Source of the DNA: Syntrophobacterales bacterium
GTDB lineage: Bacteria; Desulfobacterota; Syntrophia; Syntrophales; UBA6807
Direction of reading: 5' to 3'
Assembly (NCBI GenBank): GCA_021159265.1
Contig: JAGGSD010000108.1
Coordinates: 1 to 42,288, forward strand
DNA length: 42,288 nucleotides
In this document: positions 1 to 42,288 of the stretch, in pieces
Layout of the letters: each line of letters begins with the position of its first letter
Position numbering within the stretch: the first letter of the stretch is position 1
Made by a program: the position numbers and the translations under genes
Notes under the pieces: model-generated
Told to the model about the DNA's origin: nothing
Seen by the model: the letters and a program-made list of their open reading frames with translations, nothing else
The model's database searches: none

Positions 1-58
1 ACTGAAGACTCCTGTTTCTTCTCCCGGCGATACCGGAAAATAAAGAAAGGAGGGTTTT

Positions 59-1924
59 ATGGGTAATTCATTGGTAAACATGAGAGATCAGAAGTTTATT
101 ATGTATGAACAACTGGGGATTGAGAAGTTGTTTTCTCTGGAAAAGTACAAGGATTATTCAAGCGAAATTGTGGACATGATGCTCAATGAAGCGGAAAAAA
201 TGGCAGTAGACCTTATTGTTCCGACATACGATGTTGGGGATAAAGAAGGGTGCACTTTCGAAGCCGGTAAGGTTACGATACCCGCCTGCTTTCATGATGT
301 TTACAAGAAGTTTTGTGAAGCCGGGTGGGTTTGTGCCCACAGAGATCCTGAAGTGGGGGGGCAGGGAGCTCCCGTGTCGGTTAATGCAGCCTGTTTCGAA
401 TATTTTAATGCGGCCAATTTTGCCTTTGTTATGTTTCCTGGTTTAACACAGGGAGCGGCCGGATTAATCGAGAATTATGGCACTGAAGAGCAGAAGAATA
501 AGTACATGTATAAGATGTATGCAGGTGAGTGGACCGGCACCATGTGTCTGACTGAGCCGGGTGCGGGAACTGACGTCGGAGCTTTAAGGACTGTGGCTAA
601 AAGACTGCCGGACGGCACGTTCAGCATTACAGGCACAAAGTCTTTTATCTCCTGTGGAGACCATGATCTTACTCCGAATATTGTTCATCCTGTTCTGGCC
701 AGAATAGAGGGAGATCCGCCAGGCACAGGGGGTATTTCTATTTTTATAGTTCCTAAATACAGGTTGAATGATGACGGCAGTCCGGGTGAGTTTAACGATG
801 TCAATACCGGCAATATTGAACACAAGATGGGCATTAAGGGTTCTCCTACATGTACACTGAATTTTGGTGAAAACGGTAAGTGTATTGGCGAACTTCTTGG
901 CAAGGAACGTGAAGGCATAAGGATTATGTTTCAGATGATGAATGAAGCAAGGCTTGATGTCGGTTTCCAGGGCCTGGGGCATGCGAGCGCGGCTTTCGAA
1001 CATTCACTGCAATATGCCATGGAAAGAATCCAGAGCTCCCCCATTTGGGAGATGAAAAATCCCAAAGCCAAAGCCGTTCCAATCTTTGAACATCCTGATA
1101 TCAGGCGGACCCTTCTCTGGATGAAGACATATGTTGAAGGCATCAGAGCTATGAACTATTTTGCCGCCTTTTGTATTGATATGTCGCAAGCTGCCGAACA
1201 AGAGGCCGACAGGAAAAAGTGGGGCGGATTAGTCGAACTTTTAACCCCTGTATGTAAAGCCTTTTCATCAGACAGGGCTCTTGAAGTATGTTCTTATGCG
1301 ATAGATGTATATGGCGGTTATGGCTATTGTTCCGAATACCCCATAGAGCAATACATGAGGGACTGTAAAATTGCCAGTATTTATGAAGGCACAAACGCCG
1401 TTCAGGCTCTTGATCTCGTCGGGAGAAAACTCGGCATGAACAAAGGTCGGAATGTTCTGAATCTTTTCGGGGAAATCACCAGTACCATAAAGAAGGTATA
1501 TGAAATTGATGACCTGAAAGAATACGGCAGTCATTTACAGGAGGCTTTGAATGCTGTTGGCGACCTTACAAGACAATTTGATACATGGGGGAAGAGTGCC
1601 GGTTTCTTGCTGCCCATTCTGAATGCAAGACCATACTTAATGATTTTGGGTGATCTTGTTGTTGGATGGCTGTTGATTCAGGCAGCCCAAATTGCCACGG
1701 AGAAGCTCAATGTTATTTACAGGGAAGCGGATGTTGAAGGCTCAAAAGCCGGACAACGCGCTCTCGCCCGCGAAAACGCAGACGTTGCTTTCTATCAGGG
1801 AAAGATTGCTTCGGCGAAGTATTTTGCGGTTAATGTGTTGCCTACTTTAGAGGGAAGATGTAAGACCATTAAGATCAGCGACAGACTTCCCATTGAGATG
1901 CTGGCAGAGTCATTTAGCTCTTAA
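59..1924 (+). CDS. Long-form acyl-CoA dehydrogenase (~620 aa, Bacillus FadE-like, extra C-terminal helical domain)
   Basis: 621-aa ORF with AAAGGAGGG just upstream of ATG 59. ACAD motifs CLTEPGAGTDVG and ASIYEGTNAVQ (YEG catalytic Glu). About 200 aa extend beyond the canonical ACAD fold. Confidence 0.9.
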   Translation: MGNSLVNMRDQKFIMYEQLGIEKLFSLEKYKDYSSEIVDMMLNEAEKMAVDLIVPTYDVGDKEGCTFEAGKVTIPACFHDVYKKFCEAGWVCAHRDPEVGGQGAPVSVNAACFEYFNAANFAFVMFPGLTQGAAGLIENYGTEEQKNKYMYKMYAGEWTGTMCLTEPGAGTDVGALRTVAKRLPDGTFSITGTKSFISCGDHDLTPNIVHPVLARIEGDPPGTGGISIFIVPKYRLNDDGSPGEFNDVNTGNIEHKMGIKGSPTCTLNFGENGKCIGELLGKEREGIRIMFQMMNEARLDVGFQGLGHASAAFEHSLQYAMERIQSSPIWEMKNPKAKAVPIFEHPDIRRTLLWMKTYVEGIRAMNYFAAFCIDMSQAAEQEADRKKWGGLVELLTPVCKAFSSDRALEVCSYAIDVYGGYGYCSEYPIEQYMRDCKIASIYEGTNAVQALDLVGRKLGMNKGRNVLNLFGEITSTIKKVYEIDDLKEYGSHLQEALNAVGDLTRQFDTWGKSAGFLLPILNARPYLMILGDLVVGWLLIQAAQIATEKLNVIYREADVEGSKAGQRALARENADVAFYQGKIASAKYFAVNVLPTLEGRCKTIKISDRLPIEMLAESFSS

Positions 1925-2038
1925 AAACGGGTTGTTGAGATATAGTCATTAAACGAGAAGTTAAGGCATCATTTCTAAAAATTGAAGAGTGTAATTATAT
2001 AAGATGCTTTGGCTTCTCACCTGACAAGGAGGAATGAT

Positions 2039-4456
2039 ATGTCATATGAAATAAAAAAAGCTGCCGTTTTAGGCGCTGGTGTCATGGGCGCCAGTATAGC
2101 GGCTCACCTGACGAATGCGGGGATTGAATGTTTGTTATTGGACATTATTCCTTTTGAACTGACCGATGCTGACAAGAAAAAAGGTCTGACTGAGGATAGT
2201 CCCGAATGGAGAAACAGTTTTGCCGCAAGAGGATTAGCCGGTGTGTTAAAATCCAAGCCGGCCGGTTTCTATTCAAAGAAAAACGCTTCAATGATTACTA
2301 TTGGTAATCTTGAAGATGACCTGGATAAGTTGTCCGGGATGGACTGGATTATTGAAGTGGTTATTGAAAATCTCAAGATTAAACAGGATCTTTTTGCCAG
2401 AGTTGAAAAAGTTGCAAGACCGGATTGCATTGTGTCCACTAACACCTCCGGATTGCCCATCAAAGAGATTTCAGCCGGCATGAATGGAAAACTGAAGGAG
2501 CGTTTTCTGGGAACACACTTCTATAATCCTCCCCGTTACATGAAACTCCTGGAGATTATTCCCGGTGAGGAAACAAAAAAGGAAGTTGTTGATTACATGA
2601 TCAGGTTTTGCGAGAACGTGCTGGGCAAAGGTGTCGTTATTTGTAAGGACGTTCCCAATTTCGTTGGTAATCGTATTGGAGTTTTCGATATTGCTAATGC
2701 TTTGAAAATAATGGTGGACAGGAAACTGACAATACCGGAGCTGGATGCTATTATCGGCAAGGGAGTGGGAAGGCCAGGTTCCTCCATAGGCGGAACTCTG
2801 GATCTGGTTGGTCTGGATACGGGTTATCACGTTATGAAGAATCTCCATGAAGCGGTGCCGGACGATGAAATGTCCGATTACTTTGTGCCGCTTGAGTTCA
2901 TGGAAAAGATGATGGAGAAAAAATGGTTGGGCAACAAGACTAGGCAGGGGTTCTATAAGAAGACAAAGGACGAAAAGGGAAACAGGATCAAATTGGTTCT
3001 TGATTATAACACAATGGAATATGTTCCCTTTCAAAAACCAAGATTTGCCTCAGTCTACAGCGCGGGCAAGATGGAAGGTGGTTTTGAAGTAAAACTCAGG
3101 GCTTTGTTTAACGGTGAGGATATTGCCGCAGAAGTAGTCAGAGAATATCTCTGCAGGAATTTCATATATGCGGCAAATCGTGTTCCTGAAATATCCGAGA
3201 CTATTGTTGGGATCGATAACACAATGAAATGGGGTTATAATCACAAATTAGGGCCATTTGAGACATGGGATGCAATTGGTGTCAGAGAAGCCGTTGATGC
3301 AATGAAGAAACTGAAATTAAAGGTTCCTAAAAAGATCACGGAAATGTTGAAGGCAAAGTGTGAATCTTTCTATCTCAACAAAGAGGATGGCAAATATTAT
3401 TACGATTTTGAAACAAAAAGTTATGTAAAGCTTGAGACTAATCCAAAGATAATTTTGTTGCCATCTCTGAAAGAGAGAGAAAAGGTTGTTAAAACAAATC
3501 CGGGTGCGTCACTTGTGGATATAGGCGATGGTGTTGCCTGTCTTGAGTTTCATACCAAGATGAACGCAGTGGATGATGATATAATCAAAATGATATATGA
3601 TAGTTGCGATATAGTTGAAAAAGACTTTCTCGGACTGGTCATTGCAAATCACGGAACCAATTTTTCTGTTGGCGCCAATATCTTCCAGATTTTGATCGCA
3701 ATTCAGAGAGGAGACTGGGATGTGCTTGACAAGCTTGTCCGCGATTTTCAGTATGCCAATATGAGAATGAAATACTGTGAAAAACCGGTAGTTACCGCTC
3801 CGGCAGGAATGACCCTGGGTGGTGGTTGCGAGATATCCATGCATGGAGCAAAATGCCAGCCCGCCGGTGAAACCTATATCGGACTGGTCGAAGTCGGCGT
3901 TGGCGTAATTCCTGCGGGAGGAGGAATTAAAGAATCCATGGTGCGTGTAACTGAAGGTATCCCTGATGGAGCCGTAGCAAATGGCCTGAACATGCAGACG
4001 CACTATCAGAAAATCTTTGAAAACATAGGCATGGCCAAAGTAGCCACCAGCGCAGTGGAAGCTATGGAATTAGGTTATATTAGAAAAACAGATGGCATCA
4101 GTATCAATCGTGACCATCAGATCCGGGATGCGAAAGAAGTTGTTCTCGGGTTATCCATGTTTTACAGCAAACCAAAACCGGTTATGATTCCAGTTATGGG
4201 AGACAATTTTAAAGGCATGGCGGAGTCTATTCTGCACAACATGAGATATGGAAATTACATTTCCGACTATGATGTTCATGTGGCAATGAAGCTTGCAGAA
4301 GTTATGTCAGGCGGGGATTGTCCGGAAGGGACATATGTTTCAGAGGACTCGATCCTTGATCTGGAGAGAGAAGCCTTCCTGAGCCTTGGAGGCGAATCGA
4401 AAACCCAGGACAGGATTATGCACATGCTGACGACGGGAAGGCCACTGCGTAATTAA
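2039..4456 (+). CDS. Bifunctional 3-hydroxyacyl-CoA dehydrogenase / enoyl-CoA hydratase (FadN-type order: dehydrogenase N-terminal, crotonase C-terminal)
   Basis: Rossmann motif AAVLGAGVMGASIA at the N-terminus and a crotonase-like region (APAGMTLGGGCEISM) in the C-terminal third. AGGAGG precedes ATG 2039, so the ORF-track TTG at 2009 is probably an over-extension. Confidence 0.88.
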   Translation: MSYEIKKAAVLGAGVMGASIAAHLTNAGIECLLLDIIPFELTDADKKKGLTEDSPEWRNSFAARGLAGVLKSKPAGFYSKKNASMITIGNLEDDLDKLSGMDWIIEVVIENLKIKQDLFARVEKVARPDCIVSTNTSGLPIKEISAGMNGKLKERFLGTHFYNPPRYMKLLEIIPGEETKKEVVDYMIRFCENVLGKGVVICKDVPNFVGNRIGVFDIANALKIMVDRKLTIPELDAIIGKGVGRPGSSIGGTLDLVGLDTGYHVMKNLHEAVPDDEMSDYFVPLEFMEKMMEKKWLGNKTRQGFYKKTKDEKGNRIKLVLDYNTMEYVPFQKPRFASVYSAGKMEGGFEVKLRALFNGEDIAAEVVREYLCRNFIYAANRVPEISETIVGIDNTMKWGYNHKLGPFETWDAIGVREAVDAMKKLKLKVPKKITEMLKAKCESFYLNKEDGKYYYDFETKSYVKLETNPKIILLPSLKEREKVVKTNPGASLVDIGDGVACLEFHTKMNAVDDDIIKMIYDSCDIVEKDFLGLVIANHGTNFSVGANIFQILIAIQRGDWDVLDKLVRDFQYANMRMKYCEKPVVTAPAGMTLGGGCEISMHGAKCQPAGETYIGLVEVGVGVIPAGGGIKESMVRVTEGIPDGAVANGLNMQTHYQKIFENIGMAKVATSAVEAMELGYIRKTDGISINRDHQIRDAKEVVLGLSMFYSKPKPVMIPVMGDNFKGMAESILHNMRYGNYISDYDVHVAMKLAEVMSGGDCPEGTYVSEDSILDLEREAFLSLGGESKTQDRIMHMLTTGRPLRN

Positions 4457-4533
4457 ACCAGAGAAAACCCACTGCTAACCTGAGGTCTTGCGATTTACAG
4501 GCCGGTTGGTATTTCATGATAAGGAGGAAAATC

Positions 4534-5721
4534 ATGTGTGATGCTGTTATTGTTGAATCCGTGAGAAGTCCTGGCGGACGTTATAAAAGGGGAGGTCTTG
4601 CTCAAACCAGGGGTGATGAGATTGGAATTCAGGTGCTAAAAGGGCTTCTGGCAAAAGTCCCCCAACTCAAACCGGAAGATGTGGATGATGTGATTATCGG
4701 GTGCGCTTTTCCGGAAGCGGAGCAGGGTATGAACTTGGGCAGGGTTGTGGCATTGGGCGCCGGACTGCCGGTTACTACTTCGGGCATGACTCTTAATCGT
4801 TTTTGTTCGTCCGGGTTGCAGGCAATTGCCGATGCAACGGCAAAGGTCAGGGCTGGCTGGTCGGATGTTATTATAGCCGGTGGCGTTGAGACCATGAGTC
4901 ACATTCCCATGGGAGGTTCCATATTTCGCCCCCATCCCGACTGGGGAGATTTGCCAAACACCTATGTTTCCATGGGAATCACAGCGGAAAACGTAGCTGA
5001 AAATTATAACATATCGCGGGAAGATCAGGATAAATTTGGTCTGGAGAGCAACCGGAGAGCACATGAGGCGATCAAGGCCGGTAAATTCAAGGATGAAACC
5101 GTTCCGATTAAGGCGTGGAAGTATGCGACTGACAAAAACGGGAAAAAGGTTCGGAATGAAGTCCTCTTCGACACGGATGATGGTGTGAGATGGCCTTCAA
5201 CTATGGAGAATATGGCCAAATTAAAATCGCCTTTCAAAGAGGGTGGATCTGTTACCGCCGCGAATGCTTCACAAATGACGGATGGCGCCGCTTTTTCACT
5301 CATCATGACGCCGGAAAAAGCAAAAGAACTGGGTCTGAAACCTGTTGCGAGATTGACATATTATGCTGTTGAGGGGTGCAATCCGGAAGAAATGGGTGTA
5401 GGTCCTTCCGTTGCCATTCCAAAGGTTCTAAAAATGGCAGGACTGAAATCGAGTGATATAGACTTATTTGAAATTAATGAGGCATTTGCATCCCAGTGCA
5501 TTTACGCTCTCAGGAAGACGGGTCTTGAAAAACGGTACTGGAAGGGTGATATAAATCCCAACGGCGGCGCAATTGCCCTCGGTCACCCTCTGGGATGTAC
5601 CGGAGCCAAGTTGACAGCTCAGTTACTCCACGAGATGCAGAGACGCAAGTCGAAGAAAGGTATAGTATCCATGTGTATAGGTGGTGGTATGGGAGCTGCC
5701 GGAATTTTTGAGATGTTGTAA
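4534..5721 (+). CDS. 3-ketoacyl-CoA thiolase / acetyl-CoA C-acyltransferase (degradative type)
   Basis: Active-site strings NRFCSSGLQAI, NEAFASQ and GHPLGCTGAK. AAGGAGG lies 5 nt before ATG 4534. Confidence 0.92.
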   Translation: MCDAVIVESVRSPGGRYKRGGLAQTRGDEIGIQVLKGLLAKVPQLKPEDVDDVIIGCAFPEAEQGMNLGRVVALGAGLPVTTSGMTLNRFCSSGLQAIADATAKVRAGWSDVIIAGGVETMSHIPMGGSIFRPHPDWGDLPNTYVSMGITAENVAENYNISREDQDKFGLESNRRAHEAIKAGKFKDETVPIKAWKYATDKNGKKVRNEVLFDTDDGVRWPSTMENMAKLKSPFKEGGSVTAANASQMTDGAAFSLIMTPEKAKELGLKPVARLTYYAVEGCNPEEMGVGPSVAIPKVLKMAGLKSSDIDLFEINEAFASQCIYALRKTGLEKRYWKGDINPNGGAIALGHPLGCTGAKLTAQLLHEMQRRKSKKGIVSMCIGGGMGAAGIFEML

Positions 5722-5740
5722 GATATCCTGCAAACGAGCA

Positions 5741-5777
5741 AAAAAGCCATGTTCTTTTCGATCATGGCTTTTTTTGT
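5741..5777. terminator. Bidirectional intrinsic terminator between convergent thiolase and ACAD genes
   Basis: AAAAAGCCATG (5741-5751) pairs with CATGGCTTTTT (5763-5773). A-run on one side and T-run on the other. Confidence 0.6.
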
Positions 5778-5843
5778 GTCTTTTCAGCTCGTACCTTCTC
5801 GCACAAAACCCGAATAAATCCCTCTCACTGAGTGGAAACTGGT

Positions 5844-7034
5844 TTATATGCCGCTTTTAAATTCATCTCTGAGCAGTTCTCTCGAAATAACGATTCTTCT
5901 CACCTCGGAAGTGCCCGCCCCTATATCCCACAGCTTCTGGTCCAGGTAATGTCTGCTTACCGCATATTCCGTGCAGTAACCGTAACCACCATGAATCTGA
6001 ACGGCATCGAGGGCTATTTTTGTTCCCTTTTCGCCACAGTACAACAGGGCCGCTGCTGAAACACGGTCAAGATCAGTTCCTTTTCCACCTCTTTTATCAC
6101 TTAAGGAATCACAATACGACGCCGCGCTGTATGCCATCCACTTGGATGCCTTGTAATCACAATACATATCGGCAAGCTTGCCCTGAATGAGTTGAAAAGA
6201 GGAAATAGGTTTTCCAAACTGAACTCTTTCCTTAGCATACTTTAAAGACAACTCAAGACATGATCTTTGCGAGCCTAAACTGCAACCGCAAAGCGTAATT
6301 CTCTCGGTACATAACCCGCTTGTCAATACAGCAACGCCCATATTATATTCCCCGACAAGGTTTTCAGCGGGTATTTCCATGTCTTCAAATGTAATAAGCC
6401 CTGTGGGCGATGTTCTCATTCCCCATTTCTTAATTTTCTCAGCAGTAAACCCCCTGGTTGTTTTAGGGTAAAACCAGAATGCAGACATCCCATGAGCACC
6501 CTTTTCCGGTTCTGTCTTTGCATAGAACAACATAATATCCGCAACCTGTGCGTTAGTTATAAAAATTTTCGAGCCATTTATAATATATCTGTCACCTTTT
6601 TTCACAGCTCTGGTTGCCATACTCATCGCATCGGAACCAGCATTTGGTTCAGTAATGCCGAGGCAGCCTATATATTCACCGCTGCAAGCTCTGGGCAGCA
6701 CTTCCATTCTATGTTCTTCCCTGGCGTTTCTCCTGAAATTATCAAAACACAGTGTTTGACTTGCTCCAACGGTCATGGAAAGCGCATTGCTCACCCTTGC
6801 AATATTTTCATAAACCAGAACCGTTTCCACATATCCCAAAGCTGTCCCGCCATATTTTTCTTCAAAGACAATTCCATTAACACCAAGTTGTCCGAGTTCC
6901 CTGAACAAATCCGGTGGGAATTCATCTTTCTCATACAACTCCTCCATCTGAGGTTCCAACCAGTCTATTCCCCATTTATACACCATTTCCTCCAGCATTT
7001 GTTGTTCTTCAGTCAGCGTGAAATCTAAGGCCAT
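5844..7034 (-). CDS. Acyl-CoA dehydrogenase with isovaleryl-CoA dehydrogenase-type signature
   Basis: Typical ~396-aa ACAD. The C-terminal IGAGTSEVRR string (Gly where MCAD-type enzymes have the YEG Glu) is the IVD hallmark, and TER in SGLCTERITL is a candidate relocated base. GAAGGAGGA precedes the ATG whose first base is 7034; the ORF-track start at 7073 is an over-extension. Confidence 0.85.
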   Translation of the reverse strand: MALDFTLTEEQQMLEEMVYKWGIDWLEPQMEELYEKDEFPPDLFRELGQLGVNGIVFEEKYGGTALGYVETVLVYENIARVSNALSMTVGASQTLCFDNFRRNAREEHRMEVLPRACSGEYIGCLGITEPNAGSDAMSMATRAVKKGDRYIINGSKIFITNAQVADIMLFYAKTEPEKGAHGMSAFWFYPKTTRGFTAEKIKKWGMRTSPTGLITFEDMEIPAENLVGEYNMGVAVLTSGLCTERITLCGCSLGSQRSCLELSLKYAKERVQFGKPISSFQLIQGKLADMYCDYKASKWMAYSAASYCDSLSDKRGGKGTDLDRVSAAALLYCGEKGTKIALDAVQIHGGYGYCTEYAVSRHYLDQKLWDIGAGTSEVRRIVISRELLRDEFKSGI

Positions 7035-7095
7035 ACCTTCATCCTCCTTCTTTAAAATAATTTCTATGAACACGCATTTACTGCTTTTGAAGTTT

Positions 7096-7345
7096 CGCTA
7101 TGCCGACATGCCGGCATTATAATTGGAAGGTAACTACTCAGGCAGGCACAGAGCGGCAAAGGCACGGCTCGACTGAGCTCGCCGAAGACAAAGGCACAAA
7201 GAGTAAAAAAATAGCAACAGGTGCCGCCTGTGGTCTTCGGTGAGCGTTCGACTGAACGTTCGACGGTTCGACCGAGCTCACGCCGAAGTCTCACGCCGCA
7301 GGCTCACCGAAGACTGTCGGGCGACTGAAGTCGCCCCTACCTGCT
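7096..7345. repeat. Composite intergenic repeat block (hairpins, GTTCGAC triplet, GC-rich palindromes)
   Basis: 13-bp perfect inverted repeat GTCTTCGGTGAGC (7233-7245) / GCTCACCGAAGAC (7302-7314). CGTTCGAC-like unit occurs three times between them. Hairpin GGGCGAC-TGAA-GTCGCCC at 7319-7336. TATAAT-hairpin motif copy at 7096-7122. Confidence 0.7.
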
Positions 7346-7404
7346 ATTTTGGGAAATGTTAAGTCATATGAACTACTTGTAACGCATTTGCAAATTTAAG
7401 TTAC

Positions 7405-8151
7405 TTAAAAATTATCAATTATTTCTAATAATTTCCGACACTCTTCCTCTAATTTTCCAGATATCTTTTCTATTTTCTTAAGATTTTTTTTAACACGGGA
7501 TTTTTTAGTTGATCTTGTTCTGCCTATCCAATCGTCTTTTATGCTGTATTCAAGACAACCGGACCCCAGCAGACGGATAAAATGATCTGCGATTTCTTCC
7601 GGGCGGTAGGGAGAGTATTGCGGTTTGTACCATTTATATATCCAGTTGCACATTCCTATGATGGCATACGACAGCAGTTTGGGATCGTTTTCCGCAAAAA
7701 TGCCTTTTGAAATTCCTTCTTTAATAATTTCTTCAACAATTGCAGTATATTTCTTTTTTTCCGCCCTAATCTTTTGGAAATCTTTTTCACTGACCTGATT
7801 CTCTTCGCTGAAGAAGACAGAAAACATGGATAATTTCTTAATAATGATATTGGTGATGTGGTTGTGAATGATACGTCTTAACTTTTCGTCAGGCGGGATA
7901 TCCATGCCGGCTATCTCATTGGTATCCCTGAAGATATTTTCAAAAGCCTGGGTGTAAATAATCGAAAGAAGTTCATCTTTACTCTCTACATAGTGATAAA
8001 TGGCAGCCTTGCTTATCCCTAATTCTTTTGAAATATCGTCTATCGTAGTAGACTTGTACCCCTTTGCATGAAAGAGATCCAGGGCAGTATCAATGATTTC
8101 CTGTAGTTTTTTACTTTTATCTAATTCCTTGAATTCGTGTTCATTGTCCAT
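7405..8151 (-). CDS. TetR/AcrR-family transcriptional regulator with a Lys-rich C-terminal tail
   Basis: N-terminal HTH GYKSTTIDDISKELGISKAAIYHYVESKDELL. At 248 aa it is about 40-50 aa longer than typical TetR proteins because of a charged tail (TRSTKKSRVKKNLKKIEKISGKLEEECRKLLEII). Confidence 0.9.
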   Translation of the reverse strand: MDNEHEFKELDKSKKLQEIIDTALDLFHAKGYKSTTIDDISKELGISKAAIYHYVESKDELLSIIYTQAFENIFRDTNEIAGMDIPPDEKLRRIIHNHITNIIIKKLSMFSVFFSEENQVSEKDFQKIRAEKKKYTAIVEEIIKEGISKGIFAENDPKLLSYAIIGMCNWIYKWYKPQYSPYRPEEIADHFIRLLGSGCLEYSIKDDWIGRTRSTKKSRVKKNLKKIEKISGKLEEECRKLLEIIDNF

Positions 8152-8170
8152 TTCTTATCCTTTTTTTTAG

Positions 8171-8202
8171 AAGCTCCACTATGCTACATTGCGGCATTAT
8201 AA
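8171..8202. repeat. TATAAT-hairpin-TGGAGCTT motif copy (one of three in the window)
   Basis: AAGCTCCACTATGCTACATTGCGGCATTATAA closely matches the reverse complement of 33820-33850 and also 7096-7122. Read toward tetR it gives TTATAATGCCGC...GCATAGTGGAGCTT. Confidence 0.65.
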
Positions 8203-8224
8203 CGAGAAATAATTTTGTTATTTC

Positions 8225-8451
8225 AAACGAATGTGAGAAGTCTTAGATTTCTCGTCGTTTCACTCCTCGAAATGACGGACGTAAAAACCACTCAGCATCA
8301 ATACTCGAGAGCTTTGCATAAACTTATAAAACATCCTTTTTTGTCATTCCGCGCAAGCGAAGCACGACTCGGAATCCAGTATTATCCGGCAGTCCCTGGA
8401 TTCCGGATCAAGTCTGGAATGACGATTAGAAGGATTGCGCAAAGGTCTCTA
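8225..8451. repeat. Two adjacent decayed copies of the GTCATTC-core palindromic repeat family
   Basis: AGATTTCTCGTCGTTTCACTCCTCGAAATGAC half-core. Full core GTCATTCCGCGCAAGCGAAGCACGACTCGGAATCCAG ... CTGGATTCCGGATCAAGTCTGGAATGAC, bounded by GAGAGCTTTGCATAA (8307) and TTGCGCAAAGGTCTC (8451). Confidence 0.6.
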
Positions 8452-8509
8452 CTAATCTTATATACGCAAAACCTCAAGTAGACAATACTAAAAAATTAAA
8501 AAAAAATAC

Positions 8510-8579
8510 TTGACACTTTCAAACTTTATTGGTAAACGAACAGTCAGTAAATTCGAATGTCCGTTTAGTAACGTATGAT
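8510..8579 (+). promoter_or_regulatory. Candidate promoter/operator region of the mutase operon
   Basis: Consensus -35 TTGACA at 8510-8515, but only a weak -10 (TAAACG) at 17 nt. Alternative -10 TATGAT at 8574-8579. Inverted repeat TAAACGAACA (8533-8542) / TGTCCGTTTA (8558-8567), 9/10 complementary, is a possible TetR operator. Confidence 0.3.
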
Positions 8580-8614
8580 AAAAGAAAAGTCAACCTTATT
8601 ATTACTATTCAAAA

Positions 8615-10303
8615 ATGGAGGAGGAAGTGACTGGTAAAAATAACGCAAGCGAAGTCAACTGGGATGACTATCTCAAGGCATATTATGAGAAACCATCCAG
8701 TTTCAAGAGCTGGTCGGGGTATGATGTAAAGGAAATTTATACTCCGGAAGACAGTCCTGATGAGAAGTATGAAGAAAAAATTGCAGATGCCGGCGAATAC
8801 CCTTTCACCCGGGGAATTCACGCAAACATGTTCCGTGGCCGGTTATGGACTAAAAGGGAGGTTGTAGGCATAGGTTCGCCTGCGGACACACATGAGCGTC
8901 TGCAATATCTGGTTGAGCAGGGGGGCTCCGGGTTGAACACCATCGCTGATGTTACTTATGAGATGGGGCTTGATGCGGATCATCCCTGGGCAGTCAATGA
9001 AGTCGGCTTAACAGGTGTAAATATTACCTCCATTAAGGACATGGAGACGCTGACCAAAGACATACCCCTGGACAAAGTCAGCTGGTCTCTGATTACTGCT
9101 TCCACGGCCGCATCAGTAACCATGGCTCAATACATAGCTGTTGCGGAAGACGCAGGTTATCAACCGGCGGCATTGCGTGGTTCTGTGCAGAATGATCCAA
9201 TACACTTTCGTTACTGCGGTTTCAGGCCTGCATCTCCTTTGGATTTATCCATCAAGCTGGGTTCCGACGTCATGGAATACTGCACAAGGAACCTGCCCAA
9301 GTGGTATTACACGACTGTGAATATGTATGATCTGAGGGAACAGGGGATAACAGCGCCTCAGGAAGTGGCGTTCGGTTTTGGCATCGCCATGTGTTACATA
9401 GATGAACTGATTCGACGTGGATTGAATATTGATGAATTTGCCCCGCGGTTTACCTTTTATGTTTCCTGTCATATGGACATTTTTGAGGAAGTGGCCAAGA
9501 TCAGGGCTGCGCGAAGGATGTGGGCAAAATTGATGAAGGAGAAGTATGGGGCAAAAGACCCGCGTTCGATGCACTTCCGCTTCGCGGTTCATACGGCAGG
9601 GTGTTCGCTTATTCCACAACAGCCGTTGAATAATATTGTGCGGGTTGCGTATGAGGGTCTGACTGCCGTTTTGGCCGGTGTACAGTCTCTCCACTGCTGT
9701 TCATATGATGAGCCCATGTGTCTTCCTTCTGAAAAGGCACATCTCCAGGCCCTGCGAACGCAACAGATCCTTGCATACGAAACGGGGGTAACAAATGTGG
9801 CTGATCCCCTGGGAGGGTCGTACTATGTAGAGAGTCTCACCGACAAGATGGAAGAGGAAGTTTTGAAGGTTATGAAGCGGGTTGAAGATGTCGGGGGAAT
9901 GGAAGAGGCTATTCGCACAGAGTGGCTGGATCACGAACTTGAATCTGAAGCTGTCGAACGGCAAAAGGAACTGGACGATGGCTCGAAACTTGTGGTTGGA
10001 CTCAACATTTTCAAAGAGGAAGAGGAAAAGGAGACGCCTATGGGCGTCCAGCGAGTTTCGCCGCAGTCCGCAAAGCAGCAGATAGAAGAAGTCAAAGAGC
10101 TGAAGCGCACAAGGGATATGAGCAAAGTAAGAGATGCCATAAAGCGTATCAGGGACGAGGCGGGAGAAGGTAAAAATACTATTCCTCCAATGATGGAAGC
10201 TTCAAGAGCATTCGCGACAACCGGAGAAATGTTAGGCACCATTCGCCAGGTATTTGGATATTCATATGATCCTATGGAGATCATTGAATCACCATTCGAT
10301 TAA
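8615..10303 (+). CDS. B12-dependent acyl-CoA mutase large subunit, paralogue 1 (highly divergent active site)
   Basis: MCM-family strings GEYPFTRGI, FAPRFTF, AKIRAARRMWAK and DPLGGSYYVESLT. The substrate-pocket motifs are altered (see findings). The start could instead be GTG 8627, preceded by GGAGGAGG. Confidence 0.85.
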   Translation: MEEEVTGKNNASEVNWDDYLKAYYEKPSSFKSWSGYDVKEIYTPEDSPDEKYEEKIADAGEYPFTRGIHANMFRGRLWTKREVVGIGSPADTHERLQYLVEQGGSGLNTIADVTYEMGLDADHPWAVNEVGLTGVNITSIKDMETLTKDIPLDKVSWSLITASTAASVTMAQYIAVAEDAGYQPAALRGSVQNDPIHFRYCGFRPASPLDLSIKLGSDVMEYCTRNLPKWYYTTVNMYDLREQGITAPQEVAFGFGIAMCYIDELIRRGLNIDEFAPRFTFYVSCHMDIFEEVAKIRAARRMWAKLMKEKYGAKDPRSMHFRFAVHTAGCSLIPQQPLNNIVRVAYEGLTAVLAGVQSLHCCSYDEPMCLPSEKAHLQALRTQQILAYETGVTNVADPLGGSYYVESLTDKMEEEVLKVMKRVEDVGGMEEAIRTEWLDHELESEAVERQKELDDGSKLVVGLNIFKEEEEKETPMGVQRVSPQSAKQQIEEVKELKRTRDMSKVRDAIKRIRDEAGEGKNTIPPMMEASRAFATTGEMLGTIRQVFGYSYDPMEIIESPFD

Positions 10304-10325
10304 TCATGTGTGAGGAGTTTGAGAT

Positions 10326-10733
10326 ATGATCAAAGGAAAGAAGAAAAAGATTAAGGCGCTGGTAACCAAGGTTGGCCTGGACGGTCATGATAGAGGCGCA
10401 AAGGTGGTGGCTTCCATGCTTAAGGAGGCGGGGATGGAGGTGATATACCTGGGGATGTACCAAATGCCGGAAAATATTGTAAAAGCCGCCCTTGATGAAG
10501 ATGTGGATGTTATAGGTTTAAGCTATCTGTCAGGCGAACATCTCATTTTTACTCCCCTAATTGTTGAAGAGATGAAAAAAAACGGTTTGGATAACGTATT
10601 ACTGGTCGCCGGCGGCACTTTCCCCGCAGAAGATATTCCAATAATGGAAGAGATGGGGATTGATAAAGTATTCAGAGCCGGTTCCCTTACTGAGTCTTTT
10701 GTGGAATACATCAGAGATAATGTGAAAGAGTGA
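10326..10733 (+). CDS. Cobalamin-binding small subunit (partner of mutase 1)
   Basis: 135 aa with [15 protein letters not shown] (DxHxxG), GLSYLSGEH (SxL) and VAGGTFP (GG). GAGGAG precedes the ATG. Confidence 0.9.
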   Translation: MIKGKKKKIKALVTKVGLDGHDRGAKVVASMLKEAGMEVIYLGMYQMPENIVKAALDEDVDVIGLSYLSGEHLIFTPLIVEEMKKNGLDNVLLVAGGTFPAEDIPIMEEMGIDKVFRAGSLTESFVEYIRDNVKE

Positions 10734-10743
10734 TAGGGAAAAT

Positions 10744-11736
10744 ATGAAAAAGAGTAAGGATATCGATGAAATGATACAGCAATTGTTTGCCGGTAACCGC
10801 CGAGCCGCTTCTCGTCTCATTACCCGGGTGGAAAATGAGACAGAAGATCATCATGAGATAATGAAGAAAATTTATCCTCGTACCGGGCAGGCGACGATTG
10901 TGGGAATAACAGGTTCCGGCGGAGCTGGAAAAAGCACGCTGACAGACCACCTGATTCAGAAGTTCCGTGAGCAGGGGAAAACAGTCGGAGTTATTGTAGT
11001 AGATCCGAGTAGTCCTTTTTCGGGAGGCGCCTTGTTGGGCGACCGTATCCGTCTTCAACGTCACTTTCTGGATGATGGGGTTTACATAAGAAGTCTGGCG
11101 TCAAGAGGCTGCCTGGGAGGCCTGTCGAGCGCAACCTATAATGTCATTCGTATCCTGGAGGCCATGGGAATGGATATTATCATTGTGGAGACCCTTGGCG
11201 CGGGACAGGATGAGATTGATATTATTCATATCGCAAACACTTGTATTCTGGTGGCGACACCGGGGATGGGTGACGACATCCAGGCCATGAAAGCGGGGAT
11301 CATGGAAATCGCGGATATCATAGCTCTCAACAAATCGGATCTGGAAGGGGCAAACAGATCTCTACGACAGTTGCAAACCGCTTTATCGGTTGCCTCCCTT
11401 GAGGAGGGGCAGTGGGCGCCCCGGGTGATACCGACAGTATCTATAGGAAGCAGGCCTGAAGATCTCAAGGGCATCGACGAACTGGCGTCCGCAATAACAG
11501 AACATCAGGAATACCTGCATACAACGAGATCTATTGATAAGGTCAAATTTGAAAGAGTGGAAGAAGAGCTGGGCCTTGTCTTTAAAGATGAACTGCAGAG
11601 GTTGATTTTCAAGGGGCTGAGAGGGACGGGCAAGAAGAGGAAATATATTAACAGTATTATTGAAGGGAAAAATGATCCCTATTCTGTGGTCGAGGAAATT
11701 TTGAATACCTATTTAATCCGAAAAAAGAAGAAATGA
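10744..11736 (+). CDS. meaB: MeaB/ArgK-type G3E GTPase (mutase metallochaperone)
   Basis: P-loop GITGSGGAGKST, Walker B-like VETLGAGQDE and NKSD specificity motif. It sits between mutase subunit genes, as in icm/hcm/mcm operons. Confidence 0.9.
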   Translation: MKKSKDIDEMIQQLFAGNRRAASRLITRVENETEDHHEIMKKIYPRTGQATIVGITGSGGAGKSTLTDHLIQKFREQGKTVGVIVVDPSSPFSGGALLGDRIRLQRHFLDDGVYIRSLASRGCLGGLSSATYNVIRILEAMGMDIIIVETLGAGQDEIDIIHIANTCILVATPGMGDDIQAMKAGIMEIADIIALNKSDLEGANRSLRQLQTALSVASLEEGQWAPRVIPTVSIGSRPEDLKGIDELASAITEHQEYLHTTRSIDKVKFERVEEELGLVFKDELQRLIFKGLRGTGKKRKYINSIIEGKNDPYSVVEEILNTYLIRKKKK

Positions 11737-11742
11737 TACTCA

Positions 11743-13386
11743 ATGAATAATCCGGATTACATGGAAGCAAAAAAGTATGGGGAAGATATTTCTCTGGATG
11801 AGGAGCTTTATCGCAACCTCTCCGGGTTCCATATTAAATCCCTTTATGGTCCTGAAGATATTCCGAAGTTCGATTATGGAACCGACCTGGGTTTGCCGGG
11901 TGAATATCCATTCACACGTGGGATTTATAGAACCATGTACAGGGGAAAACCTTGGACTATCCGGCAATTGGGGTCTCTGGGTTCGCCTTCGGAGGCTAAC
12001 CGGCGAATCAGGCAGTTAATACAGATGGGTTCCACAGGAGTCAGCATCTGCCTGGATATGCCTACCATCATGGGAAGGGATTCTGATGATCCCATGTCTG
12101 AAGGGGAAGTGGGAAGCTGTGGCGGTGTGGCCATCGACTCTCTGGAAGATATGCGCAACCTCCTGGAGGGTCTTCCGCTTGATGAGATCAGCATCAATTT
12201 TGTCTCCAATTCTCAGTCTCCGGTCATTTTAGCCATGTTTGTCGCAGTTGCCGGGGAACAGGGTATTCCTCTCGCAAAACTCAACGGCACAATGCAGAAC
12301 GATATCCTCAAGGAATATCAGGCCCAGAAGTCTTATTATTTTCCACCACGTCCTTCCATGCGTCTTACCATCGATACGCTTCGTTTTTGTAGTGAGAATA
12401 TGCCGCTCTTTAACCCCATCAGCATTAGTGGGTATCATCTGGCCTCTGCGGGCGCAACTCCTGTTCAGGAATTGGCATTTACACTTGCCAATGGTTTTAC
12501 TTATATAGAGGAAGGGATTAAAGCGGGACTTTCTGTTGACAGCTTTGCCCCGCGGCTTTCTTTTTTCTTTAAGGCACATAATGATTTTTTTGAAAATATT
12601 GCCAAATTTCGTGCTGCCCGTCGAATCTGGTCCCGGACAATACGTGAGAAATATAAAGCCGAAGATCCGCGTTCGTGGCGATTCAGAGTTCATACACAGA
12701 CCTCAGGGTCTTCACTCGCGGCTCAGGAACCGGAAAATAATATTATGAGGGTGACTATCCAGGCGCTTTCGGCAGTCCTGGCGGGGACCCAGTCATTGCA
12801 TACCAATGCCTTTGACGAGGCATTTTCCATACCCACTCCGAGGTCTGAAAAACTGGCTTTGAGGGCTCAACAGATTATCGCCCGCGAGAGCGGGGTTATT
12901 AACACAGTGGATCCTCTTGGAGGTTCCTATTATATCGAGGCGCTGACTAACGAGATGGAGTCCGTGTCCTATGAGTATTTCAGAGAAATAGAAAATCTAG
13001 GTGGGGTCATTTCAGCCATAGAAAAGGGTTTCTATCAGAGCGCCATAGCCGATTCCGCCTTCAAATATCAGGAAGAGATTGAAAAGAAAAAGAGAATTGT
13101 GGTCGGTCTCAACGAGTTTGTTACAGATGAAGAGATGGATATCGAACTGAGAGAACCCGATCCGGAGTTTGAGAAACAGAAGGTGGCGGATCTCACAGCG
13201 CTTAAAAAAAATAGAGATTTAAATGTAGTCAAGACCTGCCTGAGTGAAGTCAGACAAGTCATTCAGGGATCGGATAATGTCATGCCGGTCCTGATAAAGG
13301 CTGTAAAATCCCGCGTTACTCTGGGTGAAATCATTAATGTCATGCGGGACATTTTCGGCGAATTCAGGGAAGAGTCCATATATTGA
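11743..13386 (+). CDS. B12-dependent acyl-CoA mutase large subunit, paralogue 2 (ICM/HCM/PCM-like, Gln at the Arg207 position)
   Basis: GEYPFTRGIYRTMYRGKPWTIRQ, GTMQNDILKEYQAQK, ISISGYH, FAPRLSFFF, SLHTNAFDEA and DPLGGSYYIEALT. Confidence 0.9.
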   Translation: MNNPDYMEAKKYGEDISLDEELYRNLSGFHIKSLYGPEDIPKFDYGTDLGLPGEYPFTRGIYRTMYRGKPWTIRQLGSLGSPSEANRRIRQLIQMGSTGVSICLDMPTIMGRDSDDPMSEGEVGSCGGVAIDSLEDMRNLLEGLPLDEISINFVSNSQSPVILAMFVAVAGEQGIPLAKLNGTMQNDILKEYQAQKSYYFPPRPSMRLTIDTLRFCSENMPLFNPISISGYHLASAGATPVQELAFTLANGFTYIEEGIKAGLSVDSFAPRLSFFFKAHNDFFENIAKFRAARRIWSRTIREKYKAEDPRSWRFRVHTQTSGSSLAAQEPENNIMRVTIQALSAVLAGTQSLHTNAFDEAFSIPTPRSEKLALRAQQIIARESGVINTVDPLGGSYYIEALTNEMESVSYEYFREIENLGGVISAIEKGFYQSAIADSAFKYQEEIEKKKRIVVGLNEFVTDEEMDIELREPDPEFEKQKVADLTALKKNRDLNVVKTCLSEVRQVIQGSDNVMPVLIKAVKSRVTLGEIINVMRDIFGEFREESIY

Positions 13387-13413
13387 CTCTCACATTTGTG
13401 GGGACGGGTTGAG

Positions 13414-13809
13414 ATGGCCGGTGAGAGAAAAAAAAGAATATTGATAGCGAAGCCAGGTCTCGACGGTCATGATCGTGGGGCGAAGGTGGTGGCAAGAGCT
13501 CTGCGTAATGCCGGTATGGAAGTCATCTATGCGGGCCTTCACCAGACACCGCTTCAGATAGTCAATACCGCAGTAGATGAGGATGTGGAGGCCATTGGGT
13601 TAAGCATTCTCTCGGGAGCGCACAAAACCATATTTCCCAAAGTTATGTCTCTTCTTAAGCAAAAGGGAATTTCAGATATATTGGTTTTCGGGGGCGGGAC
13701 AATTCCTAAAAAAGATTGGGGTATACTGAAGTCAATAGGTGTCGGAGAGATTTTCCCCCCCGGGTCGGACACACGAGAAATTGCAGCGTATCTGTATAAA
13801 GTTCTGTAG
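13414..13809 (+). CDS. Cobalamin-binding small subunit (partner of mutase 2), C-terminus truncated by repeat insertion
   Basis: [24 protein letters not shown] and FGGGTIP. ATG 13414 is preferred over the ORF-track TTG at 13396. The stop codon TAG lies inside the terminal inverted repeat of the 13806-13912 element. Confidence 0.88.
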
Positions 13810-13912
13810 CCGTTCACGGCTTGAAACTTGAAATCGGAAAGTAGAAATTGGGAAGAACAGTACAAAAGTATGAAGGCCTAATTTCTAATTTCAACGTTCA
13901 GTGAACGGCTAC
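13806..13912. mobile_element. 107-bp palindromic MITE-like element (12-bp perfect TIRs, 8-bp direct-repeat flanks)
   Basis: TIRs GTAGCCGTTCAC (13806-13817) / GTGAACGGCTAC (13901-13912). Flanking direct repeat AAAGTTCT at 13798-13805 and 13913-13920. The interior is an imperfect palindrome (TAGAAATT / AATTTCTA) related to the repeats around glyQ. Confidence 0.65.
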
Positions 13913-13936
13913 AAAGTTCTTGAGGAGAAAAATTGA

Positions 13937-15619
13937 ATGTCTAAACTGTTTAACGAAGATGTTGTTGAAGAAATAACGAGGAAGGGAGATCGGTGGCAAC
14001 AAAGTACCGGCCATGGCGGAAAAGCAAATGACAGGGAATTTCGGACCCTTTCGGGCATTTCTGTTGAACCTGTGTACACTCCCGAACATACGGCTGATAT
14101 GGATTATTTACGCGATCTGGGATTTCCCGGTGAGCCCCCTTTTGTACGTGGCGTCCATCCGACGATGTACAGGGAACGTGCCTGGACAATGAGACAACTT
14201 GCGGGTTACGGCCCGCCTGAAGAGACCAATAAAAGATATAAATTACTTTTAAGTGAGGGTGCCACAGGGATAAACGGTATTTTCGATTATCCCACCCTTC
14301 GGGGTTATGATTCCACCGATCCCCTGGCCCGTGCCGATTGTGGGCGCGGCGGGGTAGCGATCGATACTCTGGAAGATATGCGTATTCTTTTCGACGGCAT
14401 ACCGCTTGAGAAGGTCAGTAGTTCTCTCGTAACTTGTCAACCGATATGCAACATCACAGTTCAATCCATGTATTTTGCCAATGCCAGGAATCGGGGCGTC
14501 CCGTTAGATAAGCTTACAGGAACGAGTCAAAATGATTTTTTGATGGAGACATGCATGGCTACGGCCCCCGGTGTTTTACCACCAAAAGCATCTTTTAAGC
14601 TGAGTTGTGATGCCATTGAATATTGCACTAAACATGCGCCCCGCTGGAATCCGATCAGTTTTGCCGGCTATAACTACAGAGAGTCCGGATGTACAGCGGA
14701 CCAGGAGGTGGCTTTTGTTATTGCGAATGCTATTGCCTGTTCAGAGGAGATGGTCAGGCGGGGACTCGATGTTGACGATTTTGCACCCAGGCTCAGTTTT
14801 TTTATGAATGGTCAAAGCGATTTTTTTGAAGAAATTGCCAAGTATCGGGCTGCCAGAAGAGTTTGGTATCGGGTAATGAAGGAACGATTCAAAGCGAAGA
14901 ACCCCCGCTCCCTGGCTTTCAGGTTTCATGTACAAACGGCTGGTGTGGCTCTGACGGCTCAACAGCCTTTGAACAACATAGCTCGGTCGGCATATCATGC
15001 CCTTTCGGCGGCGCTGGGAGGCGCTCAATCCGTGCACATAGATGGTTATGATGAGGCGCTGTGTATACCGACTGAGCTTTCATCGATCACCGCTTTAAGA
15101 TGCAACCAGATTTTACAGCTTGAGACCAGGGTGACCAACACCGTAGATCCTCTGGGGGGATCTTATTTTGTGGAGGCGCTAACCAGCAAGCTGGAGGAAA
15201 AAATACTTATGCTCTTGGAGGAAATGGACGGGCTTGGCGGTATTGTTAAGGCAACAGAGACAGGCTGGATACATGGCAAGATTGCTGATGCGGCCTATGA
15301 ATATCAAAATGATATTGAAACGGGGAAAATGCCTGTCGTTGGAGTAAATTGTTACCGGATGGATGACGAGGTGCTTCCCATAGAGCTCTTCGAAGTGCCG
15401 GAAACAGCTAAAGTGCAGGAGAAGAGGCTCAAAAGGATTAAAAAAGAACGTAGTGATTCAGAGGTGCGGCGGGCGCTGGATGCAATTTCCCGTTGTTGTG
15501 ACGAGGATGGGAACCTTATGGAGGTGATAGTGGAATCTGTGCAATCTCTTGTAACGGAGGGAGAAATAACAGAGGTCCTGAAGGATAAATACGGTGTATG
15601 GAATCCGCCGCTATTTTGA
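13937..15619 (+). CDS. B12-dependent acyl-CoA mutase large subunit, paralogue 3 (non-canonical pocket)
   Basis: GEPPFVRGVHPTMYRERAWTMRQ, FAPRLSFFM, AKYRAARRVW and DPLGGSYFVEALT. GAGGAG lies 9 nt before the ATG. Confidence 0.9.
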   Translation: MSKLFNEDVVEEITRKGDRWQQSTGHGGKANDREFRTLSGISVEPVYTPEHTADMDYLRDLGFPGEPPFVRGVHPTMYRERAWTMRQLAGYGPPEETNKRYKLLLSEGATGINGIFDYPTLRGYDSTDPLARADCGRGGVAIDTLEDMRILFDGIPLEKVSSSLVTCQPICNITVQSMYFANARNRGVPLDKLTGTSQNDFLMETCMATAPGVLPPKASFKLSCDAIEYCTKHAPRWNPISFAGYNYRESGCTADQEVAFVIANAIACSEEMVRRGLDVDDFAPRLSFFMNGQSDFFEEIAKYRAARRVWYRVMKERFKAKNPRSLAFRFHVQTAGVALTAQQPLNNIARSAYHALSAALGGAQSVHIDGYDEALCIPTELSSITALRCNQILQLETRVTNTVDPLGGSYFVEALTSKLEEKILMLLEEMDGLGGIVKATETGWIHGKIADAAYEYQNDIETGKMPVVGVNCYRMDDEVLPIELFEVPETAKVQEKRLKRIKKERSDSEVRRALDAISRCCDEDGNLMEVIVESVQSLVTEGEITEVLKDKYGVWNPPLF

Positions 15620-15653
15620 TTCTTGAAAATTGTAATATGAGAGAGAGGAATAG

Positions 15654-16040
15654 ATGAAAAAAGCGATCAGGGTAGTGATAGCGCGTCTTGGCATGGATGC
15701 TCACTGGAGGGGAAGCGTTGTGGTAGCGCGCGCCATACGTGATGCGGGAATGGAAGTTATCTATCTGGGGAATCAGATGCCGGAAGCTATTGTTGAAACT
15801 GCCATACAGGAAGATGTTAATGTGATAGGTCTGAGCACACTGTCGGGAAACCATCTGGAATTAGCGCCGGAGGTGGTCAGATTGCTCAGAGAAAAGGGGA
15901 TAAGGGACATACTGGTGATTCTTGGAGGAACCATCCCACCTGATGATATCCCAAAGCTCAAAGCGGCAGGTATAGCGGAGGTCTTTGGTACGGGGTCATC
16001 TTTGGAAAAGATTGTCCGGTTTGTATCAGGATCAGATTGA
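15654..16040 (+). CDS. Cobalamin-binding small subunit (partner of mutase 3) with variant DAHWRG motif
   Basis: 128 aa with ARLGMDAHWRGSVVV (DxHxxG kept; Lys to Arg, Gly to Ala, Asp to Trp relative to the other three), GLSTLSGNH and LGGTIP. Confidence 0.85.
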   Translation: MKKAIRVVIARLGMDAHWRGSVVVARAIRDAGMEVIYLGNQMPEAIVETAIQEDVNVIGLSTLSGNHLELAPEVVRLLREKGIRDILVILGGTIPPDDIPKLKAAGIAEVFGTGSSLEKIVRFVSGSD

Positions 16041-16081
16041 ATAAATTTTACAAAGTAAACATTTTAGACGAGGAAGGAGGA

Positions 16082-17533
16082 ATGGATAAAGTGAAGGGAA
16101 TTACAGCTTACGGCATTTATTTGCCATATCACAGACTGAAACGCGAGACTATTTTTAAGGCTATGGGGTGGTTTAACCCTGGGGTTGGAGGCTTGGCTAA
16201 AGGTGAGAAAGCCGTAGCCAATTTTGATGAAGACAGTCTTACCATGGCTGTTGCCGCCGGTATGGATTGTTTCCCGGATATCGGCAGAGAAGAAATTGAT
16301 GCTCTGTATCTTGCCTCGACAACTTTTCCATACAAGGAAAGGGGAAATGCCTCAATTGCCGCCGGGGCATTGAATCTTTCTGCAAATACCCGAACCGCCG
16401 AGTTTTCCGGGTGTCTGAAATCGGGGACGACCGCGCTTATTTCGGCCCTCAACGCATCCGATTCAGAAACAACGATGGTCTGCGCATCCGACACTCGTCT
16501 TGGCAAGGCCGGCGGAACCGAGGAGCAGATGACGGGAGATGGAGCCGCTGCCGTTGCTGTGGGGAGTAAAGGAGTAATTGCTTCTCTTATTGACCATTAT
16601 TCTATCTCTTATGATTTTCCGGATCACAGGCGATTGGATTCAGATAAGTTTATCCGAAGCTGGGAAGAAAGATGGATGCGGGAAGCGGGTTATTTTAAAA
16701 TATTGCCGGAAGCTGTCAATGGTCTCCTTGCCAGGTGCGGGCTTCAAATCAGCGACATTACCAAAGTGGTTTATGCTCCCCCCAATCTCAGAGATCATAA
16801 AGCCATGGCTCAGAGTCTGGGCATAAAACCTGAGAGAGTTCAGTCTCCCCTAATCGAACCGGTGGGGAACACAGGGGCGGCGCATCCTCTGGTTATGCTG
16901 ATAGCGGCGCTGGAAGAAGCTCAGCCGGGCGATAAAATACTGGTGGCGAGTATGGGAAGCGGTAGCGACGCCTTGCTCTTTGAGGTTACGGAAGAGATAA
17001 CAAAACTGAAATCAAGGAACAAATTGAAGAAGAATCTGGATTACAAAGGTGAGCTTGACAATTATACAAAATACCTCTCATTCAAGGGTATGCTGGAAAA
17101 AGAGATAGGAATACGCGGTGAAGAAGTTTCACCCACCAGTCTATCCCTTCAATGGAGGGAACGGAACGCGGTTTTGAAACTGGTTGGCGCAAAATGCAAG
17201 GTTTGCGGGACCCCTCAGTTTCCCGCCGAAACTGTATGCATTAATCCCGAGTGCGGGGCGGTGGGTCAGATGGAGGAGTATTCCTTTTCAGACAAGACAG
17301 GTCACCTCTTTACCTTTACGGCCGATCACCTGGCTTTTACGGAAGACCCGCCGGGTCTGTATGGAATAGTAGATTTTGATGAGGGAGGCAGGTACTGGTT
17401 TGATATTACCGACTGTCGTCTGGAATCATTAAAGGTAGGTCAACCTGTGCAGATGACCTTTAGAAGAAGATATCTTGATGAGGCTCGTGGCATTGCCGGC
17501 TATTTCTGGAAAGCAATGCCCTTTAAGGGTTAA
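16082..17533 (+). CDS. HMG-CoA-synthase-like condensing-enzyme domain fused to a DUF35 Zn-ribbon/OB-fold domain
   Basis: N-terminal FDEDSLTMAV (Glu), EFSGCLKSGTTAL (Cys) and VGNTGAA (Asn). C-terminal CKVCG...CINPEC four-Cys ribbon plus OB-fold region. GGAAGGAGG precedes ATG 16082; the ORF-track TTG at 16037 is rejected. Confidence 0.8.
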   Translation: MDKVKGITAYGIYLPYHRLKRETIFKAMGWFNPGVGGLAKGEKAVANFDEDSLTMAVAAGMDCFPDIGREEIDALYLASTTFPYKERGNASIAAGALNLSANTRTAEFSGCLKSGTTALISALNASDSETTMVCASDTRLGKAGGTEEQMTGDGAAAVAVGSKGVIASLIDHYSISYDFPDHRRLDSDKFIRSWEERWMREAGYFKILPEAVNGLLARCGLQISDITKVVYAPPNLRDHKAMAQSLGIKPERVQSPLIEPVGNTGAAHPLVMLIAALEEAQPGDKILVASMGSGSDALLFEVTEEITKLKSRNKLKKNLDYKGELDNYTKYLSFKGMLEKEIGIRGEEVSPTSLSLQWRERNAVLKLVGAKCKVCGTPQFPAETVCINPECGAVGQMEEYSFSDKTGHLFTFTADHLAFTEDPPGLYGIVDFDEGGRYWFDITDCRLESLKVGQPVQMTFRRRYLDEARGIAGYFWKAMPFKG

Positions 17534-17548
17534 TGATATGTAACTATT

Positions 17549-17639
17549 CAGGTTCAAAGTTCAACGGTCCACGGTTCAAAAACGATGAACATAGCCGGGA
17601 TGAAGATAAGGCAACCGTGTGTGAACCTGACAACCTGAG
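17549..17639. repeat. Imperfect palindromic intergenic element (GGTTCAA / TGAACC repeats)
   Basis: CAGGTTCA (17549-17556) pairs with TGAACCTG (17622-17629). GGTTCAA-like units are repeated on the left arm and AACCTGA units on the right arm. Confidence 0.5.
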
Positions 17640-17682
17640 TAATTGAGATGATACTACGTAAATTTAAAAAGGAGTAATAGAA

Positions 17683-18885
17683 ATGGCAGAAGGTATAAAA
17701 AATAAAGTCGCTATTGTCGGCATGGGGTGCACCAGATTTGGAGAACATTGGGACAGAAGCGCCGAATCACTGGCCTCTGAGGCATTTGAAGAGGCCATTG
17801 CCGATGCGGGAATTGAAAAGAAAGATATTGATGCAGCCTGGTTTTCAAGTTGTTTCGATGAAGTCAATGTAGGAAAAAGCGCCATCCCTCTGGCGGGCGC
17901 TCTAAAATTGCCGTTTATTCCTATCACCAGGGTGGAGAATTTCTGCGCCAGCGGCACCGAGGCCATCCGGGCGGCCAGTTATGCCGTGGCTTCCGGGGCG
18001 TGTGACGTAGCACTGGCATTGGGAGTGGAAAAGTTGAAAGACATCGGTTACGGCGGTCTGCCGGATTTCAGCCAGCTTCGGGGCATATATAACCGGCAGA
18101 TATTCCCCAATGTTACGGCGCCGGGTCAGTTCGCCATGCTTGCAACCAGGTATTTTGACAGATACGGCCTCAGCCCGGAAGAGGGCAAAAGAACACTGGC
18201 AAAAATATCCTCAAAAAGTCACGCGAACGGAGCTCTGACCCCCAAGGCTCATTTACGGAGAAAAGTTGATGTTGAAACTATTATGAACGCTCCCATGATT
18301 GCCTGGCCTTTAGGTCTCTTTGATTGTTGCGGCGTTACGGAAGGGTCGGCGGCGGCCATTATTGTCAGAGCGGAAGACGCCAAGAAATTTCGCAAGGATC
18401 CAATTTATGCTAAAGCTCTTCAGATTGCTGTCAGCCCGGAAGAGGAATATAGATATCAGCAGTGGGACGGGACGCATGTAGAGACAACCTATCGTTGCGG
18501 GGTAAATGCCTATAAAGAGGCCGGCGTGAAAAATCCTCGTGAAGAGATAAGCATGATGGAGGTGCACGATTGTTTTTCCATAACTGAACTGGTGACATAC
18601 GAGGATTTGCAGATCTCGCCCAGGGGGAAGGCTAAAGAGGATATAGATGCGGGCTTTTATGACCTGGATGGGAAAATACCGTGTCAATCGGACGGGGGCC
18701 TGAAGAGTTTTGGCCATCCTATCGGCGCTTCCGGTATAAGAATGGCTTATGAGGTGTATAAACAGCTCCAGGGAAAATGCGGGGAACGGCAAATTAGAGA
18801 TCCTCACCTTGGACTTACCCATAATCTGGGAGGTTTCCCGGCAAACTGTGTAATAGGAGTTACTATTTGGGGGAATGAACTGTAA
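17683..18885 (+). CDS. SCP-x / archaeal-type thiolase (partner of the DUF35 protein)
   Basis: VAIVGMGCTRFGEHWD N-terminus, nucleophile VENFCASGTEAIR, HDCFS and GGLKSFGHPIGASG. These are typical of non-specific lipid-transfer-type thiolases. Confidence 0.88.
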   Translation: MAEGIKNKVAIVGMGCTRFGEHWDRSAESLASEAFEEAIADAGIEKKDIDAAWFSSCFDEVNVGKSAIPLAGALKLPFIPITRVENFCASGTEAIRAASYAVASGACDVALALGVEKLKDIGYGGLPDFSQLRGIYNRQIFPNVTAPGQFAMLATRYFDRYGLSPEEGKRTLAKISSKSHANGALTPKAHLRRKVDVETIMNAPMIAWPLGLFDCCGVTEGSAAAIIVRAEDAKKFRKDPIYAKALQIAVSPEEEYRYQQWDGTHVETTYRCGVNAYKEAGVKNPREEISMMEVHDCFSITELVTYEDLQISPRGKAKEDIDAGFYDLDGKIPCQSDGGLKSFGHPIGASGIRMAYEVYKQLQGKCGERQIRDPHLGLTHNLGGFPANCVIGVTIWGNEL

Positions 18886-18926
18886 CCTGCTAATATGTTT
18901 CAGAGAACAATAGAGGAGGTGTCGCA

Positions 18927-20264
18927 ATGGCAACAAGGAAATTAGCAGAGTTTGTTTACAAGACTTCGTTTGAAGATATACCTCAGGAGGTCAGGGAGCA
19001 CTCCAAACTTGTGTTTCTTGACTGGCTGGGCGCCGCGTTGGCTGGATCAGGAGAAGGAATAGCTTCCGTTATGCTGAGATTTATTGATGATATTGATGGC
19101 AAGAACGGGCCTGACCAGGCCACGATTATTGGCAAGAACGTCAAGACAGATATGCTCAAAGCGGCCCTCATCAATGGTTCAATGTCCCACGCCCTCGATA
19201 TCGACGATTACCATGGCCCGACTCTGTGTCATCCGACAGTAACCTTTTTACCCGGTATCCTGGCGCTGTCTCAGCAAAACCACTTGGAAGGAAAAGATAT
19301 CATCACTGCCATGACAGTGGCCTTTGATATATTAGTCAGGGTAGGATACGGGGCGAAGAGGATTCACTATGACCGGGGTTGGCATGCCACTTCAACCCTG
19401 GGAAAGTTCGGAGCCACGGCAGGCGCCGGCAAATTGTTAAAACTGGATGTTGATGGATTAATAAATGCTTTTGGAATTGCCGGAACGGTGGCGGGAGGAG
19501 TCCGCCAGGTATTCGGTACCATGGGCAAACCCTTCCATGCAGGGAAGGCTTCTATGGACGGGCTTCTGGCAGCGCTTCTGGCTCAGTCAGGTTTTCAATG
19601 TTCAAAGGAGATCATTGAAGGTGAAAACGGGTTTATGACGCTCTTTTCCGATGATCCGGATTTAGACACAATGCTTGATCAGTTGGGAGAGTATTATTAT
19701 TTGCCTACTGTGAGCTTTAAACCTTATGCCTCATGTGGCGGCACACACTCGACCATAGATATGATGAAGGAACTTCGAGAGAAAAATAATATCAATGTGG
19801 ATGATGTGAAAGAAATAAGAATAGACGCAGGCAAAATAGCGTTAGATGCAGCCGGCAAGGTTGCGCCAAAGACCGGCCTTGAGGGAAAATTCAGTACTTA
19901 TTATTGCGCGGCAGTGGCGTTGGCGGAGGGTGCAGCGAGCCCCGATAAATTTACCGATGAAAAAGTAAATGATCCCAGGCTGGTAGCGCTGAGGCAGAAA
20001 GTGAAAATAAGTGTTCCTGAACCGGACCTCGGTTTTGCTTTACGTGCAGTGATACAGATGAAGGATGGAACTGAATATTCGGCCTCCACCGATGCCCCCA
20101 GGGGGGACCCCGCAAATCCAATTTCTTATGATGAACTTGCGGAAAAATTCAGAGGTTTGACAAAAAACGTAATATCCGAGGCTAATGTTGAACAGTTGAT
20201 AGATAAAATAAAAACACTCGATCGAGTATCAGACATTGAAACGTTGCTGGATCTTTGTTCATAG
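18927..20264 (+). CDS. MmgE/PrpD-family protein (2-methylcitrate dehydratase superfamily)
   Basis: 445 aa. The N-terminus LAEFVYKTSFEDIPQEVREHSKLVFLDWLGAALAGS is typical of the family. GAGGAGG precedes the ATG. Confidence 0.85.
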   Translation: MATRKLAEFVYKTSFEDIPQEVREHSKLVFLDWLGAALAGSGEGIASVMLRFIDDIDGKNGPDQATIIGKNVKTDMLKAALINGSMSHALDIDDYHGPTLCHPTVTFLPGILALSQQNHLEGKDIITAMTVAFDILVRVGYGAKRIHYDRGWHATSTLGKFGATAGAGKLLKLDVDGLINAFGIAGTVAGGVRQVFGTMGKPFHAGKASMDGLLAALLAQSGFQCSKEIIEGENGFMTLFSDDPDLDTMLDQLGEYYYLPTVSFKPYASCGGTHSTIDMMKELREKNNINVDDVKEIRIDAGKIALDAAGKVAPKTGLEGKFSTYYCAAVALAEGAASPDKFTDEKVNDPRLVALRQKVKISVPEPDLGFALRAVIQMKDGTEYSASTDAPRGDPANPISYDELAEKFRGLTKNVISEANVEQLIDKIKTLDRVSDIETLLDLCS

Positions 20265-20301
20265 AACCGGAAACATATAGAGTGAAACAGGGGGAGTAAT
20301 A

Positions 20302-21966
20302 ATGACTAAAGAGACCGAAATTGCAAAAGAAAAGAAAAGATGGGAGGCGGAAACACTTTCCGGCCAGTCGTATAAAAAAAATGTGAAGGCCATGCTTACG
20401 GGTGTCGATCTCGATGTCGACGTTCTTTATACGCCTGCAGACATTAAAGATACGGACTATTTAGAAGATATTGGTTTCCCCGGCGAATTTCCCTTTACAC
20501 GAGGTGTCTACCCCTCAATGTACCGTGGAAGGCTGTGGACGATGAGACAGTATTCGGGATTTGATACTCCGGAAGAATCCAATGCAAGGTATAAGTACCT
20601 GTTGGCGCAGGGGAATACAGGACTCAGTGTGGCCTTTGATCTTCCGAGCCAGATGGGATACGACTCCGACAATGAAGACATTGAGGAAGAAGTGGGAAAG
20701 GTAGGCGTGGCCATCAGCACATTAAAAGATATGGAAATCCTTTTCGACGGCATCAATCTGGGTGAAATTACGACTTCGTTTACCATTAATGGAATCGCCT
20801 CCATTATTCTTGCCATGTATGTTGCCGTTGCGGATGAACGGGGCATTCCTCGAGAGAAGATAGGCGGGACCATTCAAAACGATATACTGAAGGAGTATGC
20901 CGCGAGGGGCACTTACCTGTATCCCCCAAAGCCGTCGCTGCGGCTGGTTGCGGACGCCATTGAATATTGTATGAATGATGTTCCGAAATTCAATCCTATC
21001 AGTATATCGGGCGGACATTATCGAAGTGGGGGCGCGAGTATGGTTCAGGAAGCTTCGTTTACCATGCTGAACGGGATGACCTATATTGAGTCTATAATTG
21101 CCAGGGGTATTGACGTGGATAAATTTGCGCCCCGGTTGAGTTACCTTCTGGTGAATCACTGTAACATTTTCGAGGAAGTTGCCAGATATCGCGCTGTCAG
21201 GAGGATCTGGGCGCATGTTATGAGAGACAGGTTCAATGCGAAAGACCCGAGATCCATGATGTTCCGGGTTTACTCCGCCGGATGCGGGGATGTCTTAACA
21301 TACGCGGAACCGGAAAATAATATTGTCCGGTTAACCCTGATGACCCTGGCCGGTATCCTGGGAGGGAGCCAGGCCTATTTTACACCCGGCTATGATGAAG
21401 CCTATGCCCTGCCGACTGAGGAGACAGCGCTGTTAGGTCTTCGCACACAGCAGATCATTGCCTATGAATCGGGAGTGCCCAATACCGTGGATCCTCTTGG
21501 AGGTTCCTATTATATAGAGTGGCTTACCGACAAAATCGAAGATGAGATCCTGAAGTATATGAAACATCTGGAAGAGAGAGGGAATATGGTCGAGCTCGTT
21601 GAGCAGGGTTATATCCAGAGTGAAATGGCCAGGATTGCATTTGAGAAGACCAAGAAAAAGATGTCCGGCGAGGAAGTGGTGGTGGGAGTCAATAAATTTC
21701 AGGCCTCGGAGAAGAAAGAACAGATTCAGCTTCACCAGACAGATCCAGAGGTAATTAAAAAACGTATAGAGAGTGTGAAGCAGGTGAAAAAAGAGCGTGA
21801 TAACGACAAGGTTGCTCATTGTTTGAAGGATCTGAAAAAAGCGGCAGAGGGGACTGAGAACATGATGCCTTATATACTGGAAACAGTGAAGGCCTATGGA
21901 TCGGTGGAGGAGATTGTTACGACCCTGAAGGAAGTATTCGGAGAATTTAAAGAGCCGCTGATATAG
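20302..21966 (+). CDS. B12-dependent acyl-CoA mutase large subunit, paralogue 4 (keeps the MCM Tyr/Arg carboxylate clamp)
   Basis: GEFPFTRGVYPSMYRGRLWTMRQYSGF, GLSVAFDLPS, GTIQNDILKEYAARGTYLYPP, FAPRLSY and DPLGGSYYIEWLT. Confidence 0.9.
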   Translation: MTKETEIAKEKKRWEAETLSGQSYKKNVKAMLTGVDLDVDVLYTPADIKDTDYLEDIGFPGEFPFTRGVYPSMYRGRLWTMRQYSGFDTPEESNARYKYLLAQGNTGLSVAFDLPSQMGYDSDNEDIEEEVGKVGVAISTLKDMEILFDGINLGEITTSFTINGIASIILAMYVAVADERGIPREKIGGTIQNDILKEYAARGTYLYPPKPSLRLVADAIEYCMNDVPKFNPISISGGHYRSGGASMVQEASFTMLNGMTYIESIIARGIDVDKFAPRLSYLLVNHCNIFEEVARYRAVRRIWAHVMRDRFNAKDPRSMMFRVYSAGCGDVLTYAEPENNIVRLTLMTLAGILGGSQAYFTPGYDEAYALPTEETALLGLRTQQIIAYESGVPNTVDPLGGSYYIEWLTDKIEDEILKYMKHLEERGNMVELVEQGYIQSEMARIAFEKTKKKMSGEEVVVGVNKFQASEKKEQIQLHQTDPEVIKKRIESVKQVKKERDNDKVAHCLKDLKKAAEGTENMMPYILETVKAYGSVEEIVTTLKEVFGEFKEPLI

Positions 21967-22008
21967 ATTAACCGCAGGATGTACCTGGCGTGGGGGGGGA
22001 TAATTATC

Positions 22009-22515
22009 ATGAAAAACTTATCTGTTCTGGTTTCCGGAATTGATAAAGTGGGCGAATTTTTTCTCAGGGCATGTGCCTTTTTATTGTTATTGATGCTTGT
22101 AACTGTTCTTTATGATGTTTTGATGAGATATTTCTTTTCGAGGCCGACTTCCTGGGCGCTGGAGATAAATGAATATTTCTTTATCTTTCTTTCAATAATG
22201 CCGGCAGCCGAAATATTACGTCAGAAGAAACATATAGGTCTGGATATATTTTTAAAAAAATTGTCCGGAAGACGTCAGCTCTACGTTGAGATATTTTATT
22301 CGATTTGTATGCTCTTCTTTTCTTCAATCGTGGTCTGGCGGGGATTTGAAATGACTGCTAATGCCTACAAATTTGGTATGGCCTCCAGTTCTCTGCTGTC
22401 GTTTCCCCTCTTTATCCCATATTCTCTAATCCCCGCTGGTTTTGGGTGGTTAAGCTTGCAGTTGGTTGTTAAGATCGGCAGTAATATTAATATGTTAGCG
22501 GGGAGGTACGAATGA
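22009..22515 (+). CDS. TRAP transporter small permease (DctQ-type)
   Basis: About 168 aa, four hydrophobic segments, with a 4-bp ATGA overlap with the following DctM gene. The start could also be 21979. Confidence 0.8.
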   Translation: MKNLSVLVSGIDKVGEFFLRACAFLLLLMLVTVLYDVLMRYFFSRPTSWALEINEYFFIFLSIMPAAEILRQKKHIGLDIFLKKLSGRRQLYVEIFYSICMLFFSSIVVWRGFEMTANAYKFGMASSSLLSFPLFIPYSLIPAGFGWLSLQLVVKIGSNINMLAGRYE

Positions 22516-23816
22516 GCGTAACATTTGCCGCCATTTTAGTATTCATCATATTATTGCTGCTTATTTTTATGGGTTGCCCGGTTTTTGCTTCTCTCGGCAT
22601 TTCCGCAACCATCGGTATTCTACTGCTGCGAGGATGGGTGGGGGTGAGTCAGATTCCCTCCACGATGTATGGACAGTTATCAAGCTTTGTCCTGATAGCC
22701 GTTCCAATGTACCTGTTAATGGGCGATGTTCTTTTTAAGACAGGTATCGGTGCTGATCTTTATGATGTGTTCAGTAAATGGTTTAACCGTATTCCCGGTG
22801 GATTGGCAATGGCCAGTGTCTTTGCATGCGCAGTGTTTGGGGCCATGTGCGGCATCAGTATTGCCGGTGTCGCAACGATTGGAGTAATAGCAATTCCCGA
22901 AATGTTAAAAAGGGGGTATAGCCCGCCTCTTGCAGCCGGGTCTGTGACGGCAGCCGGGGCTCTGGCCATGCTGATTCCGCCAAGCCTGCTTTTTATTCTG
23001 TACGGCGCTATAGCCGAAGTGTCTCTTGATAAACTTTTTGTGGGCGGTATTGTTCCCGGTCTGATTCTGGCATTAATGATGTGTATTTATATCGCGATTC
23101 GCGTATTGATTAATCCCCAATCAGCGCCCATGCCGGATGAAGTTATTACATGGAGCGACAGGATTCGACCGTTAAAGAGACTCTGGCCTGCGATTCTGCT
23201 TATTGTATGGGTCCTGGGTTCCATATATGGTGGAATTGCCACTCCTACAGAAGCCGGAGCTTTCGGCGCCGCAGGGGCCTATCTCATTGCCATATTTGTT
23301 TATCGTACTTTCAGCCTGAAGATGCTTGCCGAAACGTTGTTGACCACTGCCCGTACTACCGGTGCAGTGTGCCTTATTGTAGCTTGCGCCATGGTATTTT
23401 CCCAATTCATGAATCTGGCCAGGGTTCCTGAAAACCTGGCGCAATTTCTGGTTTCACTGTCTATGCCTGATTGGGTGCTTATGTTTATTGTTATGGTGTT
23501 TCTTCTTATTCTGGGCATGCTCATTGACGGCGCATCAATGGTTCTGGTTACCACTCCCATCCTGCTGCCGGTTGTGGTAGCCGCCGGGTATGACCCCCTG
23601 TGGTATGGAATAATACTGGTTCTGAATTTGGAAATGGCGGTCATAACGCCTCCGGTGGGTTTAAATCTATATACCTTAAAGAGTGTTACGGATGCGGTGT
23701 CAATGGCCGAAATACTCCGCGGGACGATGCCTTATGTCGCCGTGGAATTTGCCTGTTTGATGTTTTTTGTGTTTTTCCCGGAATTGGCGCTATGGCTGCC
23801 GTCAACTATGAAATAA
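22512..23816 (+). CDS. TRAP transporter large permease (DctM-type)
   Basis: 434-aa polytopic membrane protein. Paralogous along its length to 28641-29933 (for example PTEAGAFGAAGA vs PTEAGAVGMILS; ITPPVGLNLYTLK vs ETPPVGLNLYVLK). Confidence 0.9.
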   Translation: MSVTFAAILVFIILLLLIFMGCPVFASLGISATIGILLLRGWVGVSQIPSTMYGQLSSFVLIAVPMYLLMGDVLFKTGIGADLYDVFSKWFNRIPGGLAMASVFACAVFGAMCGISIAGVATIGVIAIPEMLKRGYSPPLAAGSVTAAGALAMLIPPSLLFILYGAIAEVSLDKLFVGGIVPGLILALMMCIYIAIRVLINPQSAPMPDEVITWSDRIRPLKRLWPAILLIVWVLGSIYGGIATPTEAGAFGAAGAYLIAIFVYRTFSLKMLAETLLTTARTTGAVCLIVACAMVFSQFMNLARVPENLAQFLVSLSMPDWVLMFIVMVFLLILGMLIDGASMVLVTTPILLPVVVAAGYDPLWYGIILVLNLEMAVITPPVGLNLYTLKSVTDAVSMAEILRGTMPYVAVEFACLMFFVFFPELALWLPSTMK

Positions 23817-23954
23817 GCGACGGGAAAAAGAGGGCGTTATGAGTGTGGCGGATCACGATCGTTCGGGCCATTCTCGTAGCAGTTAATAGTAAACTTCATA
23901 ACTTAACATTCCGGTGATTTGTTGTAACGCCGGATTATAAAAAAGGGGGTTATC

Positions 23955-25004
23955 ATGTTAAGGGTAATTTTTACAAGGAGTAAACTGGCGGCGGTGAAAG
24001 TCTTTGTGATGTTTTCCATTGTGATGTTTTTACTTACGACGGGCTTTGTGGCGGTTTCCAGTGCCGGAGAGAGCAACAAAGAGTTAAAACTGGTTATGGC
24101 GACATATCTCCTGCCGGCATATAAGGGGATATTCCCTGCGCTTCCAAGATTTGTTGATTATGTGAATGAGCATGGAAAGGGGATAGTGCAGATTGATTTC
24201 TATCATTCAGGGACTCTTCTAAAAGCGAAGGAATTGTTATCAGGCGTCCAGTCAGGCACAGCGGATATTATTTTTCAGACAGATGCCTATATAAGTGGGA
24301 CTTATCCGATGTTGGGCGCCATCCAGCTTCCTCTGCTTTATAACAGTGAAGAGGAGAGATATCAGAAAAATAAGCTTGGCACTCCGGTTTCCCATTTTTT
24401 GCGTGAAAAGATGAAAGAGAAAGGGATGGCTTTGCTGGCTATCGGTCAAGTTCCTACGGAATATATCTGGACAGTCAAAAAACCGGTGAGAAAACCATCG
24501 GACCTGAAGGGATTGCGTATGAGAGTTTCAGGGAAGATCGACTCTAAAACCGTGGCTACATTTGGCGCTTCTCCCGTCAGAATGCCTTCAGCCGAGGCGT
24601 TCATGGCTCTCAAACGGGGGGTTGTTGATGGCATAATGGCTTATTCCGGCACTATAGCAGGTCGGAGATTAGATGAAGTTCTAAAATATTGTACAATTGG
24701 CGCTTTTGGCAATATGCACGTGCTTATATTGACCCCTCAGGAGCGCTGGGAAAGCTGGCCGGAAAACGCGCGCAAGATCATTATGGAGGCGGCGAAACGA
24801 TATGAAGCCGATATGTATAAGACATGCACGAAATATATCGAAACTTTGTTCGAGACAAGGTTCAAAAATATAAAAGTAATCAGGCTTGATGACAGAGAAA
24901 GGTCCGCTTTTAAAAAAGACCTTACCCAAACCTACAGCTGGTGGGCGAATATGGTGGGAAAAAGTGAAGGCGAAAGGGCGCTGAAGATTGTCCGGGGCAA
25001 ATGA
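23955..25004 (+). CDS. TRAP solute-binding protein (DctP-type), copy 1
   Basis: Signal-peptide-like N-terminus. DctP-family strings HGKGIVQIDFYHSGTLL and LKGLRMRVSG (carboxylate-binding Arg region). GGGGG precedes the ATG. Confidence 0.88.
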   Translation: MLRVIFTRSKLAAVKVFVMFSIVMFLLTTGFVAVSSAGESNKELKLVMATYLLPAYKGIFPALPRFVDYVNEHGKGIVQIDFYHSGTLLKAKELLSGVQSGTADIIFQTDAYISGTYPMLGAIQLPLLYNSEEERYQKNKLGTPVSHFLREKMKEKGMALLAIGQVPTEYIWTVKKPVRKPSDLKGLRMRVSGKIDSKTVATFGASPVRMPSAEAFMALKRGVVDGIMAYSGTIAGRRLDEVLKYCTIGAFGNMHVLILTPQERWESWPENARKIIMEAAKRYEADMYKTCTKYIETLFETRFKNIKVIRLDDRERSAFKKDLTQTYSWWANMVGKSEGERALKIVRGK

Positions 25005-25112
25005 TTTCATCCCATGGGAGGGGTATTTCAGCGACAAAAGTAACAATTTTTCCTGAACGGTATACCCGCTGCTTGCGGCGGGGTATCGCATTGAAATTAC
25101 GGAGGTATAAAA

Positions 25113-26141
25113 ATGAGAGATTCAAAGTTGAAGAGATTTTGTCTGCTGTTTTTAGTCGGAGCAATCTGTTTTATCCTGGTGGGACAGACTGGCATTTCTT
25201 ATGCGGGAACCCACAAAGAACTGAAACTGGTTATGTCAACGTATATCCCCGCGAGCTACAAGGATATTCACCCATGGCAGCAAGGGTTTGTTGACTATGT
25301 GAATAAACATGGCAAGGGTATAGTGCAGATAGATTTTTATCACTCAAGCACTTTGCTGAAATTGAGAGAAGCGATCCCGGGACTGCAGGCAGGCACGGCG
25401 GATATCATTCTTCATCAAGACTCCGCCATTCAGGGAACCTATCCTATATTTGGCGTTACCGAGCTTCCATTCATATATGATAATTATGATGATTATGTAA
25501 TGGATTGCAGAATCGGGTCACCCCTGTTTAATTTGATCAATAAAGAACTCAAAAAAAAGAACATGTTTATGATTGCTGCCGCCGCGAATCCGTTTGAGCA
25601 TATCTGGACATTGAAACCCGTCAGGAAACCGGAAGACATGAAAGGTTTGAAACTAAGGTGTTCCGGCAGAATTGAGTCACTGACGTTAAAGGCTCTTGGA
25701 ACAGCGCCTGTCAGTATGCCGTCGGCCGAGGTTTTTATGGCAATGAAAAGAGGAACGGTGGATGGTCTGATGTCTTACCCTGGAACCGTGGGAGGGCGCA
25801 GGCTTGATGATGTTGTTAAATATTGCACCCTGGGTAATTTTGGCGCGTATATGACCCCGATATTTACGACTCGTGATCGGTGGGATAGCTGGCCTCAGGA
25901 TGTAAAAGATGTCATGATCGAAGCGGGAAGGGAATATAATTTCAGAAATGCATTGAATGGCAGAATTTATCTTCTGGAGACTTATTTCCCGAGATTTAAC
26001 CGAAAAATAGAAATGATAAAGCTCACGAAGGAAGAGATTGCAGCATTTAAAAAAGCGACAAAACCTGTCTATGACACCTGGTTAAAACAGGTTGACAAGA
26101 AAGTCGGGGAAAAGGCGCTGGCTATTGTTCAAAATAGATAG
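25113..26141 (+). CDS. TRAP solute-binding protein (DctP-type), copy 2 (tandem paralogue of copy 1)
   Basis: Shares long strings with copy 1 (KELKLVM, HGKGIVQIDFYHS, GTADII, MPSAE, VDG, VKYCT). GGAGG precedes the ATG. Confidence 0.88.
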   Translation: MRDSKLKRFCLLFLVGAICFILVGQTGISYAGTHKELKLVMSTYIPASYKDIHPWQQGFVDYVNKHGKGIVQIDFYHSSTLLKLREAIPGLQAGTADIILHQDSAIQGTYPIFGVTELPFIYDNYDDYVMDCRIGSPLFNLINKELKKKNMFMIAAAANPFEHIWTLKPVRKPEDMKGLKLRCSGRIESLTLKALGTAPVSMPSAEVFMAMKRGTVDGLMSYPGTVGGRRLDDVVKYCTLGNFGAYMTPIFTTRDRWDSWPQDVKDVMIEAGREYNFRNALNGRIYLLETYFPRFNRKIEMIKLTKEEIAAFKKATKPVYDTWLKQVDKKVGEKALAIVQNR

Positions 26142-26232
26142 AAAATAAATAGGTAACATAAAATTTTGCGGAGCTTAACTTTTGGGCTATGGATGAAGAA
26201 TGAGGATTGAATTATTTTAAGGGAGTTACAGT

Positions 26233-26637
26233 ATGGTTAAACATAGCATAAGGATATTGTTGGCCAAACCCGGACTTGACGGTCATGATCGGGGCGCTAA
26301 ATTTCTGGCAAGGGCATTACGAGATGCGGGGATGGAAGTGATTTACACGGGGCTGCATCAGAAAATACCCCAGATTGTAGTGTCGGCGTTGCAGGAAGAT
26401 GTTGATGTGGTTGGGCTGAGCATCCTGTCCGGGAGTCATCTGGGTCTCACAAAGAAATTTTTTGCTGAGAGTGAAAAAAGGGGTCTGGACGGAGAACTGG
26501 TGCTGGTTGGGGGCACCATCCCTGAGGAGGATTTCTCGAAGCTGAGAGAAATGGGCGTAGATGGGGTGTTTGGCGTTGAATCGGATATTGATGATATAGT
26601 TAACTTTATCCGGGAGCATGTTCCATCAGAAAAGTAA
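26233..26637 (+). CDS. Cobalamin-binding small subunit (orphan position; presumed partner of mutase 4)
   Basis: [24 protein letters not shown] and VGGTIP. It is the only unpaired B12-binding gene, and mutase 4 is the only unpaired large subunit. Confidence 0.85.
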   Translation: MVKHSIRILLAKPGLDGHDRGAKFLARALRDAGMEVIYTGLHQKIPQIVVSALQEDVDVVGLSILSGSHLGLTKKFFAESEKRGLDGELVLVGGTIPEEDFSKLREMGVDGVFGVESDIDDIVNFIREHVPSEK

Positions 26638-26879
26638 TTGTGACTACTCAGGTAAATAAACAGGCTGAAGGAAAAACCTTTAGACTTCGGTCTTCATTGC
26701 TCATTACCCAGTCCTTGTGGCTTCGCTTCGCCTGCCCTGGGAAGTATCCGGCGAGAGTTGGAGGGGGCTATAGTGAGGAAAATACTATTGTAAAGGAGGT
26801 GAAAATAAGGAGGTGAATGAAGAGTTGAAATGTTAAATTATCAGCAATATTAACGTTAACCTGATTATGGAGGTGTGTA

Positions 26880-27908
26880 ATGAAGAGATTACTTATTGTA
26901 TTATCTGTTATGCTGTTCCTGGTTTTATTGTCTTTGCCGGTACCTGGATCGGCGGGGGTCGTAAAGAAAAAATACACTTTGCATCTCGCAACACAGATGC
27001 CCCTAACACATACTATTACAAAGGCCGCTATGGTTCTGGCACAGCGGGCCGCGGAACTGAGTAGAAATAAGATTAACGTAGTGGTGCACGCCGGAGGGGC
27101 AATGTTTTCCGACAGACAAATCCCCGATGCGACTATGTCCGGCGGGTGTGATATAGGCATTTCCACCTCGAATACATGGGCTAAGTATGTTCGGGGGATG
27201 TCCTTCTGGGAAGTTCCTTTCCTGATACCCCCATCTGTTTCAGTAGATAAACTTGCCGAAGCCACTATTCCAATATTCGATAAGACACTGGAGACAAAAG
27301 GCGGAAAACTTTTAGGGTATGCCTATTATGGATATGAGGAAGGAATTGCGACTACCAAGGTACAACTGAAAAGACCTGTTGATGTTAAAGGACTGAAATT
27401 AAGAATTTATGACAGAACCCACCTGCCCGGGTTTAAGGCATTTGGGGCCGCTCCAGTGGTTATGTCTTCGAAGGAAGTTTACATTGGTTTGCAGAGGGGT
27501 GTTCTTGATGGAGCGGTGAGTGGCTTGAGCAGTATTAATCACCGTAAGTGGTTTGAGGTTTGTAAGTACGTAATTGCGATTCCGAATCTTGTCAGCTGCC
27601 CTTCACATCCGTTTCCTATAGCAGTGAACCTCAATGTCTGGAAAGGGATGGAACCTGCCGCCCAGAAGATACTCCTGCAGGCAGCTACGGAAGCAGGTCG
27701 GTTTACCCATGAAGAAGTGAAGAAAATGGTGGTGAAAGATTTAAAGACTCTCCGTGACAGCAAGGCACAGGTTTATGAACTTAAAGCCGGGTCTCCGGAG
27801 TGGAACGAATGGAAGAATGCCTTAGGCCCAGCCGGGAAGAAAAAGTTTCTGGCTGATAATCCCAAGGCCGGCCCCGTCCTTATCAAGATGATCAAGAGCT
27901 TGGAATAA
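26880..27908 (+). CDS. TRAP solute-binding protein (DctP-type), copy 3 (distinct lineage)
   Basis: Signal peptide MKRLLIVLSVMLFLVLLSLPVPGSAG, LKGLKLRIYD and MSSKEVYIGLQRGVLDG. GGAGG precedes the ATG. Confidence 0.88.
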   Translation: MKRLLIVLSVMLFLVLLSLPVPGSAGVVKKKYTLHLATQMPLTHTITKAAMVLAQRAAELSRNKINVVVHAGGAMFSDRQIPDATMSGGCDIGISTSNTWAKYVRGMSFWEVPFLIPPSVSVDKLAEATIPIFDKTLETKGGKLLGYAYYGYEEGIATTKVQLKRPVDVKGLKLRIYDRTHLPGFKAFGAAPVVMSSKEVYIGLQRGVLDGAVSGLSSINHRKWFEVCKYVIAIPNLVSCPSHPFPIAVNLNVWKGMEPAAQKILLQAATEAGRFTHEEVKKMVVKDLKTLRDSKAQVYELKAGSPEWNEWKNALGPAGKKKFLADNPKAGPVLIKMIKSLE

Positions 27909-27918
27909 GAGAAGGTTT

Positions 27919-27967
27919 GATGGCTCTGCTACTTATTCAGGCAGGTAGCAGGGCCATCTTGTTTGAG
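27919..27967 (+). terminator. Intrinsic terminator-like hairpin after dctP copy 3
   Basis: GATGGCTCTGCTAC (27919-27932) pairs with GTAGCAGGGCCATC (27945-27958), followed by TTGTTTG. Confidence 0.5.
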
Positions 27968-27998
27968 TTGACAGAGTTTTTTTGCATTTTGTTATAAT
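27968..27998 (+). promoter_or_regulatory. Candidate sigma70-type promoter for the second dctQM pair
   Basis: TTGACA (27968-27973) and TATAAT (27993-27998). The spacer is 19 nt (18 nt to TTATAA), slightly long. Confidence 0.4.
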
Positions 27999-28086
27999 AA
28001 TAGCAAACCAAATAAGCTCTGTCCCTTTGAGCCTTTGAACCTGAGCAGTTACACATCATCAATATAATTTTATGAAGAGGCATATA

Positions 28087-28617
28087 ATGAAAACTTTGCT
28101 AGAAATAATAAGTATTATCCACAGAGGGATCGACCGGTGCGTGTCTGCCGGCCAATGGATTGCGCTTGTATTTGTTTTTCTTCTCGGACCAATCGCATTT
28201 TACGAAGTAGTGGTGCGTAAACTTGGGCATCCCACAACCTGGAGCTTTCATATTCTTGTGTATATTCAATTGTTTATGATTTGGTTTGGTATTGCCTATA
28301 CACAAAAGGTTCGGGGGCATGTGAGCGTTGATATTATAACCAGACTTTTACCTCTTACTACCCGGGTAGTGACCAGGATATTTGCTCATATCGTCTGTGA
28401 AGTCATTACCATTGTCCTTATATGGGAAAGTTGTGTAATGGTGAAACGCAGTTACGGCTATCATCTGATGACCACCGAAGAATTTCTGCATCCCGTATAC
28501 TGGCTGCAGATTCCCGTAGTTATTGGCGCAGTTTTGCTTTTCTTTGTATTCTTCAGCCAGATGTGTGATGACATAAAATGGCTGGTAACCGGAAAGGGTA
28601 GCCCGGAGGATTTATAA
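28087..28617 (+). CDS. TRAP transporter small permease (DctQ-type), second system
   Basis: About 176 aa, four hydrophobic segments, immediately upstream of a DctM gene. ATG 28087 has a better SD (GAAGAGG) than 28072. Confidence 0.8.
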   Translation: MKTLLEIISIIHRGIDRCVSAGQWIALVFVFLLGPIAFYEVVVRKLGHPTTWSFHILVYIQLFMIWFGIAYTQKVRGHVSVDIITRLLPLTTRVVTRIFAHIVCEVITIVLIWESCVMVKRSYGYHLMTTEEFLHPVYWLQIPVVIGAVLLFFVFFSQMCDDIKWLVTGKGSPEDL

Positions 28618-28640
28618 AACTGTAAAAGGGGAAGGTTATT

Positions 28641-29933
28641 ATGGCGTTTGAAATATCGGTTTTATTGATTATTATGTTGTTCCTGTTTGCCGCAGGCATA
28701 CCAATTGCCTTTGTTTTAACGGCGGTGGGTCTTGTCGGCATATTGTTTCAGCTTGGCGTTCCCGGTCTTTACCAGTTTGCCCAGCAATTCTGGCAGGGGG
28801 GGATGAACTTTATTTATATCTGTATTCCTCTTTTCATCTTTATGGCTATCGCTCTGGAAAAAGGCAAGGCGGGCGGCCTGATTTTTGAAGTTGCGGCAAA
28901 GTGGTTGAAGCGTTTGCCCGGGGGGTTGCTGATATCTACAATCGGGGCTTCAACAATATTTGCGGCTCTTTCAGGGACAAGTATTGCCACCGCGGCGACG
29001 GTCGGCCTCGTTGCCTATCCGGAGATGATGAAACGCAATTACCCGAAAAGGATGACTCTTGGCGCCATATCTGTCGGTGGCGGGTTAGGCATGCTTATTC
29101 CTCCAAGCATCCCCTTGATTGTTTATGGCGCGTTGACCGGAGAATCTATTGGGAAATTGTTCGTTGCTGGAATAATACCGGGTATTGTGCTGGCCATCCT
29201 TTTTTGTCTTCTTATCTTCTTTCGCGCCTGGCGCGGTGATGTCGCGGTAGCTGAACAGACTTCAACGTGGCGGGAAAAATTTGTAAGCATAAAAAATGCT
29301 TTCTGGGGGCTATTACTTATTCCTATCGTTATCGGCGGCATGTACCTTGGTTATTTTACGCCGACGGAAGCAGGCGCTGTCGGGATGATATTGTCTCTTG
29401 TGGTTACCATGTTGATATATCGAACCTTAAAGGTGAAAGATATACCCGAGATATTAGGTGATACCCTTCGTGTTTCCATTATGATCTTCATTCTCTTGCT
29501 GGGGGCAGGTCTTTTCAGTTATGTTATGGCTCTGTACGGGATCCCGGCTCTCGTTACTAAATGGGTCCTCGGCCTTGATATGTCTCCGCTTGGTATAATT
29601 CTTATGCTCAATATCTTTTTCCTGATACTTGGGTGCTTTGTCGACGCAATTTCCCTGATGGTCATTTCGCTTCCTTTTGCTTATCCGGTAATTACCGCTC
29701 TCGGCTTTGATGGCGTCTGGTTCGGCATTGTGTTGATGGTGAATATCAATATGGCTGTGGAGACACCACCCGTTGGACTTAATCTATATGTCCTGAAAGG
29801 TATTTCAAAAGACATTACCCTTGCCGATGTGATCATGGGCGTCATACCGTTTTATTCATGTGAGCTTATCGGTCTTGTTATCGTAATATTATTTCCGTGG
29901 TTGTCCTTATGGCTGCCGGCGCTTATGGGATGA
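28641..29933 (+). CDS. TRAP transporter large permease (DctM-type), second system
   Basis: 430-aa polytopic protein, paralogous to 22512-23816. GGGGAAGG precedes the ATG. Confidence 0.9.
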   Translation: MAFEISVLLIIMLFLFAAGIPIAFVLTAVGLVGILFQLGVPGLYQFAQQFWQGGMNFIYICIPLFIFMAIALEKGKAGGLIFEVAAKWLKRLPGGLLISTIGASTIFAALSGTSIATAATVGLVAYPEMMKRNYPKRMTLGAISVGGGLGMLIPPSIPLIVYGALTGESIGKLFVAGIIPGIVLAILFCLLIFFRAWRGDVAVAEQTSTWREKFVSIKNAFWGLLLIPIVIGGMYLGYFTPTEAGAVGMILSLVVTMLIYRTLKVKDIPEILGDTLRVSIMIFILLLGAGLFSYVMALYGIPALVTKWVLGLDMSPLGIILMLNIFFLILGCFVDAISLMVISLPFAYPVITALGFDGVWFGIVLMVNINMAVETPPVGLNLYVLKGISKDITLADVIMGVIPFYSCELIGLVIVILFPWLSLWLPALMG

Positions 29934-30079
29934 TGAGCTTTTCTACGGTTGTAAATACAGTTAAAAATACTTTGGTGGTAGGAGAAACCAGTAAATATTA
30001 TTTTCAGGTGAGTATAGATTGATTTTAGTCGCTGGTTGTAACGTTCAACAAAATTGATTATTCAAAAAGGAGGTTTCTT

Positions 30080-31642
30080 GTGGAGTGGAATATCGGTAAA
30101 ATACCCGCTAAGTGGAGTATCCTTGCCCCGGACAAGGCGGCTATTATTTATGATGATGAAGCAATTACTTACAAACAAATCAACGATGGCGCCAACCGTG
30201 CTGCAAATTATCTACAGCAAATGGGACTGAAAAAGGGTGATCGGATAACAGTTTTGCTGAGAGATTGTCCTGAATTTATGGAAGTATATTTTGCCGCCGC
30301 AAAGCTTGGGCTTATCTTTGTTCCGCTGAATTTTCGTTTTATGGGTCCCGAGGTAAAATATCAGCTTAATAATTGTGGCTCACGTGTGCTTGTGTTTCAC
30401 GATATAATGACCGAAATGATTGATTCCATACGTTCGGAAGTTGCGGTTGATGAAGACAAGTTTATTTATCTGCCAAGCACATTCTCTGATGAGGCCCCTG
30501 AATGTCCCGCATGGGCGGAAAACTACCATGAACTTATAAAGCAATATACTATGGAAGAACCCCATATCGACAAACCTGTTACCCTTGATGATCCCCTGGC
30601 AATTTTATATACATCCGGAACGACGGGAGAGCCGAAAGGCGCTTTATTGTCTCATGGACAGACCTACTTCAAAAATTTCCAGAACATTTTTTATACAGAC
30701 ATGAGGTTTGATGATATATATCTTTCCCAATTGCCGCTGTTTCATTCCGGAGGGCTCTTCGTTGCCGTGACCCCGACCCTTTGCAGGGGCGCCACCATGG
30801 TTATGAGACAAAAATTTGATCCTGCGAAGTTTGTCAGTGATATTGAACGGTACAAACCAACTATTGTTTTTGCGCTTACGAGTATGTGGAGATTGATACT
30901 TCAGACAAAAGCACTTGATGGAGCTGATGTCAGCAGTGTGAGGAATGTGATAGGAGGCGGAGAGCGAACTCCAAAAACACTGTTTGATGAGCTTGCGGCA
31001 CATGGTCTTTATATGCAACAGGTATTTGGACAGACAGAAAACTCTATTATGATGGTTTTGCCCAAAAAAGATGTTCAGAGAAAAATGGGGTCTATCGGTA
31101 TCCCCGGATTCTTCACAGAGGTCTGGATTGGAGATGAACAGGGCAGGGAACTACCTCACGGCACAACAGGTGAGATTGTGGCGAAAGGACCCAATGTCAT
31201 GATGAAATACTGGAATATGCCTGAAAAAACCGCTGAAACGATTAAAAATGGAATTTTGTTTACCGGTGATCTTGGTTACAGAGATGATGAAGGCTATTTT
31301 TACATCGTGGACAGGGCTAAGGACATGTACCGGAGCGGCGGGGAAAATGTCTATCCGGCTGAAATAGAAAAAGTCCTGGCAGATCACCCCAAAATCCTCA
31401 ATGTCGCTATCATTGGCGTGCCGGATGATAAATGGGGCGAAACAGGCATGGCCTTTGTTGTGCTGAAAGAAGGGGAAACCCTTACCAGGGAAGAAATACT
31501 CGAATTTCTCGATGGAAAGCTTGCCAGATTTAAACTTCCTTCGCATATTAAGTTTATCCGGGAGCTTCCTATGACAACAAGTGGAAAGATAAAAAAGGTC
31601 GAGTTAAAAGAGAAATACGGGGGTTCTCTTGAAACGAAATAG
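30080..31642 (+). CDS. AMP-forming acyl-CoA synthetase/ligase
   Basis: AMP-binding motif LYTSGTTGEPKGA, then GDLGYRDDEGYFYIVDRAKD and a C-terminal SGKIKK. GTG start preceded by AAAGGAGG. Confidence 0.9.
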   Translation: MEWNIGKIPAKWSILAPDKAAIIYDDEAITYKQINDGANRAANYLQQMGLKKGDRITVLLRDCPEFMEVYFAAAKLGLIFVPLNFRFMGPEVKYQLNNCGSRVLVFHDIMTEMIDSIRSEVAVDEDKFIYLPSTFSDEAPECPAWAENYHELIKQYTMEEPHIDKPVTLDDPLAILYTSGTTGEPKGALLSHGQTYFKNFQNIFYTDMRFDDIYLSQLPLFHSGGLFVAVTPTLCRGATMVMRQKFDPAKFVSDIERYKPTIVFALTSMWRLILQTKALDGADVSSVRNVIGGGERTPKTLFDELAAHGLYMQQVFGQTENSIMMVLPKKDVQRKMGSIGIPGFFTEVWIGDEQGRELPHGTTGEIVAKGPNVMMKYWNMPEKTAETIKNGILFTGDLGYRDDEGYFYIVDRAKDMYRSGGENVYPAEIEKVLADHPKILNVAIIGVPDDKWGETGMAFVVLKEGETLTREEILEFLDGKLARFKLPSHIKFIRELPMTTSGKIKKVELKEKYGGSLETK

Positions 31643-31748
31643 AATGTCTGTAGCCGCATGGTTCCTTTTCTGCAGTAAGTAGATAAATAAACCTTGTGGT
31701 GGTATTTTCACCATGATAGTGTAAACATAATAAAAGGAGGTTTTAAAG

Positions 31749-32489
31749 ATGGAATTTGAAGGGAAAGTTGTACTGGTTACAGGATCCGCTCAGGGAATTG
31801 GTAAGACAGCGGCGCTTGCCTTTGCCGGAGAAGGCGCTAAAGTGGTTCTGAATGATATCAACAAAGAGCGGTTGTCGGAAGCGGCTGCGGAGATAGAAAA
31901 AACTGGTGCGAAGTGCCTTGCCGTGGCAGCCGACACTTCTGTGCGATCTGAAGTTGAGGATATGTTCAATCAGGCTGTGGATAAATTTGGTCATCTTGAT
32001 GTCCTGGTTAACAACGCCGGTATCACGAGGGATGCTTTTATCCATAAGATGACAGAGGAGCAATGGCAGCAGGTTATTAATGTAAATCTCACGGGTGTCT
32101 TTTTTTGCCTGCAGGCCGCTGCCATGATAATGAGAGAAGCCGGAACGGGCAAGATCGTTAATATTTCTTCCGCGGCAAGGTTTGGCAACATGGGGCAGGC
32201 AAATTACTCCTCGACAAAAGCCGCAGTTGAAGGTCTGACACGGACGGCAGCCAAAGAGCTGGCCGGCAAAGGAGTCCGGGTGAATGCCGTTTCCCCCGGT
32301 CCTATTGCCACCGATATGTTAAAAGGTGTTCCTGACAAAGTCATAGAAAAGATTATTGCGCCGATTCCACTTCACAGGATTGGAACTCCGGAAGAATTAT
32401 CCAATTTGATCCTTTTCCTTGCATCGGATAAATCTTCGTATATTACCGGACAGGTTATTAACTGTGATGGCGGATGGTTTATGACTTGA
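31749..32489 (+). CDS. Short-chain dehydrogenase/reductase (FabG-like 3-hydroxy/3-oxoacyl reductase)
   Basis: TGSAQGIGK cofactor motif, NNAG, and the YSSTK catalytic YxxxK. AAAGGAGG precedes the ATG. Confidence 0.9.
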   Translation: MEFEGKVVLVTGSAQGIGKTAALAFAGEGAKVVLNDINKERLSEAAAEIEKTGAKCLAVAADTSVRSEVEDMFNQAVDKFGHLDVLVNNAGITRDAFIHKMTEEQWQQVINVNLTGVFFCLQAAAMIMREAGTGKIVNISSAARFGNMGQANYSSTKAAVEGLTRTAAKELAGKGVRVNAVSPGPIATDMLKGVPDKVIEKIIAPIPLHRIGTPEELSNLILFLASDKSSYITGQVINCDGGWFMT

Positions 32490-32532
32490 TTCGAACGATA
32501 TTCACAAATGCTGAGATAAGGAGGTCGAGATA

Positions 32533-32976
32533 TTGGCAGACAGGACTAAAATTGGTGAAAAACATAAATTCAGGTGGGAAGTAGAAAAGGGTAAAATTAG
32601 AGAGCTAGTGGATGCCATAGGGGATAAAAACCCCATATATACGGATGCCCGGGCAGCACAGGACCAGGGTTATAAAGATATTGTGGCGCCGCCGACATTC
32701 GGCACCGTTCCTTTAATGTGGACGGGGACACTGATCAAGGCATTAAATGACTTACAAGTCAACTTTGCCCGGATTGTGCATGCCGAACAGGCATATGAAT
32801 ATTATGAAGAGATATTCCCCGGTGACACGCTTGATGCGATTCTGGAGGTCAAGGATATTACGAAAAAAGAGGGCAAATCCGGCACACTCGAATTTATCCG
32901 GTTTGAGACTAAATACCAGAACCAGGATGGCGTTGTGGTTTTAGGGGAAGATATGCTCTTAGTTGAAAGAAGTTGA
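32533..32976 (+). CDS. MaoC-associated hot-dog fold protein (non-catalytic N-terminal-half type subunit)
   Basis: 147 aa with a hot-dog-fold-like sequence but no hydratase-2 motif. TTG start 8 nt after AAGGAGG. It overlaps or abuts the catalytic MaoC gene. Confidence 0.7.
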   Translation: MADRTKIGEKHKFRWEVEKGKIRELVDAIGDKNPIYTDARAAQDQGYKDIVAPPTFGTVPLMWTGTLIKALNDLQVNFARIVHAEQAYEYYEEIFPGDTLDAILEVKDITKKEGKSGTLEFIRFETKYQNQDGVVVLGEDMLLVERS

Positions 32977-33007
32977 CTTTGTTGTAAGGGAGGTTGAGAC
33001 GAAGGGA

Positions 33008-33433
33008 ATGGGGCGAATTTTTGAAGATATAACAGTGGGCGAAGAAATTATTAACGAAACCATGTCTTCTGTAACGAAGGAGCAGCTGGTACGCTACGCC
33101 GGTGCCTCGGGTGATTTTAACCCTTTACATACGGATGATGCAACCGGCAAAGCCGCGGGGTTTGGTGGTGTCATTGCCCAAGGTATGTTGATGATGGGTA
33201 TGGCTGCTGCGGCTGTGACCAATCGGATACCGAAGAAATCCCTGAATAATCTTAAAGTCAGATTTGTCGGTGCAACCAGGCCGGGAGATGTAGTAAAGGT
33301 TACAGGCAAGGTAACGGATAAACGAATCGAGGATAATAAAGGCATAGTATCTTGTACTCTGGAAGTTGCTGATCAGGATGATGATATTAAGGTTTCCGGC
33401 AGTTTTGAGGCAGAGCTTCCACTTGAGAGATGA
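33008..33433 (+). CDS. MaoC-like (R)-specific enoyl-CoA hydratase, catalytic subunit
   Basis: Hydratase-2 motif YAGASGDFNPLHTDDA. About 141 aa from ATG 33008; the ORF-track TTG at 32963 is less likely. Confidence 0.82.
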   Translation: MGRIFEDITVGEEIINETMSSVTKEQLVRYAGASGDFNPLHTDDATGKAAGFGGVIAQGMLMMGMAAAAVTNRIPKKSLNNLKVRFVGATRPGDVVKVTGKVTDKRIEDNKGIVSCTLEVADQDDDIKVSGSFEAELPLER

Positions 33434-33547
33434 GGTTGTTATGGGGAGTTCAGGATCATAAGTTTGTCTCACGGCAATTGAGAAGTGTGTGTATCAATGA
33501 TGGGATTCTGTTTTTTAAGGCATTGATTTGATTAGCAGGGCCTTTAT

Positions 33548-33681
33548 TGATGGTTTCGTGAAAAGTCTGTCATTCCCGCGCAGGCGGGAATCTAAAAGCA
33601 TATAACTACTTAAAAACACTGGATTTCCGTTTTCATGGGAATGACAAAATTGTGTATATTCCGACTTTCAAGTAACTCGTT
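33548..33681. mobile_element. Decayed MITE-like element of the TGATG..CGTAAAAGTC / GTCATTC-core family
   Basis: Left end TGATGGTTTCGTGAAAAGTC. Core GTCATTCCCGCGCAGGCGGGAATC (33569-33592) is inverted against GGATTTCCGTTTTCATGGGAATGAC (33621-33645). The right end is degenerate (GACTTTCAAGTAACTCG). Confidence 0.55.
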
Positions 33682-33733
33682 TGGGCGAATTTAATATAAC
33701 TTGTTGATTTCACTGGACACTATCCAGATACAC

Positions 33734-33788
33734 GGCCTGTTCGGGGAACAGGCCCTACAATATGTAGGGGCCGATGCCCCCATCGGCC
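33734..33788. repeat. Three back-to-back perfect hairpins (GC-rich palindromic repeat unit)
   Basis: GGCCTGTTC-GGG-GAACAGGCC (33734-33754), CCTAC-AATAT-GTAGG (33754-33768) and GGCCGATG-CCCC-CATCGGCC (33769-33788). Confidence 0.7.
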
Positions 33789-33819
33789 TTAAACATGCTT
33801 TGTAAAAGTTACTTTCCAT

Positions 33820-33850
33820 TATAATGCCGCTAAACGGCATAATGGAGCTT
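33820..33850 (+). repeat. TATAAT-hairpin-TGGAGCTT motif copy upstream of the carboxyltransferase gene
   Basis: TATAATGCCGCTAAACGGCATAATGGAGCTT. Its reverse complement matches 8171-8202 almost base for base. Confidence 0.65.
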
Positions 33851-33911
33851 TTTATGAATGCATCTTTATAGCCTTTGGTGTAATTTTGAAAAAGAGGAGA
33901 ATAAATTAATT

Positions 33912-35579
33912 ATGGAAAAGAAAAGGATTTCCAGAGCGGAGAGGTTGTCTAAAGAGCGGGAAGCCAATTTGAAACATTGGGAGGATCAGGATGCAATTCT
34001 CTTTGCCCATCGGCAGGAGGCTTATGATATTGGTGGCGAGAAACAGGTTCAGCGTCTTGCCAAACAAGGGAAAAAGCCGATGCGTGAGCTTATTGGCATG
34101 CTGATTGATCCCGGCACAGAGTTTTTTGAGATTGGACTGGATGTGGGTTACGATATTGGCAAGAAGAGGGTTTATGGTGGCGAGGTCTACGAAGAAGAGA
34201 AACGAGGCCATATACCCGGAGGTGGTCTTATTACCGGCGTCGGCAAAATTCATGGCAAGGATTGTATGATATTTGCTAATGAAAATCGTTATGCTGCAGG
34301 CACTTATTTTCCCATTACCTTAAAGAAACATATGCGTGCGCAGAAAATTGCCGAGATGTGCGAAATACCTTGTATTTATATTGCTGATTCAGGTGGGGTC
34401 TATCTGCCATTGCAGATTGGAAGTTTTGCCGATGAAGGTCAATTTGGCAACATGTTTTACAATATGTGCCGTATGTCTGCCAAGGGCATTAAGCAATACA
34501 CCCTGTCAACCGGCGGGAACACCGCCGGGGGAGCTTACATAGTGTATCTTGCCTGTGAATCGATTATGATTGAAAAACTTGCTTTCGCATTTCTTGCCGG
34601 TCCTCCCATGGTTAAGTCTGCCATTGGTGAGGTTGTGTCATCTGAAGATCTCGGCGGCGCCTATGTACATACGCAGCATTCCGGGGGTTGCGATCATTTT
34701 GTGAAAAGTCAGGAGGAAGGAATCCAAAAATTACGTGATTTGATGGAGTTTGAACCTTCCCAGAAATTGTATATCGATCGGAGGGAGACAAGGGAGCCGA
34801 AATACGATTACAGGGAGATGATGCGTTGTACGCCGGCTGATACCTATCACTATATAAACATCAGGGATACTATCAAGTGCCTGGCTGATGACAGCTATTT
34901 CCACGAGTACAAACAGACATACAGCCCGGGCAGGGGAGACGCTGTTGTTTGTGGCAAAATGTGGTTGAAGGGCATGCCGGTTGGCGTAGTTGCTTCGAAT
35001 GCCAGTGGAATTATTTATATTGATGCAGCCAGGAAGGCAACGGAGTGGATGATACGTTGTGGCACATCAAAATTGCCGGTTTTGTTCCTTCAGGGTTCGC
35101 CCGGTTATATGGTAGGCAAAGCCGAGGAATGGGGTGGCATTGGGAAATATGGTTCCGACATGGTTAGGGCTGCTTCGTGTCTTTCCTCTCCAAAAATTAC
35201 ATATGTGATAGGTCCTGATCATGGTGCGGCAAATTATGGGATGTGTGGCCGGGCATTTAATCCCAATTTCTCCTTCACGAATATGAGGGGACGTACAACG
35301 GTGATGTCCGGTGAGACAGCAGGTTTTATTGTGGAATCTGTGCGCAGAATAAATATCGAAAAGAGGGGTGAACAAGTTGATGAAGAGGATATGGCCAGGT
35401 TCCGCCAGATGATGAGGGATCGTTATGAGGAACAGGGCCATCCCTTTTACACAGGTTCTCTCAATTTTCACGATGGCGTCATTGCCTTTAGCGAGGCAAG
35501 GGATGTGTTGGCAAGATCCTTTGAAATTGCCCTCCGTGCCCCAGTTAAGGAATCACATTTCGGCAATCTTAAAGTATGA
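33912..35579 (+). CDS. Acyl-CoA carboxyltransferase, methylcrotonyl-/geranyl-CoA carboxylase beta-subunit type
   Basis: GGGLITGVGKIHGKDCMIFANE, TLKKHMRAQKIAEMCEIPCIYIADSGGVYLP and LAGPPMVKSAIGEVVSSEDLGGA match the MCC-beta pattern. ATG 33912 follows GAGGAG; the ORF-track start at 33858 is rejected. Confidence 0.88.
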   Translation: MEKKRISRAERLSKEREANLKHWEDQDAILFAHRQEAYDIGGEKQVQRLAKQGKKPMRELIGMLIDPGTEFFEIGLDVGYDIGKKRVYGGEVYEEEKRGHIPGGGLITGVGKIHGKDCMIFANENRYAAGTYFPITLKKHMRAQKIAEMCEIPCIYIADSGGVYLPLQIGSFADEGQFGNMFYNMCRMSAKGIKQYTLSTGGNTAGGAYIVYLACESIMIEKLAFAFLAGPPMVKSAIGEVVSSEDLGGAYVHTQHSGGCDHFVKSQEEGIQKLRDLMEFEPSQKLYIDRRETREPKYDYREMMRCTPADTYHYINIRDTIKCLADDSYFHEYKQTYSPGRGDAVVCGKMWLKGMPVGVVASNASGIIYIDAARKATEWMIRCGTSKLPVLFLQGSPGYMVGKAEEWGGIGKYGSDMVRAASCLSSPKITYVIGPDHGAANYGMCGRAFNPNFSFTNMRGRTTVMSGETAGFIVESVRRINIEKRGEQVDEEDMARFRQMMRDRYEEQGHPFYTGSLNFHDGVIAFSEARDVLARSFEIALRAPVKESHFGNLKV

Positions 35580-35580
35580 T

Positions 35581-35708
35581 GCTTTCGTAAAGAGTCCACG
35601 CCGTGTCATTCTGAGGAGCGGAGCGACAAAGAATCTTAGTGATATCAGATTCTTCGCTATCGCTCAGAATGACAAAAGAGTGTTTTTGTGACTTTTTACG
35701 GGTGCATC
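35581..35708. mobile_element. MITE-like palindromic element inserted exactly at the carboxyltransferase stop codon
   Basis: 9-bp direct repeat AAGTATGAT at 35572-35580 and 35709-35717. Ends (TGAT)GCTTTCGTAAAGAGTCC / TGACTTTTTACGGGTGCATCA. Core GTCATTCTGAGGAGCGGAGCGACAAAGAATCT is inverted against AGATTCTTCGCTATCGCTCAGAATGAC. Confidence 0.65.
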
Positions 35709-35751
35709 AAGTATGATCTATGAATGGAAACTAAAACAAAAAGAGGTGAAT

Positions 35752-36552
35752 ATGGCAGATGTATTACTGAAGGAAAGAGTTGATGAAGGTATTCTGGTCC
35801 TTACCCTGAACAGACCGGAGGCGATGAACTGCTTTAATTTTGATCTAATATCTGCATTGGATAATGCTATGAAAGAAGCAAATTTTGACATGAGCTTGAG
35901 GTGTATTATCATCACGGGCGCAAGGGGTGATCGCGAAGTAAACAAGCAGGCATTTTCAACGGGAGCTGATTTGAAGGAGAGACGAACGCTAACCGAGAAC
36001 CAGGTTCGCAGATTCATCTTTTCAATACGCAACACTTTCACAGCAGTGGAACAGGTTCGTATTCCTGTCATTGCGGCGATAAATGGTTATGCGTTTGGAG
36101 GCGGCACGGAGCTTGCCCTGGCTTGTGATATTCGCATAGCATCTTCAAATGTATTGATGGGGCTAACCGAGACAAGTCTGGCTATTATACCCGGAGCCGG
36201 CGGAACACAGAGGTTGCCCAGAATCGTTGGGATTGCGAAGGCTAAGGAGCTGATCTATACTGCGAGGCGGATTGATGCCAGGACAGCGTTGGAAATCGGC
36301 CTGGTCAGCGAAGTGGCGGAGTCTGATCAATTGATGGAGGCCGCCTTGAAACTAGCCAGAGAGATTGCAAAGAATGGGCCTATTGGTCTTGCTCAAGCTA
36401 AATTTGCGATCAACAATGGCATGGAAACGAGTCTTGGCGTTGCCCTTCCATTAGAATCCAAGGCCTATGAAGTGACGATTCCTACGGAAGATAGATTGGA
36501 GGCCCTTGCAGCCTTCGCAGAGAAAAGGAAACCCGTGTTCAAAGGGAAGTAA
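35752..36552 (+). CDS. Methylglutaconyl-CoA hydratase-like enoyl-CoA hydratase (AUH/LiuC type)
   Basis: AINGYAFGGGTELALACDIRIAS and GLTETSLAIIPGAGGTQRLPR. The C-terminal TIPTEDRLEALAAFAEKRKPVFKGK closely follows the AUH-type pattern. GAGGTG precedes ATG 35752. Confidence 0.85.
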   Translation: MADVLLKERVDEGILVLTLNRPEAMNCFNFDLISALDNAMKEANFDMSLRCIIITGARGDREVNKQAFSTGADLKERRTLTENQVRRFIFSIRNTFTAVEQVRIPVIAAINGYAFGGGTELALACDIRIASSNVLMGLTETSLAIIPGAGGTQRLPRIVGIAKAKELIYTARRIDARTALEIGLVSEVAESDQLMEAALKLAREIAKNGPIGLAQAKFAINNGMETSLGVALPLESKAYEVTIPTEDRLEALAAFAEKRKPVFKGK

Positions 36553-36586
36553 CAAACACAAACAATTTTTGGGAGGATGTTGAATT

Positions 36587-37756
36587 ATGACGGAATATGA
36601 TCTCTGGAAGATATTTCCAAGGATGCCGAAAAAAGTGGAGATTGGCGATATTACGATACGTGATGGTTTCCAGCATGAAGAAAAGTTTATTTCCACTGCT
36701 GCCAAGATCTTTTATCTGGAGGAAGTAATTTTTGCAGGTGTGCGCAACGTTGAAGTTACAAACCTCGGAAATCCGATAGGAATGCCCCAGTTTGCGGATG
36801 CTGAGGATCTTCTCACATATTTTCGCGGTGACCTCTTTAAAAAACGGGCTGCGCGGCGGGGTATCAATTATGATGATCTCTGTTTTACCGCGATTACAAT
36901 TCGCGAACCCGCCGTGGACAGGGCGATTGAATTGAAAGAAAGGGGAATAGGCCCTGACCGGCTCTTGATGATGGTTTCAACTGAGGAAGAGCACCATTTT
37001 GCAAATTCGGGCACGACTCTTCCCGAATACTGGCAGGAGGCAGAGAGAAGTATCAAGAAATGTAATGATGCCGGAATGACGATGTGTGGTTGTGTAAGCA
37101 CTATCTGGGGGAGCCCTATTGGGGGGGCTACAGACCTTAGAGACGCCGTCGAGTTCAGCAAGCGCTGGCTGGAGATTGGAGCGTCTGACATAGAGCATGC
37201 GGATCATGATGGGTCGGCATCGGCGGCGGCGGTGTACCGTTATTATTCCATGATTCTTGATGAGATGCCTGATACCGAGCTTCATATTGCTCATTTTCAT
37301 GAGACCAAACGTGTTGCCTCAGCATCTATTCTGGCCGCATTGCAGGCGGGCATTACACGTTATGAAGCGACATTCGGCGGTTTGGGTGGTCAACCCGCTA
37401 ATTTCCTGGATGACCGTCCCATAAGAGGCACAGGCGAATACTATTACAAAGATCCGAGATATGTCGGGTTAGTTTGTCTGGAAGACACCCTGGTGATGAT
37501 TGATGAGCTTGGCATTAAACATGGTTGTGATGTGGATCGCATTTTGTGGCTGGGGCAGAAAATGGAAAAGACTATCGGTCGGCGGCTGCGGTCTGAAGCG
37601 GTAATTAATGGGCGTACATTGAAGGAAGGCCACATGGAATTTGCCCGTCCCGGGCTGCGTCCAAGAAAACAGAAGCTGGGTGAAACACCGACCCAAAAAA
37701 TTCCCGGAAATTGGGCGCCTAAAGCCGTGTTGCCGGAAAAATATGCAAAAAGATAG
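36587..37756 (+). CDS. HMG-CoA-lyase-like DRE-TIM metallolyase (divergent, 389 aa)
   Basis: ITIRDGFQHEE (RDG-Q-E), IAHFHETKRVASASILAALQAG (HxH metal ligands) and GGLGGQP G-loop. It has an insertion after the G-loop and a long C-terminal tail. Confidence 0.8.
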   Translation: MTEYDLWKIFPRMPKKVEIGDITIRDGFQHEEKFISTAAKIFYLEEVIFAGVRNVEVTNLGNPIGMPQFADAEDLLTYFRGDLFKKRAARRGINYDDLCFTAITIREPAVDRAIELKERGIGPDRLLMMVSTEEEHHFANSGTTLPEYWQEAERSIKKCNDAGMTMCGCVSTIWGSPIGGATDLRDAVEFSKRWLEIGASDIEHADHDGSASAAAVYRYYSMILDEMPDTELHIAHFHETKRVASASILAALQAGITRYEATFGGLGGQPANFLDDRPIRGTGEYYYKDPRYVGLVCLEDTLVMIDELGIKHGCDVDRILWLGQKMEKTIGRRLRSEAVINGRTLKEGHMEFARPGLRPRKQKLGETPTQKIPGNWAPKAVLPEKYAKR

Positions 37757-37806
37757 TGTGATTATCTTACGATTAGTTGTAGTTAGCTTGGAGAAGAATC
37801 AAAAAT

Positions 37807-37971
37807 GATGCACCCGTAAAAAGTCAAAATTAGCTGGCAAAGTAAAAAGTTTTAAATTCAAGGCGCGCATGGTTCGACAAGCTCACCATGAGCGGAATAT
37901 AATAGTCTGCCCTGAGCTTGTCGAAGGGAAGGATGCGGCGCAACGCAGAAATTGGGTTTTTTTACAAGGCC
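37807..37971. mobile_element. MITE-like palindromic element (same terminal family, different core)
   Basis: 9-bp direct repeat ATCAAAAAT at 37798-37806 and 37972-37980. Left end (T)GATGCACCCGTAAAAAGTCA, right end GGTTTTTTTACAAGGCC(ATCA). Core TTCGACAAGCTCA is inverted against TGAGCTTGTCGAA. Confidence 0.65.
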
Positions 37972-38023
37972 ATCAAAAATTGTGATTGTTACCTTTGACA
38001 ATAGCTCTATGTGAGAACGATAC

Positions 38024-38848
38024 ATGAAAGTCGGTTTTGTACAGTTTGAACCTTCGTTTGGAAGCGTTGATAAAAATATTGAAAAAGCGGAAAAGTTGAT
38101 AGACAGCGCTGATGCGAATCTTCTTGTGCTGCCCGAACTTTTCAACACTGGGTACGTCTTTACCTCAAAAGAAGAGGCAATGGCTCTATCCGAAGAAATA
38201 CCGGTCGGTAAGACGACACAGGCGCTCATGAGAATAGCAAAGAATAACCACGTGTTTCTTGTGGCGGGTCTTGCCGAGAACAACGGTGATAAACTGTTTA
38301 ACTCTGCCGTCATTGTCTCGCCGAAAGGGTATCTCGGCACATACAGAAAGATACACCTGTTCTTTGAGGAGAAACTCTGGTTTGATCCGGGGGATGCGGA
38401 AGCTGCCGTTTATGATATAGGACAATACAAGTTCGGGGCCATGATTTGTTTTGACTGGTTTTTCCCTGAAACCATGCGGGTACTCTCTTTAAAAGGCGCC
38501 CATATCGTTTGTCACAGCGCGAATCTGGTTCTGCCGTTCTGTCAGGATGCCATGAAAACCAGATGCCTGGAAAATCGTGTTTTTGCAGTAACGGCGAATA
38601 GAACAGGGGCGGAAACAAGAGGTGAGAAATTTCTGCAGTTCACCGGCAAAAGTCAGGTAATCAGTCCCAATGCGGAGATCCTTTGCCGAGCCGGTTCTGA
38701 TACTGAAGAAGTGAAAATCGTTGATATCGATATGGAAATGGCTGCAAACAAGAGACTCAATGAGTATAATGATCTTTTTGCAGACAGAAGGCCGGAATTT
38801 TATGGTCAACTTCTGAACAAAAAGAATAAAGAAGCCTTTCAGAAATAA
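38024..38848 (+). CDS. Carbon-nitrogen hydrolase (nitrilase superfamily)
   Basis: The Glu-Lys-Cys triad context is visible: LLVLPELFNTGY, YRKIHLF and AMICFDWFFPE. 274 aa. Confidence 0.85.
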   Translation: MKVGFVQFEPSFGSVDKNIEKAEKLIDSADANLLVLPELFNTGYVFTSKEEAMALSEEIPVGKTTQALMRIAKNNHVFLVAGLAENNGDKLFNSAVIVSPKGYLGTYRKIHLFFEEKLWFDPGDAEAAVYDIGQYKFGAMICFDWFFPETMRVLSLKGAHIVCHSANLVLPFCQDAMKTRCLENRVFAVTANRTGAETRGEKFLQFTGKSQVISPNAEILCRAGSDTEEVKIVDIDMEMAANKRLNEYNDLFADRRPEFYGQLLNKKNKEAFQK

Positions 38849-38890
38849 AACCTCTTTTTTGTACAATCCGGCGCTTTGTTACAGATGGCG

Positions 38891-40963
38891 CTAATTTTCC
38901 GTAACGATCCTGGAAAAGTCCGCAACCATGTGAAACAGTCTTGAAATTTCCTCTAAAAGGGAAAGCCTGTTGAATCGTATCTTTTCATCTTCCGACATAA
39001 CAAGAATGGCATCAAAGAAACTGTCTACCGGCTTTCTCAGACGCGACATTTCGATAAGGGACTCTCTATATTTCCCCTGGTCAATATAAGCTCCTACTTT
39101 GTCCTTTATTTCAAGGAAGGTATCGTAAAGATCTTTCTCTTCGCTAGTGTTAAAAAGGGTGATATTGACGGAACCGTTTTCAAACCCTTTTATAATGTTG
39201 CCGACACGCTTAAAGGCAATAGCAAGAGGTTCAAAGTCGGGGTGACTTTTAAATTCTTCCATAGCGGTTATTTTCTTGAGGCAGCCTGTAATATTTGATA
39301 CCCCCTCTACAAGGACGGCATCGACTACATCATAGGAATGTCCCTGTAATATGAGTTGATTTTCGAATCTTCCCTTAAGGAAATCCAGCACATCGGATTT
39401 TATTTTCCCCGGTGATCTTTTTAACTTATCGCCGAGTATAGAGATACTTTTCTCTATCAGGTCTTCAAGCTGGAGGGGATAATTCTTACTCAGGATAATG
39501 TTGATGACACCAAGGGACTGTCTTCTTAAAGCGTATGGGTCCGCCGTTCCCGTAGGTATGAGATTTACACCAAAACATCCAGCAATCGTGTCTATCTTAT
39601 CCGCTATGCTGATAATAGATCCTTCGTCAGTTTCGGGGAGATTGCCACCGGCGGATGTTGGAAGATAATGTTCATAAATGGCTTTTGCAACTGTCGGGTT
39701 CTCACCGGCAATCAGGGCATATTCTCTGCCCATTACACCCTGGAGCTCCGGGAATTCATATATCATTTGTGTTTCCAGATCGGCCTTGCAAAGAGTCGCA
39801 GCCCGGTGAACATTATCCCTGATCGCGGGATTGATCTTATCCGCAATATACAGAGCCAGTTCTCTAAACCGTATAACCTTTTCATAGGAAGTACCGAGAA
39901 GACTGTGAAATACGACATTTTTCAAATCATCAAGCTTTTTATCAAGCGGGATTTTCTGATCTTCTTCAAAGAAAAATCTGGCATCTGCCAGTCTTGCGCG
40001 GATTACCTTTTCATTTCCTCTGGCAACAACTGACGGGTCTCTCGTTACTGTGTTATTGATTGTAATGAAATAAGGCAGGAGCTTACCGTTATCATCAATA
40101 ACGGGAAAGTACTTCTGATGTTTCATCATTGAAGTAATGAGAACTTCTTTGGGAAGTTTCAGGTATTCTTTGTCGAAACTTCCGCAAACGACAGAAGGAT
40201 ATTCAACGAGAAAGGTTACCTCTTCCAAGAGGTCCTCGTTGTCAAGGGTATTTCCTGATACTCCACGGGCGGCTTTTCTTGCCTCTTCTGAAATTATCTT
40301 TCTCCGCTCATCAGGATCTACGATGACAAAATTTTCTTTTGTCTTTTTAATATAGTCATTGAAGCCTGCGATTTCAAAGAACCGGGGGCTCATAAACCGA
40401 TGTCCGCAGGTCATGTTGCCGCTCGATATATTCTCGATTTTAAATGGAATGATTTCACCTCCAAAAATTGCCAGTATCCAGTGGATCGGTCTGGCAAACC
40501 GAATTTCCAGGTCCATCCAGCGCATTGATTTTTTGAAAGGAATAGATGTGATAAACTCGGGCAAGAGGCTTGATAAAAGAACTTTTGTGTTTTCCCCTGC
40601 CATTTTTTTCCTTGAGCAGATGTATTCACCTTTTTCTGTGATTATCGTTTCGAGTTCAGAAATATCGATTCCCTGTCCCTTGGCAAAACCGGTTGCCGCC
40701 TTCGTCGGATTTCCCATTTCATCGAAGGCGACCCTTTTGGCTGGGCCCATCTTTTCGATGATCTGGTCTTCCTGCTTTTCCGCGACATTTTCCACACACA
40801 GGCAGAGTCTTCTCGGTGCAGCCATTGCTTTGATCTGCCCGTGCCGGATCCGCCTTTTGTCAAATTCTTTTGTTATGAGTGTTTCCATATCTTTAATTGC
40901 TTTTGGCAAAAAATCGGCTGGAATTTCTTCCGTTCCTATTTCCAGTAACAGCTCCTTACCCAT
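38891..40963 (-). CDS. glyS: Glycine--tRNA ligase beta subunit
   Basis: 690 aa with the N-terminus MGKELLLEIGTEEIPADFL typical of GlyS. It lies downstream of glyQ on the same strand. Confidence 0.95.
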   Translation of the reverse strand: MGKELLLEIGTEEIPADFLPKAIKDMETLITKEFDKRRIRHGQIKAMAAPRRLCLCVENVAEKQEDQIIEKMGPAKRVAFDEMGNPTKAATGFAKGQGIDISELETIITEKGEYICSRKKMAGENTKVLLSSLLPEFITSIPFKKSMRWMDLEIRFARPIHWILAIFGGEIIPFKIENISSGNMTCGHRFMSPRFFEIAGFNDYIKKTKENFVIVDPDERRKIISEEARKAARGVSGNTLDNEDLLEEVTFLVEYPSVVCGSFDKEYLKLPKEVLITSMMKHQKYFPVIDDNGKLLPYFITINNTVTRDPSVVARGNEKVIRARLADARFFFEEDQKIPLDKKLDDLKNVVFHSLLGTSYEKVIRFRELALYIADKINPAIRDNVHRAATLCKADLETQMIYEFPELQGVMGREYALIAGENPTVAKAIYEHYLPTSAGGNLPETDEGSIISIADKIDTIAGCFGVNLIPTGTADPYALRRQSLGVINIILSKNYPLQLEDLIEKSISILGDKLKRSPGKIKSDVLDFLKGRFENQLILQGHSYDVVDAVLVEGVSNITGCLKKITAMEEFKSHPDFEPLAIAFKRVGNIIKGFENGSVNITLFNTSEEKDLYDTFLEIKDKVGAYIDQGKYRESLIEMSRLRKPVDSFFDAILVMSEDEKIRFNRLSLLEEISRLFHMVADFSRIVTEN

Positions 40964-41005
40964 GAGAATTACATCTCCTCTGTTTATCGTCTCACTCGGG
41001 GAATG

Positions 41006-41034
41006 TGAAAAACCCCTCGCCCTCAGGCGAAGGC
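41006..41034 (-). terminator. Terminator-like or attenuating hairpin between glyQ and glyS
   Basis: On the - strand, GCCTTCGCC-TGA-GGGCGAGG is followed by GGTTTTTCAC. The stem is 7 bp with one bulge and the loop is tight, so the call is weak. Confidence 0.3.
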
Positions 41035-41047
41035 TTCAGTTTGATAA

Positions 41048-41175
41048 TTTCGAAATCCGAATTTCGAAATCCTAAACAAATTCGAATATTAAATGACCAA
41101 AACTCAAAACAAGGTTTCGGATATTTGAATTTATAATTTTGTATTTGTTTCGAATTTCGAATTTCGTGCTTTGAG
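41048..41175. repeat. Palindromic CGAAAT-rich repeat element inserted between glyQ and glyS
   Basis: Left arm TTCGAAATCCGAATTTCGAAATCCTAAACAAATTCGAATATTAAATG. The right arm is an inverted copy (ATATTTGAATTTATAATTTTGTATTTGTTTCGAATTTCGAATTTCG). Inner 10-bp perfect IR AAAACTCAAA (41099-41108) / TTTGAGTTTT (41170-41179). Flanked by AGTTTGATAAT and AGTTTTATAAT (10/11). Confidence 0.6.
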
Positions 41176-41187
41176 TTTTATAATCTT

Positions 41188-42069
41188 TTACTTTTTGTTC
41201 CATTTTCCCATGAGGGGATATCCCATTTTTCCCCGCTGATCCAAATACCCCTCGGCGCTGAGCTTTGCCAGATTTCGGACTCTCCCGATGTAGCTTGTAC
41301 GTTCCGTTACACTGATTGCTCCACGAGCGTCGAGGATGTTAAAGACATGAGAACATTTGAGGCAGTAATCGTAAGTTGGGAGGACCAGACCTTTTTCTGC
41401 CATCCTTTCAGATTCCGCTTCATACATGTCAAATAGTTTTCTTAACATGTCCATATCAGCCTCTTCAAAGTTGTATATGGAAAATTCTACTTCGCTCTGG
41501 TGGTGGACATCACCGTATTTAACACCGCAGCCCCACTCCAGGTCGTATACATTGTCAATTCCCTGGAGGTACATGGCTATTCTTTCTATGCCGTATGTTA
41601 TTTCGACGCATACAGGGCGTAAATCTATTCCACCAACCTGCTGGAAGTATGTGAACTGAGTGATTTCCATCCCGTCCAGCCAGACCTCCCATCCCAATCC
41701 CCATGCACCCAAAGTGGGTGATTCCCAGTCGTCTTCTACAAACCTGATGTCGTGATCAAGGGGGTCTATGCCGAAGCTTTTAAGAGAGTTTATATACATG
41801 TCCTGAATGTCAAGAGGGGAAGGTTTCATGATTACCTGATACTGGTAATAGTGCTGGAGTCTGTTGGGATTCTCTCCGTATCTGCCATCGGTAGGCCTCC
41901 GGGACGGTTCTACGTAGGCGACATTCCATGGTTCAGGCCCAAGAGAGCGAAGGAATGTTGCCGGGTTGAATGTACCGGCGCCAACTTCAATATCATAAGG
42001 TTGTTGAATGATGCATCCCTGGTCTGCCCAGTATTTTTCTAAAGCTAATATCAATTCCTGAAAGGTCAC
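41188..42069 (-). CDS. glyQ: Glycine--tRNA ligase alpha subunit
   Basis: The [18 protein letters not shown] start region is typical of GlyQ. GTG (first base 42069) lies 7 nt after AGGAGG and gives a normal ~293-aa protein. The ORF-track start at 42165 adds 32 aa that are not GlyQ-like. Confidence 0.93.
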
Positions 42070-42228
42070 ACTTTTACCTCCTGGGTTGGAACCCTTATCC
42101 TGCTGCATACACATGATTGGGCGAAAATTATCACTATGGAAAAATGGTGTCAAGGTAAATGTCACTATTCGTTTTGAGACATTTGAAAAGGCAGGAAGCT
42201 ATTTCAGGATAGCCTCCTAACCCAGATA

Positions 42229-42288
42229 AACTGGAAATTCGAAGCACTAAATGCGAAACAAATCCGAATTTCTAATATTCAAATGTTC
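42229..42288. repeat. Copy of the CGAAAT-rich repeat family upstream of glyQ (truncated by the window end)
   Basis: GAAATTCGAAGCACTAAATGCGAAACAAATCCGAATTTCTAATATTCAAATGTTC is the inverted counterpart of 41120-41178. Confidence 0.6.

Follow-up and report, generated by a model that had tools for sequence, protein, structure and literature searches.

Does an array of four B12-dependent acyl-CoA mutases with a single chaperone gene encode copies of one activity or enzymes for different substrates, and were its genes inherited together? The question is raised by positions 8615-26637 of a 42,288-nucleotide stretch of DNA, analysed here at full length and referred to as the window. This 42-kb contig belongs to a metagenome-assembled genome of an uncultured, sulfate-reducer-type member of the Syntrophobacterales (Desulfobacterota).

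Gene content and recurrence of the array

The region, an operon-like array, holds four split mutases, each with a large (L1-L4) and a DxHxxG-bearing small subunit (S1-S4), and one MeaB G-protein chaperone, all nine open reading frames lying on the forward strand (Table 1). Each large subunit matches nearly the full Pfam MM_CoA_mutase model (E 1e-166 to 1e-203) and scores above the TIGR00641 cut-off, and none reaches the NCBIfam cut-off for the methylmalonyl-CoA mutase (MCM) equivalog, the name that all four bear in public annotation. The small subunits all match B12-binding/TIGR00640 and feature DxHxxG, SxLxG and GG motifs, and MeaB retains intact P-loop, ETLG and NKSD (NKxD) motifs. Reading frames, family matches and motifs thus confirm the preliminary description of four mutases, four B12 subunits and a single MeaB in one direction; likewise, profile searches and inspection of the leftover reading frames found in the window no second G3E GTPase, no adenosyltransferase and no methylmalonyl-CoA epimerase, as had been proposed. 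Public copies of L1 are annotated from position 8627, and a 131-residue gene call on an identical contig supports the previously chosen start of S2, which is most likely right. As independent assemblies and other species show the same gene order, the array is not an assembly artefact.

Table 1. Features of the window (positions in nucleotides) and the matches that identify them.
Feature	Position	Strand	Evidence
Upstream beta-oxidation set: 621-aa ACAD, HADH/ECH fusion, thiolase; 409-aa ACAD	59..7073	+; 409-aa ACAD -	Pfam, NCBIfam
TetR-family regulator, transcribed divergently from L1	7405..8151	-	Pfam TetR_N + TetR_C_24
L1, divergent acyl-CoA mutase	8615..10303 (alternative start 8627)	+	Pfam E 1.2e-166
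S1, B12-binding	10326..10733	+	Pfam, TIGR00640; DGHDRG at residue 19
MeaB G-protein chaperone	10744..11736	+	TIGR00750 323 bits vs cut-off 241
L2, ICM-like	11743..13386	+	Pfam E 1.8e-203
S2	13414..13809 (mechanical ORF starts 13396)	+	Family matches
L3	13937..15619	+	Pfam E 2.2e-181
S3	15654..16040	+	Family matches; DAHWRG motif
Pseudo-HMG-CoA-synthase (PhlA-like)::DUF35 Zn-ribbon/OB fold	16037..17533 (probable start 16091)	+	Pfam ACP_syn_III_C + zf-ChsH2 + OB_ChsH2_C
SCP-x-type thiolase	17683..18885	+	NF004810 619 bits vs cut-off 403
MmgE/PrpD-family protein, IRG1/IDS-epimerase branch	18927..20264	+	Pfam
L4, putative carboxylate-binding mutase, enlarged pocket	20302..21966	+	Pfam E 6e-190
TRAP transporter DctQ, DctM, two DctP (between L4 and S4)	21979..26141	+	Pfam
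S4, presumed L4 partner	26233..26637	+	Family matches, motifs
Third DctP, second DctQ/DctM pair	26880..29933	+	Pfam
AMP-forming acyl-CoA ligase	30080..31642	+	Pfam, NCBIfam
SDR (3-oxoacyl reductase-like), MaoC-type hydratase pair	31749..33433	+	Pfam, NCBIfam
Liu-like trio: MCC-beta-type carboxyltransferase, enoyl-CoA hydratase, HMG-CoA-lyase-like protein	33858..37756	+	PDB, Pfam

Modular inheritance and catabolic surroundings

The closest cultured counterpart is a locus of Desulfosarcina BuS5 (CP087952.1, about 3.717-3.739 Mb), in which MeaB, L3-S3, the pseudo-HMG-CoA-synthase::DUF35 gene, the thiolase, the PrpD-like gene and L4-S4 follow one another in the same order as here, with identities of 66-90% (L3 and S3, 77% each; thiolase, 90.5%; L4, 71% to P0136; S4, 70% to both small subunits downstream of the L4 orthologue). 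Unlike the array, the BuS5 locus lacks L1, L2 and TRAP genes and features a family-III CoA-transferase/racemase gene upstream; its S4 directly follows L4, whereas here the two are parted by the 4.3-kb TRAP cassette. BuS5 is a cultured propane and butane degrader, and Desulfothermus naphthae a cultured alkane degrader. The TetR-L1-S1-MeaB unit stands alone in many loci. Of the ~30 related loci whose length allowed mapping, most have TetR pointing away from the L1 orthologue, and L1 is conserved at 72-85% versus 53-77% for the neighbouring MeaB. L2-S2-L3-S3 is added in loci L015, L022, L029, L042, L048 and L073. The array is therefore best read as three separately inherited modules, namely TetR with L1-S1-MeaB (A), L2-S2 (B), and the stretch from L3-S3 to L4...S4 (C), the last including a dead HMG-CoA-synthase-like::DUF35 scaffold with its SCP-x thiolase and the PrpD/IRG1-like gene. 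Overall, we consider it fairly probable that this composite brings together four AdoCbl-dependent mutases for different substrates around a shared MeaB.

The scaffold of module C had been listed as HMG-CoA synthase-like. The protein scores below the NCBIfam cut-off for that enzyme, its best PDB match is PhlA (5m3k), and no orthologue retains the catalytic Cys or His; lacking both residues and fused to DUF35, the domain cannot be an HMG-CoA synthase, and the adjacent thiolase is its probable catalytic partner. The PrpD-like protein has 7bra, 2hp3 and cis-aconitate decarboxylases as its best PDB matches, and its gene accompanies L4-type mutases both in BuS5 and at locus L075. Such mutases repeatedly adjoin genes for PrpD-like proteins, TRAP transporters and the same CoA ligase, the ligase of the window being 68% and 53% identical to its mutase-adjacent counterparts in L075 and D. 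naphthae, respectively. An alkylsuccinate synthase gene was found neither in the window nor within 10 kb of the BuS5 locus.

The catabolic setting previously outlined is present, with two TRAP systems and three binding proteins, a ligase, ACADs, HADH/ECH, thiolases and the MCC-type trio. It had been taken to reflect a single dedicated toolkit for monocarboxylates with methyl branches or quaternary carbons, in which L2 (or L1/L3) would serve as pivalyl- or isovaleryl-type mutases feeding the Liu-type module. We give this reading a modest chance. Downstream of the array, the carboxyltransferase scores 381 bits against MCC beta, 270 bits against GCC and about 165 bits against classical PCC among PDB sequences, and, together with the hydratase and a protein matching HMG-CoA lyase (1ydo, E 6e-23), resembles the proteomically verified, isovalerate-induced cluster of Desulfococcus multivorans (PMC5109826). 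Furthermore, the carboxylate clamp (Tyr89/Arg207) is missing from L1-L3, which suggests that these enzymes accept acyl groups that are uncharged or carry other substituents. Against joint design, however, the comparison of loci indicates modules inherited apart, with the Liu-like genes unlinked to mutases elsewhere; the window contains no biotin carboxylase subunit gene; and L4, PrpD, the TRAP systems and the ligase suggest dicarboxylate substrates. As the closest cultured counterpart is found in a gaseous-alkane degrader, alkyl-substituted dicarboxylates are indicated at least as strongly as quaternary-carbon acids.

Clades and active-site residues of the large subunits

Residues were read from a MAFFT alignment to PDB sequences (P. 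shermanii MCM numbering), with MCM, ethylmalonyl-CoA mutase (ECM), 2-hydroxyisobutyryl-CoA mutase (HCM) and IcmF as characterised enzymes. The four paralogues share 36-43% pairwise identity and fall into four separate clades, each with 100% bootstrap support and none containing a characterised enzyme, so that the phylogeny called for earlier places them apart. At positions 89/116/207 they read V/I/G (L1), L/C/Q (L2), L/I/(T or A) (L3) and Y/A/R (L4), in agreement with the earlier reading by eye save for the third position of L3, which is ambiguous because of a one-residue insertion. The reference signatures given earlier, I/D/Q for HCM and Y/A/R for MCM, proved correct, and the claim that the L1-L3 combinations match no characterised mutase holds among these four enzymes; taken as a whole, the sequences of L1-L4 conform to none of these types. 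Glu370, Gln197, Arg82/87 and Arg283 are kept in all four paralogues.

L1 and L3 are, by their sequences, sister clades with Asp or Asn at position 244, and their substrates are probably new for the family. The L1 pocket (V89 I116 A117 W163 G207 D244 A328 H330 C366) carries Asp in place of the catalytic His244 in all ~47 orthologues aligned, and its V/I/G signature with D244, A328, H330 and C366 is invariant among them across several orders; L3 reads L89 I116 (T/A)207 N244 D366. Since His244, the general acid, is found in every aligned characterised enzyme, whereas H244D and H244N are invariant in their clades, its loss could mean that mutase activity is lost, and many more such "Tyr-Asp" variants occur among uncharacterised representatives. 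L1 and/or L3, in which many further pocket residues differ, might then catalyse another AdoCbl radical reaction (migration of another group, elimination) or be non-catalytic partners resembling MutA, the inactive beta subunit of P. shermanii MCM. We find this doubtful, slightly more so than the toolkit: both are paired with a small subunit of their own in which DxHxxG is intact, while MutA-type subunits have no B12 partner; both retain Glu370, Gln197 and the CoA-channel arginines; and L1 orthologues remain 72-97% identical across ~50 MAG species from several orders, their next relatives reaching only ~44-51%, a very strong purifying selection that argues for an active enzyme.

L2 (L89 C116 L117 Q207 Y243 H244 H328 Q330 N366) shares 49-53% identity with F/A/Q-signature proteins of archaea and Ignavibacteriales, and is about equally close to Bacillaceae proteins with the MCM-type Y/A/R. 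From these residues we infer that its substrates are short, branched, uncharged acyl-CoAs exceeding isobutyryl-CoA in size, which it would isomerise; it might simply be a pivalyl-CoA mutase (PCM).

L4 (Y89 A116 R207 G243 H244 L287 Y328 A330 A362 F364 P366) had implicitly been equated with canonical MCM. We reject this assignment because Tyr243, His328, Gln330 and Asn366, invariant in MCM all the way from bacteria to humans, the archaeon Thermococcus included, are all replaced, by ECM-like pocket changes (Gly243, Tyr328, Ala330, Pro366), and L4 belongs to a small clade that takes in the BuS5 orthologue, the wider clade (99% support) including a D. naphthae protein 55% identical to it. Analogy with ECM suggests pocket roles for residues 243, 328, 330 and 366, which in part we presume from MCM structures. 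That L1-L4 are redundant MCM isoenzymes serving propionate/succinate metabolism, as the public annotation and the Tyr89 and Arg207 of L4 would have it, is very improbable given the missing clamp in L1-L3, the four replacements in L4, the failure of every paralogue to reach the equivalog cut-off and the lack of an epimerase gene in the window.

In the composite array that we favour, every pair would adopt an HCM-like split, with the acyl-CoA held in the TIM barrel of the large subunit and B12 bound in the Rossmann small subunit through the His of DxHxxG, and the single MeaB would load and repair the cofactor for all four. The four mutases would share one mechanism, a radical 1,2-shift of the CoA-thioester carbon, and differ in substrate. 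For L4, with the clamp and His244 kept and a pocket opened as in ECM, the TRAP systems would import the substrates, which the PrpD-like protein might isomerise and the linked ligase would activate; L2, with apolar residue 89, Gln207 and His244, would act on the uncharged branched acyl-CoAs. The products would pass to the thiolase complex, beta-oxidation and the MCC-type module.

Comparison with known systems

The array shares three building blocks with PhlACB and archaeal thiolase/HMGCS/DUF35 complexes (PDB 5M3K, 6ESQ), namely an HMGCS-fold protein, an SCP-x-type thiolase and a DUF35 Zn-ribbon/OB protein; unlike in those complexes, its HMGCS-fold domain is fused to DUF35 and has lost the catalytic Cys and His. 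With IcmF (that of Priestia megaterium in the alignment; C. metallidurans 4XC6 in the PDB), L2 shares the Gln207/His244/His328/Gln330/Asn366 pattern, an apolar residue 89 and an associated G-protein chaperone, but it is split rather than fused, features Leu89, Cys116 and Leu117 in place of Phe, Ala and Phe, and shares only 32% identity with the mutase domain of IcmF. Among PDB entries, L4 matches HcmAB of Aquincola tertiaricarbonis (HCM; PDB 4R3U) best (533 bits). That enzyme is split into large and small subunits like the four pairs here, and has His244, Gln197 and Glu370 in common with L2 and L4; its Ile/Asp/Gln signature, however, occurs in none of the four paralogues, and it lies outside all four clades. 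Finally, ECM (MeaA/Ecm; Ruegeria meaA) and L4 both retain Tyr89, Arg207 and His244, and both replace Ser362 by Ala and Asn366 by Pro and lose His328 (Gly in ECM), L4 having lost Gln330 as well. L4 is nonetheless split where ECM is a single fused chain, is 35% identical to it and outside its clade, and also has Gly243, Ala330 and Phe364. The carbon-skeleton rearrangement of alkylsuccinyl-CoA has been assigned to an MCM-like mutase (PMC9576796). By analogy with ECM, L4 most likely interconverts 2-alkyl-substituted succinyl-CoA and alkylmalonyl-CoA, and would thus be a likely enzyme for the rearrangement that (1-methylalkyl)succinyl-CoA has long been postulated to undergo when alkanes are degraded anaerobically, the reaction postulated for L4 being that of ECM with a larger alkyl group.

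The mutase array and its modules

The 42,288-bp contig, with a G+C content of about 45%, has identical copies in public assemblies, where its MAG goes by the label Syntrophobacterales bacterium, and from 8615 to 37756 all of its genes lie on the plus strand with mostly short gaps between them. Tested against the AdoCbl-dependent acyl-CoA mutase superfamily (PF01642 and PF02310), all four large subunits, L1-L4, carry the substrate-binding TIM-barrel domain at full length (about 510 of the 512 positions of the PF01642 model), with Pfam E-values of 1e-166 to 1e-203, and all exceed the TIGR00641 cut-off; public gene calls for L1 begin four residues later than the 562-aa version. Family scans confirmed the preliminary description of four mutases, four B12-binding small subunits (S1-S4) and a single MeaB chaperone and, together with inspection of leftover ORFs, found no other GTPase, adenosyltransferase or methylmalonyl-CoA epimerase in the window, the latter two having already been reported as absent. 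An Rfam scan of the window gave no match to a cobalamin riboswitch, terminator predictions across it were no better than those from shuffles, and no operator-like inverted repeat was found in the TetR-L1 intergenic region.

Features of the array and its flanks, with identity to the counterparts in Desulfosarcina sp. BuS5
Feature	Position	Strand	Description and evidence	Identity to BuS5
HADH/ECH fusion	2009-4456		815 aa	
L1	8615	+	acyl-CoA mutase large subunit; Pfam	
S1	10326	+	B12-binding small subunit; DxHxxG, SxLxG, GG	
MeaB	10744	+	TIGR00750, 323 bits (cut-off 241); P-loop, NKxD	66%
L2	11743	+	acyl-CoA mutase large subunit; Pfam	
S2	13414	+	B12-binding small subunit; DxHxxG, SxLxG, GG	
L3	13937	+	acyl-CoA mutase large subunit; Pfam	77%
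S3	15654	+	B12-binding small subunit; DxHxxG, SxLxG, GG	77%
HMGCS-like::DUF35	16037-17533	+	putative scaffold	73%
Thiolase		+	SCP-x-type	90.5%
PrpD-like		+		66%
L4	20302	+	acyl-CoA mutase large subunit; Pfam	71%
TRAP cassette	21979-26141	+	DctQ, DctM, two DctP	
S4	26233	+	B12-binding small subunit; DxHxxG, SxLxG, GG	70%
CoA ligase	30080	+		
Carboxyltransferase trio	33858-37756	+	MCC-beta-type carboxyltransferase, enoyl-CoA hydratase, HMG-CoA-lyase-like protein	
Carbon-nitrogen hydrolase	38024-38848	+		
Glycyl-tRNA synthetase beta and alpha	38891-42165	-		

The array is organized as three modules around one chaperone. The near-universal unit in related loci of other genomes comprises a divergent TetR gene, L1, S1 and MeaB, after which L2-S2-L3-S3 are added in loci L015, L022, L029, L042, L048 and L073 and in a JGI contig. 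The third module comprises L3-S3, an HMG-CoA-synthase-like domain fused to DUF35 (HMGCS-like::DUF35), an SCP-x-type thiolase, a PrpD-like gene and L4-S4, in the same order in Desulfosarcina sp. BuS5 (CP087952.1, 3,717,160-3,738,821), a cultured propane and butane degrader, where a family-III CoA-transferase/racemase gene and MeaB precede it. In the window a TRAP cassette separates L4 from its presumed partner S4, and this cassette looks inserted into the mutase operon, because the BuS5 small subunit directly adjoins the large one. Where L2 and L3 are missing, the genes beside L1 are only generic ones (acyl-CoA dehydrogenases, thiolases, DUF35, ADP-forming CoA ligase and regulators). Further variants occur in other loci: a contig with an L1 orthologue (L016) also carries an unusual large subunit (L016_L2_42) with L89/I116/L207/Q243/D366, and a plasmid of Paraburkholderia caribensis (L069, 5902-7569) encodes a Y/A/R large subunit with Ala243, Gly328, Val330 and Cys366 that adjoins ECH, MeaB and TRAP genes. 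A further multi-mutase cluster (L075, JGI 3300025833 contig, 2493-17435) features a fifth large-subunit type, 35-40% identical to L1-L4 and with its own small subunit, as well as TRAP QM genes, GntR, MeaB, an L4-like pair, a PrpD-like gene, a CoA ligase, two ECHs, a nitronate-monooxygenase-like gene and a family-III CoA-transferase.

The HMGCS-like::DUF35 protein matches archaeal HMGCS below the cut-off and scores below both HMGCS cut-offs; its best solved relatives are PhlA, the closest, and the archaeal HMGCS that forms a complex with thiolase and DUF35. In place of the FAC-K catalytic Cys the window protein has Leu, and orthologues, that of BuS5 among them, have L, I or T; the FHQPN catalytic His is replaced by Ala in the window and by A or P in orthologues. 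Both residues are missing in every orthologue, the BuS5 copy lying at 5693-7135 of locus L070. A working HMG-CoA synthase feeding the downstream lyase is thus ruled out, since a protein with its catalytic Cys and His replaced is unable to supply HMG-CoA. The domain fusion is probably a dead scaffold for the neighbouring thiolase, and the latter, adjacent and extremely conserved, is the likely catalyst, in an arrangement analogous to BbsAB, an example of the DUF35-dependent thiolases.

Substrate pockets and phylogeny of the four paralogues

We aligned the large subunits with MCM (methylmalonyl-CoA mutase) of P. shermanii, man and M. tuberculosis, HCM (2-hydroxyisobutyryl-CoA mutase, PDB 4R3U), ECM (ethylmalonyl-CoA mutase, Ruegeria meaA) and IcmF (the fused isobutyryl-CoA mutase, Priestia megaterium), with reference sequences taken from the PDB and annotated plasmids and positions in P. 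shermanii numbering.

Pocket residues of reference enzymes and of L1-L4 (P. shermanii numbering)
Enzyme	89	116	207	243	244	328	330	366	Other
MCM	Y	A	R	Y	H	H	Q	N	
IcmF	F	A	Q	Y	H	H	Q	N	
HCM	I	D	Q	Y	H	H	Q	N	
ECM	Y	A	R	Y	H	G	Q	P	
L1	V	I	G	Y	D	A	H	C	A117, W163, F203
L2	L	C	Q	Y	H	H	Q	N	
L3	L	I	T or A	Y	N	H	Q	D	
L4	Y	A	R	G	H	Y	A	P	

Contacts to CoA and the adenosyl ribose (Arg82, Arg87, Gln197, Arg283 and Glu370) are retained throughout L1-L4, and these include the catalytic/adenosyl residues Gln197 and Glu370. His244, the general acid of the accepted mutase mechanism, is kept in L2 and L4 and lost to Asp in L1 and to Asn in L3. The Tyr89/Arg207 carboxylate clamp of MCM is found only in L4 and is missing from the other three. 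The three-position residue calls made by eye were essentially right; a reading of L4 as an ordinary MCM from its Y/A/R combination fails, as the MCM-invariant Tyr243/His328/Gln330/Asn366 are replaced by Gly/Tyr/Ala/Pro. All four proteins score below the cut-off of 876 of the MCM equivalog NF006944, which models the fused form, and far under that of the IcmF equivalog. The ICM signature Phe89/Gln207 is partial in L2 (Leu89/Gln207), with neither residue in L1 or L3, and no paralogue has, at 116/117, the Asp of the HCM signature Ile90/Asp117/Gln208.

In a neighbour-joining tree (numpy distances, 200 bootstraps), each of L1-L4 forms a clade with its own orthologues at 100% support, and none of the four clades includes any of the characterised MCM, ECM, HCM or IcmF sequences. 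L1 and L3 pair at 87.5% support. The paralogues share just 36-43% identity with one another, which argues for old duplications. Judged from the alignment and tree, L1-L4 are four different enzymes, none of the MCM, HCM, ECM or IcmF type.

The L1 signature is invariant in about 47 orthologues from MAGs of Desulfobacterales, Desulfomonilaceae, Desulfarculaceae and Syntrophaceae, with His330, Cys366 and Trp163 invariant beside Asp244, and L1 is more conserved than the neighbouring genes. A search of 1.84 billion representatives returned 1,786 proteins at E <= 1e-30; the one closest to L1, from Rokubacteria, is only 51% identical to it and shares its V/I/Y-D/H/C pattern. Within the 141 nearest 50%-identity representatives, the MCM signature occurs in 9, that of ICM in about 7 and that of HCM in 1 (about 17 known in all), and many of the others show Tyr-Asp at 243-244. 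By these sequence relationships, L1 belongs to a large uncharacterised radiation with members only from MAGs. It is conceivable, though we consider it rather unlikely, that L1/S1, as the conserved core, represents a new reaction class in the B12 mutase fold, in which the substrate or the migrating group would be new, and the best-populated case of the Tyr-Asp type.

Downstream of L3 there are often genes for a creatinase/M24-type peptidase, an LIV-type ABC transporter and CoA ligases; Creatinase_N/Peptidase_M24 genes follow L3-S3 orthologues in L072 (12204-13343), L073 (12217-13407) and a JGI contig. This pairing resembles that in the acetone-induced cluster of Desulfotomaculum arcticum, where a Xaa-Pro aminopeptidase gene lies beside a B12 mutase (PMC8084838), and is only a lead. 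Identification of L3 with the acetone-pathway HCM of sulfate reducers was rejected, the common M24 peptidase neighbour being its sole support.

L2 is like ICM in keeping Gln207 and His244. The outgroups nearest to it (49-53% identity) include F/A/Q proteins of archaea and Ignavibacteriales, which carry the ICM signature, as well as MCM-type (Y/A/R) proteins of Bacillaceae. Leu89, Cys116 and Leu117 are predicted to enlarge the pocket, and we infer that its substrates may be larger uncharged branched acyl-CoAs. Split genes named 'methylmalonyl-CoA mutase' in L055, L056, L057, L059 and L061, from mostly archaeal hosts (Ignavibacteriales, Nitrososphaeria, Conexivisphaerales and Thermoplasmata MAGs), carry the Phe89/Ala116/Gln207 signature of ICM, not that of MCM.

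L4/S4 as a candidate alkylsuccinyl-CoA mutase

At 70% identity or more the L4 clade is small, comprising BuS5 and a Guaymas Basin MAG, and it joins proteins of Desulfothermus naphthae, likewise an alkane degrader, and of other Deltaproteobacteria at 99% support. All members of this wider clade keep Tyr89, Arg207 and His244, with small or apolar residues at positions 243, 287, 328, 330, 364 and 366. ECM, whose substrate is methylmalonyl-CoA plus one carbon, alters the same region (Gly328, Ala362 and Pro366). L4 shares Tyr89, Arg207, Ala362 and Pro366 with ECM at 35% identity and lies outside the MeaA branch; it is predicted to work like ECM, yet is no member of the ECM group. By our own derivation, conversion of (1-methylalkyl)succinyl-CoA to (2-methylalkyl)malonyl-CoA would formally correspond to what ECM catalyses, only with a larger alkyl group, and an MCM-like enzyme has been assigned to the carbon-skeleton rearrangement of alkylsuccinyl-CoA (PMC9576796).

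L4-type mutases elsewhere repeatedly lie beside a PrpD-like gene, TRAP genes and a CoA ligase, the ligases being 68% and 53% identical to the one at 30080 in the window. Among solved structures, the PrpD-like protein comes closest to IRG1-like proteins, iminodisuccinate epimerase and cis-aconitate decarboxylase. In the mechanism we propose, the TRAP systems would import dicarboxylates, which the PrpD-like protein would perhaps epimerise or isomerise and which would then be activated to substrates of L4/S4. Because the carboxylate clamp is kept, the pocket is ECM-like and the PrpD, TRAP and ligase neighbours recur, we infer that L4/S4 may be an alkyl-substituted succinyl-/malonyl-CoA mutase. 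Alkylsuccinate synthase was not found in the window, nor within 10 kb of the BuS5 locus.

Catabolic setting and relation to known mutases

Upstream of the array lie two acyl-CoA dehydrogenases, a HADH/ECH fusion and a thiolase, and downstream of it a third DctP, a second TRAP permease, a CoA ligase, an SDR and a MaoC hydratase pair. The fusion has its 3-hydroxyacyl-CoA dehydrogenase N-terminal and its enoyl-CoA hydratase C-terminal, the reverse of the FadB order. The carboxyltransferase further downstream scores highest against methylcrotonyl-CoA carboxylase beta (381 bits), ahead of geranyl-CoA carboxylase (270 bits) and classical PCC (about 165 bits); the HMG-CoA-lyase-like protein of the trio, of 389 aa, is a weak match to solved HMG-CoA lyases and exceeds them in length by about 90 aa. 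Family scans found no biotin carboxylase/BCCP (MCC alpha) subunit, which a leucine/isovalerate (Liu) module would also have, anywhere in the window, and the trio of MCC-beta, hydratase and lyase-like genes resembles, without the biotin carboxylase, the isovalerate-induced cluster of Desulfococcus multivorans (PMC5109826). The carbon-nitrogen hydrolase and glycyl-tRNA synthetase genes mark the right-hand edge of the catabolic island. Overall, the surrounding genes make a catabolic role of the array well supported; this does not extend to individual substrates such as the methyl-branched or quaternary-carbon carboxylates first proposed.

B12-dependent acyl-CoA mutases are prized for building and breaking branched carbon skeletons, and we know of only five or six substrate specificities described for them. 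The locus adds four candidate specificities that could be cloned together on a single fragment, B12 subunits and chaperone included, and most of the enzyme family is functionally unexplored, given that so few of the nearest representatives of L1 carry a known signature. As the L1 and L3 clades replace His244, the accepted mechanism is called into question, and their wide spread among marine sediment sulfate reducers suggests that sediment carbon turnover involves a class of substrates so far unrecognised. It is more than 20 years since the alkylsuccinyl-CoA rearrangement was postulated for anaerobic alkane degradation, and to our knowledge no purified enzyme has been shown to carry it out; the L4 clade supplies a defined sequence signature for a candidate, and BuS5 a cultured host. 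The finding is richer than first described, comprising four uncharacterised specificity variants of a known family, and it is not categorically new, because the family, its fold, its cofactor handling and its general chemistry are already known.

Follow-up and report, generated by a model that had tools for sequence, protein, structure and literature searches.

Results

An acyl-CoA mutase family with Asp at the position of the catalytic His

The window, the whole 42,288-nt stretch of contig JAGGSD010000108.1 (Syntrophobacterales bacterium, assembly GCA_021159265.1) that was analysed, carries an operon whose first gene, L1 (8615..10303, + strand), codes for an acyl-CoA mutase large subunit (the TIM barrel that binds the substrate) with Asp in place of the catalytic His. 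It is likely that L1 and its small subunit S1 form an active AdoCbl mutase of an uncharacterised family, named YD/HCC here, in which an Asp-centred network would hydrogen-bond the carbonyl of a non-carboxylated acyl-CoA, a MeaB chaperone would guard the cofactor and a TetR-family protein would control the genes. To our knowledge, the characterised acyl-CoA mutases (MCM, ICM/IcmF, HCM, ECM and PCM) all use the same His for the radical 1,2-acyl shift, and what sets them apart is chiefly two or three specificity positions. YD/HCC is a conserved and widespread family in which this His is always Asp and neighbouring and adenosyl-face residues are replaced jointly, and these changes coexist with an intact cofactor subunit, chaperone and CoA channel. 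If active, such enzymes would be a natural experiment on the 'partial protonation' model of B12 mutase catalysis, with a carboxylic acid in place of the imidazole, and would very probably add a new carbon-skeleton rearrangement to anaerobic organic-acid catabolism and to pathway engineering, which already draws on HCM and ICM variants.

L1 has the predicted fold of a mutase large subunit

Read from the ATG at 8615, L1 is 562 amino acids long; in public annotations the start is the GTG at 8627 (558 aa). L1 scored 520.7 bits with the large-subunit profile TIGR00641, above its cut-off of 303.8. The MCM equivalog NF006944 gave 402.8 bits, below its cut-off of 876, the IcmF model NF045497 gave 207 bits (cut-off 1500), and the MutA model TIGR00642 gave 165.7 bits, far under its cut-off of 617. 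An AF2 model of L1 (pLDDT 95, pTM 0.93) was compared with known structures using Foldseek. The best structural match was 4r3u_A, a 2-hydroxyisobutyryl-CoA mutase (TM 0.90), which was also the best PDB match by phmmer (E 5e-113). The TM value was 0.88 for MCM alpha chains (2xiq/1req) and 0.65 for beta chains, and ∼0.8, at 25% identity, for IcmF-type structures. The PDB entry of the MCM H244A mutant, 1e1c, was among the Foldseek matches. By profile and by its modelled TIM barrel, L1 is a member of the AdoCbl-dependent acyl-CoA mutase superfamily, whose large subunits belong to PF01642/TIGR00641 and whose B12 subunits belong to PF02310/TIGR00640.

All motifs quoted for L1 in the original prediction are present in the translation of 8615-10303 (+). 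They start at amino acids 62 (YPFTRGI), 78 (WTKREVVGIG), 107 (LNTIAD), 189 (GSVQNDPIHFRYCG), 233 (TTVNMYD), 275 (FAPRFTF), 294 (AKIRAARR), 358 (SLHCC) and 397 (DPLGGSYYVE).

The active site is rebuilt around retained CoA and adenosyl ligands

Residue equivalences were taken from three alignments: i) phmmer of L1 against the PDB chains 4r3u_A, 2xij_A and 1req/5req_A; ii) hhalign, with a profile of the L1 clade set against one of canonical mutases; and iii) a MAFFT L-INS-i alignment of 37 YD/HCC-family and 25 canonical sequences. Residue pairs are given in P. shermanii MCM numbering followed by L1 numbering. The three methods concurred on the pocket equivalences of L1 and placed no gap at the sites, and the idea that indels would restore canonical residues was rejected on these grounds.

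The residues changed in L1 are Q88→E82, Y89→V83, S114→N108, A116→I110, F117→A111, K202→H197, R207→G202, S241→N236, G242→M237, H244→D239, H328→A324, Q330→H326, W334→C330, T365→C361 and N366→C362. Hence the pocket changes that had been predicted, including the lack of Arg or Gln at position 207 and the replacement of His244 with Asp, are real. With L-INS-i, position 244 was His in 25/25 canonical sequences and Asp in 37/37 YD/HCC members. In MCM, mutation of His244 costs 100- to 1000-fold in rate, a point against an active L1.

Retained in L1 are MCM R82, T85, R87, Q197 (Q192), Y243 (Y238), R283, Q361/S362, H364, D369 and E370 (E366). The adenosyl-binding Glu and the CoA-channel ligands (R82, T85, R87, Q197, R283 and Q361/S362), whose roles we take to be those assigned from MCM structures, are identical in L1. 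The claim that fold and CoA signatures are kept thus holds; that nearly every pocket residue is lost was an overstatement, since Q197, Y243 and E370 remain among many changed positions.

The codons of the main changes, all on the + strand, are as follows. E82-V83 (MCM Q88-Y89) is encoded at 8858..8863; E82 is invariant and V83 is V or I in 121 sequences. N108-T109-I110-A111 (MCM S114-V115-A116-F117) lies at 8936..8947, and the stretch from H197 to G202 (MCM K202 to R207), assigned by the three alignments, at 9203..9220. N236-M237-Y238-D239 (MCM S241-G242-Y243-H244), with Asp for the catalytic His, is encoded at 9320..9331. H326, at 9590..9592, takes the place of the adenosyl/substrate contact Q330, as supported by the alignments and by conservation in 121 orthologues. 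Finally, in H360-C361-C362-S-Y-D365-E366 (MCM H364-T365-N366...D369-E370; 9692..9712) the Cys-Cys pair adjoins the retained adenosyl-binding Glu. Several residues of the adenosyl face are changed (F117A, Q330H and N366C), so cofactor handling in L1 may differ.

Only fast MAFFT runs shifted the loop after the 195-201 helix (the 200-208 loop), and they can set R204 of L1 under MCM R207. This placement was rejected because it is C201-G202 that stays invariant throughout the wider family; position 204 is R or K only within the L1 clade.

The wider YD/HCC family

L1 falls in a wider family (about 50% identity) with sister subclades. In the 37-member alignment E82, I110, C201-G202, N236, D239, H326 and C361-C362 are invariant. 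All residues that are invariant or near-invariant in a 126-sequence family alignment are present in L1, and D365-E366 is nearly invariant in 150 family representatives. The genes of YD/HCC relatives lie next to a B12 subunit gene of their own and, in many cases, next to MeaB; other neighbours are TetR, CoA ligases, ACADs, ECH, ETF or adenosyltransferase. Members were found in MAGs only, with no cultured host. We found neither a solved structure nor a characterised member of YD/HCC, in a comparison set that lay outside the 2-hydroxyisobutyryl-CoA mutase sequences of D. biacutus and D. cetonica, and literature searches returned no published Asp-244 class or mutase sequence-similarity network.

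Covariation analysis ranked positions 197 and 239 first among 154,846 pairs, positions 83 and 110 second, and positions 326 and 362 fifth. For the coupled replacement, KESH was counted 89 times and HxND 48 times. Since residue 197 varies among the sister subclades (H, K, S or Q), a His197-Asp239 pairing is not a family-wide requirement. We therefore rejected a relocated catalytic dyad for the whole family; within the L1 clade such a dyad is a possibility.

L1 is under strong purifying constraint

At least 120 orthologues of L1 were collected, at 77-100% identity, and the unusual residues are essentially invariant among them: position 239 is Asp in 120/121, and C361 and C362 are present in 121/121. 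An orthologue search had been proposed for V/I/G plus Asp as a conserved clade, and it recovered both the clade and the wider family. The median dN/dS of L1 was 0.084 (range 0.03-0.20, 80 pairs). In the same genome pairs L1 was better conserved than the co-located paralogues L2 and L3; at locus L045, for example, identity was 85% for L1 vs 78 and 76% for L2 and L3. Invariant pocket residues and a low dN/dS led us to reject relaxed selection or a pseudogene. As anticipated, L1 is intact, strongly conserved and not decaying.

Loss of Y89, R207 and H244, and a location beside two other mutase large subunits with a single MeaB, could also fit a non-catalytic paralogue, either as a scaffold like MutA of P. 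shermanii MCM or as a partner of L2 or L3 that senses a ligand or B12. The MutA-type beta subunit of heterodimeric MCM is, like L1, a catalytic-subunit paralogue that has lost catalytic residues. MutA binds neither CoA nor B12, and evolves freely. L1, in contrast, keeps its CoA and adenosyl ligands, has its own B12 subunit, is mostly found without L2 or L3, and shows invariant rather than relaxed pocket residues at a dN/dS of 0.08. The TIGR00642 score (165.7 vs 617) and the Foldseek values (alpha chains 0.88 vs beta 0.65) also argue against membership in the MutA group. A role as MutA-like partner of L2 or L3 was rejected on profile score, locus distribution and Foldseek, and a non-catalytic L1 in general is very improbable.

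L1 belongs to a recurrent cassette with TetR, S1 and MeaB

In the window a TetR-family gene (7405..8151, - strand) is divergent from L1, which comes first and is followed after 22 nt by S1 and, after a further 10 nt, by MeaB; one tblastn match for MeaB was obtained in the window, so that L1 does head the operon, followed by its B12 subunit and the only MeaB, as originally described. S1 (10326..10733, +), a B12-binding small subunit with a 10-residue His-on motif, scored 136.9 bits with TIGR00640 (cut-off 57.45). Matches were obtained with 2yxb_A and with 4r3u_C, the small subunit of HCM, and the DGHDRG motif of S1 is identical and has the DxHxxG form of a cognate base-off/His-on B12 domain. 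The MeaB G-protein chaperone (10744..11736, +) scored 323 bits with TIGR00750 (cut-off 240.75).

The TetR/L1/S1/MeaB cassette recurs in 30-36 of 51 MAG loci amid otherwise unrelated surroundings, in hosts from at least five Desulfobacterota lineages. Of the 51 orthologous loci, 35 have a TetR homologue upstream of L1, usually divergent, 33 have an S1 homologue after L1, and 30 have MeaB. The regulator, FadR/AibR-like, aligns along almost its entire length with TetRs in the PDB, among them 3vpr and 5k7f (E 3e-20); 5K7F is AibR, an isovaleryl-CoA regulator (PMC5389471). The match to the NCBIfam FadR model was below cut-off. This TetR probably regulates the cassette in response to acyl-CoA.

Sequence patterns in the intergenic region (8152..8614) provide candidate promoter/operator elements: TTGACA at 8511-8516 and, after it, an imperfect palindrome (8533-8567), and also an AAATAA-N5-TTATTT palindrome near 8207-8223, with similar ones in four other loci. 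Promoter-like matches in 8152-8614 were not above shuffled expectation, the exact 8533-8567 pattern was absent from the other loci, and no convincing palindrome common to the loci could be assigned as a conserved TetR operator. No Rfam match to a B12 riboswitch or other RNA was obtained in 8152-8614.

The paralogues L2-S2-L3-S3 (11743..16040, +) are co-directional with the cassette and probably co-transcribed with it here. They lie outside the conserved cassette: they follow MeaB in a subset of loci only (L012, L019, L026, L039 and L045, and partly L002 and L014), and L1 stands without L2 or L3 in most loci. Outside the TetR, S1 and MeaB genes, the surroundings of L1 vary or are unrelated (type I R-M system, AcrB, Dsr-like genes, NrfA, transposase; occasionally OFOR, ACD, NMO or thiolase), and gene context gave no clue to the substrate.

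Comparison with characterised mutases points to another substrate

MCM (P. shermanii 1req/4req; human 2xij) and L1 share the fold, the CoA-channel residues, Q197, Y243 and E370, and, with S1, His-on B12 binding and a MeaB/MMAA chaperone. In contrast, Y89, R207, H244, S114, F117, Q330 and N366 of MCM are all replaced in L1. With V83 and G202 and an NF006944 score below cut-off, L1 does not group with MCM (EC 5.4.99.2). Because the carboxylate ligands Y89 and R207 are absent family-wide, a substrate class other than methylmalonyl-/succinyl-CoA is well supported by the alignments. Judged by its description, ethylmalonyl-CoA mutase has Tyr/Arg ligands and an enlarged pocket, and both Tyr and Arg are absent from L1. 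The ICM/PCM enzymes (IcmAB, IcmF 4xc6/5cjw, PCM-F) act on neutral, short branched acyl-CoAs with a G-protein chaperone. ICM, IcmF and PCM are defined by Phe/Leu at MCM-89, Gln at 207 and His at 244. The corresponding residues of L1 are V, G and D; its operon-mate L2 is of the ICM/PCM type, with a Leu/Gln/His set.

HcmAB of Aquincola tertiaricarbonis (4r3u) is the best match of L1 by sequence and structure, at an identity of only 36-40%. HcmAB and L1/S1 both have split large and small subunits and a MeaB-type chaperone, and both HCM and L1 lack the carboxylate ligands, with a small aliphatic residue at MCM-89 (Ile vs Val) and no Arg at MCM-207. Unlike L1, HCM keeps His244, Lys202, Gln330 and Asn366, has Gln at 207, and carries a hydroxyl-binding Asp117 (Ile110 in L1). 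With respect to the HCM set (Ile90, Asp117, Gln208, His245), the V in L1 is conservative, and the other three residues are changed (D117→I110, Q→G202 and H→D239).

HCM being the closest solved structure, and V83 resembling its Ile90, L1 could in principle be an isozyme that performs the same 1,2-acyl shift on a known substrate pair (isobutyryl-/butyryl-CoA, isovaleryl-/pivalyl-CoA or 2-hydroxyisobutyryl-/3-hydroxybutyryl-CoA) in a convergent, differently built pocket. Some contexts are in line with this: the TetR resembles the isovaleryl-CoA sensor AibR, Liu-type genes are also present in the window, 2-oxoacid:ferredoxin oxidoreductase genes come after the cassette in loci L025 and L050, and the Asp-class relative P0135 sits between a TPP enzyme and an SDR, a setting reminiscent of the clusters that take ketones to 2-hydroxyacyl-CoA in D. 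biacutus and D. cetonica (PMC7888143). However, identity between L1 and the P0135 clade is only ∼43%, and the clade's listed relatives include neither a D. biacutus nor a D. cetonica protein. In addition, an ICM/PCM-type enzyme, L2, is already encoded in the operon of L1, the hydroxyl ligand Asp117 of HCM is Ile in L1, and the invariant polar residues E82, H326 and C362 would be unexpected for a purely aliphatic substrate. We consider an isozyme unlikely, and L1 would most likely rearrange a CoA ester outside the range of the characterised mutases.

The predicted pocket lining of L1 consists of V83, V84, I86, I110, A111, M237 and L240, together with the family-invariant polar residues E82, H326 and C362. 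From this aliphatic lining, the lost carboxylate ligands and the polar residues, a neutral acyl-CoA with a branched chain, which may carry a hydroxy or oxo group, is the expected substrate, one that would feed beta-oxidation-type enzymes.

A proposed mechanism for L1/S1

Under the mutase model favoured here, MeaB would load and protect the cofactor of L1/S1, and the divergent FadR/AibR-like TetR would control the cassette. The retained machinery suggests that the CoA ester would be threaded through the TIM barrel via the kept CoA ligands, and that substrate binding would trigger Co-C homolysis; the 5′-deoxyadenosyl radical, held by Glu366, would then take a hydrogen off the acyl chain. The thioester carbonyl group would shift 1,2 via a cyclopropyloxy-type transition state, while its oxygen would receive a hydrogen bond or partial protonation from an Asp239-centred network (N236 and D239, plus H197 in the L1 clade) replacing K202/S241/H244. 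Asp239, perhaps with N236 and H197, could in this way provide the hydrogen bond that His244 gives to the thioester carbonyl. Finally, hydrogen would be handed back from 5′-deoxyadenosine, a step that again follows from the retained machinery.

The original prediction had offered a different substrate class or a different rearrangement chemistry. The first is in agreement with the family-wide absence of Y89 and R207; on the second, the ordinary machinery for a 1,2-acyl shift is all present (CoA-channel residues, E370, a His-on B12 subunit and MeaB), and the data speak neither for nor against a different radical chemistry. Such a reaction would use AdoCbl in a mutase fold with a rebuilt centre, Asp239, His326 and Cys362 lying beside the adenosyl site, for example for an elimination, for migration of a non-thioester group, with a protein thiyl radical at C362, or with a metal bound by His/Cys/Asp. 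A protein thiyl radical is used by class II ribonucleotide reductase. The family-invariant C361-C362 and H326 do replace the adenosyl-contacting T365-N366 and Q330, D239 stands in place of H244, and positions 326 and 362 covary; furthermore, five Cys (C201, C330, C361, C362 and C369) and three His (H197, H326 and H360) are at or near the pocket, if the MCM pocket positions are, as we presume, a valid guide. Nothing positive was seen for it, however: L1 has no added domain or extra cofactor-binding motif, the neighbours are ordinary beta-oxidation, ligase or transport genes, and C361 probably faces away from the channel, as judged from strand alternation. Proteins of strict anaerobes are also often rich in Cys; L3 has 13 Cys residues. 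A reaction of another type is therefore quite improbable, and the 1,2-shift on a new acyl-CoA is the reading that we prefer.

Asp at the catalytic position is not unique to L1: His was found at the MCM-244 position in only 61/150 of the nearest family representatives. Since fewer than half of these 150 clusters carry the canonical His, the 'methylmalonyl-CoA mutase' annotation hides a large diversity.

Gene organization

The atypical mutase large subunit L1 (8615-10303, + strand, 562 aa) is the first gene after a divergent TetR gene (7405-8151), and begins a long array in which all genes run in the same direction. Public annotations (NCBI, and JGI orthologue models) start L1 at GTG 8627 (558 aa), with GGAGG just 5' of it; the alternative is ATG 8615. 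The B12-binding subunit S1 (10326-10733) lies 22 nt after L1, and MeaB (10744-11736), the only MeaB in the window, 10 nt after S1. This gene order bears out the proposal that L1 is first in an operon and directly followed by its B12 subunit and the sole MeaB. L2 (11743-13386), S2, L3 (13937-15619) and the B12 subunit of L3, S3 (15654-16040), come next, and then an HMG-CoA-synthase-like protein fused to DUF35, a ChsH2-type Zn-ribbon/OB domain (16037-17533), an SCP-x-type thiolase (17683-18885), and an MmgE/PrpD-family gene (18927-20264) directly 5' of L4 (20302-21966). Behind L4 lie TRAP transporter genes and S4 (26233-26637), and after S4 genes for a CoA ligase, an SDR and MaoC hydratases. A Liu/Atu-like trio (carboxyltransferase subunit, enoyl-CoA hydratase, and a C-terminally extended HMG-CoA-lyase-like protein) occupies 33858-37756; neither a biotin carboxylase nor a BCCP was seen in the window. 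The TetR-L1 intergenic region contains two AT-rich palindromes (8207-8223 and 8533-8567), neither convincingly conserved; the type of the first, AAATAA-N-TTATTT, was seen again in 4 other loci.

Active-site residues and fold of L1

All the motifs quoted in the original prediction were found in the L1 translation. Among PDB sequences, phmmer matched L1 to 2-hydroxyisobutyryl-CoA mutase (HCM, 4r3u_A; E 5e-113), human methylmalonyl-CoA mutase (MCM, 2xij; 2e-89) and P. shermanii MCM (1req/5req; 3e-83), with the sites in question ungapped. In P. shermanii numbering, L1 carries the substitutions Q88E, Y89V, S114N, A116I, F117A, K202H, R207G, S241N, G242M, H244D, H328A, Q330H, W334C, T365C and N366C. 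The CoA-channel residues R82, T85, R87, Q197, R283 and Q361/S362 were kept, as were Y243, H364, D369 and E370; the roles assigned here to MCM residues are those that they have in the structures of MCM. Among the structural matches were PDB entries of the mutants Y89F and H244A. A profile-profile alignment and an L-INS-i alignment (the latter of 37 family and 25 canonical sequences) returned the same equivalences as phmmer, so that the predicted Asp at the His244 position and the absence of Arg or Gln at position 207 were both upheld. In these alignments G202 of L1 takes the place of the Arg/Gln of MCM-207. Only in fast MAFFT runs, where the loop after helix 195-201 was shifted, did R204 fall on R207. 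Since C201-G202 is invariant across the family and R204 is not, we take R207 to Gly as the correct equivalence on alignment grounds; a displaced Arg is only a formal possibility.

For the confident AF2 model of L1 (pLDDT 95, pTM 0.93), Foldseek TM scores were 0.90 against HCM and 0.88 against MCM alpha chains, falling to 0.65 against the inactive beta chains. So many exchanged residues might be read as the mark of a non-catalytic paralogue, which we regard as highly improbable given this fold and the conservation of L1. The best 120 matches in a search of 5.8 billion proteins were orthologues (77-100% identity) from Desulfobacterales and Syntrophobacterales MAGs. E82, N108, I110, Q192, P195, H197, R199, C201, G202, M237, Y238, H326, C361, C362 and E366 are invariant among them, and 120 of the 121 sequences have D239; the anticipated clade with altered pocket and Asp is thus found, I110 and G202 included. 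Pairwise dN/dS (NG86, n=80 orthologue pairs, limited to dS < 1.5) was 0.03-0.20, with a median of 0.084. L1 was also the most conserved of L1, L2 and L3 in genomes carrying all three (85% versus 78 and 76% at locus L045; 78% versus 65 and 67% at L019). Low dN/dS, invariance of the atypical residues and conservation above L2 and L3 bear out the earlier view that L1 is not decaying. S1 has the DGHDRG His-on motif, as does the HCM small subunit.

Coupled replacement around H244

Covariation was analyzed as mutual information with APC in 408 family sequences (Neff 172; 154,846 non-local pairs). L1 197-239 (MCM K202-H244) ranked first of all pairs, L1 83-110 (MCM Y89-A116, the known specificity pair) second, and L1 326-362 (MCM Q330-N366) fifth. 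The states at L1 197/198/236/239 were KESH (canonical) 89 times, HxND 48, RAND 10 and KGND 5, as counts that ignore phylogeny. This covariation and these coupled states show that the His was replaced jointly with its neighbours, which points to a rebuilt hydrogen-bond network rather than simple His loss. In the wider family, which we call YD/HCC, N236 and D239 are fixed and position 197 varies between H, K, S and Q; the L1 clade could plausibly have a His197-Asp239 dyad, which the family as a whole does not require.

The simplest reading is that L1 is a predicted active AdoCbl acyl-CoA mutase with canonical cofactor, chaperone and CoA machinery. Its acyl and adenosyl pocket would be remodelled for a substrate that lacks a free carboxylate, and the Asp-centred network could give a hydrogen bond or partial protonation to the migrating thioester carbonyl. 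The pocket lining is hydrophobic (V83, V84, I86, I110, A111, M237, L240), and this, together with invariant E82, H326 and C362, suggests as putative substrate a neutral, branched, possibly oxygenated short- or medium-chain acyl-CoA. L1 might instead act on already known substrates through a convergent pocket; HCM is its closest structural match, but we consider this unlikely. Different radical chemistry, which the exchange at H244 might accommodate, seems still less probable. An active mutase of this sort is a variant of a known enzyme kind, not a new type of system. We found no solved structure of the L1 class among PDB sequences, no curated family model and, within an incomplete coverage of the literature, no publication describing it.

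The wider YD/HCC family

Searched exhaustively with HMMER, a set of 1.84 billion cluster representatives yielded 1,786 clusters at E of 1e-30 or below. Among the nearest 150 (50%-identity cluster representatives, 'methylmalonyl-CoA mutase' family), MCM-244 is His in only 61, Asn in 26 (as in L3), Asp in 15, and Gln, Val, Ile or others in the remainder; hence this family holds a large uncharacterised diversity. Several sister subclades share ~50-56% identity with L1 (e.g., P0121 from Rokubacteria, P0346, P0472, P0481 and P0462). Eighteen residues are invariant in 37 family members and seldom or never occur at these positions in 25 canonical mutases: Y23, E82, I110, C201, G202, L211, N236, D239, L240, Y282, F321, H326, C361, C362, P367, W437, Y551 and D552. 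About half are MCM substrate or adenosyl contact positions. The L1 tail (residues 548-562; 10256-10303) has a GYxYDP...P motif specific to the family, with Y551, D552, P553 and P560 invariant; its covariation partners are positions 165 and 211, and its pLDDT in the AF2 model is > 90.

YD/HCC genes adjoin their own B12 small subunit. Frequent neighbours are MeaB, TetR, PduO-type adenosyltransferase, CoA ligases, LIV-type ABC transporters, acyl-CoA dehydrogenases, ETF, enoyl-CoA hydratases, and LarA-like or NMO-like genes, as expected of working catabolic mutases. At L065:8587-11081, the gene directly 5' of the Rokubacteria mutase (a homologue sharing 51% identity with L1) encodes a C_GCAxxG_C_C 'putative redox-active protein'; a protein of this family was acetone-induced in D. 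biacutus (PMC4103992). The more distant Asp-class mutase P0135 (L067:6803-19326) is flanked by a split TPP-dependent enzyme and an SDR; next come two activator ATPases and four genes of 2-hydroxyacyl-CoA-dehydratase-like (HGD-D) type. This layout is reminiscent of ketone activation in Desulfococcus biacutus and Desulfosarcina cetonica, in clusters where a B12 mutase converts 2-hydroxyisobutyryl-CoA (PMC7888143).

The cassette in other genomes

With each GTDB species represented by a single genome, a scan located L1 orthologues (72-97% identity) at 51 loci, all in MAGs (Desulfobacteraceae, Desulfatiglandales, Desulfomonilaceae, Desulfarculaceae, Syntrophaceae and 'Ca. Desulfacyla'), and no cultured host was found in it. 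A TetR homologue lies 5' of L1, mostly divergent, in 35 of the 51 loci, an S1 homologue is present in 33 and MeaB in 30, on contigs many of which terminate within the cassette. L2-S2-L3-S3 and the HMGS/DUF35-thiolase pair follow it in a subset of loci only; elsewhere the surrounding genes are unrelated (type I restriction, AcrB, sulfite-reductase-like genes, NrfA, transposase). Beside the cassette lie 2-oxoacid:ferredoxin oxidoreductase and NADPH oxidoreductase at loci L025 and L050, an ADP-forming acyl-CoA synthetase at L017 and L037, and an NMO-family protein at L028. Since the flanks vary, TetR-L1-S1-MeaB is a self-contained unit, and its context does not name the substrate. PDB matches of TetR include 3vpr and 5k7f, the latter being AibR, an isovaleryl-CoA regulator (PMC5389471); TetR resembles acyl-CoA-binding TetRs.

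Other mutases of the window

L3, too, lacks the catalytic His: it has Asn at MCM-244 and Leu at MCM-89, and R207 is Ala or missing. This 'Tyr-Asn' state recurs in the 26 Asn representatives; L3, which has a B12 subunit of its own, shows 66-76% conservation in other MAGs. L4 keeps Y89, R207 and H244, with Y243 changed to Gly, Q330 to Ala and HTN to FTP, which suggests a substituted succinyl- or malonyl-CoA as substrate; the sole candidate for its small subunit, S4, is encoded 4.3 kb 3' of it. L2 has the Leu/Gln/His set typical of isobutyryl-/pivalyl-CoA-type mutases, and a rough NJ tree places it with Phe/Gln/His sequences. The SCP-x-type thiolase is 83-86% identical in other MAGs, above every mutase there.

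What the first reader, a model, noticed from the sequence alone, without database searches (positions are those of the whole stretch)
13937..16040. Mutase paralogue 3 lacks the catalytic His and the carboxylate clamp, and pairs with a B12 subunit whose cobalt-ligand motif is altered
The large subunit reads WTMRQ-L-AGYG, GING-I-FDYPT and GTSQNDFLMETCM-A-TAPGVLPP. That gives Ala at the 207 position, with a one-residue insertion. It also reads ISFAGY-N (His244 position is Asn) and SVHIDGYDEA instead of SLHTN. Its partner small subunit is the only one of the four with RLGMDAHWRG instead of K-x-G-x-DGHDRG. The His ligand and Asp are kept, but the Lys of the Lys-Asp-His relay is Arg, and the residues flanking the His change (Gly to Ala, Asp to Trp). 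Co-variation of both subunits suggests a functionally distinct enzyme rather than a redundant copy.
Basis: partly seen in the sequence, partly recalled or inferred. Interest (0 to 1): 0.65.

Follow-up and report, generated by a model that had tools for sequence, protein, structure and literature searches.

The report
Uncharacterised B12 acyl-CoA mutase clade
This gene pair encodes a vitamin-B12-dependent enzyme that rearranges the carbon skeleton of CoA-bound acids; it belongs to a widespread but unstudied branch from uncultured anaerobes that has rebuilt its active site, so its substrate is probably new, and databases wrongly label it methylmalonyl-CoA mutase.

Summary
L3 (13937-15619) and S3 (15654-16040) are intact, adjacent genes, each preceded by a ribosome-binding site.

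The changes define a clade. In 121 of 121 relatives (72-99% identity) L3 has Leu88 (MCM Tyr89), Asn113, Met203 (Lys202), a one-residue insertion with no Arg or Gln at the 207 position, Asn246 (His244) and Asp369 (Asn366). All CoA and adenosine contact residues checked are also kept.

S3 keeps the DxHxxG, SxL and GG cobalamin motifs; only the x positions differ (DAHWRG). All 57 small-subunit genes found beside L3-type genes in 58 species-level genome loci are D-A-H-W-type. Two more distant clusters with Asn244 and Asp366 also pair with D-x-H-W-R-G.

All hosts are uncultured Desulfobacterales, Syntrophales or Syntrophobacteraceae.

Losing His244 is not unique. Among the 150 nearest cluster representatives only 79 keep it, and L1 in this window has Asp there.

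Best reading: an active adenosylcobalamin acyl-CoA mutase, closest to 2-hydroxyisobutyryl-CoA mutase, acting on an unknown non-carboxylated acyl-CoA. Recurrent neighbours are a GctAB-like CoA-transferase and an M24 hydrolase.

This is a new variant of a known kind, of moderate interest.

The parts
13937..15619 (+). L3: large (substrate-binding, TIM-barrel) subunit of an acyl-CoA mutase, 560 aa
   Evidence: PF01642 at 604 bits over the full length. Best solved relative is HcmA 4R3U, E=5e-143. The AF2 model has TM 0.83 to 4R3U. A GAGGAG ribosome-binding site lies upstream of the ATG.
15654..16040 (+). S3: small cobalamin-binding (Rossmann-like) subunit, 128 aa
   Evidence: PF02310 at 80.5 bits. 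TIGR00640 at 140 bits. Best solved relatives are 2YXB and the HcmB chain 4R3U_C. It lies 34 nt downstream of L3 and has its own ribosome-binding site.
14198..14200 (+). Leu88 codon, at the position of MCM Tyr89 (ICM Phe80, HCM Ile90)
   Evidence: Leu in 121 of 121 clade members.
14273..14281 (+). Asn113-Gly114-Ile115, at MCM Ser114-Val115-Ala116. Ile115 occupies the position of HcmA Asp117.
   Evidence: These residues lie on predicted barrel strand 111-116.
14528..14584 (+). Remodelled beta4 loop Q198-P216. It carries Phe201, Met203 (MCM Lys202) and Thr205, a one-residue insertion, and Thr209 opposite MCM Arg207.
14672..14674 (+). Asn246 codon, at the position of MCM His244
   Evidence: Asn in 121 of 121 members. 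It lies just after predicted strand 241-243.
15038..15043 (+). Ile368-Asp369, at MCM Thr365-Asn366. Glu373 (MCM Glu370) is kept.
   Evidence: Asp369 directly follows predicted strand 365-368.
15684..15713 (+). S3 cobalamin loop R11-L-G-M-D15-A-H17-W18-R-G20 (the DxHxxG motif)
10744..11736 (+). MeaB-type G-protein chaperone. It is the only one in the window and is presumed to serve L3/S3 and the other mutases.
   Evidence: PF03308 at 290.8 bits. It sits in the same position in the conserved TetR | L1 S1 MeaB L2 S2 L3 S3 operon of relatives.
16037..18885 (+). Downstream genes, probably co-transcribed: an HMG-CoA-synthase-like protein fused to DUF35 (16037-17533) and an SCP-x-type thiolase (17683-18885)
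   Evidence: The order L3 S3 HMGCS-DUF35 thiolase SDR MaoC MaoC recurs in L048, whose L3 is 84% identical. The TTG start overlaps the S3 stop codon.

Best explanation
L3 and S3 are the two subunits of an active, adenosylcobalamin-dependent acyl-CoA mutase that belongs to a distinct, uncharacterised subfamily.

Proposed mechanism:
- S3 binds the cofactor base-off/His-on through His17, backed by Asp15 and Arg11.
- L3 threads an acyl-CoA through its TIM barrel to the upper face of the corrin.
- Co-C homolysis yields the 5'-deoxyadenosyl radical, which abstracts a substrate hydrogen. The thioester carbon then migrates 1,2 and the hydrogen is returned.

What differs is the acyl pocket. It has lost every basic residue that canonical mutases place there (Lys202, Arg/Gln207, His244). 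It has gained Asp369, Asn246 and Asn113, surrounded by added hydrophobic and aromatic residues.

The substrate is therefore not methylmalonyl-, ethylmalonyl- or any other carboxylated acyl-CoA. I infer a short, probably branched acyl-CoA whose side group is neutral or positively charged, that is a hydroxy-, amino- or plain alkyl acyl-CoA. The thioester carbonyl would be held by the Asn246 amide instead of being partly protonated by His.

The acid is supplied by a CoA-transferase or ligase, and the product enters beta-oxidation-type steps.

Status of each step:
- Shown here: fold, family, conserved cofactor and CoA contacts, clade-wide signature, strict L3-S3 pairing.
- Inferred: that the enzyme is active, the nature of the substrate, and the role of Asn246, Asp369 and Trp18.
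For: Family and fold:
- PF01642 and PF02310 hits.
- HcmA 4R3U at E=5e-143.
- AF2 model with TM 0.83 to 4R3U.

Intact machinery:
- The positions equivalent to MCM Met78, Arg82, Thr85, Arg87, Ser164, Thr195, Gln197, Arg283, Ser285, Phe287, His328, Gln330, Gln361, Ser362, His364, Asp369 and Glu370 are conserved in 121 of 121 members. The roles of these residues come from my knowledge of the MCM structures.
- S3 keeps DxHxxG, SxL and GG.

Strong purifying selection on the new residues:
- 25 signature positions are at least 91% conserved in a clade with about 73% mean identity.
- These include Leu88, Asn113, Val165, Cys167, Met203, Thr205, Asn246, Ile368 and Asp369.

Autonomous unit:
- The L3-S3 pair occurs alone or in varied contexts in 58 species-level genome loci. 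All 57 small-subunit genes identified there are HW-type.

Not MCM:
- 527 bits against a cut-off of 876.

Context pointing to a small free acid that is activated to its CoA ester:
- A GctA-like CoA-transferase pair in 7 loci (1POI at E=1e-47).
- A SatP/YaaH channel gene inserted between L3 and S3 in L019.
- Sigma-54 two-component regulators in about 10 loci.
- An M24B hydrolase with all five metal ligands in 14 of 53 loci across three lineages.
- MaoC, SDR and thiolase genes in the window lineage.
Against: - No biochemical data exist for any member, and no cultured host was found.
- In MCM, His244 substitutions cut turnover by two to three orders of magnitude and expose the radical intermediates. 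This is my recollection of the literature; the H244A mutant structure 1E1C appears. An Asn at this position could therefore mean low activity or different chemistry.
- Most Syntrophales loci have no MeaB gene nearby.
- The neighbourhood is heterogeneous, and about half of the loci share no neighbour with any other. The substrate inference therefore rests on a minority of loci and on an electrostatic argument made without coordinates.
- The AF2 model is only moderately confident (mean pLDDT 76), and residues 370-408 are poorly modelled.
Confidence: 0.72

Rival explanations
1. A plain hydrophobic branched-chain isomerase of the ICM/PCM type. Candidate reactions are 2-methylbutyryl-CoA to valeryl-CoA, isovaleryl-CoA to pivalyl-CoA, or a longer 2-methylacyl-CoA to its linear isomer. 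On this reading the three mutases of the conserved L1-L2-L3 operon divide the branched acyl-CoAs derived from Val, Ile and Leu or from branched acids. Asp369 and Asn246 would be structural rather than substrate-binding. This is a sub-case of the best explanation with a specific substrate class.
For: - Most pocket changes are to hydrophobic residues: Leu88, Val/Ile115, Val165, Cys167, Met203, Val/Ile/Thr209, Val366, Ile368, Phe201 and Phe242.
- A TetR regulator of the acyl-CoA-sensing type precedes the operon.
- Liv-type ABC transporters, an amino-acid permease and an M24 dipeptidase-like gene lie nearby.
- Genes of the leucine/isovalerate type (carboxyltransferase, enoyl-CoA hydratase, HMG-CoA lyase-like) and beta-oxidation genes are in the window.
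Against: - Characterised ICM, IcmF, PCM and HCM all keep the His244 equivalent and Lys202. This is from my own knowledge; 49 of 50 generic sequences sampled here keep both.
- An invariant new Asp plus two new Asn residues are hard to explain for a purely aliphatic side chain.
- L2 (Leu89, Gln207, His244) already looks like the ICM/PCM-type enzyme of the operon.
Confidence: 0.3
2. A catalytically dead or regulatory paralogue. It would be an MutA-like scaffold subunit, a cobalamin store or sensor, or a partner that forms hetero-oligomers with L1 or L2.
For: - The residue regarded as the general acid (His244) is missing.
- P. shermanii MCM shows that inactive paralogous subunits exist in this family. 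MutA chains are distant matches.
- L3 sits in an operon with two other mutases.
Against: - Unlike MutA, L3 keeps every CoA and adenosine contact residue checked.
- It has its own dedicated B12 subunit with an intact DxHxxG.
- The L3-S3 pair occurs without L1 or L2 in most genomes.
- The substituted pocket residues are themselves invariant. That pattern indicates selection on a working site, not decay.
Confidence: 0.07
3. Different radical chemistry on a CoA ester. Instead of a thioester shift, the enzyme would migrate or eliminate OH or NH2 in the manner of an eliminase or aminomutase, or would use a fragmentation-recombination route that needs no acid catalyst. Asp369 and Asn246 would bind the migrating heteroatom.
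For: - His is replaced by Asn and a new Asp appears at the ends of barrel strands beta5 and beta8.
- Asp, Asn and Glu residues bind the OH or NH3+ groups in diol dehydratase, ethanolamine ammonia-lyase and glutamate mutase (my own knowledge).
- The pocket shifts by about three charge units towards negative.
- The M24 hydrolase and the amino-acid transport genes nearby would fit an amino-acid-type substrate.
Against: - No precedent exists within the acyl-CoA mutase fold.
- No PLP-binding partner is encoded nearby.
- The argument rests on sequence position only, without distances to the substrate.
Confidence: 0.1
4. A redundant copy of methylmalonyl-CoA mutase, as the public annotation states.
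For: Every database name given to clade members is 'methylmalonyl-CoA mutase'.
Against: - Tyr89, Arg207 and His244 are all absent.
- The score is below the curated equivalog cut-off.
- L4 in the same window keeps Tyr89, Arg207 and His244.
Confidence: 0.01

Closest known systems
2-hydroxyisobutyryl-CoA mutase HcmAB (Aquincola tertiaricarbonis, PDB 4R3U)
   Same: It is the best solved relative of both subunits: L3 E=5e-143, and about 43% identity in the structural alignment with TM 0.83; S3 E=1e-29. It has the same architecture of separate large and small subunits. An aliphatic residue occupies the Tyr89 position, and there is no Arg at 207.
   Different: HcmA Asp117, which binds the substrate hydroxyl, is Ile115 in L3. 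HcmA keeps Lys, Gln208, His and Asn where L3 has Met203, Thr209 plus an insertion, Asn246 and Asp369. HcmB reads DGHDRG.
Isobutyryl-CoA mutase / IcmF and pivalyl-CoA mutase
   Same: These are AdoCbl acyl-CoA mutases for non-carboxylated substrates. They lack the Tyr/Arg carboxylate clamp and work with a MeaB-type chaperone. L2 in the same operon resembles this type.
   Different: IcmF is a much weaker match to L3: 206 bits by sequence, TM 0.73. ICM has Phe and Gln and keeps His; L3 has Leu, no Gln and Asn. The residue details for ICM and PCM come from my own knowledge and were not tested here.
Methylmalonyl-CoA mutase (P. shermanii 1REQ, human 2XIJ)
   Same: Same fold (TM 0.82-0.84). The CoA and adenosine contact residues and the base-off/His-on motif are the same.
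   Different: Tyr89 becomes Leu, Arg207 becomes Thr/Val/Ile, His244 becomes Asn, Asn366 becomes Asp and Lys202 becomes Met. L3 has a separate small subunit, and it scores below the MCM equivalog cut-off.
Other metagenomic mutase-like clusters that lack His244 (for example P0241, P0268, the L090 large subunit, and L1 of this window)
   Same: They belong to the same unexplored radiation. P0241 (52% identical) shares Leu, Asn, Met and Asn and pairs with DCHYRG. L090 (51%) and P0268 (39%) share Asn244 and Asp366 and pair with D-x-H-W-R-G.
   Different: None has a known function. They differ at position 366 and in gene context: P0241 lies among P450 and carboxylate-reductase genes, and P0268 lies next to an HGD-D-type dehydratase gene.

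Membership tests
AdoCbl-dependent acyl-CoA mutase superfamily (PF01642 large subunit plus PF02310 B12 domain) | Full-length match of the large subunit to the mutase TIM-barrel domain | tested here: met
   PF01642 at 604 bits over profile positions 1-512. TIGR00641 at 612 bits against a cut-off of 304.
AdoCbl-dependent acyl-CoA mutase superfamily (PF01642 large subunit plus PF02310 B12 domain) | Same three-dimensional fold as solved mutases | tested here: met
   AF2 model with pTM 0.79. Foldseek gives TM 0.83 to 4R3U_A and 0.84 to 1REQ_A.
AdoCbl-dependent acyl-CoA mutase superfamily (PF01642 large subunit plus PF02310 B12 domain) | Conserved CoA-channel and adenosine-contact residues (MCM Arg82, Thr85, Arg87, Ser164, Thr195, Gln197, Arg283, Ser285, His328, Gln330, Gln361, Glu370) | tested here: met
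   All are identical in 121 of 121 clade members. The list of contact residues is from my knowledge of the MCM structures.
AdoCbl-dependent acyl-CoA mutase superfamily (PF01642 large subunit plus PF02310 B12 domain) | Partner B12 domain with DxHxxG, SxL and GG (base-off/His-on signature), encoded next to the large subunit | tested here: met
   S3 has D15-A-H17-W-R-G20, LSTLSG and GGT. All 57 small-subunit genes identified in the 58 related loci lie immediately downstream.
AdoCbl-dependent acyl-CoA mutase superfamily (PF01642 large subunit plus PF02310 B12 domain) | Actual binding of adenosylcobalamin, His-on, and radical turnover | not testable with these tools
   Needs protein, UV-vis/EPR spectroscopy and activity assays.
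AdoCbl-dependent acyl-CoA mutase superfamily (PF01642 large subunit plus PF02310 B12 domain) | MeaB-type G-protein chaperone associated with the mutase | tested here: inconclusive
   It is present in the window (10744-11736) and in the Desulfobacterales operons. It is not among the immediate neighbours in the Syntrophales loci.
Methylmalonyl-CoA mutase (EC 5.4.99.2) | Carboxylate clamp formed by Tyr89 and Arg207 | tested here: not met
   Leu88, and Thr209 with a one-residue insertion.
Methylmalonyl-CoA mutase (EC 5.4.99.2) | His244 hydrogen-bonded to the thioester carbonyl | tested here: not met
   Asn246, in 121 of 121 members.
Methylmalonyl-CoA mutase (EC 5.4.99.2) | Score above the curated equivalog threshold | tested here: not met
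   NF006944 at 527 bits against a cut-off of 876.
2-hydroxyisobutyryl-CoA mutase (HCM) | Ile90 and Asp117 (hydroxyl-binding), with Gln208 and His245 | tested here: not met
   Leu88 is similar, but Ile115 replaces Asp117, there is no Gln, and Asn replaces His. The roles of these HCM residues are from my own knowledge.
Isobutyryl-CoA mutase (ICM/IcmF) | A Phe/Gln pair in place of Tyr89/Arg207, with His retained | tested here: not met
   Leu88, Thr209 and Asn246. NF045497 at 243 bits against a cut-off of 1500.
Inactive mutase beta subunit (MutA-like) | Degenerate CoA and cofactor contact residues, and no functional B12 domain | tested here: not met
   The contact residues are intact and a dedicated B12 subunit with the His ligand is present. 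MutA chains are only distant matches, at E=1e-23 to 5e-26.

The most novel reading that the evidence does not exclude
L3/S3 founds a new functional class within the acyl-CoA mutase fold. It would be a B12 radical isomerase for CoA esters that carry a cationic or hydrogen-bond-donating group, for example an omega- or beta-aminoacyl-CoA or a tertiary hydroxyacyl-CoA. An Asn246/Asp369 pair would replace the canonical His as the catalytic apparatus, and Trp18 beside the cobalt-ligating His would retune the cofactor. It would act together with a GctAB-like CoA-transferase and an M24 hydrolase in an unknown anaerobic pathway for small nitrogenous or hydroxylated acids.
Probability: 0.2. Interest if true: 0.8.

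Novelty: new variant of a known kind. Interest (0 to 1): 0.55.

Why it matters
Only about half a dozen substrate specificities are known for B12-dependent acyl-CoA mutases. Each new one has opened a pathway, as with ethylmalonyl-CoA, 2-hydroxyisobutyrate and pivalate, or has given a tool for engineering carbon skeletons.

This clade is abundant in sulfate-reducing and syntrophic bacteria from sediments, peat and digesters. It is uniformly mislabelled as methylmalonyl-CoA mutase. It dispenses with the histidine that mechanistic work treats as the acid catalyst of the rearrangement.

Finding its substrate would add a reaction to anaerobic carbon degradation. It would also test how essential partial proton transfer is to the 1,2 shift. 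Finally, it would correct metabolic reconstructions that count these genes as part of the propionate/succinate pathway.

The wider observation may matter as much as this clade: nearly half of the nearest sequence clusters lack that histidine, which suggests the family's chemistry is much less explored than assumed.

Tried and rejected
- **Literature.** Nine full-text searches covered acyl-CoA mutase specificity residues, pivalyl-CoA mutase, Desulfobacteraceae paralogues, an M24-mutase operon and 'Desulfacyla'. None found a paper on this clade. The JBC structure papers on HCM, IcmF and PCM are not held, so the roles of those residues rest on my own knowledge.
- **Regulatory RNA.** An Rfam scan of the whole window found no cobalamin riboswitch or any other family. 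The promoter and terminator scans were not above background.
- **Converse test of the pairing.** The metagenome scan seeded with S3 peptides was swamped by the generic DAGMEVIY pattern. It returned only three HW-type small subunits. Two of them had readable upstream genes, and both of those were Asn244/Asp366 type. This is supportive but thin. No further genome or metagenome scans were available.
- **Which large-subunit residue goes with Trp18.** Partner genes were fetched for seven other clusters. His/Asp, Gln/Asp and Ala/Asp types have no HW. Asn/Ser types have HY or HT. Only the Asn/Asp types have HW. The sample is small, and the HW small subunits resemble each other, so shared ancestry explains most of the pattern.
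- **Cultured hosts.** None were found among 80 genome loci or eight protein clusters. The genome scan is based on peptide patterns and can miss distant orthologues.
- **Structure.** AF2 confirmed the fold but returns no coordinates, so distances from Asn246, Asp369 and Trp18 to the substrate and the corrin could not be measured.
- **Hetero-oligomer idea (L1/L2/L3).** Rejected as a requirement, because L3-S3 occurs without L1 and L2 in most genomes.
- **Smithella-type C6 propionate pathway.** Considered and dropped. No named Smithella genome appeared among the hits, and nothing in the gene context supports it.
Full report
**1. What is in the window**

The window is one long, mostly plus-strand catabolic cluster from a Desulfobacteraceae genome. 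The closest named protein, at 99% identity, comes from 'Desulfobacteraceae bacterium 4484_190.3'.

The cluster holds four large-subunit genes of the acyl-CoA mutase family:
- L1, 8615-10303
- L2, 11743-13386
- L3, 13937-15619
- L4, 20302-21966

It also holds four small B12-binding subunit genes:
- S1, 10326-10733
- S2, 13396-13809
- S3, 15654-16040
- S4, 26233-26637

There is a single MeaB chaperone gene (10744-11736). A divergent TetR gene lies upstream. The rest of the cluster encodes beta-oxidation enzymes, TRAP transporters, a CoA ligase, a carboxyltransferase, an enoyl-CoA hydratase and an HMG-CoA-lyase-like protein.

The finding concerns L3 and S3. These are intact ORFs 34 nt apart, each preceded by a ribosome-binding site.

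**2. The observation**

All the quoted strings are present. The mapping below to P. shermanii MCM numbering comes from the HMMER alignments to solved structures and from a 172-sequence MAFFT alignment.

| L3 residue | MCM position |
|---|---|
| Leu88 | Tyr89 |
| Asn113-Gly114-Ile115 | Ser114-Val115-Ala116 (Ile115 sits at the position of HcmA Asp117) |
| Met203 | Lys202 |
| Thr205 | Phe/Tyr204 |
| one-residue insertion, then Thr209 | Arg207 |
| Asn246 | His244 |
| Ile368-Asp369 | Thr365-Asn366 |
| Glu373 (kept) | Glu370 |

The point is immaterial.

S3 reads R11-L-G-M-D15-A-H17-W18-R-G20. S1, S2 and S4 read K-x-G-L-D-G-H-D-R-G.

**3. These are clade features, not accidents**

A search of 5.8 billion proteins returned at least 120 clusters at 72-99% identity. 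All come from metagenomes or from MAGs of Desulfobacteraceae, 'Deltaproteobacteria', Thermodesulfobacteriota and Desulfatiglandaceae. Every one carries RQLAG, GING[V/I]FDYP, QNDFLMET plus the insertion, GYNYRE and S[V/I]H[I/V]D.

I compared these 121 sequences with 50 generic mutases, which included HcmA, human MCM, P. shermanii MCM, L2 and L4. This gave 25 positions that are conserved in both sets but differ between them. They cluster on barrel strands beta2-beta5 and beta8 of the AF2 model.

In contrast, every residue I know to contact CoA or the adenosyl group in MCM is identical in 121 of 121 members. That pattern indicates a working enzyme with a redesigned acyl pocket. It does not fit a decaying copy or an MutA-like scaffold subunit.

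**4. Pairing of the two subunits**

In one-genome-per-species contigs, 58 loci encode an L3-type large subunit at 59-84% identity. A small-subunit gene was identified in 57 of them. In every case it lies immediately downstream and reads D-A-H-W-[R/T]-G. The top 120 homologues of S3 all read D-[A/S]-H-W-R-G, apart from one where the motif was not found.

To look beyond the clade, I fetched the partner genes of other clusters.

| Large subunit: residues at MCM positions 244 / 366 | Source | Small-subunit loop |
|---|---|---|
| His / Asn | generic mutases | DGHDRG |
| His / Asp | P0256 | DGHDQG |
| Gln / Asp | P0246 | DIHDVG |
| Ala / Asp | P0253 | DEHTWG |
| Asn / Ser | P0251 | DGHTTG |
| Asn / Ser | P0241 (nearest sister, 52% identity) | DCHYRG |
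| Asn / Asp | L090 (51% identity) | DIHWRG |
| Asn / Asp | P0268 (39% identity) | DVHWRG |
| Asn / Asp | L3 clade | DAHWRG |

Trp after the ligating His was therefore seen only with the Asn/Asp combination.

The HW small subunits also share RG-[S/A/V]-V in place of RG-A-K, and a one-residue deletion. They resemble one another, so the correlation mostly reflects one ancestral superclade and not repeated convergence.

The DxHxxG, SxL and GG motifs are intact. 'Altered cobalt-ligand motif' is therefore too strong. The Lys-to-Arg change is not fixed either: 5 of the 57 loci have Lys.

**5. Family placement**

L3 is a full-length PF01642 protein (604 bits). Its best solved relative is the large subunit of 2-hydroxyisobutyryl-CoA mutase (4R3U, E=5e-143). 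An AF2 model (pTM 0.79) superposes on 4R3U with TM 0.83, on MCM structures with TM 0.82-0.84 and on IcmF with TM 0.73.

L3 reaches only the generic 'mutase N-terminal domain' model of NCBIfam. It falls far below the MCM equivalog cut-off (527 against 876 bits) and the IcmF cut-off (243 against 1500 bits). It fails the defining residues of MCM, ICM and HCM (see the membership table).

All public names for clade members are 'methylmalonyl-CoA mutase'. On this evidence those names are misannotations.

**6. How unusual is the loss of His244?**

A full HMMER scan of 1.84 billion cluster representatives found 2,607 relatives at E<=1e-30. Among the 150 nearest representatives, the position of His244 holds:
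- His in 79
- Asn in 23
- Asp in 9
- Gln in 6
- other residues in the rest

The Asn366 position is Asn in only 45, and Lys202 is Lys in 81.

The window itself contains a second example. L1 has Asp at position 244, Cys at 366 and His at 202. L3 is therefore one well-populated branch of a large, unexplored radiation of mutase-like enzymes with rebuilt pockets.

**7. Gene context**

Three recurring arrangements appear.

(a) In Desulfobacterales there is a conserved operon: TetR (divergent) | L1 S1 MeaB L2 S2 L3 S3. It is usually followed by an M24B (creatinase/prolidase-type) hydrolase, then by Liv-type ABC transporter genes and CoA ligases.

(b) In Syntrophales a sigma-54 histidine kinase and response regulator precede L3 and S3. 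A two-subunit CoA-transferase follows, close to Acidaminococcus glutaconate CoA-transferase (1POI, E=1e-47). An M24B gene is sometimes present. In L019 a SatP/YaaH carboxylate-channel gene lies between L3 and S3.

(c) L3-S3 stands alone among unrelated genes.

The M24B protein keeps all five metal ligands. It is the most widely shared neighbour: 14 of 53 loci, across three lineages.

In the window and in its close relative L048, the M24 gene is replaced by an HMG-CoA-synthase-like/DUF35 fusion and an SCP-x-type thiolase. In L048 an SDR and a MaoC hydratase pair follow directly.

The pair is therefore an autonomous module. It is fed by a CoA-transferase or a ligase acting on a small free acid.

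**8. Mechanism proposed**

The shown facts are those of sections 2-7. The rest is inference.

Because the cofactor-binding and CoA-binding machinery is intact, I take L3/S3 to be a normal base-off/His-on AdoCbl radical isomerase.

Relative to all characterised mutases, the pocket loses three basic or protonatable side chains (Lys202, Arg/Gln207, His244). It gains one acidic residue (Asp369) and two amides (Asn113, Asn246), set among additional hydrophobic and aromatic residues. This excludes a carboxylated substrate. It favours a neutral or cationic side group: hydroxy, amino or plain alkyl.

The Asn246 amide can still hydrogen-bond the thioester carbonyl, but it cannot transfer a proton. The rearrangement would then either proceed more slowly or be assisted in another way. 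Substituting MCM His244 costs two to three orders of magnitude in turnover; this is my own recollection, and the H244A mutant structure 1E1C appears.

I cannot name the substrate. The amino-acid and osmolyte flavour of several neighbours (M24B hydrolase, amino-acid permease, Liv transporter, GctAB-like transferase) leaves an aminoacyl- or hydroxyacyl-CoA mutase as a live possibility. The hydrophobic lining and the beta-oxidation neighbours leave a branched-alkyl substrate equally live.

**9. Verdict**

- Three corrections apply. The cobalt-ligand consensus is intact. The co-variation is largely clade inheritance. Loss of His244 is widespread in metagenomic relatives and also occurs in L1.
- L3/S3 is a new variant of a known kind of enzyme. 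It has no characterised member, no cultured host was found, and the database label is wrong.
- Interest is moderate. It would become high if the substrate proves to be a new chemical class.

Noticed in passing
window 8615-10303 (L1), with S1 at 10326-10733: L1 is an even more divergent mutase. It reads WTKRE-V (not MRQ-Y), with Asn at MCM 114, His at 202, Asp at 244 and Cys-Cys at 365/366, and His328 and Gln330 are changed. Yet it pairs with a canonical DGHDRG small subunit. It is conserved at 76-85% identity as the first gene of the TetR | L1 S1 MeaB L2 S2 L3 S3 operon in relatives.
   Followed up: partly
window 20302-21966 (L4) and 26233-26637 (S4): L4 keeps Tyr89, Arg207 and His244. It has Gly at Tyr243, Tyr at His328, Ala at Gln330 and QAYFTP instead of QSLHTN. 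Its presumed small subunit S4 is separated from it by 4.3 kb of TRAP-transporter genes. It may act on a substituted succinyl- or malonyl-CoA.
   Followed up: no
window 13806-13912 (S2-L3 spacer): A single-copy, roughly 107-nt, near-perfect long hairpin: dG -42.7 kcal/mol, z = -5.3 against shuffles. It is absent from the equivalent spacer in relatives L001, L004, L006 and L082. It has no Rfam match and no second copy in the window.
   Followed up: partly
window 16037-18885: An HMG-CoA-synthase-like protein is fused at its C-terminus to a DUF35 zinc-ribbon/OB domain. Its TTG start overlaps the S3 stop codon. An SCP-x-type thiolase follows. Together these are the three parts of the archaeal thiolase/HMGCS/DUF35 complex, here in a bacterial catabolic operon.
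   Followed up: no
nearest 150 cluster representatives (P0241-P0390): About 47% of the nearest 50%-identity cluster representatives of the mutase family lack the His244 equivalent (Asn 23, Asp 9, Gln 6 and others). Only 45 of 150 keep Asn366. This points to a large unexplored radiation of mutase-like enzymes.
   Followed up: partly
L006:12112-13308, L082:12217-13407, L081:12204-13343, L019:15378-16724 and others: An M24B (Creatinase_N plus Peptidase_M24) hydrolase with all five metal ligands is the most widely shared neighbour of L3-S3: 14 of 53 loci across three lineages. The second substrate-site His (HE) is replaced by Asn. In the window this gene is replaced by the HMGCS-DUF35 and thiolase genes.
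   Followed up: partly
L164:6001-8089 (P0241 and its partner): The nearest sister cluster of L3 (52% identity; Leu, Asn, Met and Asn, but Ser at 366) pairs with a DCHYRG small subunit. It sits among P450, haem-oxygenase-like and carboxylic-acid-reductase-type genes. That context looks like secondary metabolism, unlike the anaerobic catabolic contexts of L3.
   Followed up: no
window 21979-29933: Two DctQ/DctM pairs and three DctP solute-binding paralogues of TRAP transporters are interleaved with the L4 and S4 genes. This suggests uptake of several related carboxylates.
   Followed up: no
database names of P0002, P0009, P0010, P0034, P0391-P0447: Every named member of the L3 clade is annotated 'methylmalonyl-CoA mutase', although the MCM-defining residues are missing and the score is below the curated cut-off. 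Metabolic reconstructions of these MAGs are likely to miscount MCM genes.
   Followed up: yes

Follow-up and report, generated by a model that had tools for sequence, protein, structure and literature searches.

A pseudo-HMG-CoA synthase/DUF35 fusion protein as the probable scaffold of a beta-ketothiolase in an anaerobe's catabolic operon

The window, i.e., the whole 42,288-nucleotide stretch of DNA analyzed here, carries a gene that fuses an HMG-CoA synthase (HMGS)-like domain to DUF35, followed by the gene of an SCP2-type thiolase. We propose that the fusion protein probably serves as a noncatalytic pseudo-HMGS/DUF35 scaffold that binds the beta-ketothiolase acting last in a catabolic beta-oxidation module. 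The conclusion that it is not an HMG-CoA synthase, already suggested in an earlier note on this DNA, is supported by the absence of the catalytic residues and by the PfACAT/HMGS-DUF35 complex of Pseudomonas fluorescens, which makes neither HMG-CoA nor acetoacetyl-CoA but cleaves acetoacetyl-CoA (Liao et al., Nat Commun 2026, PMC12960953).

Results

The fusion gene occupies 16082..17533 on the forward strand (ORF and translation, Pfam), which corresponds to 483 amino acids counted from ATG 16082. An alternative start, GTG 16091, gives 480 amino acids. A GGAGG at 16076-16080 lies 10 nt before the GTG but 1 nt before the ATG, and an identical protein in the database is 480 amino acids long; for these two reasons, GTG 16091 is the likelier true start. 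All domains are on a single ORF, with the HMGS-like domain N-terminal to the DUF35 zinc ribbon and OB fold (Pfam, AF2 model). The HMGS-like thiolase-fold domain spans approximately residues 1 to 340 (16082..17101, forward strand), as supported by alignments to 6esq_I and by the AF2 model, and Pfam places a FabH/HMGS-type C-terminal domain at residues 216-295. The DUF35 part consists of a four-Cys rubredoxin-like zinc ribbon (residues 366-393, 17177..17260, forward strand; Pfam zf-ChsH2) and an OB fold (approximately residues 405-480, 17294..17521, forward strand), the latter recognized by Pfam OB_ChsH2_C at residues 405-461 and by a match of the DUF35 part to the archaeal DUF35 chain 6esq_E (1.1e-16). 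The zinc-ribbon cysteines C372, C375, C386, and C391 are kept in 119 to 120 of 121 family members. The Pfam domains and the conserved cysteines thus agree with the earlier description of an HMGS-like domain joined to a four-Cys DUF35 in a 483-residue protein.

In the AF2 model of the fusion (pLDDT 84.8), the HMGS-like domain has the HMGS/FabH-type thiolase fold, with Foldseek matches to 6esq_I (E value of 2.8e-28, target TM 0.89) and to PhlA (5mg5_A, TM 0.84). In sequence searches, the domain matched PhlA best (5m3k_A, 1.1e-34) and also 6esq_I (4.3e-33), and the top profile matches were 9skh_A and 5m3k_A (∼1e-55).

In order to locate the catalytic columns, we used as reference the E82-C114-H238-N270 tetrad of the solved archaeal HMG-CoA synthase (6esq_I), aligned the fusion to it in two ways (single sequence and profile), and tallied the columns over 121 family sequences. 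The fusion has T80, L112, A232, and N263 in these columns, so the tetrad has lost three residues and not just one. None of the 121 family members has the Glu, Cys, or His in the E82, C114, and H238 columns, whereas 65 of them have Asn in the N270 column. The column assignment is validated by PhlA, whose residues in the tetrad columns are C, G, Q, and D, an exact match to the inactive archaeal HMGCS mutant E82C/C114G/H238Q/N270D (PMC12960953). The earlier note had read the catalytic His as replaced by Ala, and both alignments bear this out. The Glu and Cys had been misplaced: E50 of FDEDSLTMAV is off-column, since the catalytic E82 sits in GSESHPY of 6esq_I and aligns with T80, and C111 lies one residue before the C114 column and is a Cys in just 38 of the 121 relatives. 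As for the proposed catalytic Asn, N263 does occupy its column, but little more than half of the relatives share it. Judged from its sequence, the HMGS-like domain is a catalytically dead pseudoenzyme without the Glu, Cys, and His of the tetrad.

Yet the domain is 54 to 78% identical across phyla, with a mean column identity of 69%. Of the 121 sequences, 116 share H239, a residue that none of HMGCS, PhlA, and MucA shows in the alignments, and the motif RxWE[ED]R[WF][IMV]R[ED] (WEERW) is sufficiently conserved to be used as a search pattern for the family. Such conservation is unusually high for a mere scaffold and, together with the near-invariant H239 and WEERW, leaves room for ligand binding or another role. 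The domain might have acquired a new binding or catalytic function through these family-specific residues, for example, holding or gating acyl-CoA from the mutase or dehydrogenase steps, and the inactivity of MucB by itself, without its partners (PMC12960953), would fit with this idea. We nevertheless consider it unlikely, as the old active-site columns hold no nucleophile or general base and the conservation could stem from the contacts needed in a dodecameric assembly.

The next gene (17683..18885, forward strand) encodes an SCP2-type thiolase of 400 amino acids, identified by Pfam, by NCBIfam PRK06157 (619.6 bits for a cutoff of 403), and by its catalytic motifs. The catalytic set is intact, with Cys88, H295-D-C297-F, and G-H345-P, and all 26 relatives selected from 67 near-full-length matches carry C88, HDCF, and GHP unchanged. 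Among PDB entries, the best match was the archaeal ACAT 6esq_A (5.1e-54, 187 bits), and BbsB (7pxp_C) was also matched (2.7e-44, 155 bits). The assignment as an SCP-x-type thiolase therefore stands. The earlier note had left open a C-C lyase or a thiolase; our data support a thiolase as the active enzyme of the pair, in agreement with the activity of the P. fluorescens complex. The aldolase (lyase) reading does not fit with Cys88 and HDCF, since the steroid side-chain aldolases have Gly instead of the nucleophile Cys and read YDHF or YDCY at the HDCF motif (PMC12329534).

The pairing of the two genes is conserved. Of the loci in which the DNA continues for 700 nt or more after the fusion gene, 72 of 73 have a thiolase at least 50% identical to that of the window, on the same strand and starting within 500 nt, with a median gap of 28.5 nt. 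In a 1:1 model of the two proteins, the ipSAE was 0.82, compared with 0.00 for the best of three controls; the runs shared at least 88% of contacts, with a partner pLDDT of at least 90. Among solved complexes, 116 of 157 reach the ipSAE mark, as do 2 of 215 mismatched pairs; these counts are approximate here, as the alignments were our own. As similar complexes have been solved (6ESQ, 5M3K, 9VBO, and 7PXP), the passing of this mark may reflect resemblance to known structures. On the fusion side, the modeled interface comprises residues 344-475, i.e., the DUF35 part, in which the OB fold is the predicted contact surface for the thiolase; the 1:1 model showed no contact between the HMGS-like domain and the thiolase and therefore no shared CoA chamber.

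The usual neighbors of the fusion gene are ordinary beta-oxidation genes. Within 6 kb at 80 loci, we found a ligase at 25, ACAD at 25, SDR at 21, ECH at 15, and MaoC_N at 13; these numbers are underestimates, as they derive from tblastn searches with proteins of the window against contigs that are often short, and the loci do not represent phylogenetically independent cases. L007 and L044, the closest relatives, have the gene order fusion, thiolase, SDR, MaoC, MaoC, and MaoC adjoins the thiolase in L012 to L014, L023, and L048. In two relatives from the same taxonomic order (L102 and L103), the scaffold runs on into SDR and SCP2 domains within one ORF (905 and 915 amino acids). These extended fusions are 48% identical to the window protein, and that of L102 is followed by a thiolase and an ACAD. 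The mutase linkage is not general, as only 8 of the 80 other loci have a mutase small-subunit gene within 6 kb.

In the window, the pair lies after mutase 3 (13937-16040) and before mutase 4, as noted earlier, with a PrpD-like gene between the pair and mutase 4. Genes located farther downstream, all on the forward strand, were assigned to the same module by comparison with the related loci. The AMP-forming acyl-CoA ligase (30080..31642; Pfam, NCBIfam) is the probable activating enzyme, because of the ligases within 6 kb of the fusion at other loci. The SDR (31749..32489; Pfam) is probably the 3-hydroxyacyl-CoA dehydrogenase, because L007 and L044 have an SDR immediately after the thiolase and L102 and L103 have one fused to the scaffold. 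The pair of MaoC-type hydratase subunits (32533..33433; Pfam) is the probable enoyl-CoA hydratase, as its counterpart forms one run with the thiolase and SDR genes in L007 and L044. The 2.1-Mb genome of the organism contains four fusion-thiolase pairs and 13 acyl-CoA mutase paralogues; all four pairs are found among ECH, HCDH or SDR, and ACAD genes, and three of them are linked to a mutase. On one 10.6-kb contig (C37), the thiolase of the pair is the only one found, and on another (C16), a stand-alone BbsAB-like pair adjoins one of the paralogues.

The presence of thiolase, DUF35, SDR, and MaoC genes near each other would also be expected if the pair catalyzed condensation, opening an assembly for reverse beta-oxidation or fatty-acid synthesis. 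The precedent for this would be the Sulfolobus acidocaldarius KT/DUF35 complex, in which the archaeal pair binds an SDR and a MaoC enzyme (bioRxiv 10.1101/2024.07.05.601840), and the SDR fused to the scaffold in relatives agrees with it. However, the two TRAP uptake systems, the CoA ligase, and the ACADs of the operon are oxidative-direction enzymes, ACAD is among the commonest neighbors across loci, and the P. fluorescens homologue showed thiolysis and no condensation (PMC12960953). We thus consider synthesis a poor prospect and favor the thiolytic direction.

Two further activities are very improbable. In the first, the proteins would form a genuine archaeal-type thiolase/HMG-CoA synthase/DUF35 channeling complex that makes HMG-CoA from acetyl-CoA, in line with the matches to 6esq_I and 6esq_E, the archaeal ACAT of the same complex as the top PDB match of the thiolase, and an HMGL-like gene and an ECH gene downstream of the pair in the window. 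This is opposed by the replacement of E82, C114, and H238 throughout the family, by the inactivity of the archaeal tetrad mutant and the lack of an HMG-CoA product in the fused P. fluorescens homologue (PMC12960953), and by scores under the cutoffs of the archaeal-type HMG-CoA synthase families NF003274 and TIGR00748 of NCBIfam (212.7 versus 244 bits and 153.3 versus 353.35 bits). Moreover, HMG-CoA reductase (PF00368) gave no match in the 95%-complete genome, in a search whose control was positive in 5 of 14 known genomes. Just as implausible is a CoA-ester-dependent Friedel-Crafts C-acyltransferase with a small non-CoA acceptor, like PhlACB or MucABC: PhlA is the top sequence match of the HMGS-like domain and PhlA and MucA are also dead HMGS subunits (PMC12960953), but their thiolase subunits have no HDxF (PMC12960953) whereas HDCF is invariant here, PhlC and MucB are distant from our thiolase (72 and 65 bits, versus 187 bits for archaeal ACAT), no PKS or NRPS domain was found among the 34 window proteins scanned, and the neighbors are CoA-ester catabolic genes.

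Discussion

We propose that the fusion protein would bind the SCP2-type thiolase of the neighboring gene, mostly via its DUF35 part, and would have a scaffolding role. Judging from analogous solved complexes, part of a shared CoA-binding chamber may come from it as well. Catalysis would be performed by the thiolase via Cys88, HDCF, and GHP. We infer that the enzyme cleaves a 3-oxoacyl-CoA with CoA, as the last step of a catabolic module that would proceed through carboxylate uptake, CoA ligase, ACAD, MaoC or ECH hydratase, SDR or HCDH dehydrogenase, and thiolase and that, in this organism, would be coupled to B12-dependent acyl-CoA mutases. The substrate would be a short, possibly methyl-branched 3-oxoacyl-CoA, the branching, already raised in the earlier note, being plausible from the genetic context.

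A physiological role for the fusion family is suggested by the strict pairing with an intact thiolase, the beta-oxidation neighbors in multiple phyla, the SDR-SCP2 fusions, and the presence of four copies in a small genome with 13 acyl-CoA mutase paralogues. The family likely represents a catabolic beta-ketothiolase that is common in anaerobes. The label "hydroxymethylglutaryl-CoA synthase" is in wide use for its genes. It is incorrect and can lead pathway reconstruction astray, e.g., by falsely implying a mevalonate pathway. The comparative data also provide gene sets in which to look for the real substrates of the family.

A bolder idea, which we find doubtful, is that such complexes are dedicated terminal thiolases of B12-mutase-coupled modules for branched-chain acyl-CoAs in anaerobes of hydrocarbon-rich sediments, with the "dead" domain as an obligatory half-site. 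If so, the HMGS-like half-site would bind CoA or gate the substrate and would be the docking site of the dehydrogenase that acts just before, in line with the SDR-SCP2 fusions. Such a complex would represent a physical beta-oxidation metabolon and not an evolutionary leftover, and each of the four paralogous complexes would handle its own mutase-defined class of substrates.

The pair shares features with several known systems. The archaeal complex 6ESQ has all three modules with the same folds, and its ACAT also has HDCF. However, the HMGS module of the window has lost its catalytic residues, its DUF35 is fused and not separate, and the genome has no mevalonate pathway, judging by the absence of HMG-CoA reductase. 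PhlACB (5M3K/5MG5) and MucABC (9VBO/9VBT) share the three-module architecture with a dead HMGS-like subunit but differ in a thiolase-like subunit that lacks HDxF and acylates small non-CoA acceptors, in a separate DUF35 subunit, and in the location of their genes in secondary-metabolite clusters (PMC12960953). The S. acidocaldarius ketothiolase/DUF35 complex illustrates a DUF35-mediated assembly of a thiolase with SDR and MaoC (bioRxiv 10.1101/2024.07.05.601840), enzyme types that also neighbor the window pair, but it serves fatty-acid synthesis and has no HMGS-like module, whereas the context of the window is catabolic.

The benzoylsuccinyl-CoA thiolase BbsAB (7PXP) is likewise made up of an SCP2-type thiolase containing HDxF and a DUF35 zinc-finger protein, and it takes part in an anaerobic catabolic beta-oxidation. 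BbsA has a stand-alone DUF35 without an HMGS-like domain, whereas that of the window is fused. The bbs operon also includes a CoA-transferase and benzylsuccinyl-CoA dehydrogenase, whereas no family-III CoA-transferase and no bbs-type CoA-transferase context were found among the window proteins. In the steroid side-chain aldolases Ltp2-ChsH2(DUF35) and Sal-Shy(DUF35) (PMC12329534), a thiolase-fold protein is likewise held by DUF35 fused to another, partly inert domain; there, the fused domain is a MaoC hydratase and not an HMGS-like domain, and the thiolase-fold protein has Gly for the nucleophile Cys and YDHF or YDCY where the window thiolase has C88 and HDCF.

The closest counterpart is PfACAT/HMGS-DUF35, the only characterized complex of this fused architecture, which its authors regard as an evolutionary intermediate, naming no pathway for it, and in which the H294Y substitution in HDxF abolishes acetoacetyl-CoA cleavage (PMC12960953). 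The likeness in described features comprises the HMGS-DUF35 fusion, the loss of the tetrad, the absence of PKS/NRPS neighbors, and an adjacent SCP2-type thiolase with Cys, HDxF, and GHx kept. The window protein differs by the Asn in the N270 column, and the window pair differs by its location within beta-oxidation and B12-mutase operons of an anaerobe, with four such pairs in this genome. Altogether, the window pair matches this kind of complex, first described in 2026, and by analogy would catalyze thiolysis.

Gene organization of the fusion-thiolase pair

Gene calls and domain annotation describe a single long catabolic operon on the + strand of the window. This operon encodes four methylmalonyl-CoA-mutase-family large subunits (mutases 1 to 4; 8615-10303, 11743-13386, 13937-15619, and 20302-21966) together with B12-binding small subunits, along with a MeaB GTPase. 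It also encodes two TRAP transporters, for which there are three binding proteins, and a series of enzymes: AMP-forming CoA ligase, SDR, split MaoC hydratase, carboxyltransferase, ECH, and HMGL-like lyase; FadE/FadB/FadA-type genes and a divergent TetR lie upstream. The fused HMGS-like/DUF35 ORF (16082-17533, + strand, 483 aa) and the thiolase ORF (17683-18885, + strand, 400 aa) are flanked by mutase 3 on one side and a PrpD-like gene on the other. The fusion gene probably starts at GTG 16091 rather than at ATG 16082: a GGAGG at 16076-16080 precedes the ATG by 1 nt and the GTG by 10 nt, and the database protein identical to the fusion has 480 aa. The 149-nt gap ahead of the thiolase contains a ribosome-binding site only, and Rfam gave no match across the window at the gathering threshold, hence no riboswitch beside the mutase or thiolase genes. 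DNA nearly identical to positions 15600-19000 occurs in hydrothermal-vent and marine-sediment metagenome contigs from several studies, with no RNA run among the listed runs carrying it.

The MmgE/PrpD-family protein encoded between the thiolase and mutase 4 (18927-20264) scores 61.9 bits against a cutoff of 950 bits, far below 2-methylcitrate dehydratase. At 33858-37756, the carboxyltransferase, ECH, and HMGL-like lyase genes are consecutive and resemble the steps from methylcrotonyl-CoA to HMG-CoA lyase in leucine/isovalerate breakdown; the window has no biotin-carboxylase gene, and the lyase, at 125.8 bits, is well under the 246-bit HMG-CoA lyase cutoff. The operon is broken up at 21979-29933 by the two TRAP transporters (DctQ/DctM) and three DctP binding proteins, which come between the mutase 4 large subunit (20302-21966) and the small, B12-binding subunit presumed to belong to it (26233-26637).

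Loss of the catalytic Glu, Cys, and His from the HMGS-like domain

The domain architecture described in the earlier note is real. According to Pfam, one ORF combines a C-terminal domain of the FabH/HMGS type with a zinc ribbon (zf-ChsH2) and OB_ChsH2_C. In a sequence search of solved structures, the top match of residues 5-340 was PhlA (5m3k_A, 1.1e-34), and the other best relatives were a second PhlA (9skh), the HMGCS chain of the archaeal thiolase/HMGCS/DUF35 complex (6esq_I, 4.3e-33), and MucA (9vbo_A); residues 357-481 matched 6esq_E, the DUF35 chain of that complex, at 1.1e-16. The AlphaFold2 model, computed from 27 family members (pLDDT, 84.8; pTM, 0.89), showed a disordered linker at 342-359, and Foldseek ranked PhlA, archaeal HMGCS (target TM, 0.89), and MucA at the top.

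The catalytic tetrad of archaeal HMGS is E82-C114-H238-N270, and the E82C/C114G/H238Q/N270D quadruple mutant is inactive (Liao et al., PMC12960953). We located the tetrad columns by counting along 6esq_I in the alignments, where E82 lies in 'gsEshpy', C114 in 'efaCkagt', H238 in 'cvfHqpn', and N270 in 'lgNtys'. In the same alignments, PhlA has C, G, Q, and D at these columns, matching the published inactive mutant exactly, which confirms that the columns were assigned correctly. The window fusion has T80, L112, A232, and N263. Thus, the proposed replacement of the catalytic His by Ala was correct (A232 in the H238 column), and the Glu and Cys that had been taken as catalytic are not: the former is E50 of FDEDS, in a noncatalytic DED motif common to HMGCS, PhlA, and MucA, and the latter is C111, one residue ahead of the C114 column.

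The loss extends across the family. In the window fusion and its 120 best database matches (121 sequences), the E82 column contained T in 112, S in 4, V in 2, and A, I, and a gap in 1 each; the C114 column contained L in 70, T in 19, I in 13, V in 12, P in 5, and A and S in 1 each; and the H238 column contained P in 93, A in 11, S and T in 7 each, V in 2, and D in 1. Asn occupied the N270 column in 65 sequences, and Cys was found at the C111 position in 38. Judged from these sequences, the HMGS mechanism is beyond any family member. The fusion also fell under the cutoffs of curated HMGCS models (212.7 versus 244 bits and 153.3 versus 353 bits), and HMG-CoA reductase was absent from the 95%-complete genome of the window's organism in a search that, as a control, was positive in 5 of 14 known genomes. 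Together, the family-wide absence of Glu, Cys, and His from their columns, the subthreshold scores, and the missing reductase bear out the suspicion that the fused protein is no HMG-CoA synthase.

The thiolase is intact and is predicted to bind the DUF35 part

The window thiolase scored 619.6 bits against NCBIfam PRK06157 (cutoff, 403). We aligned it with 25 neighbors of fusion genes from other genomes, picked from 67 near-full-length matches, leaving out one row with an in-frame stop. The nucleophile C88, H295-D-C297-F, and G-H345-P were unchanged in 26 of 26 thiolases. The nearest solved relatives were archaeal ACAT (6esq_A, 187 bits), other SCP2-type thiolases, and BbsB (7pxp_C, 155 bits), with PhlC (72 bits) and MucB (65 bits) matching much more weakly. 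Friedel-Crafts acylases are described as having lost HDxF (PMC12960953), whereas the window enzyme keeps HDCF; steroid aldolases are described with Gly at the nucleophile and YDHF or YDCY in place of HDCF (PMC12329534), in contrast to C88 and HDCF here. Since C88, HDCF, and GHP are kept and the acylase and aldolase signatures are absent, the SCP2-type enzyme is predicted to be a true thiolase, neither acylase nor aldolase. This argues against the lyase half of the earlier proposal of a C-C lyase or thiolase, as the aldolases lack the intact C88 and HDCF.

Cofolding of the fusion with the thiolase gave an ipSAE of 0.82, versus 0.00 for the best of three controls; of 157 solved complexes, 116 reach the ipSAE mark, as do 2 of 215 mismatched pairs, counts that hold only roughly because our own alignments were used. 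Contact agreement between runs was at least 88%, and partner pLDDT was at least 90. As similar complexes have already been solved, this result points to likeness and may stem from structures that the predictor had memorized. The modeled contacts join residues 344-475 of the fusion (linker and DUF35) to residues 122-263 of the thiolase. The 1:1 model contains no contact between the HMGS-like domain and the thiolase; in the solved dodecamers, the two parts share a CoA chamber (PMC12960953).

The pair is conserved in beta-oxidation neighborhoods

The fused architecture is widespread, with 2627 proteins at E ≤ 0.001 among 8000 candidates scored; the best 120 of these are 54 to 100% identical to the window protein and are often annotated as "HMG-CoA synthase." When one genome per species was scanned with a sequence pattern, at least 598 matches emerged, at least 580 of them confirmed relatives, and the best 80 of these came from Desulfobacteraceae, Syntrophaceae, Bacillota, Dehalococcoidia/Chloroflexota, Desulfacinum isolates, "Ca. 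Methanoliparum," and others. Among the 73 of these 80 loci with at least 700 nt downstream, 72 had a thiolase sharing at least 50% identity with that of the window, on the same strand and starting within 500 nt after the fusion (median gap, 28.5 nt; exception, locus L061). The fusion and thiolase genes are inseparable across phyla.

The neighborhood of the pair is that of beta-oxidation. Within 6 kb of the fusion in the best 80 loci, tblastn with the window's own proteins detected ligase at 25, ACAD at 25, SDR at 21, ECH at 15, MaoC_N at 13, and MaoC_C at 11, along with mutase small subunits at 8, mutase large subunits at 7, and MeaB at 3; these are undercounts, as contigs are often short, and the loci do not count as independent of one another. 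The closest relatives among the best 80 (L007 and L044, 77 to 78% identity) have the order fusion, thiolase, SDR, MaoC, MaoC; in the window, PrpD, mutase 4, TRAP, and ligase genes intervene between the thiolase and the same SDR-MaoC block, whose SDR lies at 31749-32489.

In two relatives of the same order, the scaffold ORF runs on, after the HMGS-like domain and the DUF35 zinc ribbon/OB fold, into SDR and SCP2 domains (L102:1978-4695, contig C31 of genome G016, 905 aa; L103:1809-4556, contig C186 of G011, 915 aa). These long fusions are 48% identical to the window protein over 478 residues, and at L102 a thiolase and then an ACAD follow directly. Eukaryotic MFE-2/SCPx beta-oxidation of 2-methyl-branched acyl-CoAs follows the same SDR-plus-SCP2 domain logic. 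In Sulfolobus acidocaldarius, a ketothiolase/DUF35 pair forms a complex into which it recruits both an SDR and a MaoC enzyme (bioRxiv 10.1101/2024.07.05.601840). Together, the fusions and this complex suggest that the scaffold is linked physically to the reaction that precedes thiolysis. In G020:C39 and G017:C60, open frames of 923 and 933 aa may be of the same type. No C-terminal extension of more than 20 codons was found in the 81 near-full-length fusion copies of the loci examined. A long upstream open frame at L054 was dismissed as a chance frame, since Pfam recognizes no domain in it ahead of the DUF35 part.

Mutase-linked pairs recur in the window's genome

The genome of the window's organism (2.13 Mb, 423 contigs) contains four fusion-thiolase pairs. 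By Pfam, the order on contig C16 is DctQ, DctM, mutase large subunit, mutase small subunit, SDR, ECH, a BbsAB-like thiolase with stand-alone DUF35, the fusion-thiolase pair, and ACAD; on C37 the pair comes after ECH, HCDH, ACAD, mutase, and MeaB; and on C73 it comes after ECH, with HCDH and carboxyltransferase further on. The BbsAB-like pair (L099:6158-7972; SCP2-type thiolase of 391 aa, DUF35 of 136 aa) lies directly upstream of the C16 pair in the same operon, so both kinds of DUF35-thiolase unit coexist in one cluster.

Large subunits of the methylmalonyl-CoA-mutase family number 13 in the genome, with four in the window and the others on contigs C111, C259, C16, C41, C9, C285, C79, C8, and C37. 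We read their specificity at the columns of Tyr89 and Arg207 of Propionibacterium shermanii MCM (1REQ) and Asp117 of 2-hydroxyisobutyryl-CoA mutase (4R3U). Eight of the 13 showed Y/A/R, one F/A/Q, and one F/A/R; mutases 1, 2, and 3 of the window showed V/I/G, L/C/Q, and L/I/T, respectively. We take Y/A/R to be MCM-like and F/A/Q to be ICM-like, and the three window combinations fit no mutase type that we know of. On C37 (10.6 kb), the thiolase of the pair is the sole thiolase found; an isobutyryl-CoA mutase there would point to butyrate/isobutyrate breakdown, with the pair as its acetoacetyl-CoA thiolase, a reading dropped because the C37 mutase has Y/A/R, as in methylmalonyl-CoA mutase.

Proposed role and comparison with known systems

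The HMGS-like domain of the fusion lacks the catalytic Glu, Cys, and His, and the thiolase is intact. We propose that the fusion would serve as a noncatalytic scaffold for the thiolase and may also form part of its CoA site, by analogy with the complexes of the archaeal, Phl, and Muc systems. The thiolase would cleave a 3-oxoacyl-CoA as the last step of a module comprising carboxylate uptake, CoA ligase, ACAD, hydratase, and dehydrogenase, presumably preceded in this organism by carbon-skeleton rearrangement by a B12 mutase. Three features, namely the SCP2 type of the thiolase, its MaoC/SDR partners, and the mutases, make a branched substrate plausible.

Our searches found no literature tying the fused HMGS-DUF35 family to anaerobic beta-oxidation or mutase clusters (the supplements of PMC12960953 may bear on this), nothing on DUF35/OB-fold proteins and beta-oxidation that concerned the fused family in anaerobes beyond the papers cited, and none on pivalyl-CoA mutase. 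Acetone proteomics of Desulfococcus biacutus was set aside, as the accessible part of that work has no bearing on the fused family.

The fused architecture and the loss of HMGS activity are already published (PMC12960953), and by its sequence the window pair is predicted to be another such complex. That study mined 1,030 bacterial HMGS/ACAT/DUF35 loci, 1,001 of them without secondary-metabolism genes, and the fused complex tested is viewed there as an evolutionary intermediate without a pathway. Our analysis adds a corrected residue map and shows that Glu, Cys, and His are lost throughout the family; it also adds synteny with beta-oxidation genes, the SDR-SCP2 fusion, and the observation that one small genome couples such pairs to mutase operons repeatedly. 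The single biochemical precedent for the window pair is Pseudomonas fluorescens PfACAT/HMGS-DUF35, which cleaves acetoacetyl-CoA, forms neither HMG-CoA nor acetoacetyl-CoA, and loses this cleavage upon the H294Y substitution in HDxF (PMC12960953).
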